DNA from: Candidatus Omnitrophota bacterium
Lineage (GTDB): Bacteria > Omnitrophota > Gorgyraeia > Gygaellales > Profunditerraquicolaceae
Assembly (NCBI GenBank): GCA_043797735.1
Contig: JAZDPH010000057.1
Location: 1 to 59,912, forward strand
DNA: 59,912 bases
Reading direction: 5' to 3'
Shown: positions 1-59,912 of the stretch, one piece after another
Numbering within the stretch: position 1 is the stretch's first letter
Layout of the letters: each line of letters begins with the position of its first letter
Translations under genes and position numbers: made by a program
The notes under the pieces: model-generated
Database searches by the model: none
What the model was told of the DNA's origin: nothing
The model's input: the letters and a program-made list of their open reading frames with translations, nothing else

Positions 1-15
1 TCTATAACCAACTTT

Positions 16-140
16 TGTCATTGCGAGCGACCGCAGGGAGCGAAGCAATCCCAAACTTATCGACGAGATTGCTTCGTCAGCCGTCTTCGACGGCTTCCTC
101 GCAATGACGGATAATGGTATTGCGACACAGTCTGAATGAC
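16..140. repeat. REP-like palindrome (GTCATTGCGAG...GAAGCAATC...GATTGCTTCG...CTCGCAATGAC) with tail ending TTGCGACACAGTCT
   Basis: Nested inverted repeats; near-identical ~125-bp copy at 16375-16499. Confidence 0.9.
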
Positions 141-164
141 AATGTTTCAGTAATCTCCCAATGG

Positions 165-878
165 TTATTTGCGCAAAGTGCGCTCTTTCAATAAAAGGGT
201 ATAGCCCAGCCCTCCGGCGCCCTTTATTTTAAGGGGCAGCCGTAACTTATCTTTGCTGATCCAGATATCGAATTTATAAGGGTCGCTGGTAAAGTGATAG
301 GCCTGGAATTTCCCTGCCGGGACCTCAATCTCCTCCTCGGAAATTAACTTTACCGTAAACTTCTGCGGAAAGCAAAATACCATGCTCCAGCCGATATAAA
401 GCTCTTTTATGCTGCGCAGGTAAAAAGGAAGGATTACGGCATTGTAAATAGGCCCGCCTGCCTTAAGGATCTGTTCCTGGGCTCCCTTACCTTTTAATTT
501 CCTTATTATAATAGAAAAGTTATCCTGGTCATATTCCTCAACGATATTTTCCTTTAGCGGCCACATAGAGATATCGCGCTCCACCCTTAAGGGCAAGAGG
601 CTCTCCGGAGAACTGTAAATAGTCTCGGTATCCTTAAAATTTAAGACCTGCGTAGTAAAAGTAGCCAATTTCATCTTCTTGCCCAGGAAGTTAACTATGC
701 CCAAATCATTATACTCCGCGCTCCCGGCCGGTTTTATCTGGTAAACAATTCTTTCTCCGCTGAAGTCTTCGCCGTTAATATTTTCTGCCGGGCCCCTGAT
801 TTTGCGCCAGGGCCAGAAATAAACCGCCGTTAAAACGGCTGTAAAAACCAGCGCGCAGATTAAGATCTTTTTTATCAT
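165..878 (-). CDS. Exported DUF3108-like protein
   Basis: N-terminal hydrophobic anchor from MIKKIL (ATG at 878 preferred to 929); C-terminal EEIEVPAGKF...IWISKDKLRLPLKI motif typical of DUF3108. Confidence 0.65.
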   Translation of the reverse strand: MIKKILICALVFTAVLTAVYFWPWRKIRGPAENINGEDFSGERIVYQIKPAGSAEYNDLGIVNFLGKKMKLATFTTQVLNFKDTETIYSSPESLLPLRVERDISMWPLKENIVEEYDQDNFSIIIRKLKGKGAQEQILKAGGPIYNAVILPFYLRSIKELYIGWSMVFCFPQKFTVKLISEEEIEVPAGKFQAYHFTSDPYKFDIWISKDKLRLPLKIKGAGGLGYTLLLKERTLRK

Positions 879-911
879 GTTTTTTATTTTGACCCCTGAA
901 AAACTATTATT

Positions 912-992
912 TTGCACGAATTTCCACAAATAGAAACCGAATTCTCACGAATTTATTCGTGCCAATTCGACAAAAATTCGTGTATATTTGTG
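912..992. repeat. Inverted array of CACGAATT-type units
   Basis: cacgaattt/cacaaat/cacgaattt followed by attcgtg/aattcgtg/atttgtg. Confidence 0.6.
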
Positions 993-1448
993 TTAGAAAG
1001 ACTTTTTCAATGCTCTCTTATTATCCCTGCGCTTCCATTTTAAAAAAGACAAGGTAATAAAATAAAAGGCCATCGCGCAGGCCAGGCCCAGAACAACGCT
1101 CCCTACAAAGAGGGGATAATAGAAACTAAATATGTTGTGGCGGTTAAAGCTCTTAAACATCTGCCAGTTCATTACCGGATAGCCGCCGTTTAATAAGAGC
1201 CTTCCGATGCTGTAGCCGGCCCAGGTGATAAGGGGCAAGGTCGGCGGAAGAGAGATGTTGGTGCCCACGACTATGGCGATCTTATTGGCCCGGGGGATCA
1301 TCAGCGCAAAGAGGACCACTAACAAGGTATGAAATCCGTATAGCGGAAGGATAGCGATAAAGACCCCGAGGGATACGCCGAGGGCGATATCATGAGGCGT
1401 GGTATTACTCTTTAATAAATGCAGTATGCGCTCTTTTAATTTTTTCAT
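993..1448 (-). CDS. DUF2062 membrane protein
   Basis: TPHDIALGVSLGVFIAILP...GTNIS motif; hydrophobic segments. Confidence 0.85.
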   Translation of the reverse strand: MKKLKERILHLLKSNTTPHDIALGVSLGVFIAILPLYGFHTLLVVLFALMIPRANKIAIVVGTNISLPPTLPLITWAGYSIGRLLLNGGYPVMNWQMFKSFNRHNIFSFYYPLFVGSVVLGLACAMAFYFITLSFLKWKRRDNKRALKKSF

Positions 1449-1864
1449 CGGGGGGATTCTTTTTCCTGCTCGGACAGCGGGGCAGGCTTTATCTCCCAGG
1501 AGGCCAGGCTATCCTTATTATCAAGATAAAGATAAATCATATCCGAAGAAAAATACTCGGTAGGATGGCGGTAAATAAGAACTTCTCCTGCCGCGGGGCC
1601 GCCCTCTTTGGCGCGGAAAAATACCGGTTCGCCATAATACGAGATGATCTCCTGCCTGCCGGCGCCTTCTTTTAAGCGCCCATCCTTTAAATCCGCTTCT
1701 AATTTCTTATAGAGGCGCTCTTTTTGCTTTAGATGCTTGCCCATCCGGGCGCGGTTACCCCCCAGGTTCTCTAAGTTCGCCAGCGGCTCATAGCCGGGGA
1801 GAAGAGCGCAGCCCTGTAAAACAAAGATTAAGAAACAAATACTTATCAGCGCCTTGAGCTTCAT
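1445..1864 (-). CDS. Hypothetical lipoprotein
   Basis: Signal peptide with lipobox LQGC; 4-bp overlap with the next gene. Confidence 0.7.
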   Translation of the reverse strand: MKLKALISICFLIFVLQGCALLPGYEPLANLENLGGNRARMGKHLKQKERLYKKLEADLKDGRLKEGAGRQEIISYYGEPVFFRAKEGGPAAGEVLIYRHPTEYFSSDMIYLYLDNKDSLASWEIKPAPLSEQEKESPR

Positions 1865-1877
1865 CTTATAGATAATT

Positions 1878-2055
1878 GAGCAGTGTGCACATAATTCCTT
1901 CAGGCCTTGCGTCTTACGGCTAGGGTTACGATGCCCGTTTCGGTTGTCGGTTATGGTTACGGCTAAAAATTGTCTTAACCGAATACCTTAGCCGATAGAC
2001 GATACGGGCTTCGTAGCCGTAACCGAATACCGTAACCCAATTATGCACACCCCTC
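1878..2055. mobile_element. MITE-like element (IS256-like ends) filled with inverted GGTTACG/CGTAACC arrays
   Basis: Imperfect TIRs GAGCAGTGTGCACATAATT / AATTATGCACACCCCTC; 8-bp direct repeat AGATAATT at 1870-1877 and 2056-2063. Confidence 0.7.
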
Positions 2056-2061
2056 AGATAA

Positions 2062-2454
2062 TTAAGCCAGGGCTTTATTTATGGCTTCCAGGATGGCGTC
2101 TTTGGTAACGGGCTTTGCCAGGACATAGTGCTTGCCGCATTTCTCGCTGGTGGCAATCTCTTCCTTGGTAACAACTCCCGTTAGAAATATTATGGGGATA
2201 CTGGCTGTGGAGGGGGTTTGTGAAAGTTCTCCGGCTATGTCATCGCCTGTTTTGTCGGGGAGAAGGATATCTAAAATTATCAGGTCCGGAATCTCTTGTT
2301 TGGCTAGCTCTAAGGCTTCTACGCCTCTGCCGGTAGAGATAACCTCAAATTCAGCGCGTTCAAGTATATTAGAAAGACGCTCTAATACCTCTGGTTCGTC
2401 GTCTACTATCAATATCTTTTTTTTAGACTCTGCCATCACCTGCCACGATATCAC
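2062..2454 (-). CDS. Single-domain response regulator (receiver)
   Basis: KILIVDDE, PDLIILDILLP, PIIFLT and KP motifs; true start may be 2436. Confidence 0.9.
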   Translation of the reverse strand: MISWQVMAESKKKILIVDDEPEVLERLSNILERAEFEVISTGRGVEALELAKQEIPDLIILDILLPDKTGDDIAGELSQTPSTASIPIIFLTGVVTKEEIATSEKCGKHYVLAKPVTKDAILEAINKALA

Positions 2455-2494
2455 CGATTATTTTGGCTGTCAAGCAATTTATTGGTGGAGTTCG

Positions 2495-2574
2495 TCATTG
2501 CGAGGAGGGCGAAGCCCGACGAAGCAATCTCAAAAAAAGAGATTGCTTCGCTCCCTTCGGTCGCTCGCAATGAC
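2495..2574. repeat. REP-like palindrome (GTCATTGCGAG family)
   Basis: gtcattgcgag...gaagcaatct...agattgcttcg...ctcgcaatgac. Confidence 0.9.
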
Positions 2575-2592
2575 AATTCCGTAAGAAATCTC

Positions 2593-3306
2593 CTATTTCC
2601 TTATATCCCTGGCTAAAATGATCGCTTCGGCAACTTCGCGCATGGCCTTTCGTTTATCCATGCTCTGTTTTTGGATCAGGCGGTATGCCTCAGAAGGCAA
2701 TATGTTTGCCTCCTGCGAAAGGATATCTTTTGCCCGCTCGATAAGTTTGCGGGTAGTCAATGCCTCCTCAGCGCTCCTGGCCCTCAAATCCAGTTCCGCA
2801 TTGAGAATGGCAATCGCCGCCTGGTTGGCAAGGGCAGCCAGCAGGCCCAACTCATGCCTTGTGAATTTATGCCTCTTGGAAGTATAACAGTTCAGCACGC
2901 CGATTACCCGCCCCTTTACGCTCATCGGGACGCTGGCCAAGGAGCAAAGCCTCTCTTTCTTTGCGATATCCCTGCTTAGGTAACGGGGATCTTGCCTGAC
3001 ATCGTCAATGCATATCGCTTTATTGCCGCGGGCAACCTCGCCGGCAATGCCTTCGCCCAGCTTGATATTCGGTTTTTTATTATACCGTTCGGAGATAGAC
3101 TGCGTCGCCCGCACCACCAGCTCCTTTGCGTCGGCATCCAGGAGCATCAGCGATGAAATCTTGGAGTTCATTATCTCGGCGGTAACCTGCACGATTAAAC
3201 GCAGGAGTTCATCCAGATACAAACCGGAGGTAATCAGGCCGGCGATCTTTGAAAGCGCCTCAATCTGCTTCAGGTAAAGCTTATATCCCTTCTTTGACTT
3301 CGGCAT
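2593..3306 (-). CDS. GAF and ANTAR domain RNA-binding regulator
   Basis: GAF (GEGIAGEVA, VPMSVKGRVIGVLN) plus ANTAR (RKLIERAKDIL...AYRLIQKQSMD...MREVAEAII). Confidence 0.9.
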   Translation of the reverse strand: MPKSKKGYKLYLKQIEALSKIAGLITSGLYLDELLRLIVQVTAEIMNSKISSLMLLDADAKELVVRATQSISERYNKKPNIKLGEGIAGEVARGNKAICIDDVRQDPRYLSRDIAKKERLCSLASVPMSVKGRVIGVLNCYTSKRHKFTRHELGLLAALANQAAIAILNAELDLRARSAEEALTTRKLIERAKDILSQEANILPSEAYRLIQKQSMDKRKAMREVAEAIILARDIRK

Positions 3307-3312
3307 AAATCA

Positions 3313-4641
3313 CTATAATATAGGCAGATATTTATCTATCTCGTATTGGGTGACCTGCGCCTTGTATTCATCCCATTCCAGTTTCTTATTGCGGATGAAA
3401 AAATTAAAAAGCTCATCCCCCAGCGCCTTTTTGACCAGCTCCGACTTCTCGGTTACCTTTATTGCCTCCAATAGATCCTCCGGCAGAGAATTAATCTTGG
3501 CGCGCGCCCTCTCCTCGTCCGTCATCCTATAGATATTATCGTTTGCCGGCTCCGGCAGGCCGTAGCGCTTCTCTATGCCCTCTAAGCCCGCCGCCAGCAT
3601 CACTGAAAACGCTAAATACGGATTACAGGCCGGATCCGGCGCCCGGTATTCAACGCGCGTGGACTTCTCTTTGCCGGGTTTATACATCGGAACCCTTATT
3701 AGGGCCGAGCGGTTCATCTGGGCCCAGCAGATATAAACCGGGGCCTCATAACCGGGGACAAGGCGCTTGTAGGAGTTAACCCATTGATTAGTAACCGATG
3801 TTATCTCGCAGGCATGCTTCAATAATCCGGCGATAAATTGCCTGGCAACTTTTGAAAGATGGTATTTTTCTTTCTTTTCAAAGAAAGCGTTTCTCTTCCC
3901 CTTGAATAACGACTGGTGCGTGTGCATCCCGGAGCCGTTTATCCCGTATACCGGTTTGGGCATAAAAGTAGCATGCAGCCCTTTGCCCTGGGCAATTTCT
4001 TTGGCCACCAGCCGATAGGTCATCACATGGTCGGCCATGGAAAGCGCGTCGGCATAGCGTAAATCTATCTCGTGCTGGCTGGAGGCGACCTCATGATGGC
4101 TGTATTCCACCACAATCCCCAGGCCTTCCAGGGCGCTGACGGTTTCGTTGCGCACATTCTGGGCGACATCCAGCGGGGTTAAGTCAAAATAACCCCCCTT
4201 ATCCAGTACAATGGTATTCTTGGGGTTATTAAAATAAAAATATTCCAGTTCCGGCCCCACGTAATAAGTAAAACCCATTTTCTTTGCGCGCTGGAGGTTT
4301 TTCTTCAGCACATAGCGCGGGTCAGCCGCAAAGGGTTTTCCGTCGGGCATATAAATATCGCAGAACATCCTTGCCACCGGCTGATCCTTTGATTCCCACG
4401 GCAGTATGGCAAATGTCTCCGGGTCAGGCCGGGCAATCATATCCGATTCTTCGATACGGGCAAAGCCCTCGATGGAGGAGCCGTCAAAACCCATCCCGTC
4501 GCCTATCGCCCGCGGCAGCTCATCCACGGTTATGGTAAAGCCCTTCAATAACCCTAAGACGTCGGTAAACCACAGGCGGATATACCTTACCTTGTGCTTC
4601 TTCACCAACTTTATTACATCGGATTTTGTTTTGGGTTTCAT
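3313..4641 (-). CDS. glnA: Glutamine synthetase type I
   Basis: FDGSSIEGF, HHEVA..QHEI, FMPKP..GINGSGMH and NSYKRLVPGYEAP motifs; AAGGAG RBS supports ATG at 4641. Confidence 0.97.
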   Translation of the reverse strand: MKPKTKSDVIKLVKKHKVRYIRLWFTDVLGLLKGFTITVDELPRAIGDGMGFDGSSIEGFARIEESDMIARPDPETFAILPWESKDQPVARMFCDIYMPDGKPFAADPRYVLKKNLQRAKKMGFTYYVGPELEYFYFNNPKNTIVLDKGGYFDLTPLDVAQNVRNETVSALEGLGIVVEYSHHEVASSQHEIDLRYADALSMADHVMTYRLVAKEIAQGKGLHATFMPKPVYGINGSGMHTHQSLFKGKRNAFFEKKEKYHLSKVARQFIAGLLKHACEITSVTNQWVNSYKRLVPGYEAPVYICWAQMNRSALIRVPMYKPGKEKSTRVEYRAPDPACNPYLAFSVMLAAGLEGIEKRYGLPEPANDNIYRMTDEERARAKINSLPEDLLEAIKVTEKSELVKKALGDELFNFFIRNKKLEWDEYKAQVTQYEIDKYLPIL

Positions 4642-4660
4642 AATTTCACTCCTTAAATGA

Positions 4661-4719
4661 CCCACGCCTCATAAGATGTGCTAAAATTCTGTTCCATAAT
4701 TTTAGCACATTCGGCGGGG
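4661..4719. repeat. Stem-loop repeat (CCCGCCGAATGTG...GAGGCG family)
   Basis: gtgctaaaatt/aattttagcac stem; related copy in opposite orientation at 23590-23648. Confidence 0.75.
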
Positions 4720-4756
4720 TAAGTTCGGCCAACGACTTAGCTTCACTCATCGTTCG

Positions 4757-5917
4757 CTAAGTCGTGGCCTCACTTATAAATCTCGCTATTCTCAAAAACG
4801 CCTCCTTCAGGTCCTGATAACTGGAGGCATAAGATATGCGGATATAATCGCTAAATTGACTTCCGAAGGCGCTGCCCGGGACAACCGCGACCTTTTCCTT
4901 CTTAAGCAGCCTCTCTGCAAACTTAACGCAGTCAAGCCCTGTCTTTTTTATGCAGGGGAATACGTAAAATGCCCCGTCGGGCCTGACGCATTCAAGCCCC
5001 AGCTTCTCCAGTTCCTGCAGGACGAACTCCCTGCGCCTTCTATATTCCCTCTTCATCTCTTCCACCGGTTTCCCCCCCGAATGCAGCGCTTCGCATGCGG
5101 CCATCTGGGAGGTTATCGCTACGCACATAATCGTATATTGATGGATTTTAGTCATCGCCGCGATAATTTGCTTTGGCCCGCAGGCAAACCCCACGCGCCA
5201 TCCGGTCATCGCATACGATTTGGAAAAACCGTTAAGATAAACCGTATTTTCTTTTGCCCCGCCCAGAGTGGAAAAAGGCGTATGCTCAAAATCATAAGTA
5301 AGGTCCCCATAAATTTCGTCGGAGATACAGAGTACCTTACGCCTGGCGAGGGCCTTCTTTAATTCTGTAAGTTCTTTCCTGGTATAAGATATGCCTGTGG
5401 GATTTGCGGGGTAATTCAGGATCAGCGCCTTTGTGCCTCCGGTGATATTCTTCTCCAAATTATCCGGCGTAAGCTTAAAACCGTCTTTACCCGTTTGGAT
5501 ATATACCGGTTTAGCCCCTGCCAGCTCCGCAACCGGGCCGTAGGAGACATAACCCGGCTGGGGGACAAGGATTTTATCCTGCGGGTTTACTATCGCGCGC
5601 AGGCAGAGGTCCAGCGCCTCGCTTACCCCCACGGTAACGAGAATCTCTTCATCCGGGCAGTAATCCAGGCCGTATCTATTCTTTAAAAAACGGCTTATCC
5701 CTAAGCGCAGTTTATAAAGGCCTTTATTGGAGGTATAAGATGTAAACCCCTGCTCTAAAGAATAGATTCCCGCCTCGCGGATGGGCCAGGGAGTTACAAA
5801 ATCCGGCTCCCCTACCCCTAAAGAGATAACATCCTCCATGCCGAGCACCAAATCAAAGAATGCCCGAATGCCGGAGGGCTGCATCTGTTGGACTTTATTA
5901 GAAATAATATTATTCAT
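4757..5917 (-). CDS. PLP-dependent aminotransferase class I/II
   Basis: GVGEPDF, NYPANPTG, SDEIY and NGFSKSYAMTGWRVG motifs. Confidence 0.95.
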   Translation of the reverse strand: MNNIISNKVQQMQPSGIRAFFDLVLGMEDVISLGVGEPDFVTPWPIREAGIYSLEQGFTSYTSNKGLYKLRLGISRFLKNRYGLDYCPDEEILVTVGVSEALDLCLRAIVNPQDKILVPQPGYVSYGPVAELAGAKPVYIQTGKDGFKLTPDNLEKNITGGTKALILNYPANPTGISYTRKELTELKKALARRKVLCISDEIYGDLTYDFEHTPFSTLGGAKENTVYLNGFSKSYAMTGWRVGFACGPKQIIAAMTKIHQYTIMCVAITSQMAACEALHSGGKPVEEMKREYRRRREFVLQELEKLGLECVRPDGAFYVFPCIKKTGLDCVKFAERLLKKEKVAVVPGSAFGSQFSDYIRISYASSYQDLKEAFLRIARFISEATT

Positions 5918-5925
5918 AATATAAA

Positions 5926-6000
5926 AAGGTTGAGGATAAGGATAAGGTTTAGGTTAAGGTTTAGCAAACTTATCCTTAACCTTATCCTCAACCTTAACCT
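5926..6000. repeat. Inverted hexamer array (AGGTTA / TAACCT)
   Basis: About 6 units followed by their complements, forming a long hairpin; similar array at 22190-22270. Confidence 0.8.
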
Positions 6001-6486
6001 TTAATACGATATAGCTATCCTCTTCTGCTCTTTTCTGTGCCTCAAAATAACCCCGTCTTCCTTGTATTTTTTTAATAAAATATGCGTTACCGTTCCGCGC
6101 ACGTTCTCCAGGCAGGCAAGTTTCTCCGTCACGAAGTTGGAGACCGCGTTGATATTTTTGCCCTCTACCACCACCAGCAGGTCGTAGGCCCCGGAAATCA
6201 GGTAACAGCTGGTAACCTCCGGAAAGGAATATATGCGTTCGGCGATTTTATCGAAACCGACGTCCTTTTGAGGGATGATATTTACCTCTATTAACGCCCG
6301 CACGCCCGAATCCTCTTCCCTTATTAAATCCCTGTTAATTACCGCCTTATATTTAAGTATGGCGCCCTGTTTCTCGTATCTTTTTATTGCCGACCTTACC
6401 TCACCGGGTTTCTTCTTGAGCATCCTGGCAATCTCTTCCGGAGTAGCGCGCGCGTCTTTTTCCAGTATCTCCAGTATCTCATCCAT
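6001..6486 (-). CDS. Lrp/AsnC family regulator
   Basis: N-terminal HTH (ILEKDAR...IARML) and AsnC ligand domain (YLISGAYDL); GGAGG RBS before ATG 6486. Confidence 0.92.
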   Translation of the reverse strand: MDEILEILEKDARATPEEIARMLKKKPGEVRSAIKRYEKQGAILKYKAVINRDLIREEDSGVRALIEVNIIPQKDVGFDKIAERIYSFPEVTSCYLISGAYDLLVVVEGKNINAVSNFVTEKLACLENVRGTVTHILLKKYKEDGVILRHRKEQKRIAISY

Positions 6487-6502
6487 TTTTACCTCCATTT
6501 AT

Positions 6503-7219
6503 TTAAGCCGGGCAGATTTGCGGGCCTTTGCGTTTATGTTCACTCTGCCTGATTGCCTTCTTTACCATTTCAACTTTTTTTCTGGCAGAGGCCTGCCTTT
6601 TCTTCTTATCAATCCTCTCTAAGATATCGTCTAACTCCTTATAAGTTATGCCCATCTCCCCTTCATCGGTCTGGCCAGGCCAGAGGCCTGCGCTGGGGGC
6701 TTTTTCTATAATCTGACAAGGGAGATTAAGCTGCTGCGCAAGTTTTTTTACATCTTTTTTTAACAAGCCGCCCAAAGGCAGGATGTCTACTCCTCCGTCG
6801 CCGTATTTGGAAAAATACCCCATCATCAACTCCGACTTGTTGCCTGTGCCGCAGACCAGATAATTAAGCTTATTGGCGAAATAATACAGGGCGATCATGC
6901 GCAGGCGCGGTTTAAGGTTGTGGACAGAGAGGCCCTCTGCCTTAGGCAGGATTTTAATTAAATTGTCGTAAATGGGCCCCAGATCTACTGTTTTGGCTCT
7001 GATTTTGAGTTTTCTGGCAACTGTTTCGGCATCCTTTAAGTCGCGGCTGTGGCTGTGGCAGGGTAAAATCAGGCTCAGGAGCCTGTTTTTTCCCAGCGCC
7101 TCCTTTGCCAGGGCGGCAGTTACCGAAGAATCCAGGCCCCCGGAAAGCCCCATCACAACACCCTTTGCCCCGGACTGTTTAACCTGAACCCTAATCCATC
7201 GGACAATTCTTTTTCTCAT
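6503..7219 (-). CDS. nadE: NH3-dependent NAD+ synthetase
   Basis: GLSGGLDS, NLKPRLRM, GTGNKSE, GYFSKYGDGG and PSAGLW.GQTDE motifs. Confidence 0.96.
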   Translation of the reverse strand: MRKRIVRWIRVQVKQSGAKGVVMGLSGGLDSSVTAALAKEALGKNRLLSLILPCHSHSRDLKDAETVARKLKIRAKTVDLGPIYDNLIKILPKAEGLSVHNLKPRLRMIALYYFANKLNYLVCGTGNKSELMMGYFSKYGDGGVDILPLGGLLKKDVKKLAQQLNLPCQIIEKAPSAGLWPGQTDEGEMGITYKELDDILERIDKKKRQASARKKVEMVKKAIRQSEHKRKGPQICPA

Positions 7220-7267
7220 CAGAAAAGTTATTAAAAATTGCTGTTTTTATAATATCACATTTCCCTT

Positions 7268-8878
7268 TTATTGCAAGCCCTCTATTGCCGCCTGGGCGAC
7301 GTTAGTAAGGTGGTCTCCGATTTTTTCAAAATTGCTGATGGTATCCAAAAATACCACCCCCGAAAGGACATTGCACTCGCCCCTCTCCAGGCGCCTCATA
7401 TGGCTATCCTTTAACCTGTCCCTGATGGCGTTAATCTGGCACTCTTGCTCCAGGACAATCTTTGCCTCGTCTAAGTTATTAAAGCTCAAAGCATTAATGG
7501 CGCAGGCAATCATTTTGTTTATCTCCTGGTACATATTCTTTAGTTCTTCAAGGGCCGAAGCCGAGAAAAGCATCCTGCGGTCTATTTTCTGCTGGGCAAG
7601 GTCCCTTAAATTTTCCGCATGGTCGCCTATTCTCTCCACATCGTTAATCGCATGTATCAGCGGCGGGATTTTCCTTGATTCCCTTTCGCTTAGTTCATAC
7701 TGCATTAACTCCACCAGGTAATTAGTGATTGCCTCGCGCAGGGAATCAACCGCCTCTTCCCGGCGGGTTATCTTCTCCAGCGACCTCTGGCTATTCTCAA
7801 GAAAACTACTCATTGCCTGCGCCACCATTTTCTGAGTCAAGCCGAGCGTCCTTACTATCTCCTTAACTGCGGCCTCTATGGCAATGGGGGGAGTATTCAA
7901 TAAGTGGCGCTCTAAATATTTCGGGAGATACTCTACTTCCTCTTCCTCTTCCCCCTTAACTATCTTGGTAAGAAAATCAGCAAAGGGCCGGATAAAAGGG
8001 AGAAAAATAAAAGCATTTATAACATTAAATAAGGTGTGGGCGTTGGCGATCTGGCGGGGAATGTTCAATGAGGTAAAGGTAACCAACCGCCCAAAGAATC
8101 CAAGAAAGGGCAGAAAAATAATACTGCCTGCGATATTAAAAACTATGTGCGCTGCTGCCGCTCTTCTTGCGGAAATACCGGTGCCGATGGAAGCGATTAA
8201 TGCCGTCACACAGGTGCCGATGTTACAGCCTAAAATTAAAGGCAGCGCTCCCCTTAAATCAAGCAAGCCCGCCATGGATAAACTAAGGACCATGCCGGTG
8301 GTAACAGAACTGCTTTGGAATATGGCGGTTACCATTGCCCCGGCTAATATCCCCAGCAGAGGATTGTTGCTGAAACTTAACAATATATTATTAAAAACAG
8401 GATATTGCCCCAGAGGCTTGACTACGCTGGTCAATATGCTCAAGCCCAAAAAAAGTATGCCAAACCCCAAAAGGAACTCTCCAATATGTTTGTGTATTTT
8501 TCTTCTGCTGATTATTATTATTAACACGCCTACTCCGATAATCGGCAAGGCATAAGTGGTAAGTTTAAAGGCGATTAACTGCGCGGTAATTGTGGTGCCG
8601 ATATTGGCGCCTAAGATAACGCCCAACGCCTGCAGCAGCGTCATTAAACCTGCGTTAACAAACCCTATAACCATTACCGTGGTAGCCGAAGATGACTGAA
8701 CTAAGCTGGTTATCCCCGCTCCGACTGCCACCCCCCTTAACGGCCCGCCGGTAAGGCTGTGCAGGATCCTGCGCATTCTTTCCCCGCAGGCTTTATGCAG
8801 GCCCTCGCTCATCTCCCAGATGCCGTAAATAAATAAACCCAATCCCCCCACCAGGCCGAAAATTATCTCCTTAAGCAT
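7268..8878 (-). CDS. Na/Pi cotransporter family protein with C-terminal PhoU domains
   Basis: Twin QSSS motifs, GANIGTT/GCNIGT, ERIGDH/EKIGDH; start MLKEI at 8878. Confidence 0.93.
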   Translation of the reverse strand: MLKEIIFGLVGGLGLFIYGIWEMSEGLHKACGERMRRILHSLTGGPLRGVAVGAGITSLVQSSSATTVMVIGFVNAGLMTLLQALGVILGANIGTTITAQLIAFKLTTYALPIIGVGVLIIIISRRKIHKHIGEFLLGFGILFLGLSILTSVVKPLGQYPVFNNILLSFSNNPLLGILAGAMVTAIFQSSSVTTGMVLSLSMAGLLDLRGALPLILGCNIGTCVTALIASIGTGISARRAAAAHIVFNIAGSIIFLPFLGFFGRLVTFTSLNIPRQIANAHTLFNVINAFIFLPFIRPFADFLTKIVKGEEEEEVEYLPKYLERHLLNTPPIAIEAAVKEIVRTLGLTQKMVAQAMSSFLENSQRSLEKITRREEAVDSLREAITNYLVELMQYELSERESRKIPPLIHAINDVERIGDHAENLRDLAQQKIDRRMLFSASALEELKNMYQEINKMIACAINALSFNNLDEAKIVLEQECQINAIRDRLKDSHMRRLERGECNVLSGVVFLDTISNFEKIGDHLTNVAQAAIEGLQ

Positions 8879-9554
8879 ATCCTCTCCCCCTGCAGGCATT
8901 GACGCAGACTCCGCAGATATATTGGTCTACCATGCGCTTTTTTTGAAACTCATTTAATTTTTCAAAACATTTAACGTAGTCAAATTCTAAAAACTCCTCT
9001 TTTATCGCCCCGGCAGGGCAGGCCTTAATACACAGCCGGCACTCTCCGCAGCCGCCGCCCTTTAAGGATTTATCCGCTTTAAGGGGCATATCAGTAAGTA
9101 TAGAAACCAGGCGAAACTGGCTGCCGAACTCTTTATTTACCAATAAATTGTTCCTTCCAATCCAGCCCAGGCCGGCAGAGACGGCTATTTTTTTGTGCGA
9201 AAGGTGCCCCCTGTGATTCTCCCAGTCCAGGATTAACGAAGCCGGTATTGCCAGGGCAGCAAAGCCTTTTCTTTGGATAAAACCTGCTGCCCTAAGCGCC
9301 AACTGGTCTAAGAAAAAATTAACCGTGCGATAGTGATGAAAGTACAGCCGCGTCGGCTCCTCGGTTATCTCCTCCAGTATAGCGCCGGATACATTTATGC
9401 CCAGAGAGATCCCCCAGTCAAGCCTTTTTAAAGTCTCCTGCGAGAGCTTGAATTCTTTTCTTATTTCTTTTATATCGGCAACGCCGAATAAATCCGCGCC
9501 GCCCTCAACGCAGAATTTCTTAAGCGCAAGGTAATTCTTTTCATCTTTCCCCAT
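8871..9554 (-). CDS. Epoxyqueuosine reductase-like 4Fe-4S protein
   Basis: SHKKIAVSAGLGWIGRNNL, CGECRLCIKACP, CGVCVNAC. Confidence 0.8.
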   Translation of the reverse strand: MGKDEKNYLALKKFCVEGGADLFGVADIKEIRKEFKLSQETLKRLDWGISLGINVSGAILEEITEEPTRLYFHHYRTVNFFLDQLALRAAGFIQRKGFAALAIPASLILDWENHRGHLSHKKIAVSAGLGWIGRNNLLVNKEFGSQFRLVSILTDMPLKADKSLKGGGCGECRLCIKACPAGAIKEEFLEFDYVKCFEKLNEFQKKRMVDQYICGVCVNACRGRGYA

Positions 9555-9592
9555 ACTCCCCCTTACTGCCCCCTCCTACCCCTTACTACCCC

Positions 9593-11515
9593 TTAAACTT
9601 GAGTTTTTATCTTCTTTAGATACACCATTAATATAGAAATTGCCGCCGGAGTAACCCCGGAAATCCTTGAGGCCTGGCCCAAAACCAGCGGCCGCAAGGC
9701 GGTTAATTTTTCCTTAATCTCCCGCGAAAGCCCGCAGATGCCGGAGTAATCCAGCTCCGGAGGAAGTTTTATCTTTTCCAGGTGCCTGAAACTCTCAACC
9801 TGCTTTTTCTGCCTCTGGATAAAACCGGAATATTTTATTTCGGTCTCAATTAACGCTAATTCCCCCCTCACCCCTTCCCTCTCCCCTTTGGGGAGAGGGA
9901 AGGGGTGAGGGAAATGTGCGTTAGATTTGCGGAAATCTACGTTTAAAAGTATTTGCTCTATATCTTTCAGATGTATCTCGGGCCTCTTTAACAGTTCCTC
10001 CAGGGTAACCGCCTTGCTTATCGGAGAGCTCCCCAGGCGGCAAAGCCCTTCATTGAGAGCAGGGCTGGGCTTTAGGCGACTGGACTTTAAAAAAACAATT
10101 GCTTTACTTAGCGCCTCGGACTTGTTAATTATTTTCTGGTAATCTTTCCTGCTAAGCAAGCCTAAATCATAGCCGATTTTCCCCAGGCGCAGGTCAGCGT
10201 TGTCCTCGCGTAAGATCAACCTGTATTCCACCCGCGAAGTAAACATCCGGTATGGTTCAAGAGTTCCCTTGGTAGTTAAATCATCAATGAGCACTCCGAT
10301 ATAACCGGTGGAGCGGTCTAACACAAGCGGCTCTCTGCCCTTAAGGCGCAAGGATGCGTTAATGCCGGCAACCAGGCCCTGCGCTGCCGCCTCTTCATAA
10401 CCGGTTGTGCCGTTTACCTGCCCGGCAAAGTATAAATTCCTGATTGATTTTGCCTCTAAGCTCGGATTTAACTGCCTCGGTTCAATAACCTCATGCTCTA
10501 TGCCGTAACCGAAACGGATTACCCTGGCCCTCTCCAGGCCCTTTATGGAGTGTAATATTTTAAGCTGCGCCTCTTCAGGCAGGCTGGTAGACAGGCCGTT
10601 AGGATAAATTGCTCGGCTATTTTGCCCTTGCGGCTCTAAAAATATCTGATGCCGCTCTCTGCCGCCGAATTTGACCACTTTATCCTCTATGGATGGACAA
10701 TACCTGACGCCCGTGGCGGTAATTGCCCCGGCGTAAAGCGGAGAGTAGCGCAAATTATCCCTGATAATTTTGTGCGTGTCTTTATTAGTATAGGCAATGT
10801 AACAAGGGGCCTGCCTGCCGGTTAATTTCTTTGAAAAAAAGGAGAATGCCCTCGGCGGGTTATCCCCCTGCTGGATAAGCAGGCCGGAAAAATCTATACT
10901 CTCTTTGTCCAGCCGCGGGCAGGTCCCGGTTTTAAACCGTAAAGTTTCAAAACCCAGCTCCTTTAGATTCTGCGCCAGGAAACAAGAGGCCGGCTCATTG
11001 ATGCGGCCGCCGCTAAAATTTTTTAATCCCACGTGTATCAGGCCGTTGAGGAAGGTCCCCGCGCAGACAACCACAACCCCGGCGTTAATTTCTTCTCCGC
11101 TGGATGTAATTATTCCCTTTACTGTGCTATCCTCCACCGCCATACTCTTGACTTCGGCCTCTTTGACAACAAGGTTCTTCTGGCCGGTAATCAGCCTCTT
11201 CATATAGCGGCGGTAGCTGTCCATATCTATCTGCGCGCGCGAAGATTGCACCGCAGCGCCCTTAGAGGCGTTGAGCATCCTAAATTGCATGCCGCAGGCA
11301 TCGGCTGCCCGGGCCATTACTCCGCCAAGGGCGTCTATCTCCTTAACCAGCTGGCCCTTGCCGACGCCGCCTATGGCCGGGTTACAGCTCATCGCCCCGA
11401 TATTATCCCTGTTTAAAGTCAGAAGCAGCGCCTTATACCCCATACGGGCCGAGGCAGAAGCCGCCTCAATGCCGGCATGCCCGGCGCCGATGACTATGAC
11501 GTCATAATAATTCAT
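9593..11515 (-). CDS. mnmG: tRNA U34 carboxymethylaminomethyl modification enzyme MnmG/GidA
   Basis: GAGHAG.EA, MSCNPAIGG, RYCPSIEDK, GQVNGTTGYEEAAAQG and YRMFTSR motifs. Confidence 0.97.
   Translation of the reverse strand: MNYYDVIVIGAGHAGIEAASASARMGYKALLLTLNRDNIGAMSCNPAIGGVGKGQLVKEIDALGGVMARAADACGMQFRMLNASKGAAVQSSRAQIDMDSYRRYMKRLITGQKNLVVKEAEVKSMAVEDSTVKGIITSSGEEINAGVVVVCAGTFLNGLIHVGLKNFSGGRINEPASCFLAQNLKELGFETLRFKTGTCPRLDKESIDFSGLLIQQGDNPPRAFSFFSKKLTGRQAPCYIAYTNKDTHKIIRDNLRYSPLYAGAITATGVRYCPSIEDKVVKFGGRERHQIFLEPQGQNSRAIYPNGLSTSLPEEAQLKILHSIKGLERARVIRFGYGIEHEVIEPRQLNPSLEAKSIRNLYFAGQVNGTTGYEEAAAQGLVAGINASLRLKGREPLVLDRSTGYIGVLIDDLTTKGTLEPYRMFTSRVEYRLILREDNADLRLGKIGYDLGLLSRKDYQKIINKSEALSKAIVFLKSSRLKPSPALNEGLCRLGSSPISKAVTLEELLKRPEIHLKDIEQILLNVDFRKSNAHFPHPFPLPKGEREGVRGELALIETEIKYSGFIQRQKKQVESFRHLEKIKLPPELDYSGICGLSREIKEKLTALRPLVLGQASRISGVTPAAISILMVYLKKIKTQV
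9863..9911. repeat. CCCTCACCC/CCCTCTCCC palindrome inserted in frame in mnmG
   Basis: ccctcaccccttccctctccc-cttt-gggagagggaaggggtgaggg perfect hairpin, translated as PHPFPLPKGEREGVRG. Confidence 0.85.
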
Positions 11516-11609
11516 ATTAAGTTAATGCATCTTACGAAGGATGATAGATGAAGGACGAGGGACGATAGATGATAAATAAAAAATGATTAAGATACTGATT
11601 ATTTGCTTT

Positions 11610-14600
11610 CTAACACTTGGAGAAACCGCAGGCGTGGCATTTCATACAGCCTTCTTCATGGCGTAATGCCCCGCCGCAATCCGGGCAGACCCCTACGATA
11701 TTCCCGTGGTGGCTAAAGCTAACAACCCCTTTATCGTTGCTATCGCTGTAGGAATGCTTCATCGCCAGCGGCGTATTTTCCAGAGGCGCGGCTGCCGTCT
11801 CGTTATTAATAAGCCTTGTTTCAACAACGCGGGCAATAGCGTCCGCGCAGGAGAATATCCTTTTGCCCTTTTCCCAGGAAGGACTGGGGCAGCGGATATT
11901 GCGTAACTGCTCAATAATAGACTTTACCTCTATCCCGGAACGAAAACCCAGAGAGACCAGGCGCCCGATTGCCTCCAGCTGGGAGGCAGCGCACCCTCCG
12001 GCCTTGCCCATTTGCGTAAAAAGCTCAAACGGCCTTTGTTTCTCGTCCACATTTATGGTAACGTAAAGATTCCCGCAGCCGGTGGAGACCTTTGTGGTTG
12101 TGCCGATAATGACCTCCGGCCGCGGCCGGGGGGCAATCTCTTCTTTTGCCTCCGGTGTTTTTCTTTCTTCTTTTTTATCGGGATTACCTGTATTTAAAAC
12201 CTGCACCTCTCGGCTCTTATCGCGATAAATGGTTATACCCTTGCAGTCCAGCTCGTATGCCAGAAGATATGCCTTCCTTACCTCCTCTACGCCCGCATCG
12301 CTGGGGAAATTTATGGTCTTGGAGGTGGCGTTGTGGACAAATTTTTGAAAGGCCGCCTGCATACGCACGTGCCACTCCGGAGAGATATCATGGGAGGTAA
12401 CAAATACCCTCCTTACCTCAGCCGGGATTTCCTTGATCTCCTGAATGGAAGAACTCTCGGCAATCTTCTCCATCAACTTCCTGCTATAGAAACCCTGCTC
12501 CTTGGCGGCCTCCTCAAATAGCGGGTCAACCTCAACCAGTTTATCGTTATCCATCACCCTGCGATAGTAAGAGATGGCAAACAGCGGTTCGATTCCCGAC
12601 GAACAGGGGCCGGCAATTATGCTGATGGTGCCGGTGGGGGCGATAGTAGTGAGGGTGGCGTTGCGCATCTTTATGGAACTTTCTTTTTTATCGTAAATGC
12701 TGCCGGTAAAAGCCGGAAATGCCCCTTTAGCGCTGCCCAGTTCCATCGACTTCTTGGTTGCCTCTGTTAAAATAAAAGACATTACCTTCTCTGCCAAGAC
12801 AACCGCCTCTTCGCTGTTATAGGCGATGTTGAGACGAATCAGTAAACTTGCCCAACCCATAACCCCTAAGCCAATCTTGCGCGTTAATTTCGTAGCCTCC
12901 TCTATTTTCGGCATGGGGAATTTATTCACATCAATAAGGTTATCCAGGAAATGCACGGCAGAATGCACTACTTCGCCAAGCCTCTTCCAGTCAATCTCGC
13001 TGCCGCCGGAGCCTTTTTTATGCATCTGCGAAAGATTTATGGAGCCCAAGTCGCAGCTTTCATAGGGCAGGAGAATCTGTTCACCGCATTGGTGAGTTAC
13101 TAACCCATTAACGATCATAGAATGGGTAGCAGGCTCAGTCAAATCGTATACATTACGCATGCCAACTTCGTCCACTGATACAATCTTATCAAAGAGCTTT
13201 TCTTCTCTGAAACCTTTAAATCTAACGCTATTTAACCGTGCTTGTTTACGCTTTATAAGAAACCCTATTTCTTTTCTAAATCTTTCGCGGCTAGCGCCAA
13301 AAATGCCCAATTCATATAGATTCCCATCCGATATATAGGTTTTTCTTTCCCCCGCTTTATTTATATATTCAAACATTCCTTTTCTGGCAGGCCTGCTTCG
13401 GTCAAGTAATGTGCTTTTTATGCCTAAATTCAATAATAAAAGCTGTGTCTGCTGCAACAACTTTTTGCTTTTTGATGTTAAGGCAAGCCATGAGCTGTTG
13501 CTTTTGGGATTATCCCTAACACAGCCGTCTGTAGAAAATAGGCCTTGCAAGAAGCCAATTACTGCCTGCTCTGGAGCAGTCAATATACTCTGCGGAACTT
13601 CTTTATTTTGAGACCTTACAACCTTAACGCCAAGGGCTTTAAAAAAATCGACTATTTGCCTGCTGGAATACCCCAACTGAAAAACATCCCTTTCTCTTAG
13701 CGCGCCCTTAACTTTATATTGAGCTATCCTATCCATGAAAGGCTTTATATACTTGAGCCCTTCTATATCTTTTCTCCCAAATGAAAAGGCTACGCAACAA
13801 TGCTTATCATCCCTTATCCATCCATCGCCGATAAGCCACCCTAAGACTATCCCTAATTCTTTTGTCCACTCTAAAGGAAAATCAAATTTATACACTCTTC
13901 CATTTCTCCCTACAACATTGTTTGGTTTTACTACAGGCAGCCTTTTGTCAGAATTAAAATGCCCTTTTGCAGATTGGATTAAAATTTCTTCGCCTATCTT
14001 AATATTTTTAAGGGGAATAAATCCTCTTTTCGTCAATATTTTATGGTCACCGGTTGCATTAAGTTCCAAGCCTATTTTTGTGGTTAATTTAAATACAAAT
14101 CTTTTTCCTACATCCCAAGCATGAGAAATCTCATTTAAGGTTACGCCAATAGTTGGCTTTGTTGCTACGGCTAAAGTAGAGAGAAAATTATAAAAATTGT
14201 CGTTAGGTATTCTGTTATCTGTCAATATTCTCATTTTCCCGCTATCAAAAGCCTTTACTAAATCCTCTATCTTGATTAAACCTTTCTCTGTAGAAACTAA
14301 CGTATCGCCTGCCACGCATGGGTTTGTCGATTCATAAGCCCCCAGCTTCGGCGTGGGGTTCTCGGCGTTCATCCGGTCGATAAATATGATTCCCGGCTCC
14401 CCGTTCTTATGCGCCTGTTTAACTATCAGGTCAAATACCTCTCTGCTATTAATCCGCCCGGCCGCCTTCTTTGTATGCGGGTCAATTAAATCATACGCCT
14501 GTCCTTTTTCCAGCTTCCTCATAAAGTCATCGGTTATCGCCACCGAGATATTAAAATTGGTAATGTGCTTGTCGTTTTCCTTGCAGGTTATAAATTCCAT

Positions 14601-15137
14601 GATGTCGGGATGGTCAACCCTTAAGATGCCCATATTCGCACCCCGGCGGGTACCGCCTTGTTTTACGGCCTCGGTCGCCGCATCATAGACCTTCATAAAA
14701 GAAACCGGGCCGGAGGCAATGCCGCCGGTAGTCTTGACCACCGCATTCTTCGGCCGCAGGCGCGAAAAAGAAAACCCTGTTCCGCCGCCGGACTTATGGA
14801 TCATAGCCGTCGATTTAAGGCTTTCAAATATTGACTCCATAGAATCATCGACGGGCAAAACGAAGCAGGCGGAGAGCTGGCCAAGTTCCTTGCCGGCATT
14901 CATTAACGCGGGCGAATTAGGCATAAATTCTAACTCTGTCATCATCCGGTAAAAATTATCGGATAACTCCTTGACCTCCTTATCGCTTTTGCCGCAATAT
15001 TTATCCGCAAGGGCGATTGCATCTGCTACGCGGCGGAAAAGCTCCTCCGGCTTCTCAATCACCTGGCCCTCTTGGTCCTTCTTAAGATACCTGCGCTCCA
15101 ATACCTTTAATGCATTCTCAGAAAGTTTTAACCCCAT
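11610..15137 (-). CDS. nrdJ: Adenosylcobalamin-dependent (class II) ribonucleotide reductase, intein-interrupted, with C-terminal TSCPD domain and Zn ribbon
   Basis: QLSACF, GGGTG, RRGANM, split TNP/CGEQ, TIAPTGTIS, KGITIYRD and CPDCG...CHACG motifs. Confidence 0.95.
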   Translation of the reverse strand: MGLKLSENALKVLERRYLKKDQEGQVIEKPEELFRRVADAIALADKYCGKSDKEVKELSDNFYRMMTELEFMPNSPALMNAGKELGQLSACFVLPVDDSMESIFESLKSTAMIHKSGGGTGFSFSRLRPKNAVVKTTGGIASGPVSFMKVYDAATEAVKQGGTRRGANMGILRVDHPDIMEFITCKENDKHITNFNISVAITDDFMRKLEKGQAYDLIDPHTKKAAGRINSREVFDLIVKQAHKNGEPGIIFIDRMNAENPTPKLGAYESTNPCVAGDTLVSTEKGLIKIEDLVKAFDSGKMRILTDNRIPNDNFYNFLSTLAVATKPTIGVTLNEISHAWDVGKRFVFKLTTKIGLELNATGDHKILTKRGFIPLKNIKIGEEILIQSAKGHFNSDKRLPVVKPNNVVGRNGRVYKFDFPLEWTKELGIVLGWLIGDGWIRDDKHCCVAFSFGRKDIEGLKYIKPFMDRIAQYKVKGALRERDVFQLGYSSRQIVDFFKALGVKVVRSQNKEVPQSILTAPEQAVIGFLQGLFSTDGCVRDNPKSNSSWLALTSKSKKLLQQTQLLLLNLGIKSTLLDRSRPARKGMFEYINKAGERKTYISDGNLYELGIFGASRERFRKEIGFLIKRKQARLNSVRFKGFREEKLFDKIVSVDEVGMRNVYDLTEPATHSMIVNGLVTHQCGEQILLPYESCDLGSINLSQMHKKGSGGSEIDWKRLGEVVHSAVHFLDNLIDVNKFPMPKIEEATKLTRKIGLGVMGWASLLIRLNIAYNSEEAVVLAEKVMSFILTEATKKSMELGSAKGAFPAFTGSIYDKKESSIKMRNATLTTIAPTGTISIIAGPCSSGIEPLFAISYYRRVMDNDKLVEVDPLFEEAAKEQGFYSRKLMEKIAESSSIQEIKEIPAEVRRVFVTSHDISPEWHVRMQAAFQKFVHNATSKTINFPSDAGVEEVRKAYLLAYELDCKGITIYRDKSREVQVLNTGNPDKKEERKTPEAKEEIAPRPRPEVIIGTTTKVSTGCGNLYVTINVDEKQRPFELFTQMGKAGGCAASQLEAIGRLVSLGFRSGIEVKSIIEQLRNIRCPSPSWEKGKRIFSCADAIARVVETRLINNETAAAPLENTPLAMKHSYSDSNDKGVVSFSHHGNIVGVCPDCGGALRHEEGCMKCHACGFSKC
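13089..14318 (-). mobile_element. Intein (410 aa) with LAGLIDADG homing endonuclease and C-terminal His-Gln
   Basis: Starts CVAGDT after TNP; block B ATGDHKIL; LGWLIGDG and FLQGLFSTDG; VYDLTEP...NGLVTHQ then +1 Cys of CGEQ; more AT-rich than the host gene. Confidence 0.95.
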
Positions 15138-15185
15138 TGCTTTAACGCCCTCCGTAATTTAAACAGGTTTTCTATCGGCTAAACC

Positions 15186-15213
15186 AGCATAGCACAATTC
15201 TGAATGCGGTCAA
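15186..15213 (-). promoter_or_regulatory. Putative sigma70 promoter of nrdJ
   Basis: TTGACC-N16-TATGCT with extended -10 TG on the minus strand. Confidence 0.5.
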
Positions 15214-15219
15214 GAAAAA

Positions 15220-15266
15220 ATACAATATACGGTATTAAAAAAAATCAGCTATACAATAAGTTGTAT
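15220..15266. promoter_or_regulatory. Tandem NrdR boxes
   Basis: ATACAATATACGGTAT (15220-15235) and ATACAATAAGTTGTAT (15251-15266), 31 bp apart, upstream of an RNR gene. Confidence 0.8.
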
Positions 15267-15300
15267 AAAAATTAAACCCTTTTAACCGACGCTGTCTTTG

Positions 15301-16320
15301 TTAAACGTTGCGGCAGGATTCCCTAATCACCAACTCCGTAGGGAGAAAAACTTTTCTTGGCTTTATCTTATCCTTCTGCTTCATAAAGCGCTCCAGCTCC
15401 TTGACCCCTTCCTGGGCCATTTTAATTAATGGCTGCCTGACCGTGCTTAAAGCCACCGAGCCATAAAGCCCGGAGGGATTATCATCAAAGCCCACGATGG
15501 ATAAATCCCCGGGTATGCTCTTGCCCCTCTCCTGCGCTACGTTCATAACCTCCAGCGCCATGGCATCAGAGGCAACAAATACCGCGCTGGGAGGCTCATC
15601 CATCTTTAATAATTTTTCCGCTGCCATCCTTGCCTGGCCGCGCGAATAATCCGTTTTTAATAGGTACTGCGGGCGGAATTCAATATGGTTCTTTTCTAAC
15701 GCCTTTTTATATCCCTCCAGGCGCGCGGCTGCCGCCTGTGTAACCAGGTCTCCGCTTATGTGGGCGATTCTTTTATGGCCCAGGCTTATCAGGTAACTGA
15801 CCGCATTCATCGCCCCGCCTTCATTATCAATGGCGATACAACTGACATCCAGGCCTTCTACGACATTATTTATCACCACACAGGGAATCCCCGCGGCAAA
15901 AGCGCTGTTTAATTGATGGCGGTTGCCGATTAAATCCGCAAAAATTATCCCGCCTACGCCTCTTAAATTAAGCTCAGAGCGCGCATCGGTCAAGTGCAGC
16001 AGTAAATCCAGCTGTAAGGCCTCGCAAAGCGTGCCTATGCCGCGGATAAGCTCAAGCACATAAAAAGAATAAAAAACTCCTTCGTAGCGGGGGATCACCA
16101 ACGCTACAATATTGCTCTTTCCGCTGGCCAGACGCTGTGCAAGAATAGAAGGCTGGAATTTAAGCTCTTTCACCGCCGCCAGTACTTTCTGGCGGTTCTT
16201 TTCTTTAACCGACGGAAATTTATTTATTACTCTGGAAACTGTAGTAATTGATACGCCGCTTAGGCGGGCAACATCTTCTATGGAAACAACCTGGGAGGGG
16301 GCCTTTTTACTGCGTGTCAT
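15301..16320 (-). CDS. LacI family transcriptional regulator
   Basis: SIEDVARLSGVSITTVSRVIN HTH; DLSIVGFDD; LSTVRQP; ELVIRES. Confidence 0.95.
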   Translation of the reverse strand: MTRSKKAPSQVVSIEDVARLSGVSITTVSRVINKFPSVKEKNRQKVLAAVKELKFQPSILAQRLASGKSNIVALVIPRYEGVFYSFYVLELIRGIGTLCEALQLDLLLHLTDARSELNLRGVGGIIFADLIGNRHQLNSAFAAGIPCVVINNVVEGLDVSCIAIDNEGGAMNAVSYLISLGHKRIAHISGDLVTQAAAARLEGYKKALEKNHIEFRPQYLLKTDYSRGQARMAAEKLLKMDEPPSAVFVASDAMALEVMNVAQERGKSIPGDLSIVGFDDNPSGLYGSVALSTVRQPLIKMAQEGVKELERFMKQKDKIKPRKVFLPTELVIRESCRNV

Positions 16321-16374
16321 TTATGAAGACGGGAAATAATTAAATCCGAAATAATGCAAAATAGCCGAGTTCGC

Positions 16375-16499
16375 TGTCATTGCGAGCGAGCGCAGGGAGC
16401 GAAGCAATCCCAAACTTATCGACGAGATTGCTTCGTCAGCCGTCTTCGACGGCTTCCTCGCAATGACGTATAATAGTATTGCGACACAGTCTGAATGAC
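16375..16499. repeat. REP-like palindrome, near-identical to 16-140
   Basis: Direct sequence comparison. Confidence 0.9.
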
Positions 16500-16520
16500 G
16501 AACACGGGCCTCGAACTTAT

Positions 16521-17747
16521 CTAATAAATAATATCCCCAACCTTAATCGGGGACTTTTGTTCTTTTATGTCGCAGGCAGAAACGCTTTTGCTGACCTTAA
16601 TAACTTCAATAATAGCGACGGGTTCCCCGCCCCTGTCCACCTGAAAAGTAGCGCCTACCTTTATACCTGCGTTTTCTCCTAAATCAACAACCACAAAGTT
16701 GCTCTCTTTATTGACGGTCAGAACACTGCCTCTGAATTTAGGAGCCTCTGCCAGCGCTTCTTGCTCGGAGGGAATCGTAATCGTAGCTTTGGTGGTCAGC
16801 TCATCTGCTGTGTCCTGACGAGGATATACCACCACCGGCGGCAGCTCCACAGCTTCCCTGCCTTGGACGGCTGTTTCTTGAGGCTTCATCCGCCCGCTTT
16901 GCTGTGACTTCTGTTGTATAGCCTCCAATTCATTTTTGAGGTCGTTTATCTGGGAGATCTTGTCTACCAGCATAGTTTCCATACTAGTGAGTTGTTCTAC
17001 CAGGCCGCTCTTATCCTGCTGAAGCTGCTGCAGTTTTTTCTCCAGAGCCATCTTCTGTTTATCCAGCCCCTTTAACTGCCGCGCAAGCAGAGCGTTGTCC
17101 TTTTTAAAGGGAACTATCTTTTCTTCAGCCTTAAACCTCCCCTTCTTCTCCCATACTAATTCTTCAGCAATGCTATCCATTATCTTTTTGTTGTATTCAA
17201 TCTGGTGCTGTAACTCCTCTGCCTGGGACTTTAGGCCTTCCATGTCCCTCTCCAGGGCATTTCTGTCTCTTAGTAATTCTTCGTTTTTAATCCGGGCTGT
17301 TTCTAATTCATTACGCAGGTTATCCAGCTGCATCTGTAATTCCGAATTTTGCGTCAATATTGAAGCCCAGTAATCATCGGAACGCTGCGAAATACCCTCC
17401 ATCTGCACAGCTGCTCTCTGGCCCTGAGCCTGAGTTGCCTGCGATTGCATCTTCTCAAGCAACTCCTCCTTGGTCCTGTTGGCCGCCTCATATTTTCTTT
17501 CTAGCTCATTTCTTTCCTGGCTGACGCTGTCTAATTCCCCCTCCAGAGAAGACGCTTTATCTTGGGCCTGGCGCAAGTCGCTATTGATCCTTTCAATCCT
17601 GCTCATTAAGGATACGTTTTCATCCTTTAGGCTATCGCGCTCTTTTATAATTAATTCCTTTGAATTCAGCGTTTGCAGATAAAGAAAAATAAATACGACC
17701 GCAACGCCTATAAAGCCCACTAAAATAAATTTTGCCTTCTCTCCCAT
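16521..17747 (-). CDS. Membrane-anchored coiled-coil protein with C-terminal beta domain
   Basis: N-terminal TM, long heptad region, C-terminal FVVVDLGENAGIKVG. Confidence 0.75.
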   Translation of the reverse strand: MGEKAKFILVGFIGVAVVFIFLYLQTLNSKELIIKERDSLKDENVSLMSRIERINSDLRQAQDKASSLEGELDSVSQERNELERKYEAANRTKEELLEKMQSQATQAQGQRAAVQMEGISQRSDDYWASILTQNSELQMQLDNLRNELETARIKNEELLRDRNALERDMEGLKSQAEELQHQIEYNKKIMDSIAEELVWEKKGRFKAEEKIVPFKKDNALLARQLKGLDKQKMALEKKLQQLQQDKSGLVEQLTSMETMLVDKISQINDLKNELEAIQQKSQQSGRMKPQETAVQGREAVELPPVVVYPRQDTADELTTKATITIPSEQEALAEAPKFRGSVLTVNKESNFVVVDLGENAGIKVGATFQVDRGGEPVAIIEVIKVSKSVSACDIKEQKSPIKVGDIIY

Positions 17748-17813
17748 TTTGCCTCCTTTTTAATTACTCCCTGATATTTTATAGCCCTTCGTATTAAAAA
17801 TTAATCCACTTAC

Positions 17814-19007
17814 CTATGCCTGAGAAAATATTTCCTGCATCAACAGGCTGGCAGCGCCAACGGCCACGGCATTTTCCTTTAACTGGGAATAAATAATTTT
17901 TAAATTATCTCCCGCCTCTTTAAAGGCCCACTCTTTTACCGTAAGGTTTACTTTATTTAAGAACTCTGCTCCGGCTTCCTCCAGCCCGCCGCCGATAATG
18001 ACTACCTCGGGGTTGAGCAAGTTCACTAAAAATGCTATCTTTATCCCCAGCCTCTTTGCCGCCGCCTCCAATACGGAAAGAGCGGTATCGTTTTTTGCGC
18101 GCGCGGCGACAAAAACGCTTTTTAAATCAAGGCTGCCGGCTGTTTTTTCTTTTTCCTGGGAAAGCCTCTTTTTGAACTCGTCTAATATTCCCAGGTCCAT
18201 CTCCCAGCGTTTCATAAAACAGGGATTTCCCTGCTGACAATTAAATTCAGTGTCGCCTTTATAATTAGATATGGATACTTCTCCGGCATAACCCTGCGCG
18301 CCCCGGTAAACCTCTCCGTTAATCATTATACCGCATCCGACCCCGGAAAACATATACAATACGTTTTTAAAACCCGCCCCCAACCCTATCCAGCGTTCGC
18401 CAAAACATGCGCTGGTAGCGTCGTTTTCGATTAGCGCCGGCAGATTAAACTCTTTTTCAATTAAGTCCTTAAGGGGCATCTCCACCGATGCGTACGTACA
18501 CTCCCCGTCGATCTTCTGGGGCCAGAGGACCGAGCCATTCTCTTTATTAATCAGGCCGGCGATGCCGATGCCGATGCCTTTTATCTTAGGACTATAGCCT
18601 TTAGAGCGCGCCAGCACTTCGCGTACAATCTCAAGCACTGTCTCGGAAATCTCTTTTGCCGATGAGCGCGGCCTGGCAATCTGGGTTTTGGTTACAATGT
18701 TGCCTTTTAAATCAACCAGAAGCCCCACCATATTGGTCAGGTTCAGGCCTACCCCGACGACAAAACCGGCCTGCGGGTTCAACTCCAAAAGCACCGGCCT
18801 CCTGCCGCCCTCGGAGACATCAAAATCTTTTTCGTAGACGAGGTTGCGCCTTATAAACTCATCTACGTAATTAGAGATGGTAACGACATTTATGCCCATC
18901 TCTTTGGAGATCTCCGGGCGGCTGATCGGCCCGCGCCTTCGTAAAATCTCCAGAATATCAATGTTACGTTTCTCTTTTTCGGTGTATCCTTCTCTTTGAG
19001 AAAACAT
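17814..19007 (-). CDS. ROK family transcriptional regulator (NagC/XylR-like)
   Basis: N-terminal wHTH with GGRRP; IENDA; GYAGEV; NLLNPEVVIIGG. Confidence 0.93.
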   Translation of the reverse strand: MFSQREGYTEKEKRNIDILEILRRRGPISRPEISKEMGINVVTISNYVDEFIRRNLVYEKDFDVSEGGRRPVLLELNPQAGFVVGVGLNLTNMVGLLVDLKGNIVTKTQIARPRSSAKEISETVLEIVREVLARSKGYSPKIKGIGIGIAGLINKENGSVLWPQKIDGECTYASVEMPLKDLIEKEFNLPALIENDATSACFGERWIGLGAGFKNVLYMFSGVGCGIMINGEVYRGAQGYAGEVSISNYKGDTEFNCQQGNPCFMKRWEMDLGILDEFKKRLSQEKEKTAGSLDLKSVFVAARAKNDTALSVLEAAAKRLGIKIAFLVNLLNPEVVIIGGGLEEAGAEFLNKVNLTVKEWAFKEAGDNLKIIYSQLKENAVAVGAASLLMQEIFSQA

Positions 19008-19117
19008 TTCCCGCCCTTTAAAAGTTCTTATAATTAAATTATAATAAGTCCTTATGGTTATTAATATTAGTTATACTACAAAAGGGGATTAAGTCAAGAA
19101 AAATTTGCCTGAAAATC

Positions 19118-19213
19118 AGATTGCTTCGCCCCTACGGGGCTCGCAATGACGCAAATCTTGTCATTGCGAGGAGCGACCCCGAGCAACGCGAGGGGGCGCG
19201 ACGAAGCAATCTC
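19118..19213. repeat. REP-like pair (GTCATTGCGAG family, reversed order)
   Basis: agattgcttcg...ctcgcaatgac gcaaatctt gtcattgcgag...gaagcaatct. Confidence 0.85.
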
Positions 19214-19223
19214 CGTCCCTGGC

Positions 19224-20822
19224 TTAATCAATATCTATGAAATCAAAGCAGTAGTCAACTATGCCGGCGGGGCAGGTGATAACTAAGTTTATCTCTTTGG
19301 TGCCTGCCGAGTTATAAGAAGTATTGAAGGCAGGAGTTTTTTCGTAAGGCCCTGCCTCTCCCGTATGGCCTGACCAAAGGTAGTTAAATGCAACGGGGAT
19401 ACAGCCGGTTTGAGGAGTAAAGAAACTGGAGTCTATTACAACCTGCTCATCTTTACCGGCCTCATAGGGGCGGCAAAGCAGCCGCGCATTATCCATAAGT
19501 TCTGCCGCGGGCTCTTTTTTTAACGCTGCCTCTAAAAAAACTTTGAGATTATATTCAATGGGCGCCTGGTTCTCTATCTCCTGCAGCCTATCGCGGGCAA
19601 GCATTACTGTTTCGTTAAAATTTTCTTTGGCTTTATCAATTAGTTCGGTGTAATAACCCTTTGCCTTGATTAAATCCCCCTCCCACTGGCTTAGCAATCC
19701 CAGCTGATAAATTGAGGATATTACCTGGGGGCTTAAGGTTCGCTCATCTTGAGTTAATCCCTCAAAAAGAGCCCGGCCCGAACCTACTTCTCCCAACAGG
19801 TAAACAGAAATAACCCCCGCCTTAAACATTGCCTTATCAAAATAGCGGCCTGCCGGAGCGCGCCCTGCCAAATAAAGATAAGCCTCCTTTGCCGCAGCAA
19901 ACTCCTTGGCCTTCTCTAAGTTAAAGGCGCGCATGTAGATTAATTCCTCGCTAAAAGCATCTTTGCCGCCGATTTCCTCTATTTTTTTAAATAGGCCCTC
20001 GGCGTACGCCGGGTCGCCGGGCTTATCATCCTGATAAATAAACTCGGCCGCGATATCTTTTAAGGCGGAGACTGCCTCGGGCTTGGCGGCCGGTAAAATC
20101 CGCTCAATATAGGCGTCGTAAAGCTCTTCGGATAATTCCAACTTTGCCTCTTTGTAAAAACCGGCGGCCGCCTCCTTCAACTGGGCATCTGTTATATCCG
20201 AGGCAAGCATCCTCCTGACATAAATTGCGTAAAACTCTCTTGCCTTTACCCTTTCCTTGTAGGGCAGAAGGTTATCGGCAACATCTTTGATAACAGATAT
20301 ATCTTGTTCCGTATTTGAATACTCCAGCAGGCTCTCTGTCAGGCCCGACAATACGGCATTGCTTAAAGGGTCGCTCTGGTCTTTATAGTACTGCCAAAGG
20401 ATAAGCCTTGAATAGATATTGATTATGCCTCCGGCAGGCGCCTCTTCAATGGCCTTTTCTAAAGCGCTCGTTAATTGGCCCCGGTAAAAATCCCCTTTAT
20501 TAAAATATTCGTTCCAGTCTTGCGCCTCTTCCAGGTATTTAAGCTGGCGGTAACGGGTAAGCCCTGAATAATAATTGAGTGCGGCGGAAATCTCGTTATT
20601 CTCAAGGGAGCTCAAAAAATCAGCGAATTCATTGTATTGGTTATTCTCAAAATAAATACCGGATATCTCTTTCAATACGGGGAAGGCATCCTGAGCCGTT
20701 TTTGCGCCGGAGACTGCAGCGGCTAAGGCCGCCGGGTCAACGTTATCCTGAGCGTACGAATGGCAAATGAATGCCAAAGCACAAATAACAAGTGATAAAA
20801 TAATTGTTTTGAAATTTGACAT
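19224..20822 (-). CDS. Exported TPR-like helical protein with C-terminal PKD-like domain
   Basis: Signal peptide MSNFKTIILSLVICALAFICHSYA; helical repeats; the upstream extension to 20987 is MITE-derived. Confidence 0.65.
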   Translation of the reverse strand: MSNFKTIILSLVICALAFICHSYAQDNVDPAALAAAVSGAKTAQDAFPVLKEISGIYFENNQYNEFADFLSSLENNEISAALNYYSGLTRYRQLKYLEEAQDWNEYFNKGDFYRGQLTSALEKAIEEAPAGGIINIYSRLILWQYYKDQSDPLSNAVLSGLTESLLEYSNTEQDISVIKDVADNLLPYKERVKAREFYAIYVRRMLASDITDAQLKEAAAGFYKEAKLELSEELYDAYIERILPAAKPEAVSALKDIAAEFIYQDDKPGDPAYAEGLFKKIEEIGGKDAFSEELIYMRAFNLEKAKEFAAAKEAYLYLAGRAPAGRYFDKAMFKAGVISVYLLGEVGSGRALFEGLTQDERTLSPQVISSIYQLGLLSQWEGDLIKAKGYYTELIDKAKENFNETVMLARDRLQEIENQAPIEYNLKVFLEAALKKEPAAELMDNARLLCRPYEAGKDEQVVIDSSFFTPQTGCIPVAFNYLWSGHTGEAGPYEKTPAFNTSYNSAGTKEINLVITCPAGIVDYCFDFIDID

Positions 20823-20823
20823 T

Positions 20824-20952
20824 GAGAGTGTTGAAAAAACCATCTTTTCGTCATTGCGAGCCCCGAAGGGGCGAAGCAATCCCGTTTTTTGAGATTGCTT
20901 CGCCGGCCTTTGGCCTCCTCGCAATGACAAATAGAAGTTTTTCAATGGCCTC
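20824..20952. mobile_element. MITE carrying a REP-like palindrome
   Basis: Imperfect TIRs GAGAGTGTTGAAAAA / TTTTTCAATGGCCTC; 5-bp direct repeat ACATT at 20819-20823 and 20953-20957. Confidence 0.7.
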
Positions 20953-20962
20953 ACATTTGAAT

Positions 20963-22177
20963 TTAAGGAAGGGGATTTTTTCTCCAAAACTCCCTAAGTA
21001 TATAATAACTCTTGCGGGGGACGCGTTTATTAATTCCGCCCTCTTCTTCTTCAAAAAGAGCCACAATCCCGAACCACTCTTCGTTCATATTCTTATTGTC
21101 TTCTGCCTTTATGTCAAAATAATAACTTCCGTTTGACCAGGTAGAGGCTGTGTCATGCGCCATCCAGCCCTGCGGGCTGTATTCGTTGTGTTTCCACCAT
21201 TCATCGATCCATTCAAAAATTACCCCCCCCAAACAGTTTCCCGTGCCCTCGGCAGCATTAGCCAGGTTCTGGTAAATCTGGCGCCACTGAGACTCAAGAA
21301 AAAACGCCTGCATATTCTGGTCCTCTTTCTTCAGGTAGGCGTCGTAGCAGTCGGCCCCGATTTCAATTAAAAGAACGGGCTTATCAAAAGTCATCTTGAG
21401 GGAATTAAAAAGGTTGCCAAAGGTCTTGCCCCTATAGATGATGCAGGCGACCAAATCTACATCCGGGGCATATTCCTTCGCAAATTCTAACCCCGTCAAC
21501 TCTCCGTTTCCCAGGGCAACCGGATGGCCGGGGTCGGCCTTATGTATCTGCCTTGCCAGCGTATTCACAAAAGAATAGTAGATTTTGTAGCGGGCGGCGT
21601 TCTTCTTCTGCGGGTCAGGCTCCTGGTCAATCTCATCGGTAGACCAGGCGTTAACCCTGCCCATGCAGCAATAATTATTCTCGTTGCCTAAGACCCACAA
21701 TAGAATGCCGGGTTCGTCTTTATACGCCTTTACCATTTCTAAGGCGTCCCTTCTTATCCTCTCCTGAAAATCCTTATCCCCGTAAAGAGGACAGGGATAT
21801 TCCCAAAAACCCAGCCAATGCCCCAATATCGTGCGGATGCCGTAAAGCTGGTAAAAATCCCGGATTACTTTTTTGACTGCCTCGACATCGCTTGAAGGCT
21901 GATAAATCCTTATGGTATTAATCCCCATCTCCTGCATTAATTTACCGTCTGTTATCCAGGGCTTGCCGGGGTCATTCCACCAGTCATATTCGTGGTTTTT
22001 ACCAATGGGTATAGGGTTATAGCAGGCCCCCTTAACCACAAAAGGCCTGCCTTCAACCATCAGTTGATAGTGCTGGTTTTTTAATTTTCTGATATAGGCC
22101 TTGGGCTTAGGCCCCTGGGCCATACCGGTTATTGCCAGCAAAAAGATGCTTAATAAAACAACGATTATTTTTCTCAA
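20963..22177 (-). CDS. Secreted clan GH-A glycoside hydrolase (GH2 TIM-barrel-like)
   Basis: Signal peptide; MGINTIRIY, WVLGNEN (acid/base), LIEIG (nucleophile), FEWIDEWWK. Confidence 0.8.
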   Translation of the reverse strand: MRKIIVVLLSIFLLAITGMAQGPKPKAYIRKLKNQHYQLMVEGRPFVVKGACYNPIPIGKNHEYDWWNDPGKPWITDGKLMQEMGINTIRIYQPSSDVEAVKKVIRDFYQLYGIRTILGHWLGFWEYPCPLYGDKDFQERIRRDALEMVKAYKDEPGILLWVLGNENNYCCMGRVNAWSTDEIDQEPDPQKKNAARYKIYYSFVNTLARQIHKADPGHPVALGNGELTGLEFAKEYAPDVDLVACIIYRGKTFGNLFNSLKMTFDKPVLLIEIGADCYDAYLKKEDQNMQAFFLESQWRQIYQNLANAAEGTGNCLGGVIFEWIDEWWKHNEYSPQGWMAHDTASTWSNGSYYFDIKAEDNKNMNEEWFGIVALFEEEEGGINKRVPRKSYYILREFWRKNPLP

Positions 22178-22189
22178 AGTTATTCTTTT

Positions 22190-22270
22190 AGGTTAAAGTT
22201 TAGGCTAAGGTTAAGGATTAGGTTAAGATTAAGATTTGCCTCTCTCAACCTAAACCTAAACCTAAACCTT
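22190..22270. repeat. Inverted hexamer array (AGGTTA / AACCTA)
   Basis: Tandem units followed by complementary units. Confidence 0.75.
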
Positions 22271-22278
22271 TTAATGCC

Positions 22279-23424
22279 TTATTCAAACTTTATCTCATCA
22301 AGGTAGAAAACAGCCCCGTTGGGATTATTGTCAATGTTGGCTGCCCAGCAGAAGCCGCCGATGATGTAGGACATATCTTTGCCCTTTAAATCAATTGAAT
22401 ACTGGGTCCAATCCGTGTTCAGGATAACCGGGCCGATAACCGCGCCGTCTGAATCGGAATATTCGCCCATAATCCCGCCGATCTTAAACTCTTCAATACG
22501 CTCCCCGCCCTTTTCGCCGCGGGCCCAGAAAGTAAGTTTGCCGGCTTTAGAGAGGTCGAATCCCGCATCTATATTGCCCCAGTTGTTAGCCGGATTCTGC
22601 CAATACATCCCTGCCCAGCGCGCGCCTTGGGCCGCCTGGCCGCTGTAAGTCATTTTGATGCAGGTATCACCCAGGTACGGGTCATCCTTTGAATAACCGT
22701 CATATTTCAAATCGCCGTAATCGCCCATCCATCCGGAAGGGATAAAATGATTGTTAACAGAGGAGCTGTCGGCGTAAACATAAAAAGGCATCTCCTCGGA
22801 TTTTTTGGACTCCGGAATTATGGCCGGGTCTGCTTCAATCTTGATATCATCAACATAGAAGATGCAGCCTCCGGGGTTTAAATCAGCGGTCGTGGTCCAG
22901 CCGAAACCTCCGTTAACGTAAGAAAGGTCCCTGCCCGCAAGGTTAATGGTATATTGCTTCCAGGTGTCGGTCAGCTCAATAGGGCCCATCTCAACGCTAA
23001 GTGAGTCCGGATAAAGGCCTTTTATGCCGCCAACCATGGCCTTCTGTATCACCTCGCCCCCTTTTGCGCCGCGCGCCCAAAAGGTAAGTTTATTCATTCC
23101 CTCCAGGCTAAATCCTCCCTGTTTATTTCCCCAGTTATTAGCCGGGTTCTGCCAATAAACCCCTCCCCAACCCTGCCCCTGCGATTTTTTTCCGCTGTAG
23201 TTGAATTCAATACAAGTCGTTCCGGAATGCGGATTATCGCTGGACCGGTCATTCATCTTGATGTCTCCGTAATCGCCCATCCACCCGGAAGGGATAAAGT
23301 GATTATCCCGGCTGTCTTTATCCGAGTAAACCACGAATTCTGTTGCAGCGCCCTCTTCCTGCGCATAAACGCAAACAGGCGCCGCTAAAACCAATGCCGC
23401 CATAACAACCAACAACTTTTTCAT
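22279..23424 (-). CDS. Secreted protein with two tandem carbohydrate-binding-like domains
   Basis: Signal peptide; internal duplication NHFIPSGWMGDYGD...YWQNPANNWG...KLTFWARG.KGGE. Confidence 0.75.
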   Translation of the reverse strand: MKKLLVVMAALVLAAPVCVYAQEEGAATEFVVYSDKDSRDNHFIPSGWMGDYGDIKMNDRSSDNPHSGTTCIEFNYSGKKSQGQGWGGVYWQNPANNWGNKQGGFSLEGMNKLTFWARGAKGGEVIQKAMVGGIKGLYPDSLSVEMGPIELTDTWKQYTINLAGRDLSYVNGGFGWTTTADLNPGGCIFYVDDIKIEADPAIIPESKKSEEMPFYVYADSSSVNNHFIPSGWMGDYGDLKYDGYSKDDPYLGDTCIKMTYSGQAAQGARWAGMYWQNPANNWGNIDAGFDLSKAGKLTFWARGEKGGERIEEFKIGGIMGEYSDSDGAVIGPVILNTDWTQYSIDLKGKDMSYIIGGFCWAANIDNNPNGAVFYLDEIKFE

Positions 23425-23532
23425 ACCTACCTCCTTGTTATCTAATATGCAACCTCATTCAACCTTATTTAACCTAGATTAACCTCATTTAACCTTTTTA
23501 AAGCCCCTCCTCCTTTCTACCTCCTCAATGAG

Positions 23533-23648
23533 TGCTTGACTTACGATCCGCCAAGTTTTGTGGCGGAGAGTAAGTCAATGCACGAATTGATCCCGCCGAA
23601 TGTGCCGAAATTGTCGCAGAAAATTTCGGCACAGATTATGAGGCGGGA
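23533..23648. repeat. Two adjacent stem-loop repeats (TCCGCC..GGCGGA and CCCGCCGAATGTG..GGCGGG)
   Basis: gtgcttgacttac/gtaagtcaatgcac stem; gtgccgaaatt/aatttcggcac stem. Confidence 0.7.
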
Positions 23649-23655
23649 AACATTA

Positions 23656-26043
23656 TCATCTCCATAGTTGCTTATACCTATAATACGCCTTACGCAAGTG
23701 CCGCAAAAACGGGCTTAATTTGCCGTCCCCCTGACTGCAGACTCCCAGCCACTCTTCATGCATATAACCATCGGGAAACGGGCCGGCCCACAATGCCTTT
23801 GTATCATGAGTAAAAGGCTCATAGGCCTTCCACCACTCGTCCAGCCATTCAAAAACAACCCCTCCTATGGAATTTCCCTCTCCGCCCTCAAATGCGCTGT
23901 TGCGCATAATGTCCTCCCAGGCGGCGGCAAGGTATTCTGCCTGTAGTTCCTCCGCCTCCTCAGGCGGCCTTCTTGCGCCATAGGCCGAACAGCCAAACTC
24001 GGTGATAAAGGCGGGCTTATCCGCCTGGCGCTTGAGCTGCCGCCAGAGATAACCAAACCCGTAATCTCCGCGGTAGGCATTAGCCCCGAATATATCTATG
24101 TCCGGGGTGCATCTGGCGAATTTATCAAGAAATAAAACGTCTCCGCTGCCAATAGCCACGGGATGCTCGGGGTCAATCTTTTTTATCTCTTTGGCCGCCT
24201 CGTTGGCAAATTTAAAAAATGCTTCCGGCTCCTTATCGGCATTGCAAGCATAGCCGTAAACATTTTCGTTGCCCAATAACCAGAATAACACGTAAGGTTC
24301 GTCTTTAAACTCCAGCACCATATCGGTTACCGACTGCATCATATTCTTCCTGTGCTCCTGGTTATTGTAGTCGGTCCCGGGATTCCACGGCGCCTCTGAG
24401 CCGAGGGCGTATTTACCCAGAAAATCCCCCAGGATTACCCTGATGCCGTATTTTTCATAAAGGTCCCGCAGGAGTTTCTTGTTGATTTTGAGCGGATGAT
24501 GGTAGAGCCTGATCGTATTTACCCCCATCTCTTTCATTAATTGAAAATCGCCTACTGCCGGCTCATTCTTATCCTGGCGGCCGTTGTTATTCTTGTCTAC
24601 AAAGGCGTCGTAGGGCCCGTCAACAAGGCCGTTGTTGTTAAAGTCCTCCTCCATCCAGTTGCCCAGCGTCTGCATATCCGGAGACTGCCCTACCTTTGTC
24701 GGGGCGTAGGTCGCGCCTTTTATTATATACGGCTTATTATCCACCAAAAGCTGCCAGTCCCCTGTTTCATATTGGACAAGGTGCACCCTCCCTTTTCCCA
24801 GGCGCCTCTTTATGCTTAAGGTATCCAAAGAGGGCTTGCTCTTAAATTTTTCCAGGAGCCTTTCTTTGAAGCCGGCCTTCTCAAACCTGCCCGGGTTAGT
24901 AATGACAATGTCATTGGAAACATCATTATCAAATCCGCCTACGATGCGGATATCCGCATCCACGAGCCTATGCCTTAACTGCGGATGTTGGCGCAATAAG
25001 AATTCTATTTTCATTATAGCCGCCTGGCCCACATACCAGGGCGTATGCCAGTAGGTCCAGCCGTAAGCGCCGGGAAAATGCACCACTATCGCATAATATG
25101 CCTTGAGCGCGTTTTTGATCAGGCCGGACTTTTCAAGAAGCAGCCCGGTGTAAAATAACTTTACCCCCGGCGGCTCAGGGGCAAGCACCCACTTCAAAAA
25201 GGCCGCCTCCAGGTCAGGCGAATGCACAAAGTCCCAATGCAGGCCGTTGAGCCTGCCGGCCTTTTTGGCCTTCTGATACTCCGGGTCAAACTTTAAGGAT
25301 GCGACAGTATCATTGGGGTATATCCCCTCCCCTAACGCCTGCATTAATCCCGCCTGGTCCTTGATTACATATTTATAGTCTTTTGTCCCTGCGTTTTTAA
25401 ACTCGCCGTATTTTTCGTAATTTACAAAATCCTCCCTGCCGCGGTCATGCAGGATTATCTTTGTCGGCAGGGAACTCACCGTTACTTCGTCTTCTATTGT
25501 TTCGTCCTCGGTGCCGGGACAGGGCGCAGGAAGCGGCTCCCCGGGATTTAGTTTTATTATGCTCTCCCGTGAGGCCTTGGCAATTGACCAGAACCAGCCG
25601 CGCGGGTCCCATGCCTGGCCAAAACAATATTTTAAAAGCACGCTCTTGAAGGCCTCAATGGACTCCCCGGCCTTTCCCTGCTGGCGGTAAGACTCCCCCT
25701 GTATAAAATATGCCGTGGCTACATCATTTAAGGCCGCGACGGCCTGGATATCCGGCCTGTTCTTGGGCAGGGTTTTAAGCGCGGCCTGCTGGGCGTCCGC
25801 CTCGCCCTTATAGAGGCTGATTAACTCCCGGGTATATTTAAAGGTATTCTCAACATCTTTTTTCCCGTGCGCCTCCCAGGCCTTGACGATTAAATCGCTT
25901 GAGGAAGGCTTGTCCTGAGCGAAAGTGAAAGGTGGAAGGTAAAAGGTGAAAGGGATAATAAAGAAAAACACAAACAATAGTGTCTCCTTCGTTAACTTTG
26001 ACCTTTGACCTTTGACCTTTGACCTTTGACCTGACATCATCAT
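23656..26043 (-). CDS. Secreted GH2 TIM-barrel-like glycoside hydrolase with N-terminal TPR-like region
   Basis: MGVNTIRLY, WLLGNEN, ITEFG and FEWLDEWWK motifs; paralogous to 20963-22177. Confidence 0.8.
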   Translation of the reverse strand: MMMSGQRSKVKGQRSKLTKETLLFVFFFIIPFTFYLPPFTFAQDKPSSSDLIVKAWEAHGKKDVENTFKYTRELISLYKGEADAQQAALKTLPKNRPDIQAVAALNDVATAYFIQGESYRQQGKAGESIEAFKSVLLKYCFGQAWDPRGWFWSIAKASRESIIKLNPGEPLPAPCPGTEDETIEDEVTVSSLPTKIILHDRGREDFVNYEKYGEFKNAGTKDYKYVIKDQAGLMQALGEGIYPNDTVASLKFDPEYQKAKKAGRLNGLHWDFVHSPDLEAAFLKWVLAPEPPGVKLFYTGLLLEKSGLIKNALKAYYAIVVHFPGAYGWTYWHTPWYVGQAAIMKIEFLLRQHPQLRHRLVDADIRIVGGFDNDVSNDIVITNPGRFEKAGFKERLLEKFKSKPSLDTLSIKRRLGKGRVHLVQYETGDWQLLVDNKPYIIKGATYAPTKVGQSPDMQTLGNWMEEDFNNNGLVDGPYDAFVDKNNNGRQDKNEPAVGDFQLMKEMGVNTIRLYHHPLKINKKLLRDLYEKYGIRVILGDFLGKYALGSEAPWNPGTDYNNQEHRKNMMQSVTDMVLEFKDEPYVLFWLLGNENVYGYACNADKEPEAFFKFANEAAKEIKKIDPEHPVAIGSGDVLFLDKFARCTPDIDIFGANAYRGDYGFGYLWRQLKRQADKPAFITEFGCSAYGARRPPEEAEELQAEYLAAAWEDIMRNSAFEGGEGNSIGGVVFEWLDEWWKAYEPFTHDTKALWAGPFPDGYMHEEWLGVCSQGDGKLSPFLRHLRKAYYRYKQLWR

Positions 26044-26888
26044 CCTACAACGGCTCCTTGCGTGACTCCCTTAACGATATATTTCTGCAGAAAGATATAG
26101 GCTATTATAATAGGTAAGGCGGTTATAGTTAAGCCCGCCATTAAAAGCGGGTATTTGGTAATAAATTCCCCTCCAAAGGTGGTCAGCGCCACCTGCAAAG
26201 GCATAAGCGCGCGGCTGTCAAAGATAATTAATGCCAGCACATATTCATTCCAGACGTTGAGGGCATTAAAAACAACTACTACCGCCAGGACCGGCTTTGC
26301 CAAAGGCAGCGCCACATGCCACCAGATGCCGAACTTAGAACACCCGTCGATACGCGCGGCATCCTCCAGCTCCTTGGGCATTTTGTCAAAAAAGGTCTTC
26401 AGCAAAAAAATACTCGTGGAAAGCCCGACGTTTATCATCGCCAGTATATAACCTATAGGGGTATTCCTCAGATGCAATTTATTTAACAAGACATACAAGG
26501 CCACAAAACTCCCCGGGATGGGTATCATCATCGCCGCCATAAACATTATAAAAAGGATATTCCTGCCCGGAAAACGCAGGCGGCTGAAGGCATACGCCGC
26601 CATTGAAGCAACGATGACTATGCCGGCCACGACGCAGGTAGTATAAAGGACGCTGTTTAAAAAATACCGGCCAAAGCCCCCCTCCTGCCAGGCATGGTAA
26701 TAATTCTCAAAGTGAAACTCTTTCGGTATAAGCGACATATCCTTAAAGATGGTCTCCTGGGTCTTTAAGCTTGAGGAAACCATCCAGAGCAGGGGGAATA
26801 AACAGCTGACTGCTACCGTAAGCAGGAGAATATGAATGAGCACGTTTACGGTTATCTTTTTCGTCTTATAATAAGCCGTTGTCTTCAT
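26040..26888 (-). CDS. Carbohydrate ABC transporter permease (MalG-like)
   Basis: ELEDAARIDG EAA loop; FPLLWMVSSSLK. Confidence 0.95.
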   Translation of the reverse strand: MKTTAYYKTKKITVNVLIHILLLTVAVSCLFPLLWMVSSSLKTQETIFKDMSLIPKEFHFENYYHAWQEGGFGRYFLNSVLYTTCVVAGIVIVASMAAYAFSRLRFPGRNILFIMFMAAMMIPIPGSFVALYVLLNKLHLRNTPIGYILAMINVGLSTSIFLLKTFFDKMPKELEDAARIDGCSKFGIWWHVALPLAKPVLAVVVVFNALNVWNEYVLALIIFDSRALMPLQVALTTFGGEFITKYPLLMAGLTITALPIIIAYIFLQKYIVKGVTQGAVVG

Positions 26889-26917
26889 AGTCGTATCGTC
26901 ATTAACCCTCTTTCCCC

Positions 26918-27031
26918 GTCATTGCGAGCGAAGCGAAGCAATCACGTTTTAGATTGCTTCGGGCTTACGCCCTCGCAACCTTCGGGATTGCTTTGTCGTC
27001 CCGACTTATCGTCGGGACTCCTCGCAATGAC
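26918..27031. repeat. REP-like palindrome cluster (GTCATTGCGAG family)
   Basis: gtcattgcgagcgaagcgaagcaatc...ctcgcaatgac. Confidence 0.85.
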
Positions 27032-27041
27032 AAAGCATGCG

Positions 27042-27914
27042 TTAAGCCTGCCTTGCTTTTGAGAAACGGTATTGGACAAACGAAATAGCAATCAGTATAA
27101 CGCCGAAACTAATCCCCTGCGCGCAGGCATAGCCGAAACGCGATGAGCCGCGCATAGAGGCAAGTATACGTAAGACCGGAACCTGGGTATGATATGCCGG
27201 GCCCCCGCCGGTCATAGCAATGATCAGGACAAAGGCCTGCATCGTGCCCAAGACGGTAAGTATGGAAACCAAAACCGCAACCGGTATCATCAAAGGAATA
27301 GTAACGTTCTTAAACGACTGCCAGGCATTGGCTCCGTCAACGCGCGCGGCCTCATAGAGTTCGCGCGGAATGGTCTGCAGGCCCGCCAGAAATATCAGGA
27401 AACCCCAGCCAAACCCCTTCCAACAATGCACCGCTGCCACGACAGTCAATGCCGTCTTGGGGTCAGAGAGCCAGTTCCTGGCAAAATTCGCCAGGCCTAA
27501 CTGCGCCAGCCAGCCGTTAAGCAGGCCGTAATGGCCGTCTAAAATCCATTGCCAGACCAGGCCGACGACGACCTCGGATAGAATCGGCGGGATAAAGAAA
27601 ATTAACTTGTAGAAATTCTTCATCCGGATCTCCCGGTCGCAGGCCCAGGCCAGTAAAAAGGCAAGCGCGTTCTGAAAAATAAGGGCGATCAGGGTGATGT
27701 AGCCGGCATTGCCCATTGACTGCCACCAGATTCTATCGCTTAAAATCTCCTTGAAGTTACCCAGGCCGACAAAAATCCGCGTCGGCATTATGCCGTCCCA
27801 CTCAAACAACCCTAACTGAAAAACCCAGACAAAAGGTATAATATAAAATAAGCCGAAGATTATTACCGCCGGGGCAATCAACGCATAGTTTTCTAATGTG
27901 GATTTAATCTTCAT
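27042..27914 (-). CDS. Carbohydrate ABC transporter permease (MalF-like)
   Basis: FVGLGNF; LAGLQTIPRELYEAARVDGA. Confidence 0.95.
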   Translation of the reverse strand: MKIKSTLENYALIAPAVIIFGLFYIIPFVWVFQLGLFEWDGIMPTRIFVGLGNFKEILSDRIWWQSMGNAGYITLIALIFQNALAFLLAWACDREIRMKNFYKLIFFIPPILSEVVVGLVWQWILDGHYGLLNGWLAQLGLANFARNWLSDPKTALTVVAAVHCWKGFGWGFLIFLAGLQTIPRELYEAARVDGANAWQSFKNVTIPLMIPVAVLVSILTVLGTMQAFVLIIAMTGGGPAYHTQVPVLRILASMRGSSRFGYACAQGISFGVILIAISFVQYRFSKARQA

Positions 27915-27948
27915 CGTAAATCGTAATTCGTAAATAGTAAATCGTAAT
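27914..27948. repeat. Heptamer array TCGTAA(A/T), left arm flanking the four-helix-bundle gene
   Basis: tcgtaaatcgtaattcgtaaatagtaaatcgtaatt; complementary to 28330-28363. Confidence 0.85.
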
Positions 27949-28323
27949 TTACTGCTGTTTCTCTATTGAACGAATCATGCCATTTATTATTTTCAATATT
28001 CTTTCTGTCTCAGGCAATAAATTACCGTGCTCTTCTTTTGTAATATACCCCATATCTTTGGACAGTATCAGACAATTCCTAACTTCGCTTACAGAACCTC
28101 TTGCGTTATAATAAAATCTAATTTTGTCCTTATAATGGTACCGGCTAAATCCTTCAGCGATGTTCGAAGTTATCGATAAAGCGGCACGCCGCAATTGACT
28201 AATTATTCCATATAACTCGTCTTTAGGAAACTTCTTGGTAATTTTATATATTGCCAGTACAAATTTATGCGCGGCCTGCCATGCCTCTAAATCTTCAAAT
28301 GTTTTTATCTTTTGCTCGAACAA
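27949..28323 (-). CDS. Four helix bundle protein (23S rRNA IVP family)
   Basis: FEDLEAWQ, FPKDELYGIISQLRRAALSITSNIAEG and ARGSVSE motifs. Confidence 0.95.
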   Translation of the reverse strand: MFEQKIKTFEDLEAWQAAHKFVLAIYKITKKFPKDELYGIISQLRRAALSITSNIAEGFSRYHYKDKIRFYYNARGSVSEVRNCLILSKDMGYITKEEHGNLLPETERILKIINGMIRSIEKQQ

Positions 28324-28329
28324 ATTATT

Positions 28330-28363
28330 AATTACGATTTACGAATTACGATTTACGAATTAC
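28330..28363. repeat. Heptamer array (A/T)TTACGA, right arm
   Basis: aattacgatttacgaattacgatttacgaattacg. Confidence 0.85.
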
Positions 28364-29651
28364 GTTGTTTTTTCGCCAACTCTCTCTCTTTTATCTTCTG
28401 CACTTCGGCCGCAACCTGCTCCGGGGTTTTTTCTCCGATAATAATAGACTGGATCCCTTTATCAAAGGCCTCTATGACCGGGGAAAATTCGGAAACCCCC
28501 CATACGTTCGGATGGGTGGCGTAATCCATCCCCCTGGCAAATTGCGATAATAGCGCCGGGATTTTATTCAGGCAGTTTTTGTTTGCCGGAAGGTTATTGG
28601 TGGTTTCGGCAAGATATGCCTGCTGGGGCGCCTCGGTAAGCCATCTTAAGAATTTTACCGCCTCGTCTTTATTGTTAGAGCGGGCGTTCACCATAAGCGA
28701 AGAGCCCGCGCCCCCCCAGATGGCCATCGGATGCTTATCCGAGGCCTTCGGCGGCAGGAAAGCCGCGTATTCAAGGCCGGGGCTCATCTCCTTGTAAACG
28801 TTTACGCACCATGAGCCGTTAAATGCGAATACCGCCCTGTCATTGGCAAAAAGCTGCTCTGCGGTTTTATTCACCATTGTTACCAGGCCGCTGGCCAGAA
28901 TCCCTGAATCCTGCATCTCTTTAAAGAGGGACAGAACCTTTATCCAGTCCGGGTCGGTGTAAGGGACTTCTCCTTTTATCGTGGCAAGGACCTTGTCTTT
29001 GCCCATAATATTAAAGGCGTAATTACTGGCGAAGCAGTCAATCATCCAAACCTCGCCCCATCCGGAGACAAGCCCCTGCATATTCGCTTCTTTTATTTTT
29101 TTGCCTATATCCAATAACTCCTGAAAACTCGCCGGCGGCCGGGCGGGGTTAAGGCCTAATTGCTGGAACAGGGCCTTATTATAAAGCATCTGGATAGTCA
29201 TTATGTCTAAGGGCGCGGCATAAACCCCGGGCTTGGCGCCGTAGCTGTTATCCTGCGCGAATTCATTTACTGCCAGCGCCTTCTCAAAGAACTCTTTTCT
29301 CCAGGCGCCGTTATTTTCATCCATATAGGGGGTAAGTTCAAGGATATGGCCGGCCTTGACGAATGAGGCAAAGTCCCTTTTTTCGCCCAGGAGGCCGAAA
29401 ATATCGGGAAGATTAGCTCCTTGTGCGGCGGCGCGCACCTTCTGGGAGTAGGCATCTGAAGGCGCGTAAAGCTCAAAATTCACCTTTATGCCGGTCTTCT
29501 CTTCATAGCGCTTTGCCAGCTCCTGAAATGCCGGCTCGCGATCAGTCATCCAGTGCCATACGGTTAAGTTCAGCTGGGAATTTTTTGGGCAAGGGCAGCA
29601 ACCAGCCGATAATAAAACAAGCAGCAAGAAAAATCTGAGCAGTTTAAACAT
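28353..29651 (-). CDS. Sugar ABC transporter substrate-binding lipoprotein
   Basis: Lipobox SAGC; LTVWHW; LPDIF; LYNKALFQQLGL. Confidence 0.93.
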   Translation of the reverse strand: MFKLLRFFLLLVLLSAGCCPCPKNSQLNLTVWHWMTDREPAFQELAKRYEEKTGIKVNFELYAPSDAYSQKVRAAAQGANLPDIFGLLGEKRDFASFVKAGHILELTPYMDENNGAWRKEFFEKALAVNEFAQDNSYGAKPGVYAAPLDIMTIQMLYNKALFQQLGLNPARPPASFQELLDIGKKIKEANMQGLVSGWGEVWMIDCFASNYAFNIMGKDKVLATIKGEVPYTDPDWIKVLSLFKEMQDSGILASGLVTMVNKTAEQLFANDRAVFAFNGSWCVNVYKEMSPGLEYAAFLPPKASDKHPMAIWGGAGSSLMVNARSNNKDEAVKFLRWLTEAPQQAYLAETTNNLPANKNCLNKIPALLSQFARGMDYATHPNVWGVSEFSPVIEAFDKGIQSIIIGEKTPEQVAAEVQKIKERELAKKQRNS

Positions 29652-29781
29652 AACTCTCCTGTCCTTTCATTAATGCTAACGTATTAACGCTGCCGTAATG
29701 CCATCATACCCTTAAAATTATATTATACCATTTAAAAAGGACCAAATCAACCCTTAGCCCCGCCACTGTTGCCCCGCCACT

Positions 29782-29875
29782 GTCATTGCGAGGAGCGAGC
29801 GTAGCGAGCGACGAAGCAATCTAAAAGAAAGATTGCTTTCCCTTCCCCTTCGCTCAGGGTCAGTACCGCAATGAC
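29782..29875. repeat. REP-like palindrome (GTCATTGCGAG family)
   Basis: gtcattgcgagg...gaagcaatct...agattgctt...cgcaatgac. Confidence 0.85.
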
Positions 29876-29918
29876 AACAGAACATAAAGCCTAAATTTAA
29901 CATAACTTTAATAGCCGG

Positions 29919-30629
29919 TCAAGCGTTTTTCGCGTTGCCTACCCTTAAGACCCTTGATAACGCCATAAGGTTGGCTTTCTCTAAGTTTATCCCCACCCGG
30001 CAGTTATTTGCGTCCTTAAAACTTGACCAGGCCGCCTCTCCCCTTAGATAGAGGGGCTCGCCTTTATCAGCAATCTCCACCCACATCTCTAAAGAAGCGC
30101 CCGGTTTTACTGCCCCGGCCGTTACAAATCCTACCCCTTTTGCGCTGATATCCTCGGTAACTGCGCTCCCCTCCTTGTTCTCGCTAAGGTCAAGGTATTT
30201 CAAAGGCAACCCTGCCTTAAAACGTTCAAATATCCTGCGGTCCGGCGCCTCTTTGCCTTGCCTTGCCTCATCCTCCTTGTCCCACCACAGGCTGTCTAAT
30301 AAGTCGGGAAAATGGCTGCGGATGAACTTATATATAACCTCCTTGTCCTTGTCTTTTATCTTGCTGAAATAAAAACCATAGAGATTGTGGCCCCCGATTT
30401 TCCTATGCCAGGCCCTCCAAACCTCTACCCCCTCCAGAGAGCACTCCTTATCAAGAATGATATCCAATTTCACAAACACTGCCGCGGGCAATAGCGGCGC
30501 CAAAACAACTTTCAGGCCCTTAAAATTAATGTCGGCAATAACGCAATCAATAAAGGTAACCGCGTCATCAATCTTTACCTGCGCCCGCCAGCTTATCTTC
30601 CACCTTACATTCTCCCTGCGATTCTGCAT
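29919..30629 (-). CDS. Tandem PilZ domain protein
   Basis: RRENVR...DINFKG and RRIFER...DISAKG (RxxxR, DxSxxG); AGGAGG RBS. Confidence 0.88.
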   Translation of the reverse strand: MQNRRENVRWKISWRAQVKIDDAVTFIDCVIADINFKGLKVVLAPLLPAAVFVKLDIILDKECSLEGVEVWRAWHRKIGGHNLYGFYFSKIKDKDKEVIYKFIRSHFPDLLDSLWWDKEDEARQGKEAPDRRIFERFKAGLPLKYLDLSENKEGSAVTEDISAKGVGFVTAGAVKPGASLEMWVEIADKGEPLYLRGEAAWSSFKDANNCRVGINLEKANLMALSRVLRVGNAKNA

Positions 30630-30838
30630 TTTAATCCGCCTCCTTTTATTTTTTTAGGTAGGGTTTGGGAGGCAGCCGGCATAAGCCTGCCGCCTCCCAA
30701 ACCTTTAGCCACACTGCCGAAGCAGCTAAAGGATTAAAGATAATGACGGTATTATTATAATGGTATAAGTGCATATACTCAACAACTTATCCTTATGCCG
30801 GCCATTACCGATAACCTCCTGCTGCCTCGGCAATCCTG

Positions 30839-33800
30839 CTAAAATTCACTGCTTATAATTGGAGGGGGGCGGGCTAAAGTTGGAATCCAAACTTCTTCCG
30901 GCCTTTTAATGATAGGCCGCAACCCTGAAGAACTTTGGGCTATAGTATTATACCCCCGGCGCAGCCTTATCGGCGTTCTTTCTGCCGGCGGAAACAAATT
31001 GCTGTCAATAAGAGAGGTAACTTTCATCATGGCGCCCACCAGCGCGCCTACGGAGTCATTAGCGTTTAGCGTAAAGCGGATAGCGGATAGGCACACTACT
31101 ATGCGCCCTGTGTTATTCGCTAATCGTGTTAGCGAAGAGCTGGAATATAATCCGTCATTGCGAGCCCCAAAGGGGCGAAGCAATCCCTTTCTCCCGATAG
31201 GCGTTGTCAAGAAAGAAAAGGGACTATTTCTATTTTTACTCTCCACCGGCGAGCTGTTTTTAAGGGGCACTTCTTTTCTATCTACATTATTCTTAAAAGG
31301 TTGCTGGGGCCTGGTCCTATTCTGTTCGTTGAATCCTAGACTGGCTGATATAGTCCAATCATGTTCGAACTCAGAAGAACGTTCGGAATATTTTGTAAAA
31401 CAACCTTTTCCAGCATCCCATATAAATGTTCCATCAATACCATCATCTTCTTTTTTATTAAAAATAAAATTAAACCCTCTCCCAACATCCCAGCGATTCC
31501 AATCTACGGCCCTTTCATCTTCAAGTCTTAAAACTTTCTTTGATGCTTGCTGTGTTTCTTGTTTGACTCTTGCTTTAATAATTTCTAAGAATCGTCTAAC
31601 AATATTGTCACTTCTTCTTGCAATTAAAATCTTCCGCTCTTCTTCTTTAGTAAAAAGAATACCTAATTTAGCCTGAACGCTTTGCAAAGCAATCAATCTT
31701 TTTTCTTCATCTTTTTTGTTTATGGCAGGGGTTAAAATCTTTTCAGGACCACTCACTCTGTCTATAATTTTCTGTTGAATATAGTCATCAGGAATTTGTG
31801 CATAATAAGGTAGCACAAAGGGATCAAATAATTTTTGTATTTGACTTCGAATTTCATAAATATGATTTCTTATGCCGCCGATACTACATCCCTTTAATAT
31901 GGCCCAAATATTTATTGATAACCCTTGAGCAAGTTCTGGCATTTTGTATCCTAGCTCAACAGGGTTGTGTTTATAATAATACAAAGTAACTAAACCTAGC
32001 TCCCTGAGAATATCTACAGCTTCTCCATTACAATCAGGCATTTGATCCACAGGAACCACGTTACTTTGTCGGCTAAGATAATTAAATGTCAAAGATAATG
32101 CTTGCTGTTTATCTTTAGGTTTTGGCATTCTTTGAGCTGGGACGCTAAAGCTATAATATAAGCTGAAACGCTCAAGCCATGCAGCATAGTGATCACGAAA
32201 GATAACATTGGTTGACTCACCAACCATAAAGTGTTGCTTTAGAAATCCCATTTCTGATTTTGGGGAATAATACCCGTCTTCACGCAGACCAAGATACTCA
32301 ACTTCAAACCCACCGCCGATGTAAAGAAAATCATCTAATGCGTTTAAGTCCTGAAGTTCCCTCGTAAGTTTAAGCGCCTCTATATTTGCTCCATCTACAG
32401 GATAAATATCCCCAAAAAGCATAGCAGATTCAGAATACACGGGATGAGGACCAATGTTAGCCAAAATGACATTAAAGGGCCCATGAACTGCCAGTTTATC
32501 ACCCATGCCCGCGTCATTAAACCTTCCTTCAACAAAAATGGCTTGGCTTAAATTAAATCCATTTATTTCTCTTTCGGCTTCAAAAGTTTTTCTCAAATCT
32601 GCTTCTTTTTCGACACCAACTGCTTTAAGGGCGCCTAACTTTAAAGCAAATAATGCGGCAATCCCCCCGCCAACTCCATGTTCCAATACTACGGCGCCTT
32701 CAAAAGAATCTTTGGCCTCAACCATTTGGACTAAATAGGGGACTGCATAGCGCATTCCTTTCCTCGTATGAGCAAATTGCTCACTTACTGAAGTAAGAAA
32801 AAGAACATCTTTATGCAAAGCCTCTGGAATAACTTTTCGTAGATTTTCATCAGCGATTGCATGCTTTCCCAAACGAAAAAAACAATTATATTTTTCCCCT
32901 GGACCCTTCCCTTGAATTACAGAATATTTATGTGTTTTAGATTTAATATTCTTAACTTTACCAATTGCATGCTCTTTTATACTATCATTTAAATAAACAC
33001 CATTTCGTTTAACTGCACCATATGCATTCTCAAAATTATATTCTTTAACAAGCATTTTTTCTACGCCAGCCATGGTTTTGAGAGGGGATTCTCTAATATT
33101 ATTTAAAGCCTCTCCCCCTTCATTCCCTAACACCGGCGAGGCGGCGGAGTCCTTCATCAGCGTGGAGCCCTGCGCCGGGGCCGCCGCGGCTATGCTCTCT
33201 GTGTTATCCGCTGATTCTGTTACCGAAGAACTGCCATAACCACTGCTATCTGGTATCCCGTTCTCTAACCAATATAGTGCTACATCAAAAACTTCTGCGA
33301 GTGCCTTTAAATTATCTTGGGATGGAGAAACTATGCCCTGTTCCCAGCGCCAAACAGAGATTTCATTAACACCAATTTTAGCGGCAAGTTGTTCTTGCGT
33401 AAAATCGTTATTTTCTCTAAGCCGCTTTATCCTTTCTTCTAATGTCTCTACCTTAAGGCAGTCCTTTACCGATTCATCTTCGGGCAGAGGAAGATTCCCG
33501 TCAAGACTCTCCATTATTATTTGCTTAATTTGCTCTAAGGGTTTACCTGATTGGCCCTTCTTAATGAGGGCAACAAGTATTGCATCTATATTGCTTTCGG
33601 GGGCTGTTTCCTTTATCAATTTTACAAGATTCTCAAGTTTATTTATATTTAAGGCATTAGGAATTCTGGGCCAATTAAATTCTTCCCCATATAAAATAGA
33701 TAAGGTATCCGGAGGGACGCCGCTTTCTTTAGATACAAAAATAAGGCCTTCTATCCCTGCTTCCTTTAACCAGCTGGAATGCTCTTTAGTCAATCCTTCG

Positions 33801-36800
33801 GCCTTATCTAACTTTTCTATGGTTGCGCGGAGCTTATTCCACCCGAACTCATCTCCAAATGCCGTAACTAAATCATAGGTATTAGAAAGGCAAAGTTCTC
33901 TAGCAAAACGAACCTGCCCTTGATTACCAAGGTAGTCCCCTGGATTAGCACCTAATAATTTCTTACCTTTAAAGAATGTCCTCCATGGCAGATCCTGCGA
34001 TTTCATCCTTAATCTTTCTTTAGCCTCTCTGGATAAATGCTTTAGCTGCGGGCCCACGCTAAAGTTCTCATAAATAACTACGCCGGAAACCTTAATACGG
34101 CCCGCTCTTATTGCTAACTCCACGGCTTGGGCCAGATACAATGCCCCTTCTCTGCCTTGATAATCTGGATGCTTATAAATATTGTTTAACGCCGTTAAAT
34201 CTACCTCTCTTTTTTCCTCACCAATTGCCCACTCTGCAACAATAGGCTCTGTGCCATCGGTGATTATTATCTGTTTGCCTTCCTCTAAGGCTTTAAATAA
34301 ATCCTCAAGGCTATTATATTTATCCTTTAGAGCAGGAGGCGCTGCTTCATTTATTAAACGTAATATTGATGGCCGCAACATTGCATATACTGCCCCGCTT
34401 AATGCCTCTGCCAACTCCTTAAATCTTACATAGCGCCTTAACCTTGCGTGTATGGCTTGCCGAGTAATTCCTAAGCTATCACGCATTTTAGCAGTATTTC
34501 CGTTATGGTCTCTAATAAGTTCTTCTAATGCGTATTTTTCTTCTCGGCGGGCCCTGCGGCGAGCTTTCCTTCTTAATGTTTTTGCCCGTTGGTCAAGGTC
34601 CGGGGATTGCCTTATCTTCTTGCCGATAGTTCTTGCATCGCGTTTGACGGCATCGGCAATTATAGAAATGCTTCCCCAGTGTTGTTCAATAAGGCATCCC
34701 AGTGTAGTTTCGTCCAAGATAATAATTCCATCCGATTTCTGCTCTCTTAATTTCTCTGCCAATTCTTCAGATTCTGCATGCAGGCCTTTATACCTAGAGA
34801 TGCATGAATCAAGATCTTCTAAAGCACCCGGTTTCTTAAGACGCCCATCTGCTTCAGGCATTTTCTCAACAGCCGGTTCCTTTTTTGGAGCAGGAGGCGC
34901 TACCTCATTTATGAAACCCGCTATTAAATCTACCGGCATTGCAGCTATTGCTTGGAGTAATTTACTTTCTATCGTATTAATTAGGGAACCAACAACGGCT
35001 ATATCTTTTTTTGATGGGCCAGCCCTTTCCAATGCTATATTGTCCGGCTCGCCAGCATTGAAATCTGTCTCGTCGCTGAACAGCGCACAAAGATCTTCTA
35101 TGCTACCCTCTCCGATACCCTCAATAGCCGGTTCCTCATCCTCCCGTATATTAACTCTATATAAAGCCACCTCATCAATCGATAACCCTCTATCTAACAG
35201 CTCAACTATTGCCTTTTCCTCCGGCGTTAATTTAACTTCAGTTATAGCAACCAGCCTGCCAATTATCCCTGTCCCGGACAGCTTATTACTAGCCATTATG
35301 CCTCTTATGCTTAATTTTCTACCAGTACCAACCTTATTAAAACTGGTAATAACTATCAAAACCTTTGCCTTATAATCTATATCATTGGGCTTATTCTTCC
35401 CCACCGCCGAGGAAGAAGAAATGAGCAAAATGGGGACGTTTCTATTTTTCACCCCCGCCAGCGAGGAGGCGGTTCTTTTCTGCGCCGGGCTGGAGCCTTG
35501 AGCGACACTGCCAGAAAAAGGCGCTGTCCCCTTTTCTAGAATGATGCCGATTGTAACGTGCGAAACGCCGAACTGGATAGCTAACTCTGTTTGAGATCCA
35601 GAAACTCTCTCGCCTTGATGTTTCCTTGCCCAAGCCCGCATTTCCTGACTATTTTTCCTTGCCTGTCTATTTTTCATCCCCACCGTTGAAGAGACAAGGC
35701 CTTCTATCGCTGAGCTGGAATATAATTTGTCATTGCGAGCGACTGCGAAGGCGTTAGACCAAGGCAGGAGCGAAGCAATCCCGCCGTCTTTGAGATTGCT
35801 TCGTCGCGCCTGCGGCGCTCCTCGCAATGACACAGACGAACTCGTAATCTCCTCTCCCACCGCCGAGCTGGAGTGAGATTCATCCATAACTTCATCGCTC
35901 TCGCCAGGAAATTTATCAAGACTCCCCCCGCGCGCGATACGTCTTATTTCTCCCATCAATATGCCGTTGTCGGAACCCGTGGTTTCAACTGCTATTGTAT
36001 CTCCATTTTTTATAGCCATTTCCAACAATTCTAAGAAACTGTTGCCTGATTTAACTATTACTTCTTTTCCGAGATGAATAATTTTTATTGTTGTTTCCGG
36101 AAATCTACCGGCTAATTTATACAAATCTATATAAGGCCGTAAATGTAGGCCAAACGCATCGGTAATAGTGATGTTTTCTGAATGCTTTTGCGCCGCTGAG
36201 CTGGAGCCCTGTGCCGCTTTCGCCGCGCCCTGCGCCTTCAACGCGGAAAAACCTATACGGCCACTGAGGCTGGGTGAAGAAGCCTTGCCGTGTTTATTTT
36301 CTATAATGCAAATAAGGGACGTTTCTGTTTTTTCTCCCCCCATTGCCGAGGAGGCGGTTATTTTATCGGGTAAATCAAGCAAAGATCTAGATGCAAAGTC
36401 TGTATTTTCCGATGTATCTCTAAAATTAGCCTCTAACCAACCGGGATATTGAGGATTCTCTTTTGTCTTTGTAACAAGATAATCTATAAATCTATTGGTT
36501 CGGAAGCTCACCGGTGCGCACCAATGGCCTCGACATGATACTTGTGGATTTAGTCCCGGCAAAACTTCCTTAACGCCTCTTTGAAGCATTTCTTCCAAGT
36601 CGGCCTGAGTGTTAAAATCTCCAAAATATGGACTTCCGGGAATACAGTGTGTACAAGGGTATAATTTGCCTTCGCAACCGACCGCAACAATAAAATAAGC
36701 ATAAAAACATTTAGGGGAAAAGTACTCTGGCTTGTCTAAGACAGGATTGAAAAAGCTGGTAGTAATTTCTAAAGGCGCCAAGGTATTCTTTTCCTGTAAA

Positions 36801-39800
36801 GATATAATTGTATCGTAAGCCTCTTGCAATAAATCGCGGCCAGGCACATTCTTTTCCTGGGTAAGGAGATTTCTCCTAAACTGTACTATATTAACACCTA
36901 TTGCACCCAACATTCCGGCTGTTTGAATAATCTGACTGATATTGTTTTTAGTAAGTAAGACTGTAACGGTAGTCTGGATTTTTGATTTTTTATGGTGACA
37001 CAACCTAACAAATGATTCGATATTTTTGATAACTCTATCCCTATGTTTATTTTGATGAAGACTAACTCTGGCAAAAATACCTCCTTCGGCTAACAATTCA
37101 CAAATTTCCCCCTTAAACTTAAGCCCATTAGTAATCAAGCCAACTTCAAGGCCCTGTTTTAAGAACTCTTCGATTCCTCTCTTGCTTGATGCATAAGCAA
37201 CAAGCGGATCCCCGTTAGTTCCCGTAAGCCTCACGCGCTCTATAGGATCTATCCTGTGCTTTGCATTGTATGCTTTAATCCTATCAGCGATTATTTGCAT
37301 TAGGTCAGGAGATATAGTTAATTGTTTGGGCTTAGAGAAAATATTACCCGAACAAGTAGGACATCTCATATTGCAGATATTGCTTACATCTATTTCTACT
37401 TCCGAAGGCCCCATAGGCTTACCTTTTAAAATGCCTAAGATTCTACCCAGATGCTTCTTAATCAATCTATCTTCAAAATCGAATGTTCCTGATTTGCCTT
37501 CTTTTAAACCAAATAATCTCGCGAGGCGCTTAAGCTCTTTTTGCTGCCAAGCTGAATCGGTTTTATTTTTCTCCCCCACCGCCGAGCTGGAGCCCTGGGC
37601 TGGATTGTCTAAACTAAACCCGCCTATTATCTTTGACCTGCGATTTAAAGCAACAAACTGCCTCTTGCTAAAATCTAATCCAACTCTGTTATCGCGGTAT
37701 ATTTCGCTCTTTATATGCGCAGCCAAAGAGATATGTAATGCCCTTAAGGCTAGCAATATGGCCTCGGCATTTTCTTTGTTTGAAATCTTTTTTGCTTTAA
37801 TCGCTTCTGGAGAAGTTATGGGCTGGATAAGTATTGCTTTTATCTTGTTTCTCCGGATAAAAGAAATATATTTTAAAATCTCATTAATAAAACCTTCGGC
37901 AATTCCCTCTGGTGAAAAAATAATTGAAGGGTTTTGAGGGGCTACGTTCAAATGGGCAAAAGTACATACTATCCTATTAAAAAGAATGAGATAATTACAA
38001 TTATCCGCCCCTTGCGATGTTAATACCTTTTCTTTGCTATTAACATTAATAATCCCGAATTCATTCGTCCTTAAGATTCCGGGGGGGCCACGGGTTACTG
38101 CTTGAGAACTAATAACTCCTGCCGCATGGCTAAGGCGGTACTTTACCGTATCTATCCCCTGCGGAGTTGAATCAACTATAGTCCATGGAATCCCTGCCTG
38201 CTTTAATAATTCCTGCAACGATATCCCCAATGCAGAGGCCAGCCCGGATAACGTATTGAACCTGATCCCCCCCTGGCACCCGTCTTCAATGCTGGTGACA
38301 ACAGAAGGCCCTGATAAATGCGCTAGTCTTGCTAATTCTCTCTTGGAGCATTGCTTTTCTGTATGCAATCCTTCTACAAACTGCCCTAACACCATGCTAT
38401 TCTCTATGGTAAGCGGGATTATGGGATTATTATTCTTTACCGGCGAGCTGGAGCCCTGCGCCGGGGCCGAGGAGGCGGCTTGCCCTAACGGAAAAACCTT
38501 GACAAAAAATCCTAAGATAATAGAATATGGCTGTATGTTAACAGGCAGAGAATTAGATACGTTATCTAACTTCTTCTTAGATGGAGCAAAGATACTGTTC
38601 GGTTCTTTGGTTGTAGGTGTTTTTGTCCCAGGCGCTTCTGGTAAAATCTCCTGGTTGACCTTTGTTGTTGGAAGCGGGATGACCATGGTGTTTCTGGCAA
38701 TAGCGGCGCGCCTGTCTAAATTAGCGAAAGAATAAGGATGAATCTCTTGACTTTTTATATTCTGGCTGGAATTCTTGCCCTCATTATTTTTCTTTGGGCT
38801 ACCAAAGGGAAAAGGTGATCTATTATGGATAGTTGGGCTTTTCTCTATATTATTGCTTTCATTATTATCGCCGTTGACCTCTTTGTTGTCCTTTCCTATA
38901 AAAAGAGATAGCGCTCTTGCGCTTCCTCGTAATAGCCCCATCAGAATCAACAGGCTGAAATAAAAGGATTGTAGACGCTTTACGGAACCATCGATAGGAG
39001 AAGAAGTTACGGAAGAAATACTTCCTCGGATGTATTTGCTTGCCAACTCCTTGTTAGACAACGAGCTAGATACAGCGTCTGGATTTTCTCCAACCACCGC
39101 GCCGACTTCCACCGGCGAGGCGGCGGGACCTTTCAATATTTCTCCTATGCTCTTAACCTTGACTAATGAGACTATGATATCCTGAGGGGAATAGTCTGAA
39201 ACCCAACTTATTATCTTGTCAGTCCCGGCTTCCAACTCTTTAATGGTTTTAACCTTGGCTAATAAGACTGGCAGATAATCAAAAACATACCGATCAGGTT
39301 TACCGAATTTAACCTTGCGGTAGGCGGCCTCGTGGTTAGCATAGGCTTGAATCAAAATTATTATCTCGTTATTCCAAGCTCTCAACTCTTCAGGGGTTAT
39401 AACTTTAGCTAATAAGGCTGGGAGACAACCCTTGAGATACCATTCTGAGAATGAATTATTATCGACATACTTGTTATACCCGTAAAGGTCACTGGATTTA
39501 TTCTTGTAGAGTTGAATCACTCTTATTATCTCATCATTCCAAGCTTCCAACTCTTTAATGGTTTTAACCTTGGCTAATAAGTCTGGGATGGCTTTTTGAT
39601 ACCAATAATCAGAGCTTTCGAATAGACAAGAGAAGACTTGAGTCAAATTTATTATCTTCTGAATCCAGGCGCTTAATTCATCTATGTTTGTAACCTTGGC
39701 TAATAAGTCAGACAGACAATCCTCGACATAATAGGGAACGTTACTAAATGTAGCCTTGTAGGTATTGAGCAGACTCGTCTCTCTGCTACTTAACTCTTTT

Positions 39801-42800
39801 GCTTGAAGCTGAACTGTTGGTGAAATGGAACGATTGGAATCGGAGGGGGAGCTAAAAGGTAACTCTAATTGCCAAATGTATCCACTTCCATAAATACAAA
39901 CCGGTGGATTTAAAGGATCAAAGATACTGTTAATGAAACTTAGCCCGAATTCTCCAACAGAGCTTGGATGTCTAAGCTGTCCATCAGTCATTACAGTTAA
40001 CCCAAAAGGGCCTGTCTTTTGTCTTAGGTCGTTCCTATTTTCATCTTTAACAATAACTAATAACTCAATATCGTGCCCAGCTCCTTCCCGAGTACTCCCA
40101 AACCAAACAACTGCTAACAACGCATCTCCCAACTTATTCTGCAATGCTTTTCTTACTGATTCCCAAATATTTGGCAGTTCATTTACTACATTAAATACTG
40201 TATAACGTGCCAGGAATTCCTTTATCGCTATCCGCTCTTCTTCTGTTTTTTTAGGTATGATGAGTTCATAGTCTTGGCATTCGTCAGCTCCCATATAATA
40301 TTTCTTTCCTATTTTACGAGTATTCATATCAGGCATACTCTCCGCCATCTTTTGGCCGTCCCTGATAGCAGCGTCTAATGTTAAAAGATTTCCCACCCAA
40401 CGCTGACGGTTCAATAATAACCATACCAGCGCCTTACCTAACCCCTTACCATTGGGTAAGTTAGGATAGAGATGGGAAATAATTATTGTCTGCTCCTGCT
40501 GCAAGTTATAAAGTAACCTAATTTCTCCCTTTCGATAAATACCATCATCGTTTTGATATTCAATGATAAAATCAATATAACACAGCAACCCTTCGGTCAA
40601 TAGGCGCTTTGTGTTTAAAGAATTGAATAAGCCTTTTTTAAAAGAATCGACACTCACCGTCATCTTAATATTAAGCCTAAGCCTTGCTAATTCCTTCAAA
40701 TTGTAGGCACTAGGAAGCAATTCTATTATTCTCTCAAGAGAAAGCTCTACCGGCGAGGCGACGGAACCCTCGACAGAAGAAGAAGTTACGGAAGAACTGC
40801 TTCGGATGTCTTTGCTTCCTAACTCCGTGTTAGACAACGAGCTAGATACAGCATCTGGATTTTCTGGATTTACTTCTTTAGCAGAAGAATCAAATGGACC
40901 ATTTCTTCTTCTTGCTTTTCTCAATAATTCAATATCATTCGGCCTCAACTTTGACAAAGATAATAGCGGGTTCTTCTCCGACATCCTTTTACTCTTAATA
41001 GACGAGCTAGATGAATCCCCTTCCTCCGTTCTGCGTATTGTGTATTGCGCATCCTTACTTGTGACGTTGTAATTTGTTATCTCCACCGCCGAGGAAGAAA
41101 AAATGCTGCCACGCCTACCCGAAAGGACGGGATCAAATAATCTGCTATCGGGATCTCCAGGATCATAAAACACATCCCCTCTATATCTCCTCGCCCTCTT
41201 CCGCTTGCTGCTAGGTCTCCTGTCTTTTCTTGGCTTTTTGCTATATTTTCTCCTCTTCCATCTCGCCCGACGGGATTCTTTTGGAGACAAAGGAGCTAAA
41301 CGGAGTGAGGCTTTGTCGCTCTTTTGATTCAGCGAGCTGGAGCCCTGGGCCGAGGTCGCTTTATTAGCGGATAGCGTAGAGCGTTTAGCGGATAGGCCGC
41401 CGCTAGTCTCTGATTGTGTTAGCGGCGAGGCGGTATTGGTATGAATAGGGGGGACGTTTCCATTTTTACCCCCCGCCGCCGGGTTGGAAACATTAAGTTT
41501 CGATGAAGCCGCCGGCCTAAACCAGAGGCGATTATCTATCTTCCCTAACCTCTTTGCAGCCTCTTTCTCCGACATTCGCCCCGTATATACGAATCTTTCG
41601 ATAGTATGTACGCACTCCGTTACCTTTGCATTTCCCCCCCGTCCATACAACATTGCTAATAACTGAAAGTACTGCAACAATAGAGATATTCGGGACGTAC
41701 CATCCTTCAGTCCATTATTCCCATTAGCGCTTTCAATCCTTGTCCGCAAAATCTGAATTACCTCGTGGCTCGTAAGAATAACATCATGCACTACCGGCGA
41801 AGCACCGCTCTGCCTCAGCGCCGAAGAGGAGCTACTGGCGGCAGATAGAATAAAGTTAATAAAAATAGGAGGAGGTTCAAACTGTAGACGCTTTACGGAA
41901 CCATCGACAGGAGAAGAGGCCGCATAAAAAATACTTGGGATGTATTTCTTTCCTAAGTTCCTGCTAGACAACGAGCTCGATACAGCGTCTGGATTTTGTT
42001 TAAGAAAACCTGCAATCCCGGAAAAGGAATCTGGGCTGTGGTGAGTGAAATATCTTATAGATGAGAAGTATGCTATGGGCATTGTCACTGCAAGCGATAT
42101 AAAGGTTGGATGCCTTATCACTCGCCATAATTCTTTTAAATATCTAATACCCTTCACCGCCGAGGAAGAGGTGTATTTATTTTCTGGGAAGATTACCTTA
42201 ACGTTCAATCTCTTGAGATAAATATTTCCACTGGTAGTGCTTTGTGAGGGACGATGGCCATCAATGCTTACGATATCACCATCAATACCTTCTTGCATCC
42301 TCCTTCCTTTTAATCTACATTGCCCTGTCGTTTTATCAAAGGTTAACTTTTCTATCGCGCCGATATATGTTTTTCCTTCTCTTATAGCTGTAAGTGAGGC
42401 ATGATTTGATGTGACCGCAGCCGATAATATTCCGTCTACGGCCGGAATAGAAAGCTTCAGGGATTCTTCAGGAGGGATATAATCAAAGATAGCAATAATT
42501 CCTAATTCGCCTTCTCCCTGCGTATCCATTTGCTTACGCAACACCTCCACACGTCTAGCAAATTCCTCTAGTGGCACGCCGATGGCGATAAGTATTCTAC
42601 CCACCACACCATTACCGCAGACAGGCACTCCTCGAACAAAGGGCTCTTCATCACCAGCCAAAAGATCTGCATCTTTTTTCTTTTTTATCAATGGAGCCGC
42701 CCTTGATTGAAGCAAATACGTTGTAGCTCGACCTTCCAGGCTTTCAACGGTTATCTCCACATCCTGAGGCTCTCCTTCAAACACATCCAATTTGTTACAA

Positions 42801-45800
42801 ATTAGCTCGATTTGTTTAAAGCGTACGGGATGAACATCTTCCAAAACCTGAATTAATGGATCGGCTGATTGACTCCTGCTAATCAATAGGGAATGAGTCG
42901 TTAACCCTCCGACTATATCGGATCCTTGAGCACGCGGTTTGTAATCGCCGTGAGGCATACGGGCGCTGGTATCCGGATCCCGGGTAAATACTACCGCGGT
43001 TCCAGAATCTGGATTAAGATTCCCAAAAACCATCTGTTGCAAAGTGCAGGAAGTACCCCAGGCCTCGGATATCCCAAAATTCTTTCGATAGGCAGCCACG
43101 GATGGGCTATTCCAAGACTCAAAAACAGACTCTATGCATCTTAATAAAGCTTGCAAAGGATCCTTAAGGGCCTCTGCTAAATTGATGCCCTTGTCCTCTA
43201 TTTCGGCCTTAAACAATCGGATAAGGCGCCGATATTGTTGAGCGTCAAATTCATCAATGGTTATCTTTTCGTTATCCAATCCCTGTGCCTTAGCCACTTC
43301 CGACTTCATTGTGTCGATAATATCGATGAATACTCGACATCCTATGCCGGCAAAGGCTTCTGCGTAGTCCCTAAGGAATAAGCGGTAGGTATCATATACG
43401 AATCGATAGTCTCCATAAAACTGCAGCATCTTTTCAACGATAGCATCATTAAGCGCCGCATTGGTAAATGTTTTTAATTGGCCGGGCATGCTTATGAAAG
43501 AACCACCCCGGACAGAAAGTAATAAGACTGCATTTTCATCTACCCCTGCCTTTTTTCGAGCCCTCATGATTTTTTCCTGCAACGGTTTATCTAATTTTTC
43601 CAGCATAAAAGGAAACGCCTTTTTCGCAGCAACCTCAATTTGCAATACGGCATCGACTACCATTGCAACAAACTCAGGATGACGGCTGCTGTCTTTTCCC
43701 CATAATTGCGGCTGGCGGAAAACATCGGTAGTAAAACACGCCCACGGTGGTACAGACAACCCCAGCTTAGTATAGTCAAGTAAACCCTTGGCCTTCGAAC
43801 CTAAAATAACAGGAGAAATCTCCCCTCCAGCTTGAGAATAATCTGCATATAGCAGTTCATTATTCTTTCTCTTGAGAATAACGCCGTCATCAAAGGCCAA
43901 AAGACAATGTTCTATAATCTCACGGGCACTCTTAGCATATCGCTGCAGTAAATCAATAACCATACTCTCCGCTCTTAAATCACCGATAAGCTTCTCCTGG
44001 ACATATTGATAGAATCCTGCATCGTCCAATTGGCTTACTGAAGGAGAATCCCGGTATGCGCCTGCCAAATTGTTTCTGCCTATGCTCTGAGCTACCAGTT
44101 TCGGCATATTGCTAAAACTATAATTAAAGAAACTAAAATATCGGTAAAATTCATCCTCAAGTCCAGACACAACATCTCTCAACTGGCCTAAAGTGAAAGC
44201 CTGAGTTTTAAGCATGGTATTTATCTCGGTCAGGCGCCGGGCAGCCAATCCCTGGAGCTCTATCTTATCCAAAACCAATGTAATAACCTCAATAACAAAA
44301 GCTATATCGCCGACTGCTTTATCGGGCAATGGTTTTTCCTGTTTTTCAGTAACGGCCTTTACCTTCCTTATTCGTTCGATAGCCTCTTTAAACTGCCCCC
44401 GATACAAACCATCGAGTAATTCATCTTCGTGGAGTTCCAGTAGGCAAGACTCATTAAAAGAAGAAAACTTTCTTTCCCAATATTGACCATAATATCCTAC
44501 ATCTAAGAATCCCCATCTATCATTGGCGATATGACGTTTTATTGCTAATTCTTTGGTAATCTTAGGTTTCTGAACGTAAGTTAATACCATCTTTTTTATC
44601 TTGCGACGTATCTGGGCAATCTTCTTTAATGCACTCACATAATCGCCTCCCTCGATACATTTAATAACCTCTTGACTTAACGAAACGCTCGACAGATCTT
44701 GCCGCATCGATTGTACGTCGGGGTATCGTCTCCGTGTCCATATCCGCAATTTAAGAAGATGCCCGACTACTTTGCGTTCTTCTACGCTTCCTTTTTGAGT
44801 TTTCGCAAAAAATGAATCCAGCTCCTCAAGCGGTATCAATAGAGGATCCCCGGCCAAGGCCTTTACCTCTTCATAAATCTGATGCAAAGACTCAACAAAA
44901 TCCTCGCCTAGGCTATAGAAAACCTCGCTGAGCGCCTCTGGTTTGATAAAACGTTTTATTAAACGCCCGCGTTTCTTTTCTATCGCTAAGAGAATCGTTT
45001 CAATAAAATCCTTATCATTAGAGCTGGGCTCTCGGTGCAATTTTAGTCGTATATATCGCAAGAGGTTATTTTGTCCTCTATAAATATCATCTAACTCCGC
45101 ACTCGCATCCCTTATTCTCTTTGAATAAGAATCACTTCTGTCTAAACTGTAGGGGATAGAATGAATTAGCATTGCCACCAGATAATAGACATCTCCGATA
45201 TTATCATTCAACAGTTCGCTGATTGCCTCCTGCACAAAGTCGCCTTCATAAAATTCAATCAATTTAAGCCTCAGCGCTACGATGAGAAATACGATTATTT
45301 GAAATCCGCCAACCGGATCATTACAAACGGCTTTCAGAAAACTTCTTATCATTTTTGCATCAATACTTACCGCGCTGGCTAATATTAGAATAAGAACATC
45401 TTGAATGAGTTGAGGATTTCTCTCTTTCAAAGCCTCAACAATCGCCAATTGTGGCGCCCATTTTCTCTTCCCTAATTCTGCGTTCGCCAGGAATTTAAAG
45501 GTTTCTATATCGGGCATATCTGCCATCACGACCCAGTTGCTGAGCGAAGCAAAACCACATCGGCGCAATAACTCATTAAACACCTCTTCCGTCAGGCTGC
45601 GACGAAATTCAAAAAGTTTATCTAATCTATCCTGAAGCCTTAGCACATCCTCCGCAGAAAGATTCACCGTAAAAAATACCGAGTGGATAAAATCGGAAAA
45701 GGTGGGGAATCCCACTTTGGCAAAAATATCTTTTGCCAAAGAATTAACAATGCCTTCTCCTGCCTCCCCATATAAATACAGCAGATCTTTCGGTTGCATA

Positions 45801-48800
45801 CAAGGAGCAAGGCAATCTAAAATAACGGCTGCGTATTTACGGGTATTCATATCTCCCTTTTCAATTAGACTCTCTAATAGCGACTGCATTGCGAAAGCTT
45901 GCACTCCTTTATTCGTTAATGCCTGCTTCGCAGCCGATCGAACATCCTTAGGTTCAAAAGGTGCGGTTAACCTTAACAAATGCGTAACCCCATAGGGGCC
46001 GGTTAACCCAAATGCCTGCGCACTGTAAAAACGAATGTCGCCTGATTTATCTGACTTAAAAATATCCTCTATCTTATTAAAGGCGAGCTTTCTGGCCTCA
46101 TCTGAAACATCGACACCAGAGAGAAGCTTACTAATAATCTGAAGGCTAAAAGAATTGAACAACTCCCAAGGCCTAAACAGGCCACTCTCCAAGAATGCCT
46201 TACGTAACTGGCCTATATTTGTAAGATTATCTTTTACTAAGGCATTTATCTGCTTGCGCCGTGTATCCGTAATCTTGCTCCATACTCCAAACTTTAAGAT
46301 AGTCGCCAATATCTCTTGTGCCGCAAAAAGCACCTCCTTATCTTCGGGCCCTAAGGTAGGCCAATCCAACTGATACTCCCGGGCCATCTCTTCCAGATTT
46401 ACGGAGCTGTTCGCTTCCCTATTTTTACCCCCCACCGGCGAGCTTGCTCCCTGCGCCGGGGCCGCTGAAGCGGTGACTTTTGTCATTGCGAGGCGCGCAT
46501 TCGCTTCGCTCAGTCTAAACTCCGCGCCGAAGTAATCTCTGGCTGCCTCCACCGGCGATGTGGCGGAACGATTCATTTCTCTAATAATCCTGATTTCACT
46601 AGGGAATAAAGATTGAGCTCCTCTCGCCTCTAAAATTACCTTTAACAAACCAGGATGCCCACTATAAATTAATTTTTCCACCACCGGATACACATCTTCT
46701 CTAACTCTAGATTTAGTTATGTCTTTTTTTGTTTCTGCTAATACACCAAGATATTCGGCAGCAGCAAATAAGTCAATCCTATGCCATCTCTTACTGCTGT
46801 GATTTCTAAATTTATCGTTATTATTTAAAGTCTCTATAACATCTGCTGCTTTGAGAATTCCTGTAAGCAGCCTTATCTCTTCATCGGCATCCGAAGGCAT
46901 CCGTTCAGGATAAGTATGGTCCTTAACAATAGTATAGATATCCTCAGTCAGAAGGAAACCCATTGTACTTTCAAGCTGCTTAATAATTCCTGCCCCCCGT
47001 CCAGCGTGGTCAAACAATATGAACAAGTTATCTTTAATACCTTCCCGCAAAGAAACTTTCCCTGTCGATTCAATAATCACTAAATTTGTTAGATCCTCGC
47101 TCTTTATGCCTCCTGTTGACAATTTTTTATTTATTTCCTGTTCGATGCATTCTATCACTTGTTGGAATATAGTGGCCCCCTTTGGCCTCGTCTCGATTTC
47201 GTGCTGTTTCTTAAGTTTCTTTATCTCCGAAACCATTTTCCAATTAAGCCCATTATAACCAATGTCGTGCAGTAACGCTGCCACTCTCAATTTCTCTACG
47301 GAAGCTTTTTCCAAACCCATCTCTTCTGCAATTATAACAGCTATCTCAGCAACTCTTTTGGCATGGTTACGATAAATCTCTGGCGGTAAATTTTCATCAT
47401 ATAAATCCAAGACCTGTTCTACGTTCAAACTAGAGCAAGCAGACAAAGGCGAATTCATAGACTCCTCCTCCACCGCCGAGCCCGCCTGCGGCGAGATTTC
47501 GCCGTTCTTTTGCTTCAGCGAGTTGGAGCCCTGCGCCGGGGCCGCTTTATTAGCACTTAGCGCCAAACCGGAAGCCTTCTTAGCCTTAGGAATAACTGTA
47601 CTAAATTTTTTAGCAGTGCCCCACCAAAGAATCTCTTCTCCATGATGCGGAAACCACACTTTTACTCTTAGGTTTTCTTTTAACCCTGCAACTTGAACAA
47701 CCGCGCATAAGCCAATTGGAATATAATTTATTTTATCCCCCGCTCGTGGCAATATCGCAACATTTGCCGGTTCCAACGGCTCTATCTCCGGTGCCGGCAG
47801 AAACTTTCCCTGCTTAATCTCCTTATAATCATAGCCGGCGGCAGTTACTGCTTTTTCCCAGGTTCCAAAATGATACCGGCCAGCGTAATACAAGGAACTG
47901 TGTTTCTCTTGCATATAGGTTACGTTTAGTTTATCGCTGCCTTCTTCTTCGGCTATCCGCTTGATTTCGGATATAACCTTCTTTTTTGACCAAGACCCTA
48001 CCTGCTTAATCTCATCATAATTATAGCCGGCGGCAGTTACTGCCTTTTCCCAGGTTCCAAAATAACGGCAGCCATTATTATACAAAGAGCTGTGTTTCTC
48101 TTGCATATAGGTTACGTTTAGTTTATCGCTGCCTTCTTTTTTGGCTATTCGCTGGATTTCGGATATAACCTTCTTTTTTGACTGGGACTCTGTCTGCCTA
48201 ATCTCATCATAATTATAGCCGGCGGCAGTTACTGCCTTTTCCCAGGTTCCAAAATAACGGCAGCCAGCATGATACAAGGAACCGTGTTTCTTTTGCATAT
48301 AGGTTACGTTTAGTTTATCGCTGCCTTCTTTTTTGGCTATTCGCTGGATTTCGGATATAACCTTCTTTTTTGACCGTTTTTGACGTTTATTTTTTTTCTG
48401 CTCCCCTGGGATTGCACATATCGCTCTCTCTAATGCTTCATTTATATTAGCAATATGTAACTCAAGATCGGATATTATATCTAAATCACCGCGAACATCC
48501 GCTCCTGGAGCATTTAATGCAAGCTCTATCTCTTTAAGTGATAATTTACTATCTCGACTATGCTTTTGGATGAGCTTAGCTGTATGCTTAATTGTCTCCT
48601 TGTATATTTGCGAAGCCATCTCCTGAATTGACATCCCCTGGTCTAATAACCCGGCTGTTTTCTGCTCCTCTTCTCTTAAGCTAATCTCAAGCCCATCAAT
48701 CAACCTGCTAATTATCCCAGTACCGGACAACTTACTCTTACTTAAGGCTATTATATCTAATTTTCCGATCTTGCCTAGTTTTCTCAAAATTACCAAAACC

Positions 48801-51800
48801 TTTGCGTTATAATCTACATCATTAGGATCAAACTCAATTCCCCTGCTCGCATCTTTAGCTATCGTGCTGGAAGAATCAATTTTTCCCCCCGCCGAGGAGG
48901 CGGATTTTACCTGCGAGGCGGGGTTTATAGAGATAGAGGAATGTTTTTTCAAAGAATTTAGTGACGAAGAGCTCTTATTTTTACCAAACTGTAGACGCTT
49001 TACGGAACCCTCGACAGAAGAAGAAGTTACAGAAGAAATACTTTGGGGGTCTTTGCTTTCTAACGTTCCTTTAGACAACGAGCTAGATACAGCGTCTGGA
49101 TTTTTCTCAGATGTGCCAATAGGGAACGTTTCTGTTTTTTCTTCCCTCACCGCCGAGCTGCTCTTCGGCAGGATTAAATGCCTGGTGGTGGCGCTGCGGG
49201 CTAATTCGATAAACTCTGGATCGCCTGCCAGCTTTTCAATTACTCTTAAAACCCTCGGATCGCTATTTAACTTCTTAAGCAGCCTTTCGGCCCAGGAGAT
49301 CATCACAGCCGGGTCAAACTGCGCATGCTCCCTCGTAGCGAGAGGATTAAGAGAAAACAAATTCATTACTTTTATATTTAAGTTGAGCAATGAACAGGCT
49401 CCGGCGCCCAGCAGAGGGCTGGAGAGGGAAGAAATAGGAGAAGCCGACTTAGTATCCAAGCCCAGAAAGAAGGGCCTAAGGAATTCTTCTCTTATATCCC
49501 GCATATCCTGAACAGAACAATCTTCCATATTTCTAGAAAAAAGAACTCCTGAATTAGCATAGATGATTAATTCTGCCGGGAGAAAGAGAAAGAGAAGGTA
49601 ATCCTCCTTCTTTGTAAAGGCAACATATCGCTTCCCATGGCCCTTTTTCTCATCAATTCTGGTTATTTCTTCTTGGCCCTTAGGCTTATTGCTTTTTGGC
49701 AATAGGATTTTAATAAACCGCCCATCAAAACTGGTAGAATTGATCTCTTCGCTCTTCTGTCTATTTAATATTTTACGTAACTTATGGCTCTCAACAATCC
49801 TCTGCCGGTTATCTGTATTACCAAAGTAATTCCTCATAACCCGCCCAATAAAGCCCTGCACAATATCATCACTTAATAAATCTTTTATCTGTACCGTTCG
49901 TTTGTCATTTGGCGCTATGCCTGAAGACCACTCTTGTGCCTCTGAATCATAGAAGAATACACGCCCTGTATTGAAAACAATAAAAAGCATATTTGTAGGC
50001 TTTGCCATATCAATCAAAATCTTAACAGCAAGGCAGCCGCCACGCCCGCTCTGACGCGGAATTAAAGCTACAAGGCCTGAAAGATAATGCCCTAATTGCA
50101 ACCTTACCTTGTTAATCGTCACCCTTACGCTAGGGGCATTTATTTTTATCAATTGCTGATTTTCTAATTTACCTACAAGAATCTTAATTTCTTCGCCAGC
50201 ATCAGATAAGCCTTCCGGTAAATTCTCCACAGCGCTCTCTATGGCCTGCTTAATGGCAGCTAATTTTTCCTCCGATATTATTCTCTTTTTTACTTTAGAT
50301 CTTGTCGCTTCTGCTTTTTCTGCCCATCTCTTAATTTCCTTCTCTTTGGATTCTCTAATTGCCCGCCTCAATCGCAAAAGGTTTGTATATAGATACACGG
50401 CTTGCTTCATTGCCCCATCCAAACCAGTGCCTTCATAATTACTTTCATATCTAACTTTAAAATATTTATCTTGCTCTTCTGTAACCCGCTCAATTGCCTC
50501 AATCTCCTCAGGATTTTCACAATTATTCAATATCAATCTATCTATCCACGCGCCTTCTTGATCAAATAATGCCAACCTAACAAGAGCCCATAGCGCTCTA
50601 TCCCTATATAATAAGCCTTCATTCTCATCATTAGAAAACAAAGAAACTAAGCTGTCTCTTACAAACCGATTTTTCCAATCAAGCCTTTCTTGATAAGTTA
50701 ATACAAAAGCGCCTTGTTCATTTTTTGGATTATGCCAATATATTTCTTTCATCAACTCTAATATATGCCACTTATTTTCTTCTTGAAGAAAGCCTAAATA
50801 CAACCTCAATAAACCTACGCCTGGAAAATTAAAATAAAGCTCCGCCAAAATATCTGTTAGGTCCCTGTTGTACTCGCGAGCCCCTCCAGCTATTCCTTTA
50901 ACTCCATTTCTATGAACCAGTTTCATTTGCGCTTTATTATATTTTTCCTCTTCGAGAGATGATTCGTCTTGAAACCCTGATATTTTAAAATAAGCAGAAA
51001 CTAATTCGGAAAGTCCTTTATTAATCGCCTCTTCTATCCCAAGAATATCCTGCCAGTCTTCATAAAAATCTTCCCATGAGAAATGCCTTATTATCTCTTT
51101 TATAACTTTTTTGAAGGAATTAATAGCTTCTCCGGGACAAAACGCAATTATTTTCTGTCCTTGGTTCGTATATAAATTATCTTCTATTTGTTTATTAAAA
51201 TAATCCTCTATATGGCTCTTTAATTGGCCGGCAATCTGCCCGCAAATTTCCTGTTGATTCGCATTACTAAAAAGTTGATAGATGATATATAAAGCATTAT
51301 AGAAATTGGGCTCTTTATTTCTTAATCCAGCAATAATGGCCTTATTGAAGCTTGTGCGGAATGCTTCTTCTTCAATGATTGTTTTTACAACTATTTTTTG
51401 ATGGGCCTTTGATATTGGGTTTTCATAATACAAAGGATGTATTAAATCTGCTAATTTTTTAATGACTTTATCTTCGCACATAGCCATTATGGCCTGGACT
51501 CTCTTTATCAAATTTTCAATTATTTTTTCTTTCTTATTTGCCCCCTTCCCTGCTGTTTGCTTTACAGAACTAGAGGCAGCGCCGGCGGGAGAACTGCTCA
51601 CTACTGACGAACTAGAACAAGCCATAAGCGGAACTTTGACAGCAAGCGGCGCTGTTGAAAGCGCTTTCCTTGAGCGTAAAAATAAAAGGCCGGAGGCTTT
51701 GCTCCAAATTAAAATAAACCCCGCTGGAAAAGGCCTGTTCCCCGCCAGCCACGGAGGGCAGAACAGAGCCGTTAATATTTCCAGCGGGGCATAGAATAAG

Positions 51801-54800
51801 GAGATTGGGCCGTTTCTATCCTCCACCGCCGAGGAGCTAGAGCGTTCTATAGGGAGGAGGTTATTCTCATTGAGATTATTCTTAGTAAATTTTTGTATAA
51901 TCAATTCAACCTGCGTTTTTGCAGCATCTATAATTTTTACTTCCGGACCTAATGCCTCTTTGATTAAAGATGTTATATAACCATAATGACTGCATCCCAA
52001 AATTAGCGCCTCTATATTTCGTGAGTTAAAATATCCTAAATTTCGCCCTATTAATTCCTTAAGCTTCTTTGCTGCATCCGGACTTTCCAAATTATCTCCT
52101 TCGATTACCATAATAACTTCATCGGGAAATGCCCTAGAAAATATTTTAATTCTCTCATCCAGTCCTGTTAAGGCATCTGAGAAAGCATTACTTTCTATTG
52201 TTCGCGGCGTAGCTACAATTCCAACCCTTTTAAATCCGAATTCTATCACTGCCTTGGTTACAGGCTTAATGAAACCTATTACTTCTCTATTCTTACCCTC
52301 TTTCTCTAAATATTCCTTTGTCATTTGCAAACAAAGTGCTGAAATAGTTCTACAGGCAAAAACAATAGTCTCAGGGTCGTGCATATTTAGACAGGACTTA
52401 ACTTGCGTTAATGTAATACGTTGAATTTGTTCAACCGGTTTCGAGCCAATGGGGGCTACTTGCATATTATAGTAACCTATAGTTTGCAAAGGCAACTGAG
52501 ACAAAATTGCATTAAATACATTAAGGCCGCCTATACCTGAATCGAAAACCATAATATCCTTTTTGTTCTGCTTTATCCCTGAAGAAATGGCGGAGCTGCT
52601 TTCTTCCACTAATGCTACTGGTAAACTGGAAACCCGCGTCGCTTCCGCCGCGCCTGCGGCACAAGCTGATTCTGTTGCCGCCGGACTGCCGGCAGATTTA
52701 ATTCGTCCTACCGTAATTTCAATAGCATTGTCGTCTATTAGTTCTATTTGTTCCAATTCCTCCTTTATATACTCGTCAAGCGGCTTATTTCGCCCTTGGC
52801 CCCTTAAACATTTAGGCACCTCAAGATTTAAACACCACGTATAAATTTTATCTATACATTCTATTCCATCATAGTCTTCTGTAATATTAATTCTCTTATC
52901 TAGTTCCCATAATGCATTAAGGATTGTGTTCAATAGATTCTCTTCTTCCACGAGCGTCTTTACTACAAGCCTCCTTTTTATAAGCAGCCCCGCTTGCCTG
53001 GCTTCTTCATGCTCCTGGCTTCTTACGTCCGCTATTTTTCCTAACCGCTTAAATGCTGCATCCTTCTTTGAATTATCAAGCCTGAAAAACACAACAATAC
53101 AATATCTGCCGGATATCCAATAAGCTTTGATATGCTCAACAGCCCCTCCAAACTGCCTAATAATCCCGGTGATTTCCCTCCTTATCCCCGGCCGGTCGTA
53201 TTTAGGGTAAAATTTTAAATAAACATATCCCTCGGGAACCTTCACTTGTTTTCCTGCGAAAGGCATTGTCTGTTTCATTGTTGCCTTAATATAATTTTTC
53301 TTTTTAATTTCTTCTGGCAAAGAATAGAAAAACTTACTCCCAATTATTGTTAATCTATCAGGAAGAGACGTAAACTCCTTTTGATAAGCCTTCTTATTAG
53401 AAAAAGGAGTGGTTATTTTCTTGCAGGCTGCCGATAGCGCGCTAATTGTAATATTATGTTTCTTAACCGTTTCTTCAATAATTTGCCGAGCTTTCTTACG
53501 AATATCCTTTTTCTGACGCTTGTTTTCTTTGCGGTAATAGTGTGTAATAATAATCGTTAGGAGGCGCTGCAGCGCCATATCGTCTTCTTTGCTTATTGAA
53601 CTGCTTGCGGCCCGATGCCCCTCTGCCGGGCTGGAAGAAATGCTATTCCCGGAGCGGGTAGAGGCAACTATCTCTCTAATCGCCTTTGAGATTTTGTGCG
53701 GATGGTGATGGCTCTTTTGCCGTTTATCTTCAAAATCCCCCCTCACTACCCTTATTCCCATGTACTCTATAACACCTGTCTCGAGCAGGACGTGATACCA
53801 TTTAGGTGCAACCGCGTCGTTGACCAAGGTATAGTCAAGATACTGCGCAGGTAAAGCGGGCTCATCATCTGATTGCTTCAAATAAGCTAATACCGTCTCT
53901 ACTATATCGCCGGCAGTAAAAGTGTCTGGTGTTTCTGCGAAAGATTCCCTGAAATTCCACCATGAGATATTAGGTATTAGAATTTTAAGGGCGCGGGACT
54001 GGCGAATCGCCTTAGCGACTCCCTTAACTGATAGGACAGGAATATAGCTTGTAAAGATACTGCCGGGGCCGATGATTATTACGTCTGCCTCTCTGATAGC
54101 TTCCAGCGCCTCTTTGACCGCCTCAGGCGGCTCAACCTTTTCGTAGGCCTCCCCCTTTCTCTTTACAAAGAATACTCTTGAAATTCTATCTTTTGGATTT
54201 AAATGGTGGCTAATCTCATGTTCTCCAACAATAATCTGGCGCTTCTGAGTTTCACAGGCGATATCTAAATTAGCTAAAGTCACCGGAATCACTTGGGCAT
54301 ATTTACTTACCCCTAAAACATCGCATACCTGCCTAACAGCTTCAGACAAATCGTTTCCTGCTTGAAAGTATTCACTGGCTAAGATGAGGTTGCCCACCTT
54401 TGCGCCAAACAGGTTAAAGTTGGGGCCATCCCTAATTTTCTGCGCGATAAAGTACTCTATAGAACCTTGGAGAAATTCTTTAATATCAAGGGGAAGGCCG
54501 GCGCCTTGAATTTGTATTATCTTCTCCAGCTCCGCCATAAGCTGCTCGTTATCTTTTTCGGTTTCTTTTGCTTTCGGAAATCTATGATTAAATATAGCCT
54601 GAAGTATCGTGCCATACTTAGCCTTAGACAATAAAGTAACTAATCTATTCCGCAGGTCTCCAACCGCAGGCATATCTAAGGCCTTCCGTAAGCGACCTGT
54701 AGTTTCTCCATTATCAAATACAGTTGTAATATTAGTAATCCGAGCCCCCTCCTTCATAAGCCCTTCAACCACTCTCTCTGGGCCAGACCCTCCGCCGATA

Positions 54801-57800
54801 ACGACTACCTTAAGCCCCTTCAGAAGGCCGGGTTTTGAATCTTTACTATCCAGCGGCGAACCGGACTGACGTAGTAGATCGCTCAACTGGCCTAAGCTCT
54901 CAATAACCAAGTCAAAAGGCTCGGCCCTAACCGTGCCATCATCCCGGCTTTCTGCCTTGAATAACTCCCTGGCCTTTTCCAGCTTGCTTTCTCTTTCTCT
55001 ATCCGCCGCCGCGAACATCGCCAGCCGCACACCCTTAATGGCTTTTCTCAACCCGACAATTACCCTCGGCGCGTCATCCACTATTAAAACTTCATCCGCT
55101 GAAAACCCATTATCCTCTATTATCCGAGCCATAGCCTCTATTTTGGCGCTTACCCCATTAGTTTTCTTGCCCTCTTCTTCATTAAGACAAAACCTTATCT
55201 CCTCAAAATATCTCTCCAGCTCGAAACGTTTTAATATAGCTCCCTTGCTTTCATCCGAGGCAGAAACTATAAAAAGAGGTACTGCCAAACTTAACTCTTC
55301 AATCGCCTCTATCGCTTGCGGAGTCAATAAAGATGCGGCTGAATCGGAAAGCAAGATTCCTTCTATCCACTTGTTTCTTAACTCCTCATAGGCCTTTATG
55401 TATGCCCCAACGGCCCTGAGCCCTTTTCCGCCCTGCCTTTCTATATGTTTGATTACCTCCGGCAACATTTCTCTGGTAGGCGTACCCAAGATATTCGCAA
55501 GGAATTCATCTATCCACTCTTCAAAACTACCAATCTCAAGCCCAGCCTCCTCCAACATCGTATGGATTATTTCCCTTAACGCAGCCCGACAAACAGGCAC
55601 TGTCTCCGCGATTACCCCCTCCAGATCACATATAACCATCTTAATCCCGCGCAAGGCAATAGAAACCGGCGAGCTGGATTTGTTTCTTAACGCACTACTG
55701 CATAATAAGAGCTTATTATACGCTGATTCTGACAATATAGATAATTTACAGAATGTTCCGTCAGTATATTGTGACCAAGGAATATCGAATTCTAGCGCGT
55801 GCCCGAACCGTTTTTCCATATACTGCGCTGCCTCATCAGTCAAAAAAAGAATTAACTGTTTGCTTGAAACATCGTAGTCTAAAGAGACAAAAGGGGCTTT
55901 ATCTAATTCGATATTAAGCTTATCTAAAAAACAAGACCCTGTAAATCCGGATAAAACATACTTATTATCCGAAAGCGGCATTAGCGGTATCCCAAAAGTG
56001 ATTGTTCCTCCTGTATGGTCCGGGAACTGAAAGACTAATCTGTTGTTTCTATAATTTAAACTCACTTCTAAACTGTAAGGGCCAATTGACGCAACCTCGT
56101 TTACCCACCAGAGGTAAGCGGGAAGTCGATCAAAAAACTCACTGATAACAATATATTTATTAAGGCCTGGCCTTGGTAATTCTATTTTCTCTTTTTCACA
56201 CTCTGACTCAGATATCAGCTTCCATTTACAAGCTCTAGCATCAGATACAATAGAGTAGCGTATATCTTGGAGAAATAATTCCTGACTATGATAACCCAAA
56301 TGTTTTTCAAGAGCTTCTTTTGCTTCATCTGTAAATATTAGAATATACTGCTCTAAAGATTGATTCCAAAATAACCCGACAAACGGCGGATTCAGCACAG
56401 TTACATCATATCTGAATATACAGTTATCACTTTTAAAAGAAATAACATAACCTTTTTGTTTTCTATTGTAGATAAGGGGTATAGACAGATATTTACCGTT
56501 GGTGAAATTAAACCTTAAGTAATCCGAGCCAAGAGACGCTCGCATGCTATATCCTCCTCTGAGCTCTGCAACTTTTGATACATACGGAAGCTGGCTAAAA
56601 ATATTACGGATATAGGTAATAATTTCTTCCCTTGTCTGACGAAGGAGAAAAAAGTCATTTTCTAACCTCAAAACTGATTCATTTTTTAAGAGATGTCTCT
56701 GTTTGAAAAGTAACAGCGTTAACAGATAACTTACGTCCAATGGCAATAGTAGCTTCAAAGCCCATTTTATGAGCATTTCCGAGAGAGTTTCTTTATGAAT
56801 ATTCCCTAAGACGGCTTTGTCAGGAGAATTAAGGCTATATCCGGCATGTGCACAATTGAAGACTTGGCCTTTAATATTTATATACAGCGATAAATTCCTT
56901 GGATTATTATGGTCATCTATATCATCTTCTTTAACCATAGCTTCTCTCCGTTCCAACCGCGTTGCTGCGCCTTGGGCAATGATCTTCCTAATATTAAAAG
57001 CCTGAGGATATTTTGTATATTTTCCCGCGAGGCCATATTTTGCAATTAAATCTTCTGCTACTTGCATACCCCCTACTGGAGGTATACGAATGTTGTATTT
57101 TATAGCAAGCCTTCTGTTCTTTCTTACATATTGTTCTGCAGACGAAACAATTTCTTTGAGATCCTTTCCGCGCCTTCTCATTGCTTCTTCATGTGCCACA
57201 TCAATAGAAAGCCAAATTACTGTGTTAGCAGGGAATAAATCTATCATATTAAGAAGATAGAAGCCATTAGTCACTATATTTACAGTGCCAATATGCTGAC
57301 AGGCAAACCTAAGTAACTCTATAAAGTTAGGATGGGCGGTAGGTTCTCCTCCTTCTAAAAATAAGGCCGGAAAACCGGAGCATTTTTTAACAAAATTTTT
57401 GAAAAGTTCCGGCGGGAAATCTTTATTTGGTTCCTGGTTTATTACGTCTTCTGCCAAGCAAATATTGCAATCTAAAAGACACTTGTGCGTTAATAAAACG
57501 GTTATTAGTTTGGGATCCATGTCAAGCAAGGAACACAGGTAGCTAAAAATGATATGTTCTTTTTGAGGGGAATTTAAAACTTCTTCAAGAGCCAACAGTC
57601 CATTATGCCCTGTAGGTAAATTATTAAGAAAAAGTTGCTTGCACTCATCATTGTTCCCTCTACCGTTCGACGCGCGCGACTTCAACGGCGAGGCGGAAGA
57701 ACGAACAGGCTCAGCTATCGAGCTGCTGCTGCCGGGAATACCTTTATTATCTAAAAAGTATTCTTGGAACAAGTTCGGCCATTCTGTTAAACCAAGCCCC

Positions 57801-59912
57801 TGTAATTTGCTCAAATTACAATCAACCATCCTGTTCATTTTCTTGAACTGCAAAGGTGAGTTGCTTCCGTTCTCAATGTTCCTTACTTGTTGTTTCCTCT
57901 TGCTCAACCAATATAAAGAAATAGTAATTACTCCTATTATACAAGCACCAGCGCTTATAGATGGGAAACTAATTTTTCTTCGCTCATTGGTAATGTCCAT
58001 TTTGTATCCATCTCTGTCGCAAGCGACAATAGGGGACGGTTCTATTTTTTCTTTCCCCGCCGCCGAGCTGGAAGAGGAATTATCCTCTATTATCTGCCTG
58101 GTTTCCCGCACTTGTTCTGGATAAGAATTGCTGACCGCAATAATAACATCGAATTTTTCGCCTTTAAGCTTTACTCTTTTCTCGCTTATTATTCTGTCAA
58201 TGCATTGCCGGAAATCTTTCGGGAGGAATCTTGGCCCGCGCTTTTTCTCTTTCCGCGCCAGGGCTATTGTGGAAGGACAACAGAGGAATTGCCTCATTTC
58301 GGCCAATGTAAGTTTTACAGACACGCTACCTTTCTCGGTTACTGTTACCCGAGAGATAATCTGGGGCCTACCTCTGATAAATGCGTTTATTGCTTTTACA
58401 ACGTAACCACCGTCAACTTCTCCGAAGTAAACCATGTTTCTTATCCTATCGAATGTGCTGTCAGTAAGCACCATTAGGTGCGACCAATGCGCTAAGTCAA
58501 TCCCTATTACCTGCTGGTAAAGTTTACCTAAAGTAAGATGAAACTTAAACTCAAATATGGTATTGTTTGAAACCGCATCAAGCTCCTTCTTGCCATAAAT
58601 TGACTTATTTAACGTTTGCAATTTGCCAAGGCTGATCTTTTCCAGAGTGCTGCCTCTCTTTACGATAATTTCGTAAAGGCCGGATAATTCGCCTGCTAAC
58701 CCCAGAATCTGGCTGCGGCCTGTTTCGCCTTTTGAGAAAGCAGCTGCCATACCTCTAACAGCATTATAAACAGCCCTGTGCACCAGTTTTTGGGATTTCC
58801 CTTCATATGAGAGCAGTCCTTCTATTTTCTCCCGCAGCCTTTCAAAAGAAAAATCCCTATTTTTAAATTTGCTGATTTTTAACAAAGCTTTTTCAATCTC
58901 CTCTAGAATAACGGAGTCAGTCACCGGCGAGCTGGCAGCATAAGTTTTCAAGATAAAAATACAATCTTGACTTTTGCTGGAATGTATAGTATTATTTAAT
59001 TGATAGAAGGAGATAAAAATGAAAAAACGTGAATTTACAGTATTAATTGAACGCGACGAAGATAATATACTTATCGCTACTGTCCCAGCCTTGAAAGGTT
59101 GCCACACCCAAGCAAAAACTATACCTTTATTATTGAAAAGAATAAAAGAAGCCATATCTTTATGCCTGGATGTGGAAGAACCTTCTAATCTTGAGTTTGT
59201 AGGCTTACAAGAAGTTGCTGTATAATGACCCGCGTCACCCCCCTTAAACCTACCCGCGCTATCCGCATTATTGAAAAACTTGGTTTTCAAGCCATCCGTC
59301 AAAAGGGGAGCCATATTTTCTTCCGTCATCCCGATGGGCGTTCTACCGTTATTCCTTTCCATAAAGGCGAGGATTTGGGCCGAGGCATTATCAGGGCCAT
59401 ACTTAATGATATAGAATTGACCTGGGAAGAATTTATTGCCGCGAAATAGAAAAACCTGTTCCCCCTCCTCCACCGGCGAGCTGGAGCCATTAAAAATAGA
59501 ACCGTCCCCATTTTTCGAAGAAAAGGTTATTGATGAAGAAGCGGAAGGATCAATTTCCTGCAGACGCTTTACGGAACTCACTGCGGAAGAATAAGTTACA
59601 TAAGAAATACCCGGGGCGCATTTCTCTTCTAACTCACTGTCAAGCAATGAGCTAGATACAGCGTCTGGATTTTCTGAGGAAGAAGCTGTGCTTTTATTAC
59701 GGTGTAAGAGCGCATCCTCGCGTAAAAGACGATCAAGCTGAATTTTAAGCAGGCATCGAATGGGTAAAGGCATAAGCTTCTTCCTTATGATACAACTGAA
59801 TACCCCTTTGGATAAATCCTCCCTATCTAATAAGTTTTTTAAATTGAACCGATAATTAATGAGCCTAGGGAACAGGAGCCTCAAGAAAGAAAGATTATTG
59901 CTGATAGTAAAA
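30839..59912 (-). CDS. Giant multi-domain protein, 5'-truncated by the window (>9690 aa)
   Basis: No stop codon over 29 kb; frame stays open from the called TTG (59884) to the window edge (FTISNNLSF); many recognisable enzyme modules in frame. Confidence 0.9.
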   Translation of the reverse strand, partial: FTISNNLSFLRLLFPRLINYRFNLKNLLDREDLSKGVFSCIIRKKLMPLPIRCLLKIQLDRLLREDALLHRNKSTASSSENPDAVSSSLLDSELEEKCAPGISYVTYSSAVSSVKRLQEIDPSASSSITFSSKNGDGSIFNGSSSPVEEGEQVFLFRGNKFFPGQFYIIKYGPDNASAQILAFMERNNGRTPIGMTEENMAPLLTDGLKTKFFNNADSAGRFKGGDAGHYTATSCKPTNSRLEGSSTSRHKDMASFILFNNKGIVFAWVWQPFKAGTVAISILSSSRSINTVNSRFFIFISFYQLNNTIHSSKSQDCIFILKTYAASSPVTDSVILEEIEKALLKISKFKNRDFSFERLREKIEGLLSYEGKSQKLVHRAVYNAVRGMAAAFSKGETGRSQILGLAGELSGLYEIIVKRGSTLEKISLGKLQTLNKSIYGKKELDAVSNNTIFEFKFHLTLGKLYQQVIGIDLAHWSHLMVLTDSTFDRIRNMVYFGEVDGGYVVKAINAFIRGRPQIISRVTVTEKGSVSVKLTLAEMRQFLCCPSTIALARKEKKRGPRFLPKDFRQCIDRIISEKRVKLKGEKFDVIIAVSNSYPEQVRETRQIIEDNSSSSSAAGKEKIEPSPIVACDRDGYKMDITNERRKISFPSISAGACIIGVITISLYWLSKRKQQVRNIENGSNSPLQFKKMNRMVDCNLSKLQGLGLTEWPNLFQEYFLDNKGIPGSSSSIAEPVRSSASPLKSRASNGRGNNDECKQLFLNNLPTGHNGLLALEEVLNSPQKEHIIFSYLCSLLDMDPKLITVLLTHKCLLDCNICLAEDVINQEPNKDFPPELFKNFVKKCSGFPALFLEGGEPTAHPNFIELLRFACQHIGTVNIVTNGFYLLNMIDLFPANTVIWLSIDVAHEEAMRRRGKDLKEIVSSAEQYVRKNRRLAIKYNIRIPPVGGMQVAEDLIAKYGLAGKYTKYPQAFNIRKIIAQGAATRLERREAMVKEDDIDDHNNPRNLSLYINIKGQVFNCAHAGYSLNSPDKAVLGNIHKETLSEMLIKWALKLLLPLDVSYLLTLLLFKQRHLLKNESVLRLENDFFLLRQTREEIITYIRNIFSQLPYVSKVAELRGGYSMRASLGSDYLRFNFTNGKYLSIPLIYNRKQKGYVISFKSDNCIFRYDVTVLNPPFVGLFWNQSLEQYILIFTDEAKEALEKHLGYHSQELFLQDIRYSIVSDARACKWKLISESECEKEKIELPRPGLNKYIVISEFFDRLPAYLWWVNEVASIGPYSLEVSLNYRNNRLVFQFPDHTGGTITFGIPLMPLSDNKYVLSGFTGSCFLDKLNIELDKAPFVSLDYDVSSKQLILFLTDEAAQYMEKRFGHALEFDIPWSQYTDGTFCKLSILSESAYNKLLLCSSALRNKSSSPVSIALRGIKMVICDLEGVIAETVPVCRAALREIIHTMLEEAGLEIGSFEEWIDEFLANILGTPTREMLPEVIKHIERQGGKGLRAVGAYIKAYEELRNKWIEGILLSDSAASLLTPQAIEAIEELSLAVPLFIVSASDESKGAILKRFELERYFEEIRFCLNEEEGKKTNGVSAKIEAMARIIEDNGFSADEVLIVDDAPRVIVGLRKAIKGVRLAMFAAADRERESKLEKARELFKAESRDDGTVRAEPFDLVIESLGQLSDLLRQSGSPLDSKDSKPGLLKGLKVVVIGGGSGPERVVEGLMKEGARITNITTVFDNGETTGRLRKALDMPAVGDLRNRLVTLLSKAKYGTILQAIFNHRFPKAKETEKDNEQLMAELEKIIQIQGAGLPLDIKEFLQGSIEYFIAQKIRDGPNFNLFGAKVGNLILASEYFQAGNDLSEAVRQVCDVLGVSKYAQVIPVTLANLDIACETQKRQIIVGEHEISHHLNPKDRISRVFFVKRKGEAYEKVEPPEAVKEALEAIREADVIIIGPGSIFTSYIPVLSVKGVAKAIRQSRALKILIPNISWWNFRESFAETPDTFTAGDIVETVLAYLKQSDDEPALPAQYLDYTLVNDAVAPKWYHVLLETGVIEYMGIRVVRGDFEDKRQKSHHHPHKISKAIREIVASTRSGNSISSSPAEGHRAASSSISKEDDMALQRLLTIIITHYYRKENKRQKKDIRKKARQIIEETVKKHNITISALSAACKKITTPFSNKKAYQKEFTSLPDRLTIIGSKFFYSLPEEIKKKNYIKATMKQTMPFAGKQVKVPEGYVYLKFYPKYDRPGIRREITGIIRQFGGAVEHIKAYWISGRYCIVVFFRLDNSKKDAAFKRLGKIADVRSQEHEEARQAGLLIKRRLVVKTLVEEENLLNTILNALWELDKRINITEDYDGIECIDKIYTWCLNLEVPKCLRGQGRNKPLDEYIKEELEQIELIDDNAIEITVGRIKSAGSPAATESACAAGAAEATRVSSLPVALVEESSSAISSGIKQNKKDIMVFDSGIGGLNVFNAILSQLPLQTIGYYNMQVAPIGSKPVEQIQRITLTQVKSCLNMHDPETIVFACRTISALCLQMTKEYLEKEGKNREVIGFIKPVTKAVIEFGFKRVGIVATPRTIESNAFSDALTGLDERIKIFSRAFPDEVIMVIEGDNLESPDAAKKLKELIGRNLGYFNSRNIEALILGCSHYGYITSLIKEALGPEVKIIDAAKTQVELIIQKFTKNNLNENNLLPIERSSSSAVEDRNGPISLFYAPLEILTALFCPPWLAGNRPFPAGFILIWSKASGLLFLRSRKALSTAPLAVKVPLMACSSSSVVSSSPAGAASSSVKQTAGKGANKKEKIIENLIKRVQAIMAMCEDKVIKKLADLIHPLYYENPISKAHQKIVVKTIIEEEAFRTSFNKAIIAGLRNKEPNFYNALYIIYQLFSNANQQEICGQIAGQLKSHIEDYFNKQIEDNLYTNQGQKIIAFCPGEAINSFKKVIKEIIRHFSWEDFYEDWQDILGIEEAINKGLSELVSAYFKISGFQDESSLEEEKYNKAQMKLVHRNGVKGIAGGAREYNRDLTDILAELYFNFPGVGLLRLYLGFLQEENKWHILELMKEIYWHNPKNEQGAFVLTYQERLDWKNRFVRDSLVSLFSNDENEGLLYRDRALWALVRLALFDQEGAWIDRLILNNCENPEEIEAIERVTEEQDKYFKVRYESNYEGTGLDGAMKQAVYLYTNLLRLRRAIRESKEKEIKRWAEKAEATRSKVKKRIISEEKLAAIKQAIESAVENLPEGLSDAGEEIKILVGKLENQQLIKINAPSVRVTINKVRLQLGHYLSGLVALIPRQSGRGGCLAVKILIDMAKPTNMLFIVFNTGRVFFYDSEAQEWSSGIAPNDKRTVQIKDLLSDDIVQGFIGRVMRNYFGNTDNRQRIVESHKLRKILNRQKSEEINSTSFDGRFIKILLPKSNKPKGQEEITRIDEKKGHGKRYVAFTKKEDYLLFLFLPAELIIYANSGVLFSRNMEDCSVQDMRDIREEFLRPFFLGLDTKSASPISSLSSPLLGAGACSLLNLNIKVMNLFSLNPLATREHAQFDPAVMISWAERLLKKLNSDPRVLRVIEKLAGDPEFIELARSATTRHLILPKSSSAVREEKTETFPIGTSEKNPDAVSSSLSKGTLESKDPQSISSVTSSSVEGSVKRLQFGKNKSSSSLNSLKKHSSISINPASQVKSASSAGGKIDSSSTIAKDASRGIEFDPNDVDYNAKVLVILRKLGKIGKLDIIALSKSKLSGTGIISRLIDGLEISLREEEQKTAGLLDQGMSIQEMASQIYKETIKHTAKLIQKHSRDSKLSLKEIELALNAPGADVRGDLDIISDLELHIANINEALERAICAIPGEQKKNKRQKRSKKKVISEIQRIAKKEGSDKLNVTYMQKKHGSLYHAGCRYFGTWEKAVTAAGYNYDEIRQTESQSKKKVISEIQRIAKKEGSDKLNVTYMQEKHSSLYNNGCRYFGTWEKAVTAAGYNYDEIKQVGSWSKKKVISEIKRIAEEEGSDKLNVTYMQEKHSSLYYAGRYHFGTWEKAVTAAGYDYKEIKQGKFLPAPEIEPLEPANVAILPRAGDKINYIPIGLCAVVQVAGLKENLRVKVWFPHHGEEILWWGTAKKFSTVIPKAKKASGLALSANKAAPAQGSNSLKQKNGEISPQAGSAVEEESMNSPLSACSSLNVEQVLDLYDENLPPEIYRNHAKRVAEIAVIIAEEMGLEKASVEKLRVAALLHDIGYNGLNWKMVSEIKKLKKQHEIETRPKGATIFQQVIECIEQEINKKLSTGGIKSEDLTNLVIIESTGKVSLREGIKDNLFILFDHAGRGAGIIKQLESTMGFLLTEDIYTIVKDHTYPERMPSDADEEIRLLTGILKAADVIETLNNNDKFRNHSSKRWHRIDLFAAAEYLGVLAETKKDITKSRVREDVYPVVEKLIYSGHPGLLKVILEARGAQSLFPSEIRIIREMNRSATSPVEAARDYFGAEFRLSEANARLAMTKVTASAAPAQGASSPVGGKNREANSSVNLEEMAREYQLDWPTLGPEDKEVLFAAQEILATILKFGVWSKITDTRRKQINALVKDNLTNIGQLRKAFLESGLFRPWELFNSFSLQIISKLLSGVDVSDEARKLAFNKIEDIFKSDKSGDIRFYSAQAFGLTGPYGVTHLLRLTAPFEPKDVRSAAKQALTNKGVQAFAMQSLLESLIEKGDMNTRKYAAVILDCLAPCMQPKDLLYLYGEAGEGIVNSLAKDIFAKVGFPTFSDFIHSVFFTVNLSAEDVLRLQDRLDKLFEFRRSLTEEVFNELLRRCGFASLSNWVVMADMPDIETFKFLANAELGKRKWAPQLAIVEALKERNPQLIQDVLILILASAVSIDAKMIRSFLKAVCNDPVGGFQIIVFLIVALRLKLIEFYEGDFVQEAISELLNDNIGDVYYLVAMLIHSIPYSLDRSDSYSKRIRDASAELDDIYRGQNNLLRYIRLKLHREPSSNDKDFIETILLAIEKKRGRLIKRFIKPEALSEVFYSLGEDFVESLHQIYEEVKALAGDPLLIPLEELDSFFAKTQKGSVEERKVVGHLLKLRIWTRRRYPDVQSMRQDLSSVSLSQEVIKCIEGGDYVSALKKIAQIRRKIKKMVLTYVQKPKITKELAIKRHIANDRWGFLDVGYYGQYWERKFSSFNESCLLELHEDELLDGLYRGQFKEAIERIRKVKAVTEKQEKPLPDKAVGDIAFVIEVITLVLDKIELQGLAARRLTEINTMLKTQAFTLGQLRDVVSGLEDEFYRYFSFFNYSFSNMPKLVAQSIGRNNLAGAYRDSPSVSQLDDAGFYQYVQEKLIGDLRAESMVIDLLQRYAKSAREIIEHCLLAFDDGVILKRKNNELLYADYSQAGGEISPVILGSKAKGLLDYTKLGLSVPPWACFTTDVFRQPQLWGKDSSRHPEFVAMVVDAVLQIEVAAKKAFPFMLEKLDKPLQEKIMRARKKAGVDENAVLLLSVRGGSFISMPGQLKTFTNAALNDAIVEKMLQFYGDYRFVYDTYRLFLRDYAEAFAGIGCRVFIDIIDTMKSEVAKAQGLDNEKITIDEFDAQQYRRLIRLFKAEIEDKGINLAEALKDPLQALLRCIESVFESWNSPSVAAYRKNFGISEAWGTSCTLQQMVFGNLNPDSGTAVVFTRDPDTSARMPHGDYKPRAQGSDIVGGLTTHSLLISRSQSADPLIQVLEDVHPVRFKQIELICNKLDVFEGEPQDVEITVESLEGRATTYLLQSRAAPLIKKKKDADLLAGDEEPFVRGVPVCGNGVVGRILIAIGVPLEEFARRVEVLRKQMDTQGEGELGIIAIFDYIPPEESLKLSIPAVDGILSAAVTSNHASLTAIREGKTYIGAIEKLTFDKTTGQCRLKGRRMQEGIDGDIVSIDGHRPSQSTTSGNIYLKRLNVKVIFPENKYTSSSAVKGIRYLKELWRVIRHPTFISLAVTMPIAYFSSIRYFTHHSPDSFSGIAGFLKQNPDAVSSSLSSRNLGKKYIPSIFYAASSPVDGSVKRLQFEPPPIFINFILSAASSSSSALRQSGASPVVHDVILTSHEVIQILRTRIESANGNNGLKDGTSRISLLLQYFQLLAMLYGRGGNAKVTECVHTIERFVYTGRMSEKEAAKRLGKIDNRLWFRPAASSKLNVSNPAAGGKNGNVPPIHTNTASPLTQSETSGGLSAKRSTLSANKATSAQGSSSLNQKSDKASLRLAPLSPKESRRARWKRRKYSKKPRKDRRPSSKRKRARRYRGDVFYDPGDPDSRLFDPVLSGRRGSIFSSSAVEITNYNVTSKDAQYTIRRTEEGDSSSSSIKSKRMSEKNPLLSLSKLRPNDIELLRKARRRNGPFDSSAKEVNPENPDAVSSSLSNTELGSKDIRSSSSVTSSSVEGSVASPVELSLERIIELLPSAYNLKELARLRLNIKMTVSVDSFKKGLFNSLNTKRLLTEGLLCYIDFIIEYQNDDGIYRKGEIRLLYNLQQEQTIIISHLYPNLPNGKGLGKALVWLLLNRQRWVGNLLTLDAAIRDGQKMAESMPDMNTRKIGKKYYMGADECQDYELIIPKKTEEERIAIKEFLARYTVFNVVNELPNIWESVRKALQNKLGDALLAVVWFGSTREGAGHDIELLVIVKDENRNDLRQKTGPFGLTVMTDGQLRHPSSVGEFGLSFINSIFDPLNPPVCIYGSGYIWQLELPFSSPSDSNRSISPTVQLQAKELSSRETSLLNTYKATFSNVPYYVEDCLSDLLAKVTNIDELSAWIQKIINLTQVFSCLFESSDYWYQKAIPDLLAKVKTIKELEAWNDEIIRVIQLYKNKSSDLYGYNKYVDNNSFSEWYLKGCLPALLAKVITPEELRAWNNEIIILIQAYANHEAAYRKVKFGKPDRYVFDYLPVLLAKVKTIKELEAGTDKIISWVSDYSPQDIIVSLVKVKSIGEILKGPAASPVEVGAVVGENPDAVSSSLSNKELASKYIRGSISSVTSSPIDGSVKRLQSFYFSLLILMGLLRGSARALSLFIGKDNKEVNGDNNESNNIEKSPTIHNRSPFPFGSPKKNNEGKNSSQNIKSQEIHPYSFANLDRRAAIARNTMVIPLPTTKVNQEILPEAPGTKTPTTKEPNSIFAPSKKKLDNVSNSLPVNIQPYSIILGFFVKVFPLGQAASSAPAQGSSSPVKNNNPIIPLTIENSMVLGQFVEGLHTEKQCSKRELARLAHLSGPSVVTSIEDGCQGGIRFNTLSGLASALGISLQELLKQAGIPWTIVDSTPQGIDTVKYRLSHAAGVISSQAVTRGPPGILRTNEFGIINVNSKEKVLTSQGADNCNYLILFNRIVCTFAHLNVAPQNPSIIFSPEGIAEGFINEILKYISFIRRNKIKAILIQPITSPEAIKAKKISNKENAEAILLALRALHISLAAHIKSEIYRDNRVGLDFSKRQFVALNRRSKIIGGFSLDNPAQGSSSAVGEKNKTDSAWQQKELKRLARLFGLKEGKSGTFDFEDRLIKKHLGRILGILKGKPMGPSEVEIDVSNICNMRCPTCSGNIFSKPKQLTISPDLMQIIADRIKAYNAKHRIDPIERVRLTGTNGDPLVAYASSKRGIEEFLKQGLEVGLITNGLKFKGEICELLAEGGIFARVSLHQNKHRDRVIKNIESFVRLCHHKKSKIQTTVTVLLTKNNISQIIQTAGMLGAIGVNIVQFRRNLLTQEKNVPGRDLLQEAYDTIISLQEKNTLAPLEITTSFFNPVLDKPEYFSPKCFYAYFIVAVGCEGKLYPCTHCIPGSPYFGDFNTQADLEEMLQRGVKEVLPGLNPQVSCRGHWCAPVSFRTNRFIDYLVTKTKENPQYPGWLEANFRDTSENTDFASRSLLDLPDKITASSAMGGEKTETSLICIIENKHGKASSPSLSGRIGFSALKAQGAAKAAQGSSSAAQKHSENITITDAFGLHLRPYIDLYKLAGRFPETTIKIIHLGKEVIVKSGNSFLELLEMAIKNGDTIAVETTGSDNGILMGEIRRIARGGSLDKFPGESDEVMDESHSSSAVGEEITSSSVSLRGAPQARRSNLKDGGIASLLPWSNAFAVARNDKLYSSSAIEGLVSSTVGMKNRQARKNSQEMRAWARKHQGERVSGSQTELAIQFGVSHVTIGIILEKGTAPFSGSVAQGSSPAQKRTASSLAGVKNRNVPILLISSSSAVGKNKPNDIDYKAKVLIVITSFNKVGTGRKLSIRGIMASNKLSGTGIIGRLVAITEVKLTPEEKAIVELLDRGLSIDEVALYRVNIREDEEPAIEGIGEGSIEDLCALFSDETDFNAGEPDNIALERAGPSKKDIAVVGSLINTIESKLLQAIAAMPVDLIAGFINEVAPPAPKKEPAVEKMPEADGRLKKPGALEDLDSCISRYKGLHAESEELAEKLREQKSDGIIILDETTLGCLIEQHWGSISIIADAVKRDARTIGKKIRQSPDLDQRAKTLRRKARRRARREEKYALEELIRDHNGNTAKMRDSLGITRQAIHARLRRYVRFKELAEALSGAVYAMLRPSILRLINEAAPPALKDKYNSLEDLFKALEEGKQIIITDGTEPIVAEWAIGEEKREVDLTALNNIYKHPDYQGREGALYLAQAVELAIRAGRIKVSGVVIYENFSVGPQLKHLSREAKERLRMKSQDLPWRTFFKGKKLLGANPGDYLGNQGQVRFARELCLSNTYDLVTAFGDEFGWNKLRATIEKLDKAEGLTKEHSSWLKEAGIEGLIFVSKESGVPPDTLSILYGEEFNWPRIPNALNINKLENLVKLIKETAPESNIDAILVALIKKGQSGKPLEQIKQIIMESLDGNLPLPEDESVKDCLKVETLEERIKRLRENNDFTQEQLAAKIGVNEISVWRWEQGIVSPSQDNLKALAEVFDVALYWLENGIPDSSGYGSSSVTESADNTESIAAAAPAQGSTLMKDSAASPVLGNEGGEALNNIRESPLKTMAGVEKMLVKEYNFENAYGAVKRNGVYLNDSIKEHAIGKVKNIKSKTHKYSVIQGKGPGEKYNCFFRLGKHAIADENLRKVIPEALHKDVLFLTSVSEQFAHTRKGMRYAVPYLVQMVEAKDSFEGAVVLEHGVGGGIAALFALKLGALKAVGVEKEADLRKTFEAEREINGFNLSQAIFVEGRFNDAGMGDKLAVHGPFNVILANIGPHPVYSESAMLFGDIYPVDGANIEALKLTRELQDLNALDDFLYIGGGFEVEYLGLREDGYYSPKSEMGFLKQHFMVGESTNVIFRDHYAAWLERFSLYYSFSVPAQRMPKPKDKQQALSLTFNYLSRQSNVVPVDQMPDCNGEAVDILRELGLVTLYYYKHNPVELGYKMPELAQGLSINIWAILKGCSIGGIRNHIYEIRSQIQKLFDPFVLPYYAQIPDDYIQQKIIDRVSGPEKILTPAINKKDEEKRLIALQSVQAKLGILFTKEEERKILIARRSDNIVRRFLEIIKARVKQETQQASKKVLRLEDERAVDWNRWDVGRGFNFIFNKKEDDGIDGTFIWDAGKGCFTKYSERSSEFEHDWTISASLGFNEQNRTRPQQPFKNNVDRKEVPLKNSSPVESKNRNSPFSFLTTPIGRKGLLRPFGARNDGLYSSSSLTRLANNTGRIVVCLSAIRFTLNANDSVGALVGAMMKVTSLIDSNLFPPAERTPIRLRRGYNTIAQSSSGLRPIIKRPEEVWIPTLARPPPIISSEF
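32140..32720 (-). other. Giant-ORF module: class I SAM methyltransferase (PrmA-like)
   Basis: VVLEHGVGGGIAALFALKLGALKAVGVE; FNVILANI. Confidence 0.75.
33260..33445 (-). other. Giant-ORF module: XRE-family HTH
   Basis: RIKRLRENNDFTQEQLAAKIGVNEISVWRWEQG. Confidence 0.9.
34430..34540 (-). other. Giant-ORF module: Fis-type HTH
   Basis: LIRDHNGNTAKMRDSLGITRQAIHARLRRY. Confidence 0.65.
35730..35831. repeat. Full REP-like palindrome inside the giant ORF, in frame
   Basis: gtcattgcgagcga...gaagcaatc...gagattgcttcg...ctcgcaatgac; partial copies at 31155-31185 and 46482-46539. Confidence 0.9.
35935..36180 (-). other. Giant-ORF module: HPr phosphocarrier domain
   Basis: ITDAFGLHLRP (His15 motif) and GNSFLELL (Ser46 region)...GDTIAVETTGSD. 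Confidence 0.8.
36400..37420 (-). other. Giant-ORF module: radical SAM plus SPASM/twitch
   Basis: CNMRCPTC, GDPL, LITNG and C...G.LYPC motifs. Confidence 0.88.
37620..38390 (-). other. Giant-ORF module: XRE HTH followed by a CheD-like domain
   Basis: SKRELARLAHLS...TLSGLASALGISLQEL; LTSQGADNC...FAHL. Confidence 0.55.
38499..38526 (+). promoter_or_regulatory. Putative sigma70 promoter of the embedded antisense operon
   Basis: TTGACA-N16-TAGAAT; ATG 8 nt downstream suggests a leaderless mRNA. Confidence 0.6.
38535..38735 (+). CDS. Small 2-TM membrane protein nested antisense in the giant ORF
   Basis: MLTGRELDTLSNFFLDGAKILFGSLVVG...WLTFVVGSGMTMVFLAIAARLSKLAKE; two hydrophobic helices; upstream promoter. 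Confidence 0.65.
   Translation: MLTGRELDTLSNFFLDGAKILFGSLVVGVFVPGASGKISWLTFVVGSGMTMVFLAIAARLSKLAKE
38738..38818 (+). CDS. 26-aa single-TM peptide nested antisense
   Basis: MNLLTFYILAGILALIIFLWATKGKR; starts 2 nt after the previous stop. Confidence 0.55.
   Translation: MNLLTFYILAGILALIIFLWATKGKR
38825..38911 (+). CDS. 28-aa single-TM peptide nested antisense
   Basis: MDSWAFLYIIAFIIIAVDLFVVLSYKKR; AAGGTG RBS-like motif upstream. Confidence 0.55.
   Translation: MDSWAFLYIIAFIIIAVDLFVVLSYKKR
38973..39080. repeat. TIR-bounded in-frame element, copy 1 (108 bp)
   Basis: AGACGCT...AGCGTCT ends; encodes NPDAVSSSLS...SVKRLQ. Confidence 0.9.
39160..39730 (-). repeat. Four degenerate helical protein repeats (L.LLAKV.T..EL.AW...II)
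   Basis: DNA repeat aaccttggctaataag near 39251, 39566 and 39692, plus a variant near 39401. Confidence 0.75.
39860..40180 (-). other. Giant-ORF module: minimal nucleotidyltransferase-like domain
   Basis: LLAVVWFGSTREGAGHDIELLVIV. Confidence 0.7.
40761..40857. repeat. TIR-bounded element, copy 2 (left end truncated at a linker repeat)
   Basis: acggaaccctcgac...gagctagatacagcatct directly abuts ACCGGCGAGGCG at 40749. Confidence 0.85.
41886..41990. repeat. TIR-bounded element, copy 3 (105 bp)
   Basis: AGACGCT...AGCGTCT. Confidence 0.9.
42175..46410 (-). other. Giant-ORF module: HEAT-like region plus pyruvate phosphate dikinase-like ATP-grasp and phospho-His domains
   Basis: LGSKAKGL..LGLSVPP, LLSVRGG..SMPG, QQMVFGN, PQDVEIT, LLQSR and SNHASLTA motifs. 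Confidence 0.85.
46570..47420 (-). other. Giant-ORF module: HD-domain phosphohydrolase
   Basis: NHAKRVA...AALLHDIG...DHAGRG...ILKAADVIE. Confidence 0.85.
47815..48375 (-). repeat. Three tandem 192-bp (64-aa) repeats resembling the homing-endonuclease-associated repeat
   Basis: ccttcttttttgac at 47977, 48169 and 48361; SKKKVISEI...YFGTWEKAVTAAGY. Confidence 0.92.
48993..49097. repeat. TIR-bounded element, copy 4 (105 bp)
   Basis: AGACGCT...AGCGTCT. Confidence 0.9.
51719..51789. repeat. Long hairpin CCCCGCTGGAAA...TTTCCAGCGGGG inside the giant ORF
   Basis: 12-bp outer stem with inner ctgttc/gaacag stem. Confidence 0.75.
51890..52560 (-). other. Giant-ORF module: glutamate racemase (MurI-like)
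   Basis: VFDSGIGGL, FACRTIS, IGFIKP and LILGCSHY (both catalytic Cys present). Confidence 0.88.
53665..54820 (-). other. Giant-ORF module: YvcK/GlmR (CofD superfamily)
   Basis: VVVIGGGSG, TVFDNG..TGRLR...GDLRNRL, GNLIL and ADVIIIGPGSIFTS motifs. Confidence 0.9.
54870..55650 (-). other. Giant-ORF module: HAD-superfamily hydrolase
   Basis: VICDLEGVIAET, FIVSAS and LIVDDA motifs. Confidence 0.8.
56760..57520 (-). other. Giant-ORF module: radical SAM domain
   Basis: CLLDCNIC, GGEPTAHP, IVTNG and LSID motifs. Confidence 0.88.
58967..58995 (+). promoter_or_regulatory. sigma70 promoter of nested hicBA
   Basis: TTGACT-N17-TATTAT; AAGGAG RBS at 59007-59012, 6 nt before the ATG. Confidence 0.75.
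59019..59225 (+). CDS. hicB: HicB-family antitoxin (short form) nested antisense in the giant ORF
   Basis: FTVLIERDED...ATVPALKGCHTQAKT...IKEAISLCL; RBS and promoter present. Confidence 0.9.
   Translation: MKKREFTVLIERDEDNILIATVPALKGCHTQAKTIPLLLKRIKEAISLCLDVEEPSNLEFVGLQEVAV
59225..59449 (+). CDS. hicA: HicA-family mRNA interferase toxin nested antisense in the giant ORF
   Basis: LGFQAIRQKGSHIFFRHPDGRSTVIPFH...LGRGIIRAIL; TAATG coupling with hicB. Confidence 0.92.
   Translation: MTRVTPLKPTRAIRIIEKLGFQAIRQKGSHIFFRHPDGRSTVIPFHKGEDLGRGIIRAILNDIELTWEEFIAAK
59562..59666. repeat. TIR-bounded element, copy 5 (105 bp, most diverged)
   Basis: CAGACGCT...AGCGTCTG. Confidence 0.85.

Follow-up and report, generated by a model that had tools for sequence, protein, structure and literature searches.

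Integron cassette arrays combine an IntI integrase with attC hairpin sites, and viral polyproteins carry short conserved sites for protease cleavage. Among cellular genes, the giant genes of Omnitrophota, described as Archaeovorin genes or multi-enzyme metabolic clusters (West-Roberts et al. 2023, 10.1101/2023.11.21.568195; Nielsen & Lui 2026, 10.64898/2026.06.07.730766), are nearly all unique in sequence. It has been put forward, as a suggestion only, that C39 or S8 domains might cut the giant proteins (West-Roberts et al. 2023), and a carbohydrate import system has been described beside such genes. Neither main text mentions linkers or polyproteins, and that of Nielsen & Lui 2026 makes no mention of a motif, cleavage or a junction. 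Seymour et al. 2023 (PMC10066038) has no passage on cleavage, linkers, polyproteins or fusion; no literature joining Omnitrophota and polyproteins was found, and among the matches listed for SSSPV none concerned bacteria with giant genes. Here we analyse a 59,912-nucleotide stretch of Candidatus Omnitrophota DNA (the window), in which a giant ORF carries a recurrent short peptide at its module boundaries.

A giant ORF of the Omnitrophota multi-enzyme class

30839..59911, minus strand: giant ORF, 9690 codons, stop at 30839-30841, 5' end open past the window end

No internal stop interrupts the 9690 codons, and all units are fused in a single frame, which outscores the other frames for coding in 442 of 482 sliding windows, the remainder falling on linker repeats. 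The ORF is a member of the published Omnitrophota "multi-enzyme" giant-gene class, for which Nielsen & Lui use a length criterion of 10,000 aa or more, the window holding 9690 codons of a gene whose 5' end is open. None of its Pfam families (CofD, HAD, HD, two radical SAM, PPDK_N, HPr, HTH_3, HNH_repeat and a racemase-like family) dominates, and internal paralogues are few (5 pairs). Its neighbours are sugar ABC transporter, GH2 and ROK genes, and the best matches of the MnmG encoded in the window (77, 68 and 65% identity) are all in Candidatus Omnitrophota MAGs. Further giant-ORF pieces lie on contig C77 (2121 aa, open at both ends) and on contig C7 (1475 aa, 3' open, headed by a C39 domain); a membrane anchor at the N-terminus together with a C39 peptidase domain is a trait of the published class. 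Among the sequencing runs listed as carrying this DNA, one is a groundwater metagenome (share 0.05) and none is of RNA; the metagenome's contigs match 31000-50900 in pieces of 151-272 nt with 0-1 differences; no joints against this interval were seen in them, the pieces being too short to show structural variants. The modules assigned to a family are as follows.

55700..57682, minus strand: radical SAM module (PF04055, 38.9 bits)
54863..55669, minus strand: HAD hydrolase module, covering 1-190 of the 191 profile positions; counterpart in the giant of a related genome, G024 (53% identity)
53639..54850, minus strand: CofD/YvcK-like module (PF01933, 191.6 bits)
51842..52588, minus strand: glutamate-racemase-like module (PF01177, 30.5 bits, just below the cut-off of 31)
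46472..48862, minus strand: HNH_repeat/HD module, three tandem HNH_repeat units (47809-48384) and an HD domain
42170..45367, minus strand: PPDK_N module (PEP-utilising enzyme), Pfam domain match
36206..37579, minus strand: second radical SAM module, Pfam domain match
35873..36193, minus strand: HPr module, 107 aa (PF00381, 43.1 bits)
33233..35404, minus strand: HTH module, Fis-type and Cro/C1-type HTH domains

The CofD/YvcK-like module is 45% identical to its G024 counterpart, with SSSP ending both, and the glutamate-racemase-like module is 33% identical to a module in the giant of a further relative, G025. Nine of the 20 modules scanned singly gave no Pfam match at E <= 0.01. In a search for closer relatives of the giant gene, a 282-aa module found no match in a collection of genome contigs, and the CofD module found none in a collection of metagenome contigs. 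Stand-alone CofD-like and MurI-like genes are also kept in the genome; the same-genus genome G001 has no module in common with the giant ORF and carries only stand-alone CofD-, MurI- and PPDK-like genes. The varied content expected between repeats was present as whole enzymes, short fragments and a REP-like element. Reverse-oriented genes are not supported: none of nine plus-strand ORFs of at least 150 aa had a Pfam match, and antisense coding signal occurs only at the linker repeats.

A recurrent peptide at the module boundaries

The mark, S-S-(P/A)-V, is located just ahead of most modules in the giant ORF; its family consensus is x-S-S-P-(V/L/I). The 24 sites below are in frame.

59471..59479, minus strand: mark, exact core TCGCCGGTG, SSSPV
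58922..58930, minus strand: mark, exact core, ASSPV
58058..58066, minus strand: mark, 1 mismatch, SSSSSAAG, then C element
57683..57691, minus strand: mark, 1 mismatch, SASPL
55664..55672, minus strand: mark, 1 mismatch, SSSPV (GTT), HAD domain begins 9 aa later
51824..51832, minus strand: mark, exact, SSSSAV, behind racemase module
49148..49156, minus strand: mark, exact, SSSAV, then C and D1 elements
48887..48895, minus strand: mark, 1 mismatch, SASSAGG
47471..47479, minus strand: mark, exact, GSAV, then GGAGGAGGAG, 5 nt and the ATG of the HD module
46550..46558, minus strand: mark, exact, TSPV
46433..46441, minus strand: mark, exact, within the full composite AAPAQGASSPVGGKNR
42155..42163, minus strand: mark, exact, SSSAV, behind PPDK-like module
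41792..41800, minus strand: mark, 1 mismatch, ASPV (GTA)
41420..41428, minus strand: degenerate mark, 2 mismatches, ASPL
41084..41092, minus strand: mark, exact, SSSAV
40748..40756, minus strand: mark, 1 mismatch, ASPV (GTA), at the end of a D1 copy
39110..39118, minus strand: mark, exact, AASPV, ahead of a D1 copy
38438..38446, minus strand: mark, 1 mismatch, SSSPV (GTA), with A element
37577..37585, minus strand: mark, exact, SSSAV, ahead of second radical SAM module
36341..36349, minus strand: degenerate mark, 2 mismatches, SSAMGG, with C element
35858..35866, minus strand: mark, exact, SSSAV, behind HPr module
35402..35410, minus strand: mark, exact, SSSSAV
33131..33139, minus strand: mark, exact, AASPV, A element upstream
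31244..31252, minus strand: mark, exact, NSSPV, then C element

Every one of the 24 motif sites listed in the original prediction lies at most 2 nt from an in-frame coding-strand match to TCGSCGGTG, which is exact at 15 sites, has one mismatch at 7 and two at 2. Within the ORF the exact 9-mer occurs 15 times in frame, once in another frame and never antisense, and the remaining 1.06 Mb of the genome holds 19 copies, both strands summed. The 10-mer CACCGSCGAG is found 14 times in the window (0.16 expected), always on the plus strand and within the ORF. Genome-wide it has 20 matches: 15 belong to giant ORFs, 14 of them in the window and 1 on C77, and encode S-(P/A)-V, while the remaining five fall in unrelated frames. 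At the peptide level, [SA]S[PA]V has a density of 2.06 per 1000 aa in the ORF versus 0.078 in the rest of the proteome. The genome-wide check on confinement of the motif was positive: the mark occurs specifically in giant ORFs and in their reading frame. Domains start shortly behind it (9 aa for HAD, 5 for HPr and 14 for CofD), with the profile match running from position 1 or 2. Hydrophobic residues show a modest dip around the marks, and N-terminal signature loops lie within 30 aa downstream in 5 of 146 cases versus 1% at random positions, a signal too weak for use.

Linker zones carry DNA repeats read through in frame

35690..35880, minus strand: REP-like element, read through in frame, SLRGAPQARRSNL...AVARND
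35432..35448, minus strand: C element, AAAATAGAAACGTCCCC, read KNRNVP
36315-36331, 41450-41466, 49122-49138, 58032-58048: further copies of the C element; inverted at 59493-59509
46433..46465, minus strand: A element, GC-rich, read AAPAQGS, fused to the core; repeat family D10
33152-33184, 38438-38470, 41327-41359, 47513-47545: other copies of the A element
41878..41997, minus strand: D1 repeat, about 125 nt, ENPDAVSSSL...GSVKRLQ
38968-39087, 40744-40863, 48985-49104, 59554-59673: other copies of D1

The segment 35690-35880 has the many dispersed copies, mostly intergenic, and the palindromic parts of a REP-like element. By blastn, 51 copies of at least 35 nt exist elsewhere in the genome, 17 of which have a stop in the equivalent frame; copies in the first 30 kb of the window all lie in intergenic spacers, and 35728-35753 and 35807-35832 form an inverted repeat. 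A second partial copy lies at 31137-31165, and the part at about 35790-35832 is covered by many groundwater metagenome contigs. The C-element 17-mer (up to 3 mismatches) occurs outside the ORF at 8 intergenic sites by crude ORF calls, several of them just 3' of genes; one copy, on C46, is a terminator-like hairpin, and a perfect copy lies in a possibly spurious 118-aa ORF on C14. D1 has no full copy in the genome outside the giant ORF, and its substitutions are equal over the three codon positions and mostly non-synonymous.

Boundary zones of this kind, in which REP-like, terminator-like and D1 repeats evolve like non-coding DNA yet stay stop-free, and in which some other frame outscores the giant one for coding, would be expected if the marks were leftovers of welded-in intergenic DNA and Ser-rich flexible spacers whose only role is to keep the frame open. 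The loose Ser-rich joints of other fused enzymes in the genome (e.g. SSSSV and TASSAL) point the same way. We nonetheless regard a passive linker as unlikely. Mere flexibility does not call for a precise motif of four to five residues in which the Pro is invariant and the final residue aliphatic. This motif has survived synonymous change between genera, at a frequency at least 100-fold over expectation, and no constraint is seen in the flanks of the mark.

Codon uniformity of the mark in this genome

At the [SA]S[PA]V sites of the ORF, the Ser codon is TCG in 17 of 20 cases versus 9.8% of Ser codons elsewhere in the ORF, and the Val codon is GTG in 14 of 20 versus 16%; CCG is used in 10 of 11 and GCG in 8 of 9. 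Third codon positions of the core hold 1.34 bits, compared with 1.64 for positions 1+2 and 0.22 for the flanks. The bias to TCG CCG/GCG GTG noted at the outset is real, with synonymous positions nearly as conserved as the others. Pro and Ala interchange in the mark through a single C/G change, and SSAV occurs 8 times here and 0 times in the G024 giant or in those of another relative, G012. Given the synonymous conservation and this single-base alternation, the constraint in this genome looks more DNA-level than peptide-level. Together, the uniform codons and the stop-free repeats of intergenic type suggest either that genes and spacers were welded in jointly or that concerted evolution acts on the linkers.

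The excess of TCG and CCG persists family-wide (22 of 59 versus 7.3%; 14 of 43 versus 7.9%), with no similarity between the flanks. The exact 12-mer AGCTCGCCGGTR is present in 184 copies in 68 of the 151 genomes of the order (19 for the reversed control), recurring on one strand of single contigs in many genomes, and peptide selection alone does not explain this excess. The nucleotide-level uniformity of the mark is real in this genome, and the TCG-CCG excess across the family is weaker. In the assembly, which is 83.6% complete, aragorn identified 33 tRNAs, none of them a tRNA-Ser; a set this incomplete carries no information on how well TCG and CCG are supplied.

Related giant genes keep the peptide and vary its codons

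In giants from two further genera of this family, module boundaries bear x-S-S-P-(V/L/I) in 43, 59 and 14 instances. In the G024 giant, SSPV is observed 28 times against 0.19 expected and in 25 distinct DNA versions, the third positions of the mark holding 0.36 bit versus 1.70 for positions 1+2. The 59 copies of SSP[VLI] in G012_C1 comprise 34 different 9-mers, and each of the two Ser positions draws on both codon families. SSP is followed by V, L or I 43 times out of 52 in G024 and 59 times out of 69 in G012_C1. With codon choice free in these relatives, down to the use of either serine family, it is the peptide that is conserved. These comparisons show a mark that, in other genera of the family, is maintained as a peptide with variable codons, and they favour the alternative offered in the original prediction, namely that the peptide itself is functional, for example as a cleavage site.

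Elsewhere the mark is a different one: RAPP, DNGG or DNG(S/N), depending on the lineage. The CofD module is preceded by SSPV in G024, by RAPP in G012 and by GSPL in the window, and the MurI module by SSSAI in the window and DNGN in G025. RAPP occurs 11 times in G022 giants versus 0.18 expected, 5 and 4 times in the two giants of G012 and 5 times in G011, its Arg being encoded from either codon family; on inspection of the surrounding sequence, its sites are seemingly module boundaries. In the window's ORF it was observed 0 times versus 0.07 expected.

Modules are re-ordered at the mark in a sister genus

The congeneric giants of G024 and G084, from a sister genus, have 8 blocks in common, with 71-86% identity, that are re-ordered and interrupted by indels. 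Thirteen of the 16 block ends lie at most 30 aa from a mark, compared with a random mean of 2.34 and with 0 of 20,000 simulations reaching 13, the evidence for shuffling being that of the sister genus and not of this genome. Several junctions switch exactly at S-S-P-V, with crossovers falling inside the mark, and one giant has, where the other lacks, a module of about 400 aa lying precisely between two SSPV marks, the surviving mark having chimeric codons. The comparison shows modules that were re-ordered, inserted and deleted with junctions exactly at the mark, between two congeneric relatives. The ORF behaves as the predicted in-frame cassette array, the evidence for breakpoints at the motif being that of the sister genus, where one breakpoint lies away from any mark; G001 shares no module. 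Codon-precise indels of modules between congeners show how giant genes change so fast, and they represent a bacterial route to assembling multi-enzyme genes that has no close parallel in the literature consulted.

Crossovers inside the mark could also arise from a dedicated DNA-level site, whose 12-nt core would let a specific enzyme insert and excise cassettes in frame, the peptide being incidental. Such a site would likewise fit the conserved synonymous positions between unconserved flanks, the one-base P/A alternation and the family-wide TCG-CCG and 12-mer signals. We consider it very unlikely. The G024 and G012 giants retain the peptide through diverse codons that include AGY/TCN serine switches, in other lineages a different peptide is maintained, for example RAPP, whose Arg comes from both codon families, and the mark is used in one frame and on one strand only. 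Folding of 99 nt at 18 cores gave z values of -1.37 to +1.77 (about -1.4 to +1.8) and no common fold, and Rfam returned no family at E <= 0.1 for 30000-59912. The 20 flanking ORFs that were scanned contain no recombinase domain; the two PF00589 (tyrosine-recombinase) matches of the genome lie on other contigs, C15 and C40, and 14 of 14 control genomes have matches too. An integron-like site, as first proposed for this locus, is not supported by these results.

A boundary peptide that may be cut

Our preferred reading, at a probability of roughly 0.5, is that the mark works at the boundaries as a functional peptide, where a polyprotein is most likely processed, and also serves as an in-frame seam for module shuffling. 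The peptide would have a function in the protein or on the ribosome, most likely as a putative cut site between modules in which P4-P1 is Ser-Ser-Pro-aliphatic; a cut after the aliphatic residue would give each enzyme a near-native N-terminus. The giant protein may be cut at the mark, and the concrete prediction is of new N-termini directly after S-S-P-(V/L/I). As the mark would be the only sequence common to all boundaries, short-homology recombination there, together with selection for intact in-frame modules, would make it a seam for shuffling with no need of an integrase.

The only protease domain found is the C39 domain (PF03412, 38.3 bits) at the head of the giant-gene piece on C7; Peptidase_S8 gave no match in this 83.6%-complete genome. 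We rejected C39 as the cognate protease. Its head is 57-67% identical to giant-ORF heads in G011, G022, G024 and G084, across lineages with different marks, and so does not track the mark, and its match to the solved double-glycine protease 6mpz is weak (E 0.01). The same-genus G001 has no match to the C39 head.

The peptide might instead punctuate translation, slowing or arresting the ribosome between modules as a folding or membrane-insertion checkpoint, or through stop-and-continue release, with no protease site involved. Passages of PMC10951233 and PMC12992588 present RAPP as a ribosome-arrest motif otherwise excluded from bacterial proteomes, and its enrichment at boundary-like positions in the giants of sister lineages is surprising because of that exclusion (PMC12992588). 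The mark also favours TCG, the rarest Ser codon in these ORFs (7-10%), and the core in the window often precedes GGAGG-like runs. We judge this reading quite unlikely, as S-S-P-V is not described as an arrest motif in the arrest-peptide literature looked at, RAPP is absent from the window's ORF, and codons are not uniformly rare, AGC being among the commonest Ser codons (about 22-24%) and CCG making up 24-35% of Pro codons. We further entertain, as a doubtful but conceivable proposal, that the giants are self-contained in-frame cassette systems in which the mark of four to five residues would act both as a recombination seam, at which whole enzymes are captured, lost and shuffled, and as a decoding or processing signal, read by a protease or the ribosome, that divides the product into modules. 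RAPP occupies the equivalent positions in sister lineages; the TCG-CCG preference would then reflect selection for a recombinogenic or slowly translated seam.

Comparison with known systems

Published Omnitrophota multi-enzyme clusters or Archaeovorin genes reach some 10,000 codons and beyond and join numerous unrelated Pfam families in one polypeptide (HAD, HD, radical SAM, methyltransferase-like); like them, this genome has a giant-gene piece headed by a C39 domain and an adjoining carbohydrate import system. The recurrent boundary peptide, its lineage variants and the indels at the mark are absent from the main texts of both published studies. As in an integron array, unrelated genes are split by a recurrent short sequence, and units are gained, lost and re-ordered there; unlike in an integron, the units here share one frame and lack individual stops, translation of the recurrent sequence yields a conserved peptide, and neither an attC-like hairpin nor an adjacent integrase is present at the giant ORF. 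The REP-like, C and D1 elements resemble REP/MITE-like repeats in being short DNA repeats, the first two of them dispersed in intergenic DNA, and differ in lying inside a coding frame that is kept stop-free and, for D1, in being found in the giant ORF only. The arrest peptides ApdA/ApdP and their SecM-like counterparts, a type with a RAPP or RGPP core, share RAPP with the relatives' giants, but those described in passages of PMC10951233 and PMC12992588 are small regulatory ORFs and not internal marks of giant proteins, and the ORF studied here has no RAPP.

With viral polyproteins the giant ORF shares its organisation, in that one ORF encodes several complete proteins and a short motif that differs by lineage is conserved as a peptide at the junctions between them. 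It differs in being cellular, and its modules are metabolic enzymes shuffled between close relatives. The recurrent lineage-specific boundary peptide touches the question of whether these genes yield single chains of tens of thousands of residues or polyproteins.

Results

Architecture of the giant ORF

The minus strand of the window at 30839-59911 was called as a single frame of 9690 codons with zero internal stops, open at the window end, in a genome assembly of 83 contigs totaling 1.10 Mb. Coding scores were highest for this frame in 442 of 482 sliding windows; the others fall on boundary zones with repeats. The best matches of the window's MnmG (77, 68, and 65% identity) all lie in Candidatus Omnitrophota MAGs. 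Pfam searches of the giant ORF identified CofD, HAD, HD, PPDK_N, HPr, two radical SAM domains, Cro/C1 HTH, Fis HTH, three HNH_repeat units, and a racemase-like domain; nine of 20 modules, each scanned alone, had no Pfam match at E <= 0.01. Ordinary stand-alone CofD-like and MurI-like genes are also retained by the genome. The original prediction had placed reverse-oriented genes inside the array, which was not borne out, as none of nine plus-strand ORFs (150 aa or longer) had a Pfam match. The final ~100 codons of the ORF (30842-31130), past a REP fragment, do not appear protein-like, and the opposite strand scores higher there. Elsewhere in the window, a ribonucleotide reductase large subunit (11610-15137, minus strand) contains an intein (Intein_splicing, LAGLIDADG_3) and a TSCPD domain. 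Features of the giant ORF and of other ORFs in its genome (G000) are as follows.

47809-48384, inside the giant ORF: HNH_repeat units, three tandem 192-nt copies with 85-88% DNA identity
Downstream of the giant ORF: PilZ, sugar ABC transporter, GH2-like hydrolase, ROK kinase, and LacI regulator
G000:C7:21919-26343, plus strand (L082): 1475-codon ORF running off its contig, with a membrane segment and C39 peptidase at the start
G000:C77:1-6363, minus strand (L092): whole contig (6.4 kb) as one ORF, both ends open
G000:C54:11545-14670 and G000:C71:3155-5488, both minus strand (L093, L094): mid-sized fused ORFs

The HNH_repeat array looks like a recent tandem triplication. The start of the C7 ORF is 57-67% identical to giant-ORF heads in four relatives (giants of 8,880 to 68,606 aa), and this ORF is probably the head of the genome's giant gene. 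The C39 head was considered as the protease matched to the boundary mark described below and was rejected, being 57-67% identical across lineages with different marks; no S8 domain was found in this genome, which is 83.6% complete. The C77 ORF, another giant-gene piece, encodes domains of the GNAT, HEAT, cytidylate kinase, and uridine-kinase/PRK types; it has two marks (ASSPV/ASSPA), and a stretch of ~20 residues recurs in almost identical form after membrane-like segments. In the fused ORFs on C54 and C71, one of which is 1042 aa with triosephosphate isomerase inside, the joints are rich in Ser (SSSSV, TASSAL), and both ORFs contain a common C-terminal domain starting SSSSLQA...IDFR. Enzyme fusion in this genome extends beyond the giant gene.

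A recurrent mark at module boundaries

Most modules are preceded by the mark S-S-(P/A)-V, with the core DNA TCGSCGGTG. All 24 copies listed in the original prediction proved to have an in-frame coding-strand match to this core at most 2 nt away, with no mismatch at 15 sites, one at seven, and two at two. Within the giant ORF, 15 copies of the exact 9-mer are in frame, one is in a different frame, and the antisense strand has none; 19 copies lie outside it, counting both strands of the remaining 1.06 Mb. In the window, the longer motif CACCGSCGAG has 14 copies (0.16 expected), each on the plus strand and inside the giant ORF, and 15 of 20 genome-wide 10-mer matches read S-(P/A)-V in a giant frame, the fifteenth being on C77. 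At the peptide level, the density of [SA]S[PA]V in the giant ORF is 26 times that in the remaining proteome. The predicted codon bias is evident: of 20 sites, 17 have TCG (background 9.8%) and 14 have GTG (background 16%), with CCG in 10 of 11 cases and GCG in eight of nine. Information content is 1.34 bits at third positions of the core, 1.64 bits at positions 1 and 2, and 0.22 bits in the flanks; alternation between Pro and Ala at the mark is a one-base change in this genome.

The original prediction likened the motif to an integron inside one gene. A dedicated integron-like system at the mark is the least supported of the readings. Folding of the sequence around the core sites gave no RNA structure in common. 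An Rfam scan of the giant-ORF region returned no family matches.

The core frequently sits within longer DNA repeats of the boundary zones.

A element: GC-rich, reading AAPAQGS
C element: reading GGKNRNVP
C46:10780-10830, C9:1558-1574, C56:12004-12020, and C80:15462-15613: copies of the C element 17-mer AAAATAGAAACGTCCCC just downstream of genes
35690-35880: REP-like element, 190 nt, read through within the giant frame
14-78, 2494-2576, 16375-16437, 19159-19213, 26918-27034, and 29781-29828: REP-like matches in spacers of the ordinary gene region
20888-20932: seventh REP-like match of that region, at a gene boundary
D1 repeat: 125 nt, five copies, in this ORF only

By crude ORF calls, ~8 intergenic sites outside the giant ORF contain AAAATAGAAACGTCCCC, several of them just 3' of genes. 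Its C46 copy forms one arm of a hairpin that precedes a T run, resembling a terminator, and these repeats are likely a terminator family of this genome. REP elements within the array had also been predicted, and the 190-nt copy is indeed read through in frame; at least 35 nt of the element recurs in 51 more genomic copies, 17 of which are interrupted by a stop in the corresponding frame. Very many contigs of the one metagenome run compared cover its core (~35790-35832), so the element may be common to many organisms of the sample. Differences among D1 copies are equal across the three codon positions and mostly non-synonymous; D1 therefore behaves as DNA kept free of stops.

Conservation of the boundary peptide in relatives

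Among 40 relatives searched, several had giant ORFs; eight giant ORFs, spread over seven genomes, were compared in part. In G024, from the same family and another genus, SSPV occurs 28 times (0.19 expected) in 25 DNA versions, with 0.36 bit at third positions vs 1.70. In G012, from a third genus, SSP[VLI] occurs 59 times in one giant gene and 14 times in the other; the larger gene encodes it by 34 distinct 9-mers, with both serine codon families at each Ser position. V, L, or I follows SSP in 43 of 52 cases in G024 and in 59 of 69 in the larger G012 giant. Other lineages have other recurrent peptides, namely RAPP in G022 (11 copies vs 0.18 expected, Arg codons from both families), GSVDNGG in G011, and DNG(S/N) in G025. 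CofD modules are preceded by SSPV, RAPP, or GSPL and MurI modules by SSSAI or DNGN, depending on lineage, and modules start a few residues past the mark. Such diverse codons, together with lineage marks ahead of the same modules, argue that the family conserves a peptide at each module start. In G011:C1 220001-340000 (L023-L028), the boundary-like motif GSVDNGG is conserved in nucleotides (GTG GAC AAC GGC; third-position 1.24 bits), resembling in this the mark of G000 and differing from those of G024 and G012.

RAPP also bears on a reading that we keep alive, in which the mark would act during translation, at the ribosome. The giant ORFs G022:C5, G012:C5, G012:C1, and G011:C1 contain 11, 5, 4, and 5 copies (0.1-0.3 expected), and in relatives' giants (L018-L034, L083-L088) RAPP often lies directly before a module N-terminus, with Arg codons drawn from both families. 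These boundary-like positions lend the ribosome-level reading some weight, RAPP being described in two papers as an arrest motif otherwise avoided by proteomes (PMC10951233, PMC12992588).

Module shuffling at the mark in relatives

HAD and CofD are neighbors in the window, and in G024 a distance of 3,600 residues separates their homologues (53% and 45% identity). The alignment proposed with the original prediction was run on the congeners G024 (giant of 18,962 aa) and G084 (13,940 aa). Their giants have eight blocks in common at 71-86% identity, in changed order and with indels between them. Of 16 block ends in G024, 13 have an SSP[VLIAM] mark no more than 30 residues away (random mean 2.34; 13 reached in none of 20,000 simulations), in agreement with the predicted module gain and loss with breakpoints at the motif. 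At the junctions, homology continues to the mark and changes directly beyond it; one breakpoint is away from any mark. One module of ~400 aa is present or absent precisely between two SSPV marks, and the mark left behind takes its codons partly from the left copy and partly from the right.

Peptide selection alone leaves part of the pattern unexplained. In three relatives' genes, TCG encodes the second Ser at 22 of 59 (vs 7.3%), 14 of 43 (vs 7.9%), and 6 of 14 sites (vs 9%), and two of the three genes also have excess CCG, with no accompanying flank similarity; the bias is extreme in the window's genome. Across 151 genomes of the order, 184 matches to the exact 12-mer AGCTCGCCGGTR fall in 68 and are often grouped on one strand of one contig; a reversed control pattern has 19 (both totals summed from the result table). 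Conversion among marks, templated junction birth, and codon selection are possible sources of this DNA-level signal.

Discussion

Our best reading is that the boundary peptide would be functional and would double as a recombination seam. Its preferred function is proteolytic processing, by which the giant product would be cut into modules. The mark has a small-small-Pro-aliphatic layout immediately ahead of native-like N-termini, a form that we take to resemble classic serine-endopeptidase substrates, and lineage-specific marks are the pattern that co-evolution with a protease would give. The original prediction had offered a cleavage site as an alternative or addition to recombination; of this, the functional peptide gained support from peptide-level conservation in relatives, and cleavage is the reading that the sequences lead us to prefer.

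Giant multi-enzyme ORFs in Omnitrophota, given as established in the original prediction, are confirmed from publications (Nielsen & Lui 2026, bioRxiv 10.64898/2026.06.07.730766), and the window's giant ORF belongs to the "multi-enzyme metabolic cluster" class outlined in that text. The genes downstream of it agree with the neighborhood described in published accounts of Omnitrophota giant genes. In West-Roberts et al. (bioRxiv 10.1101/2023.11.21.568195), peptidase domains are suggested as possible cutters of giant proteins. The main texts searched on these genes make no mention of linkers, motifs, or junction sites. Relative to these accounts, the boundary peptide, its lineage variants, and codon-precise module indels, all read from sequence, appear to be new.
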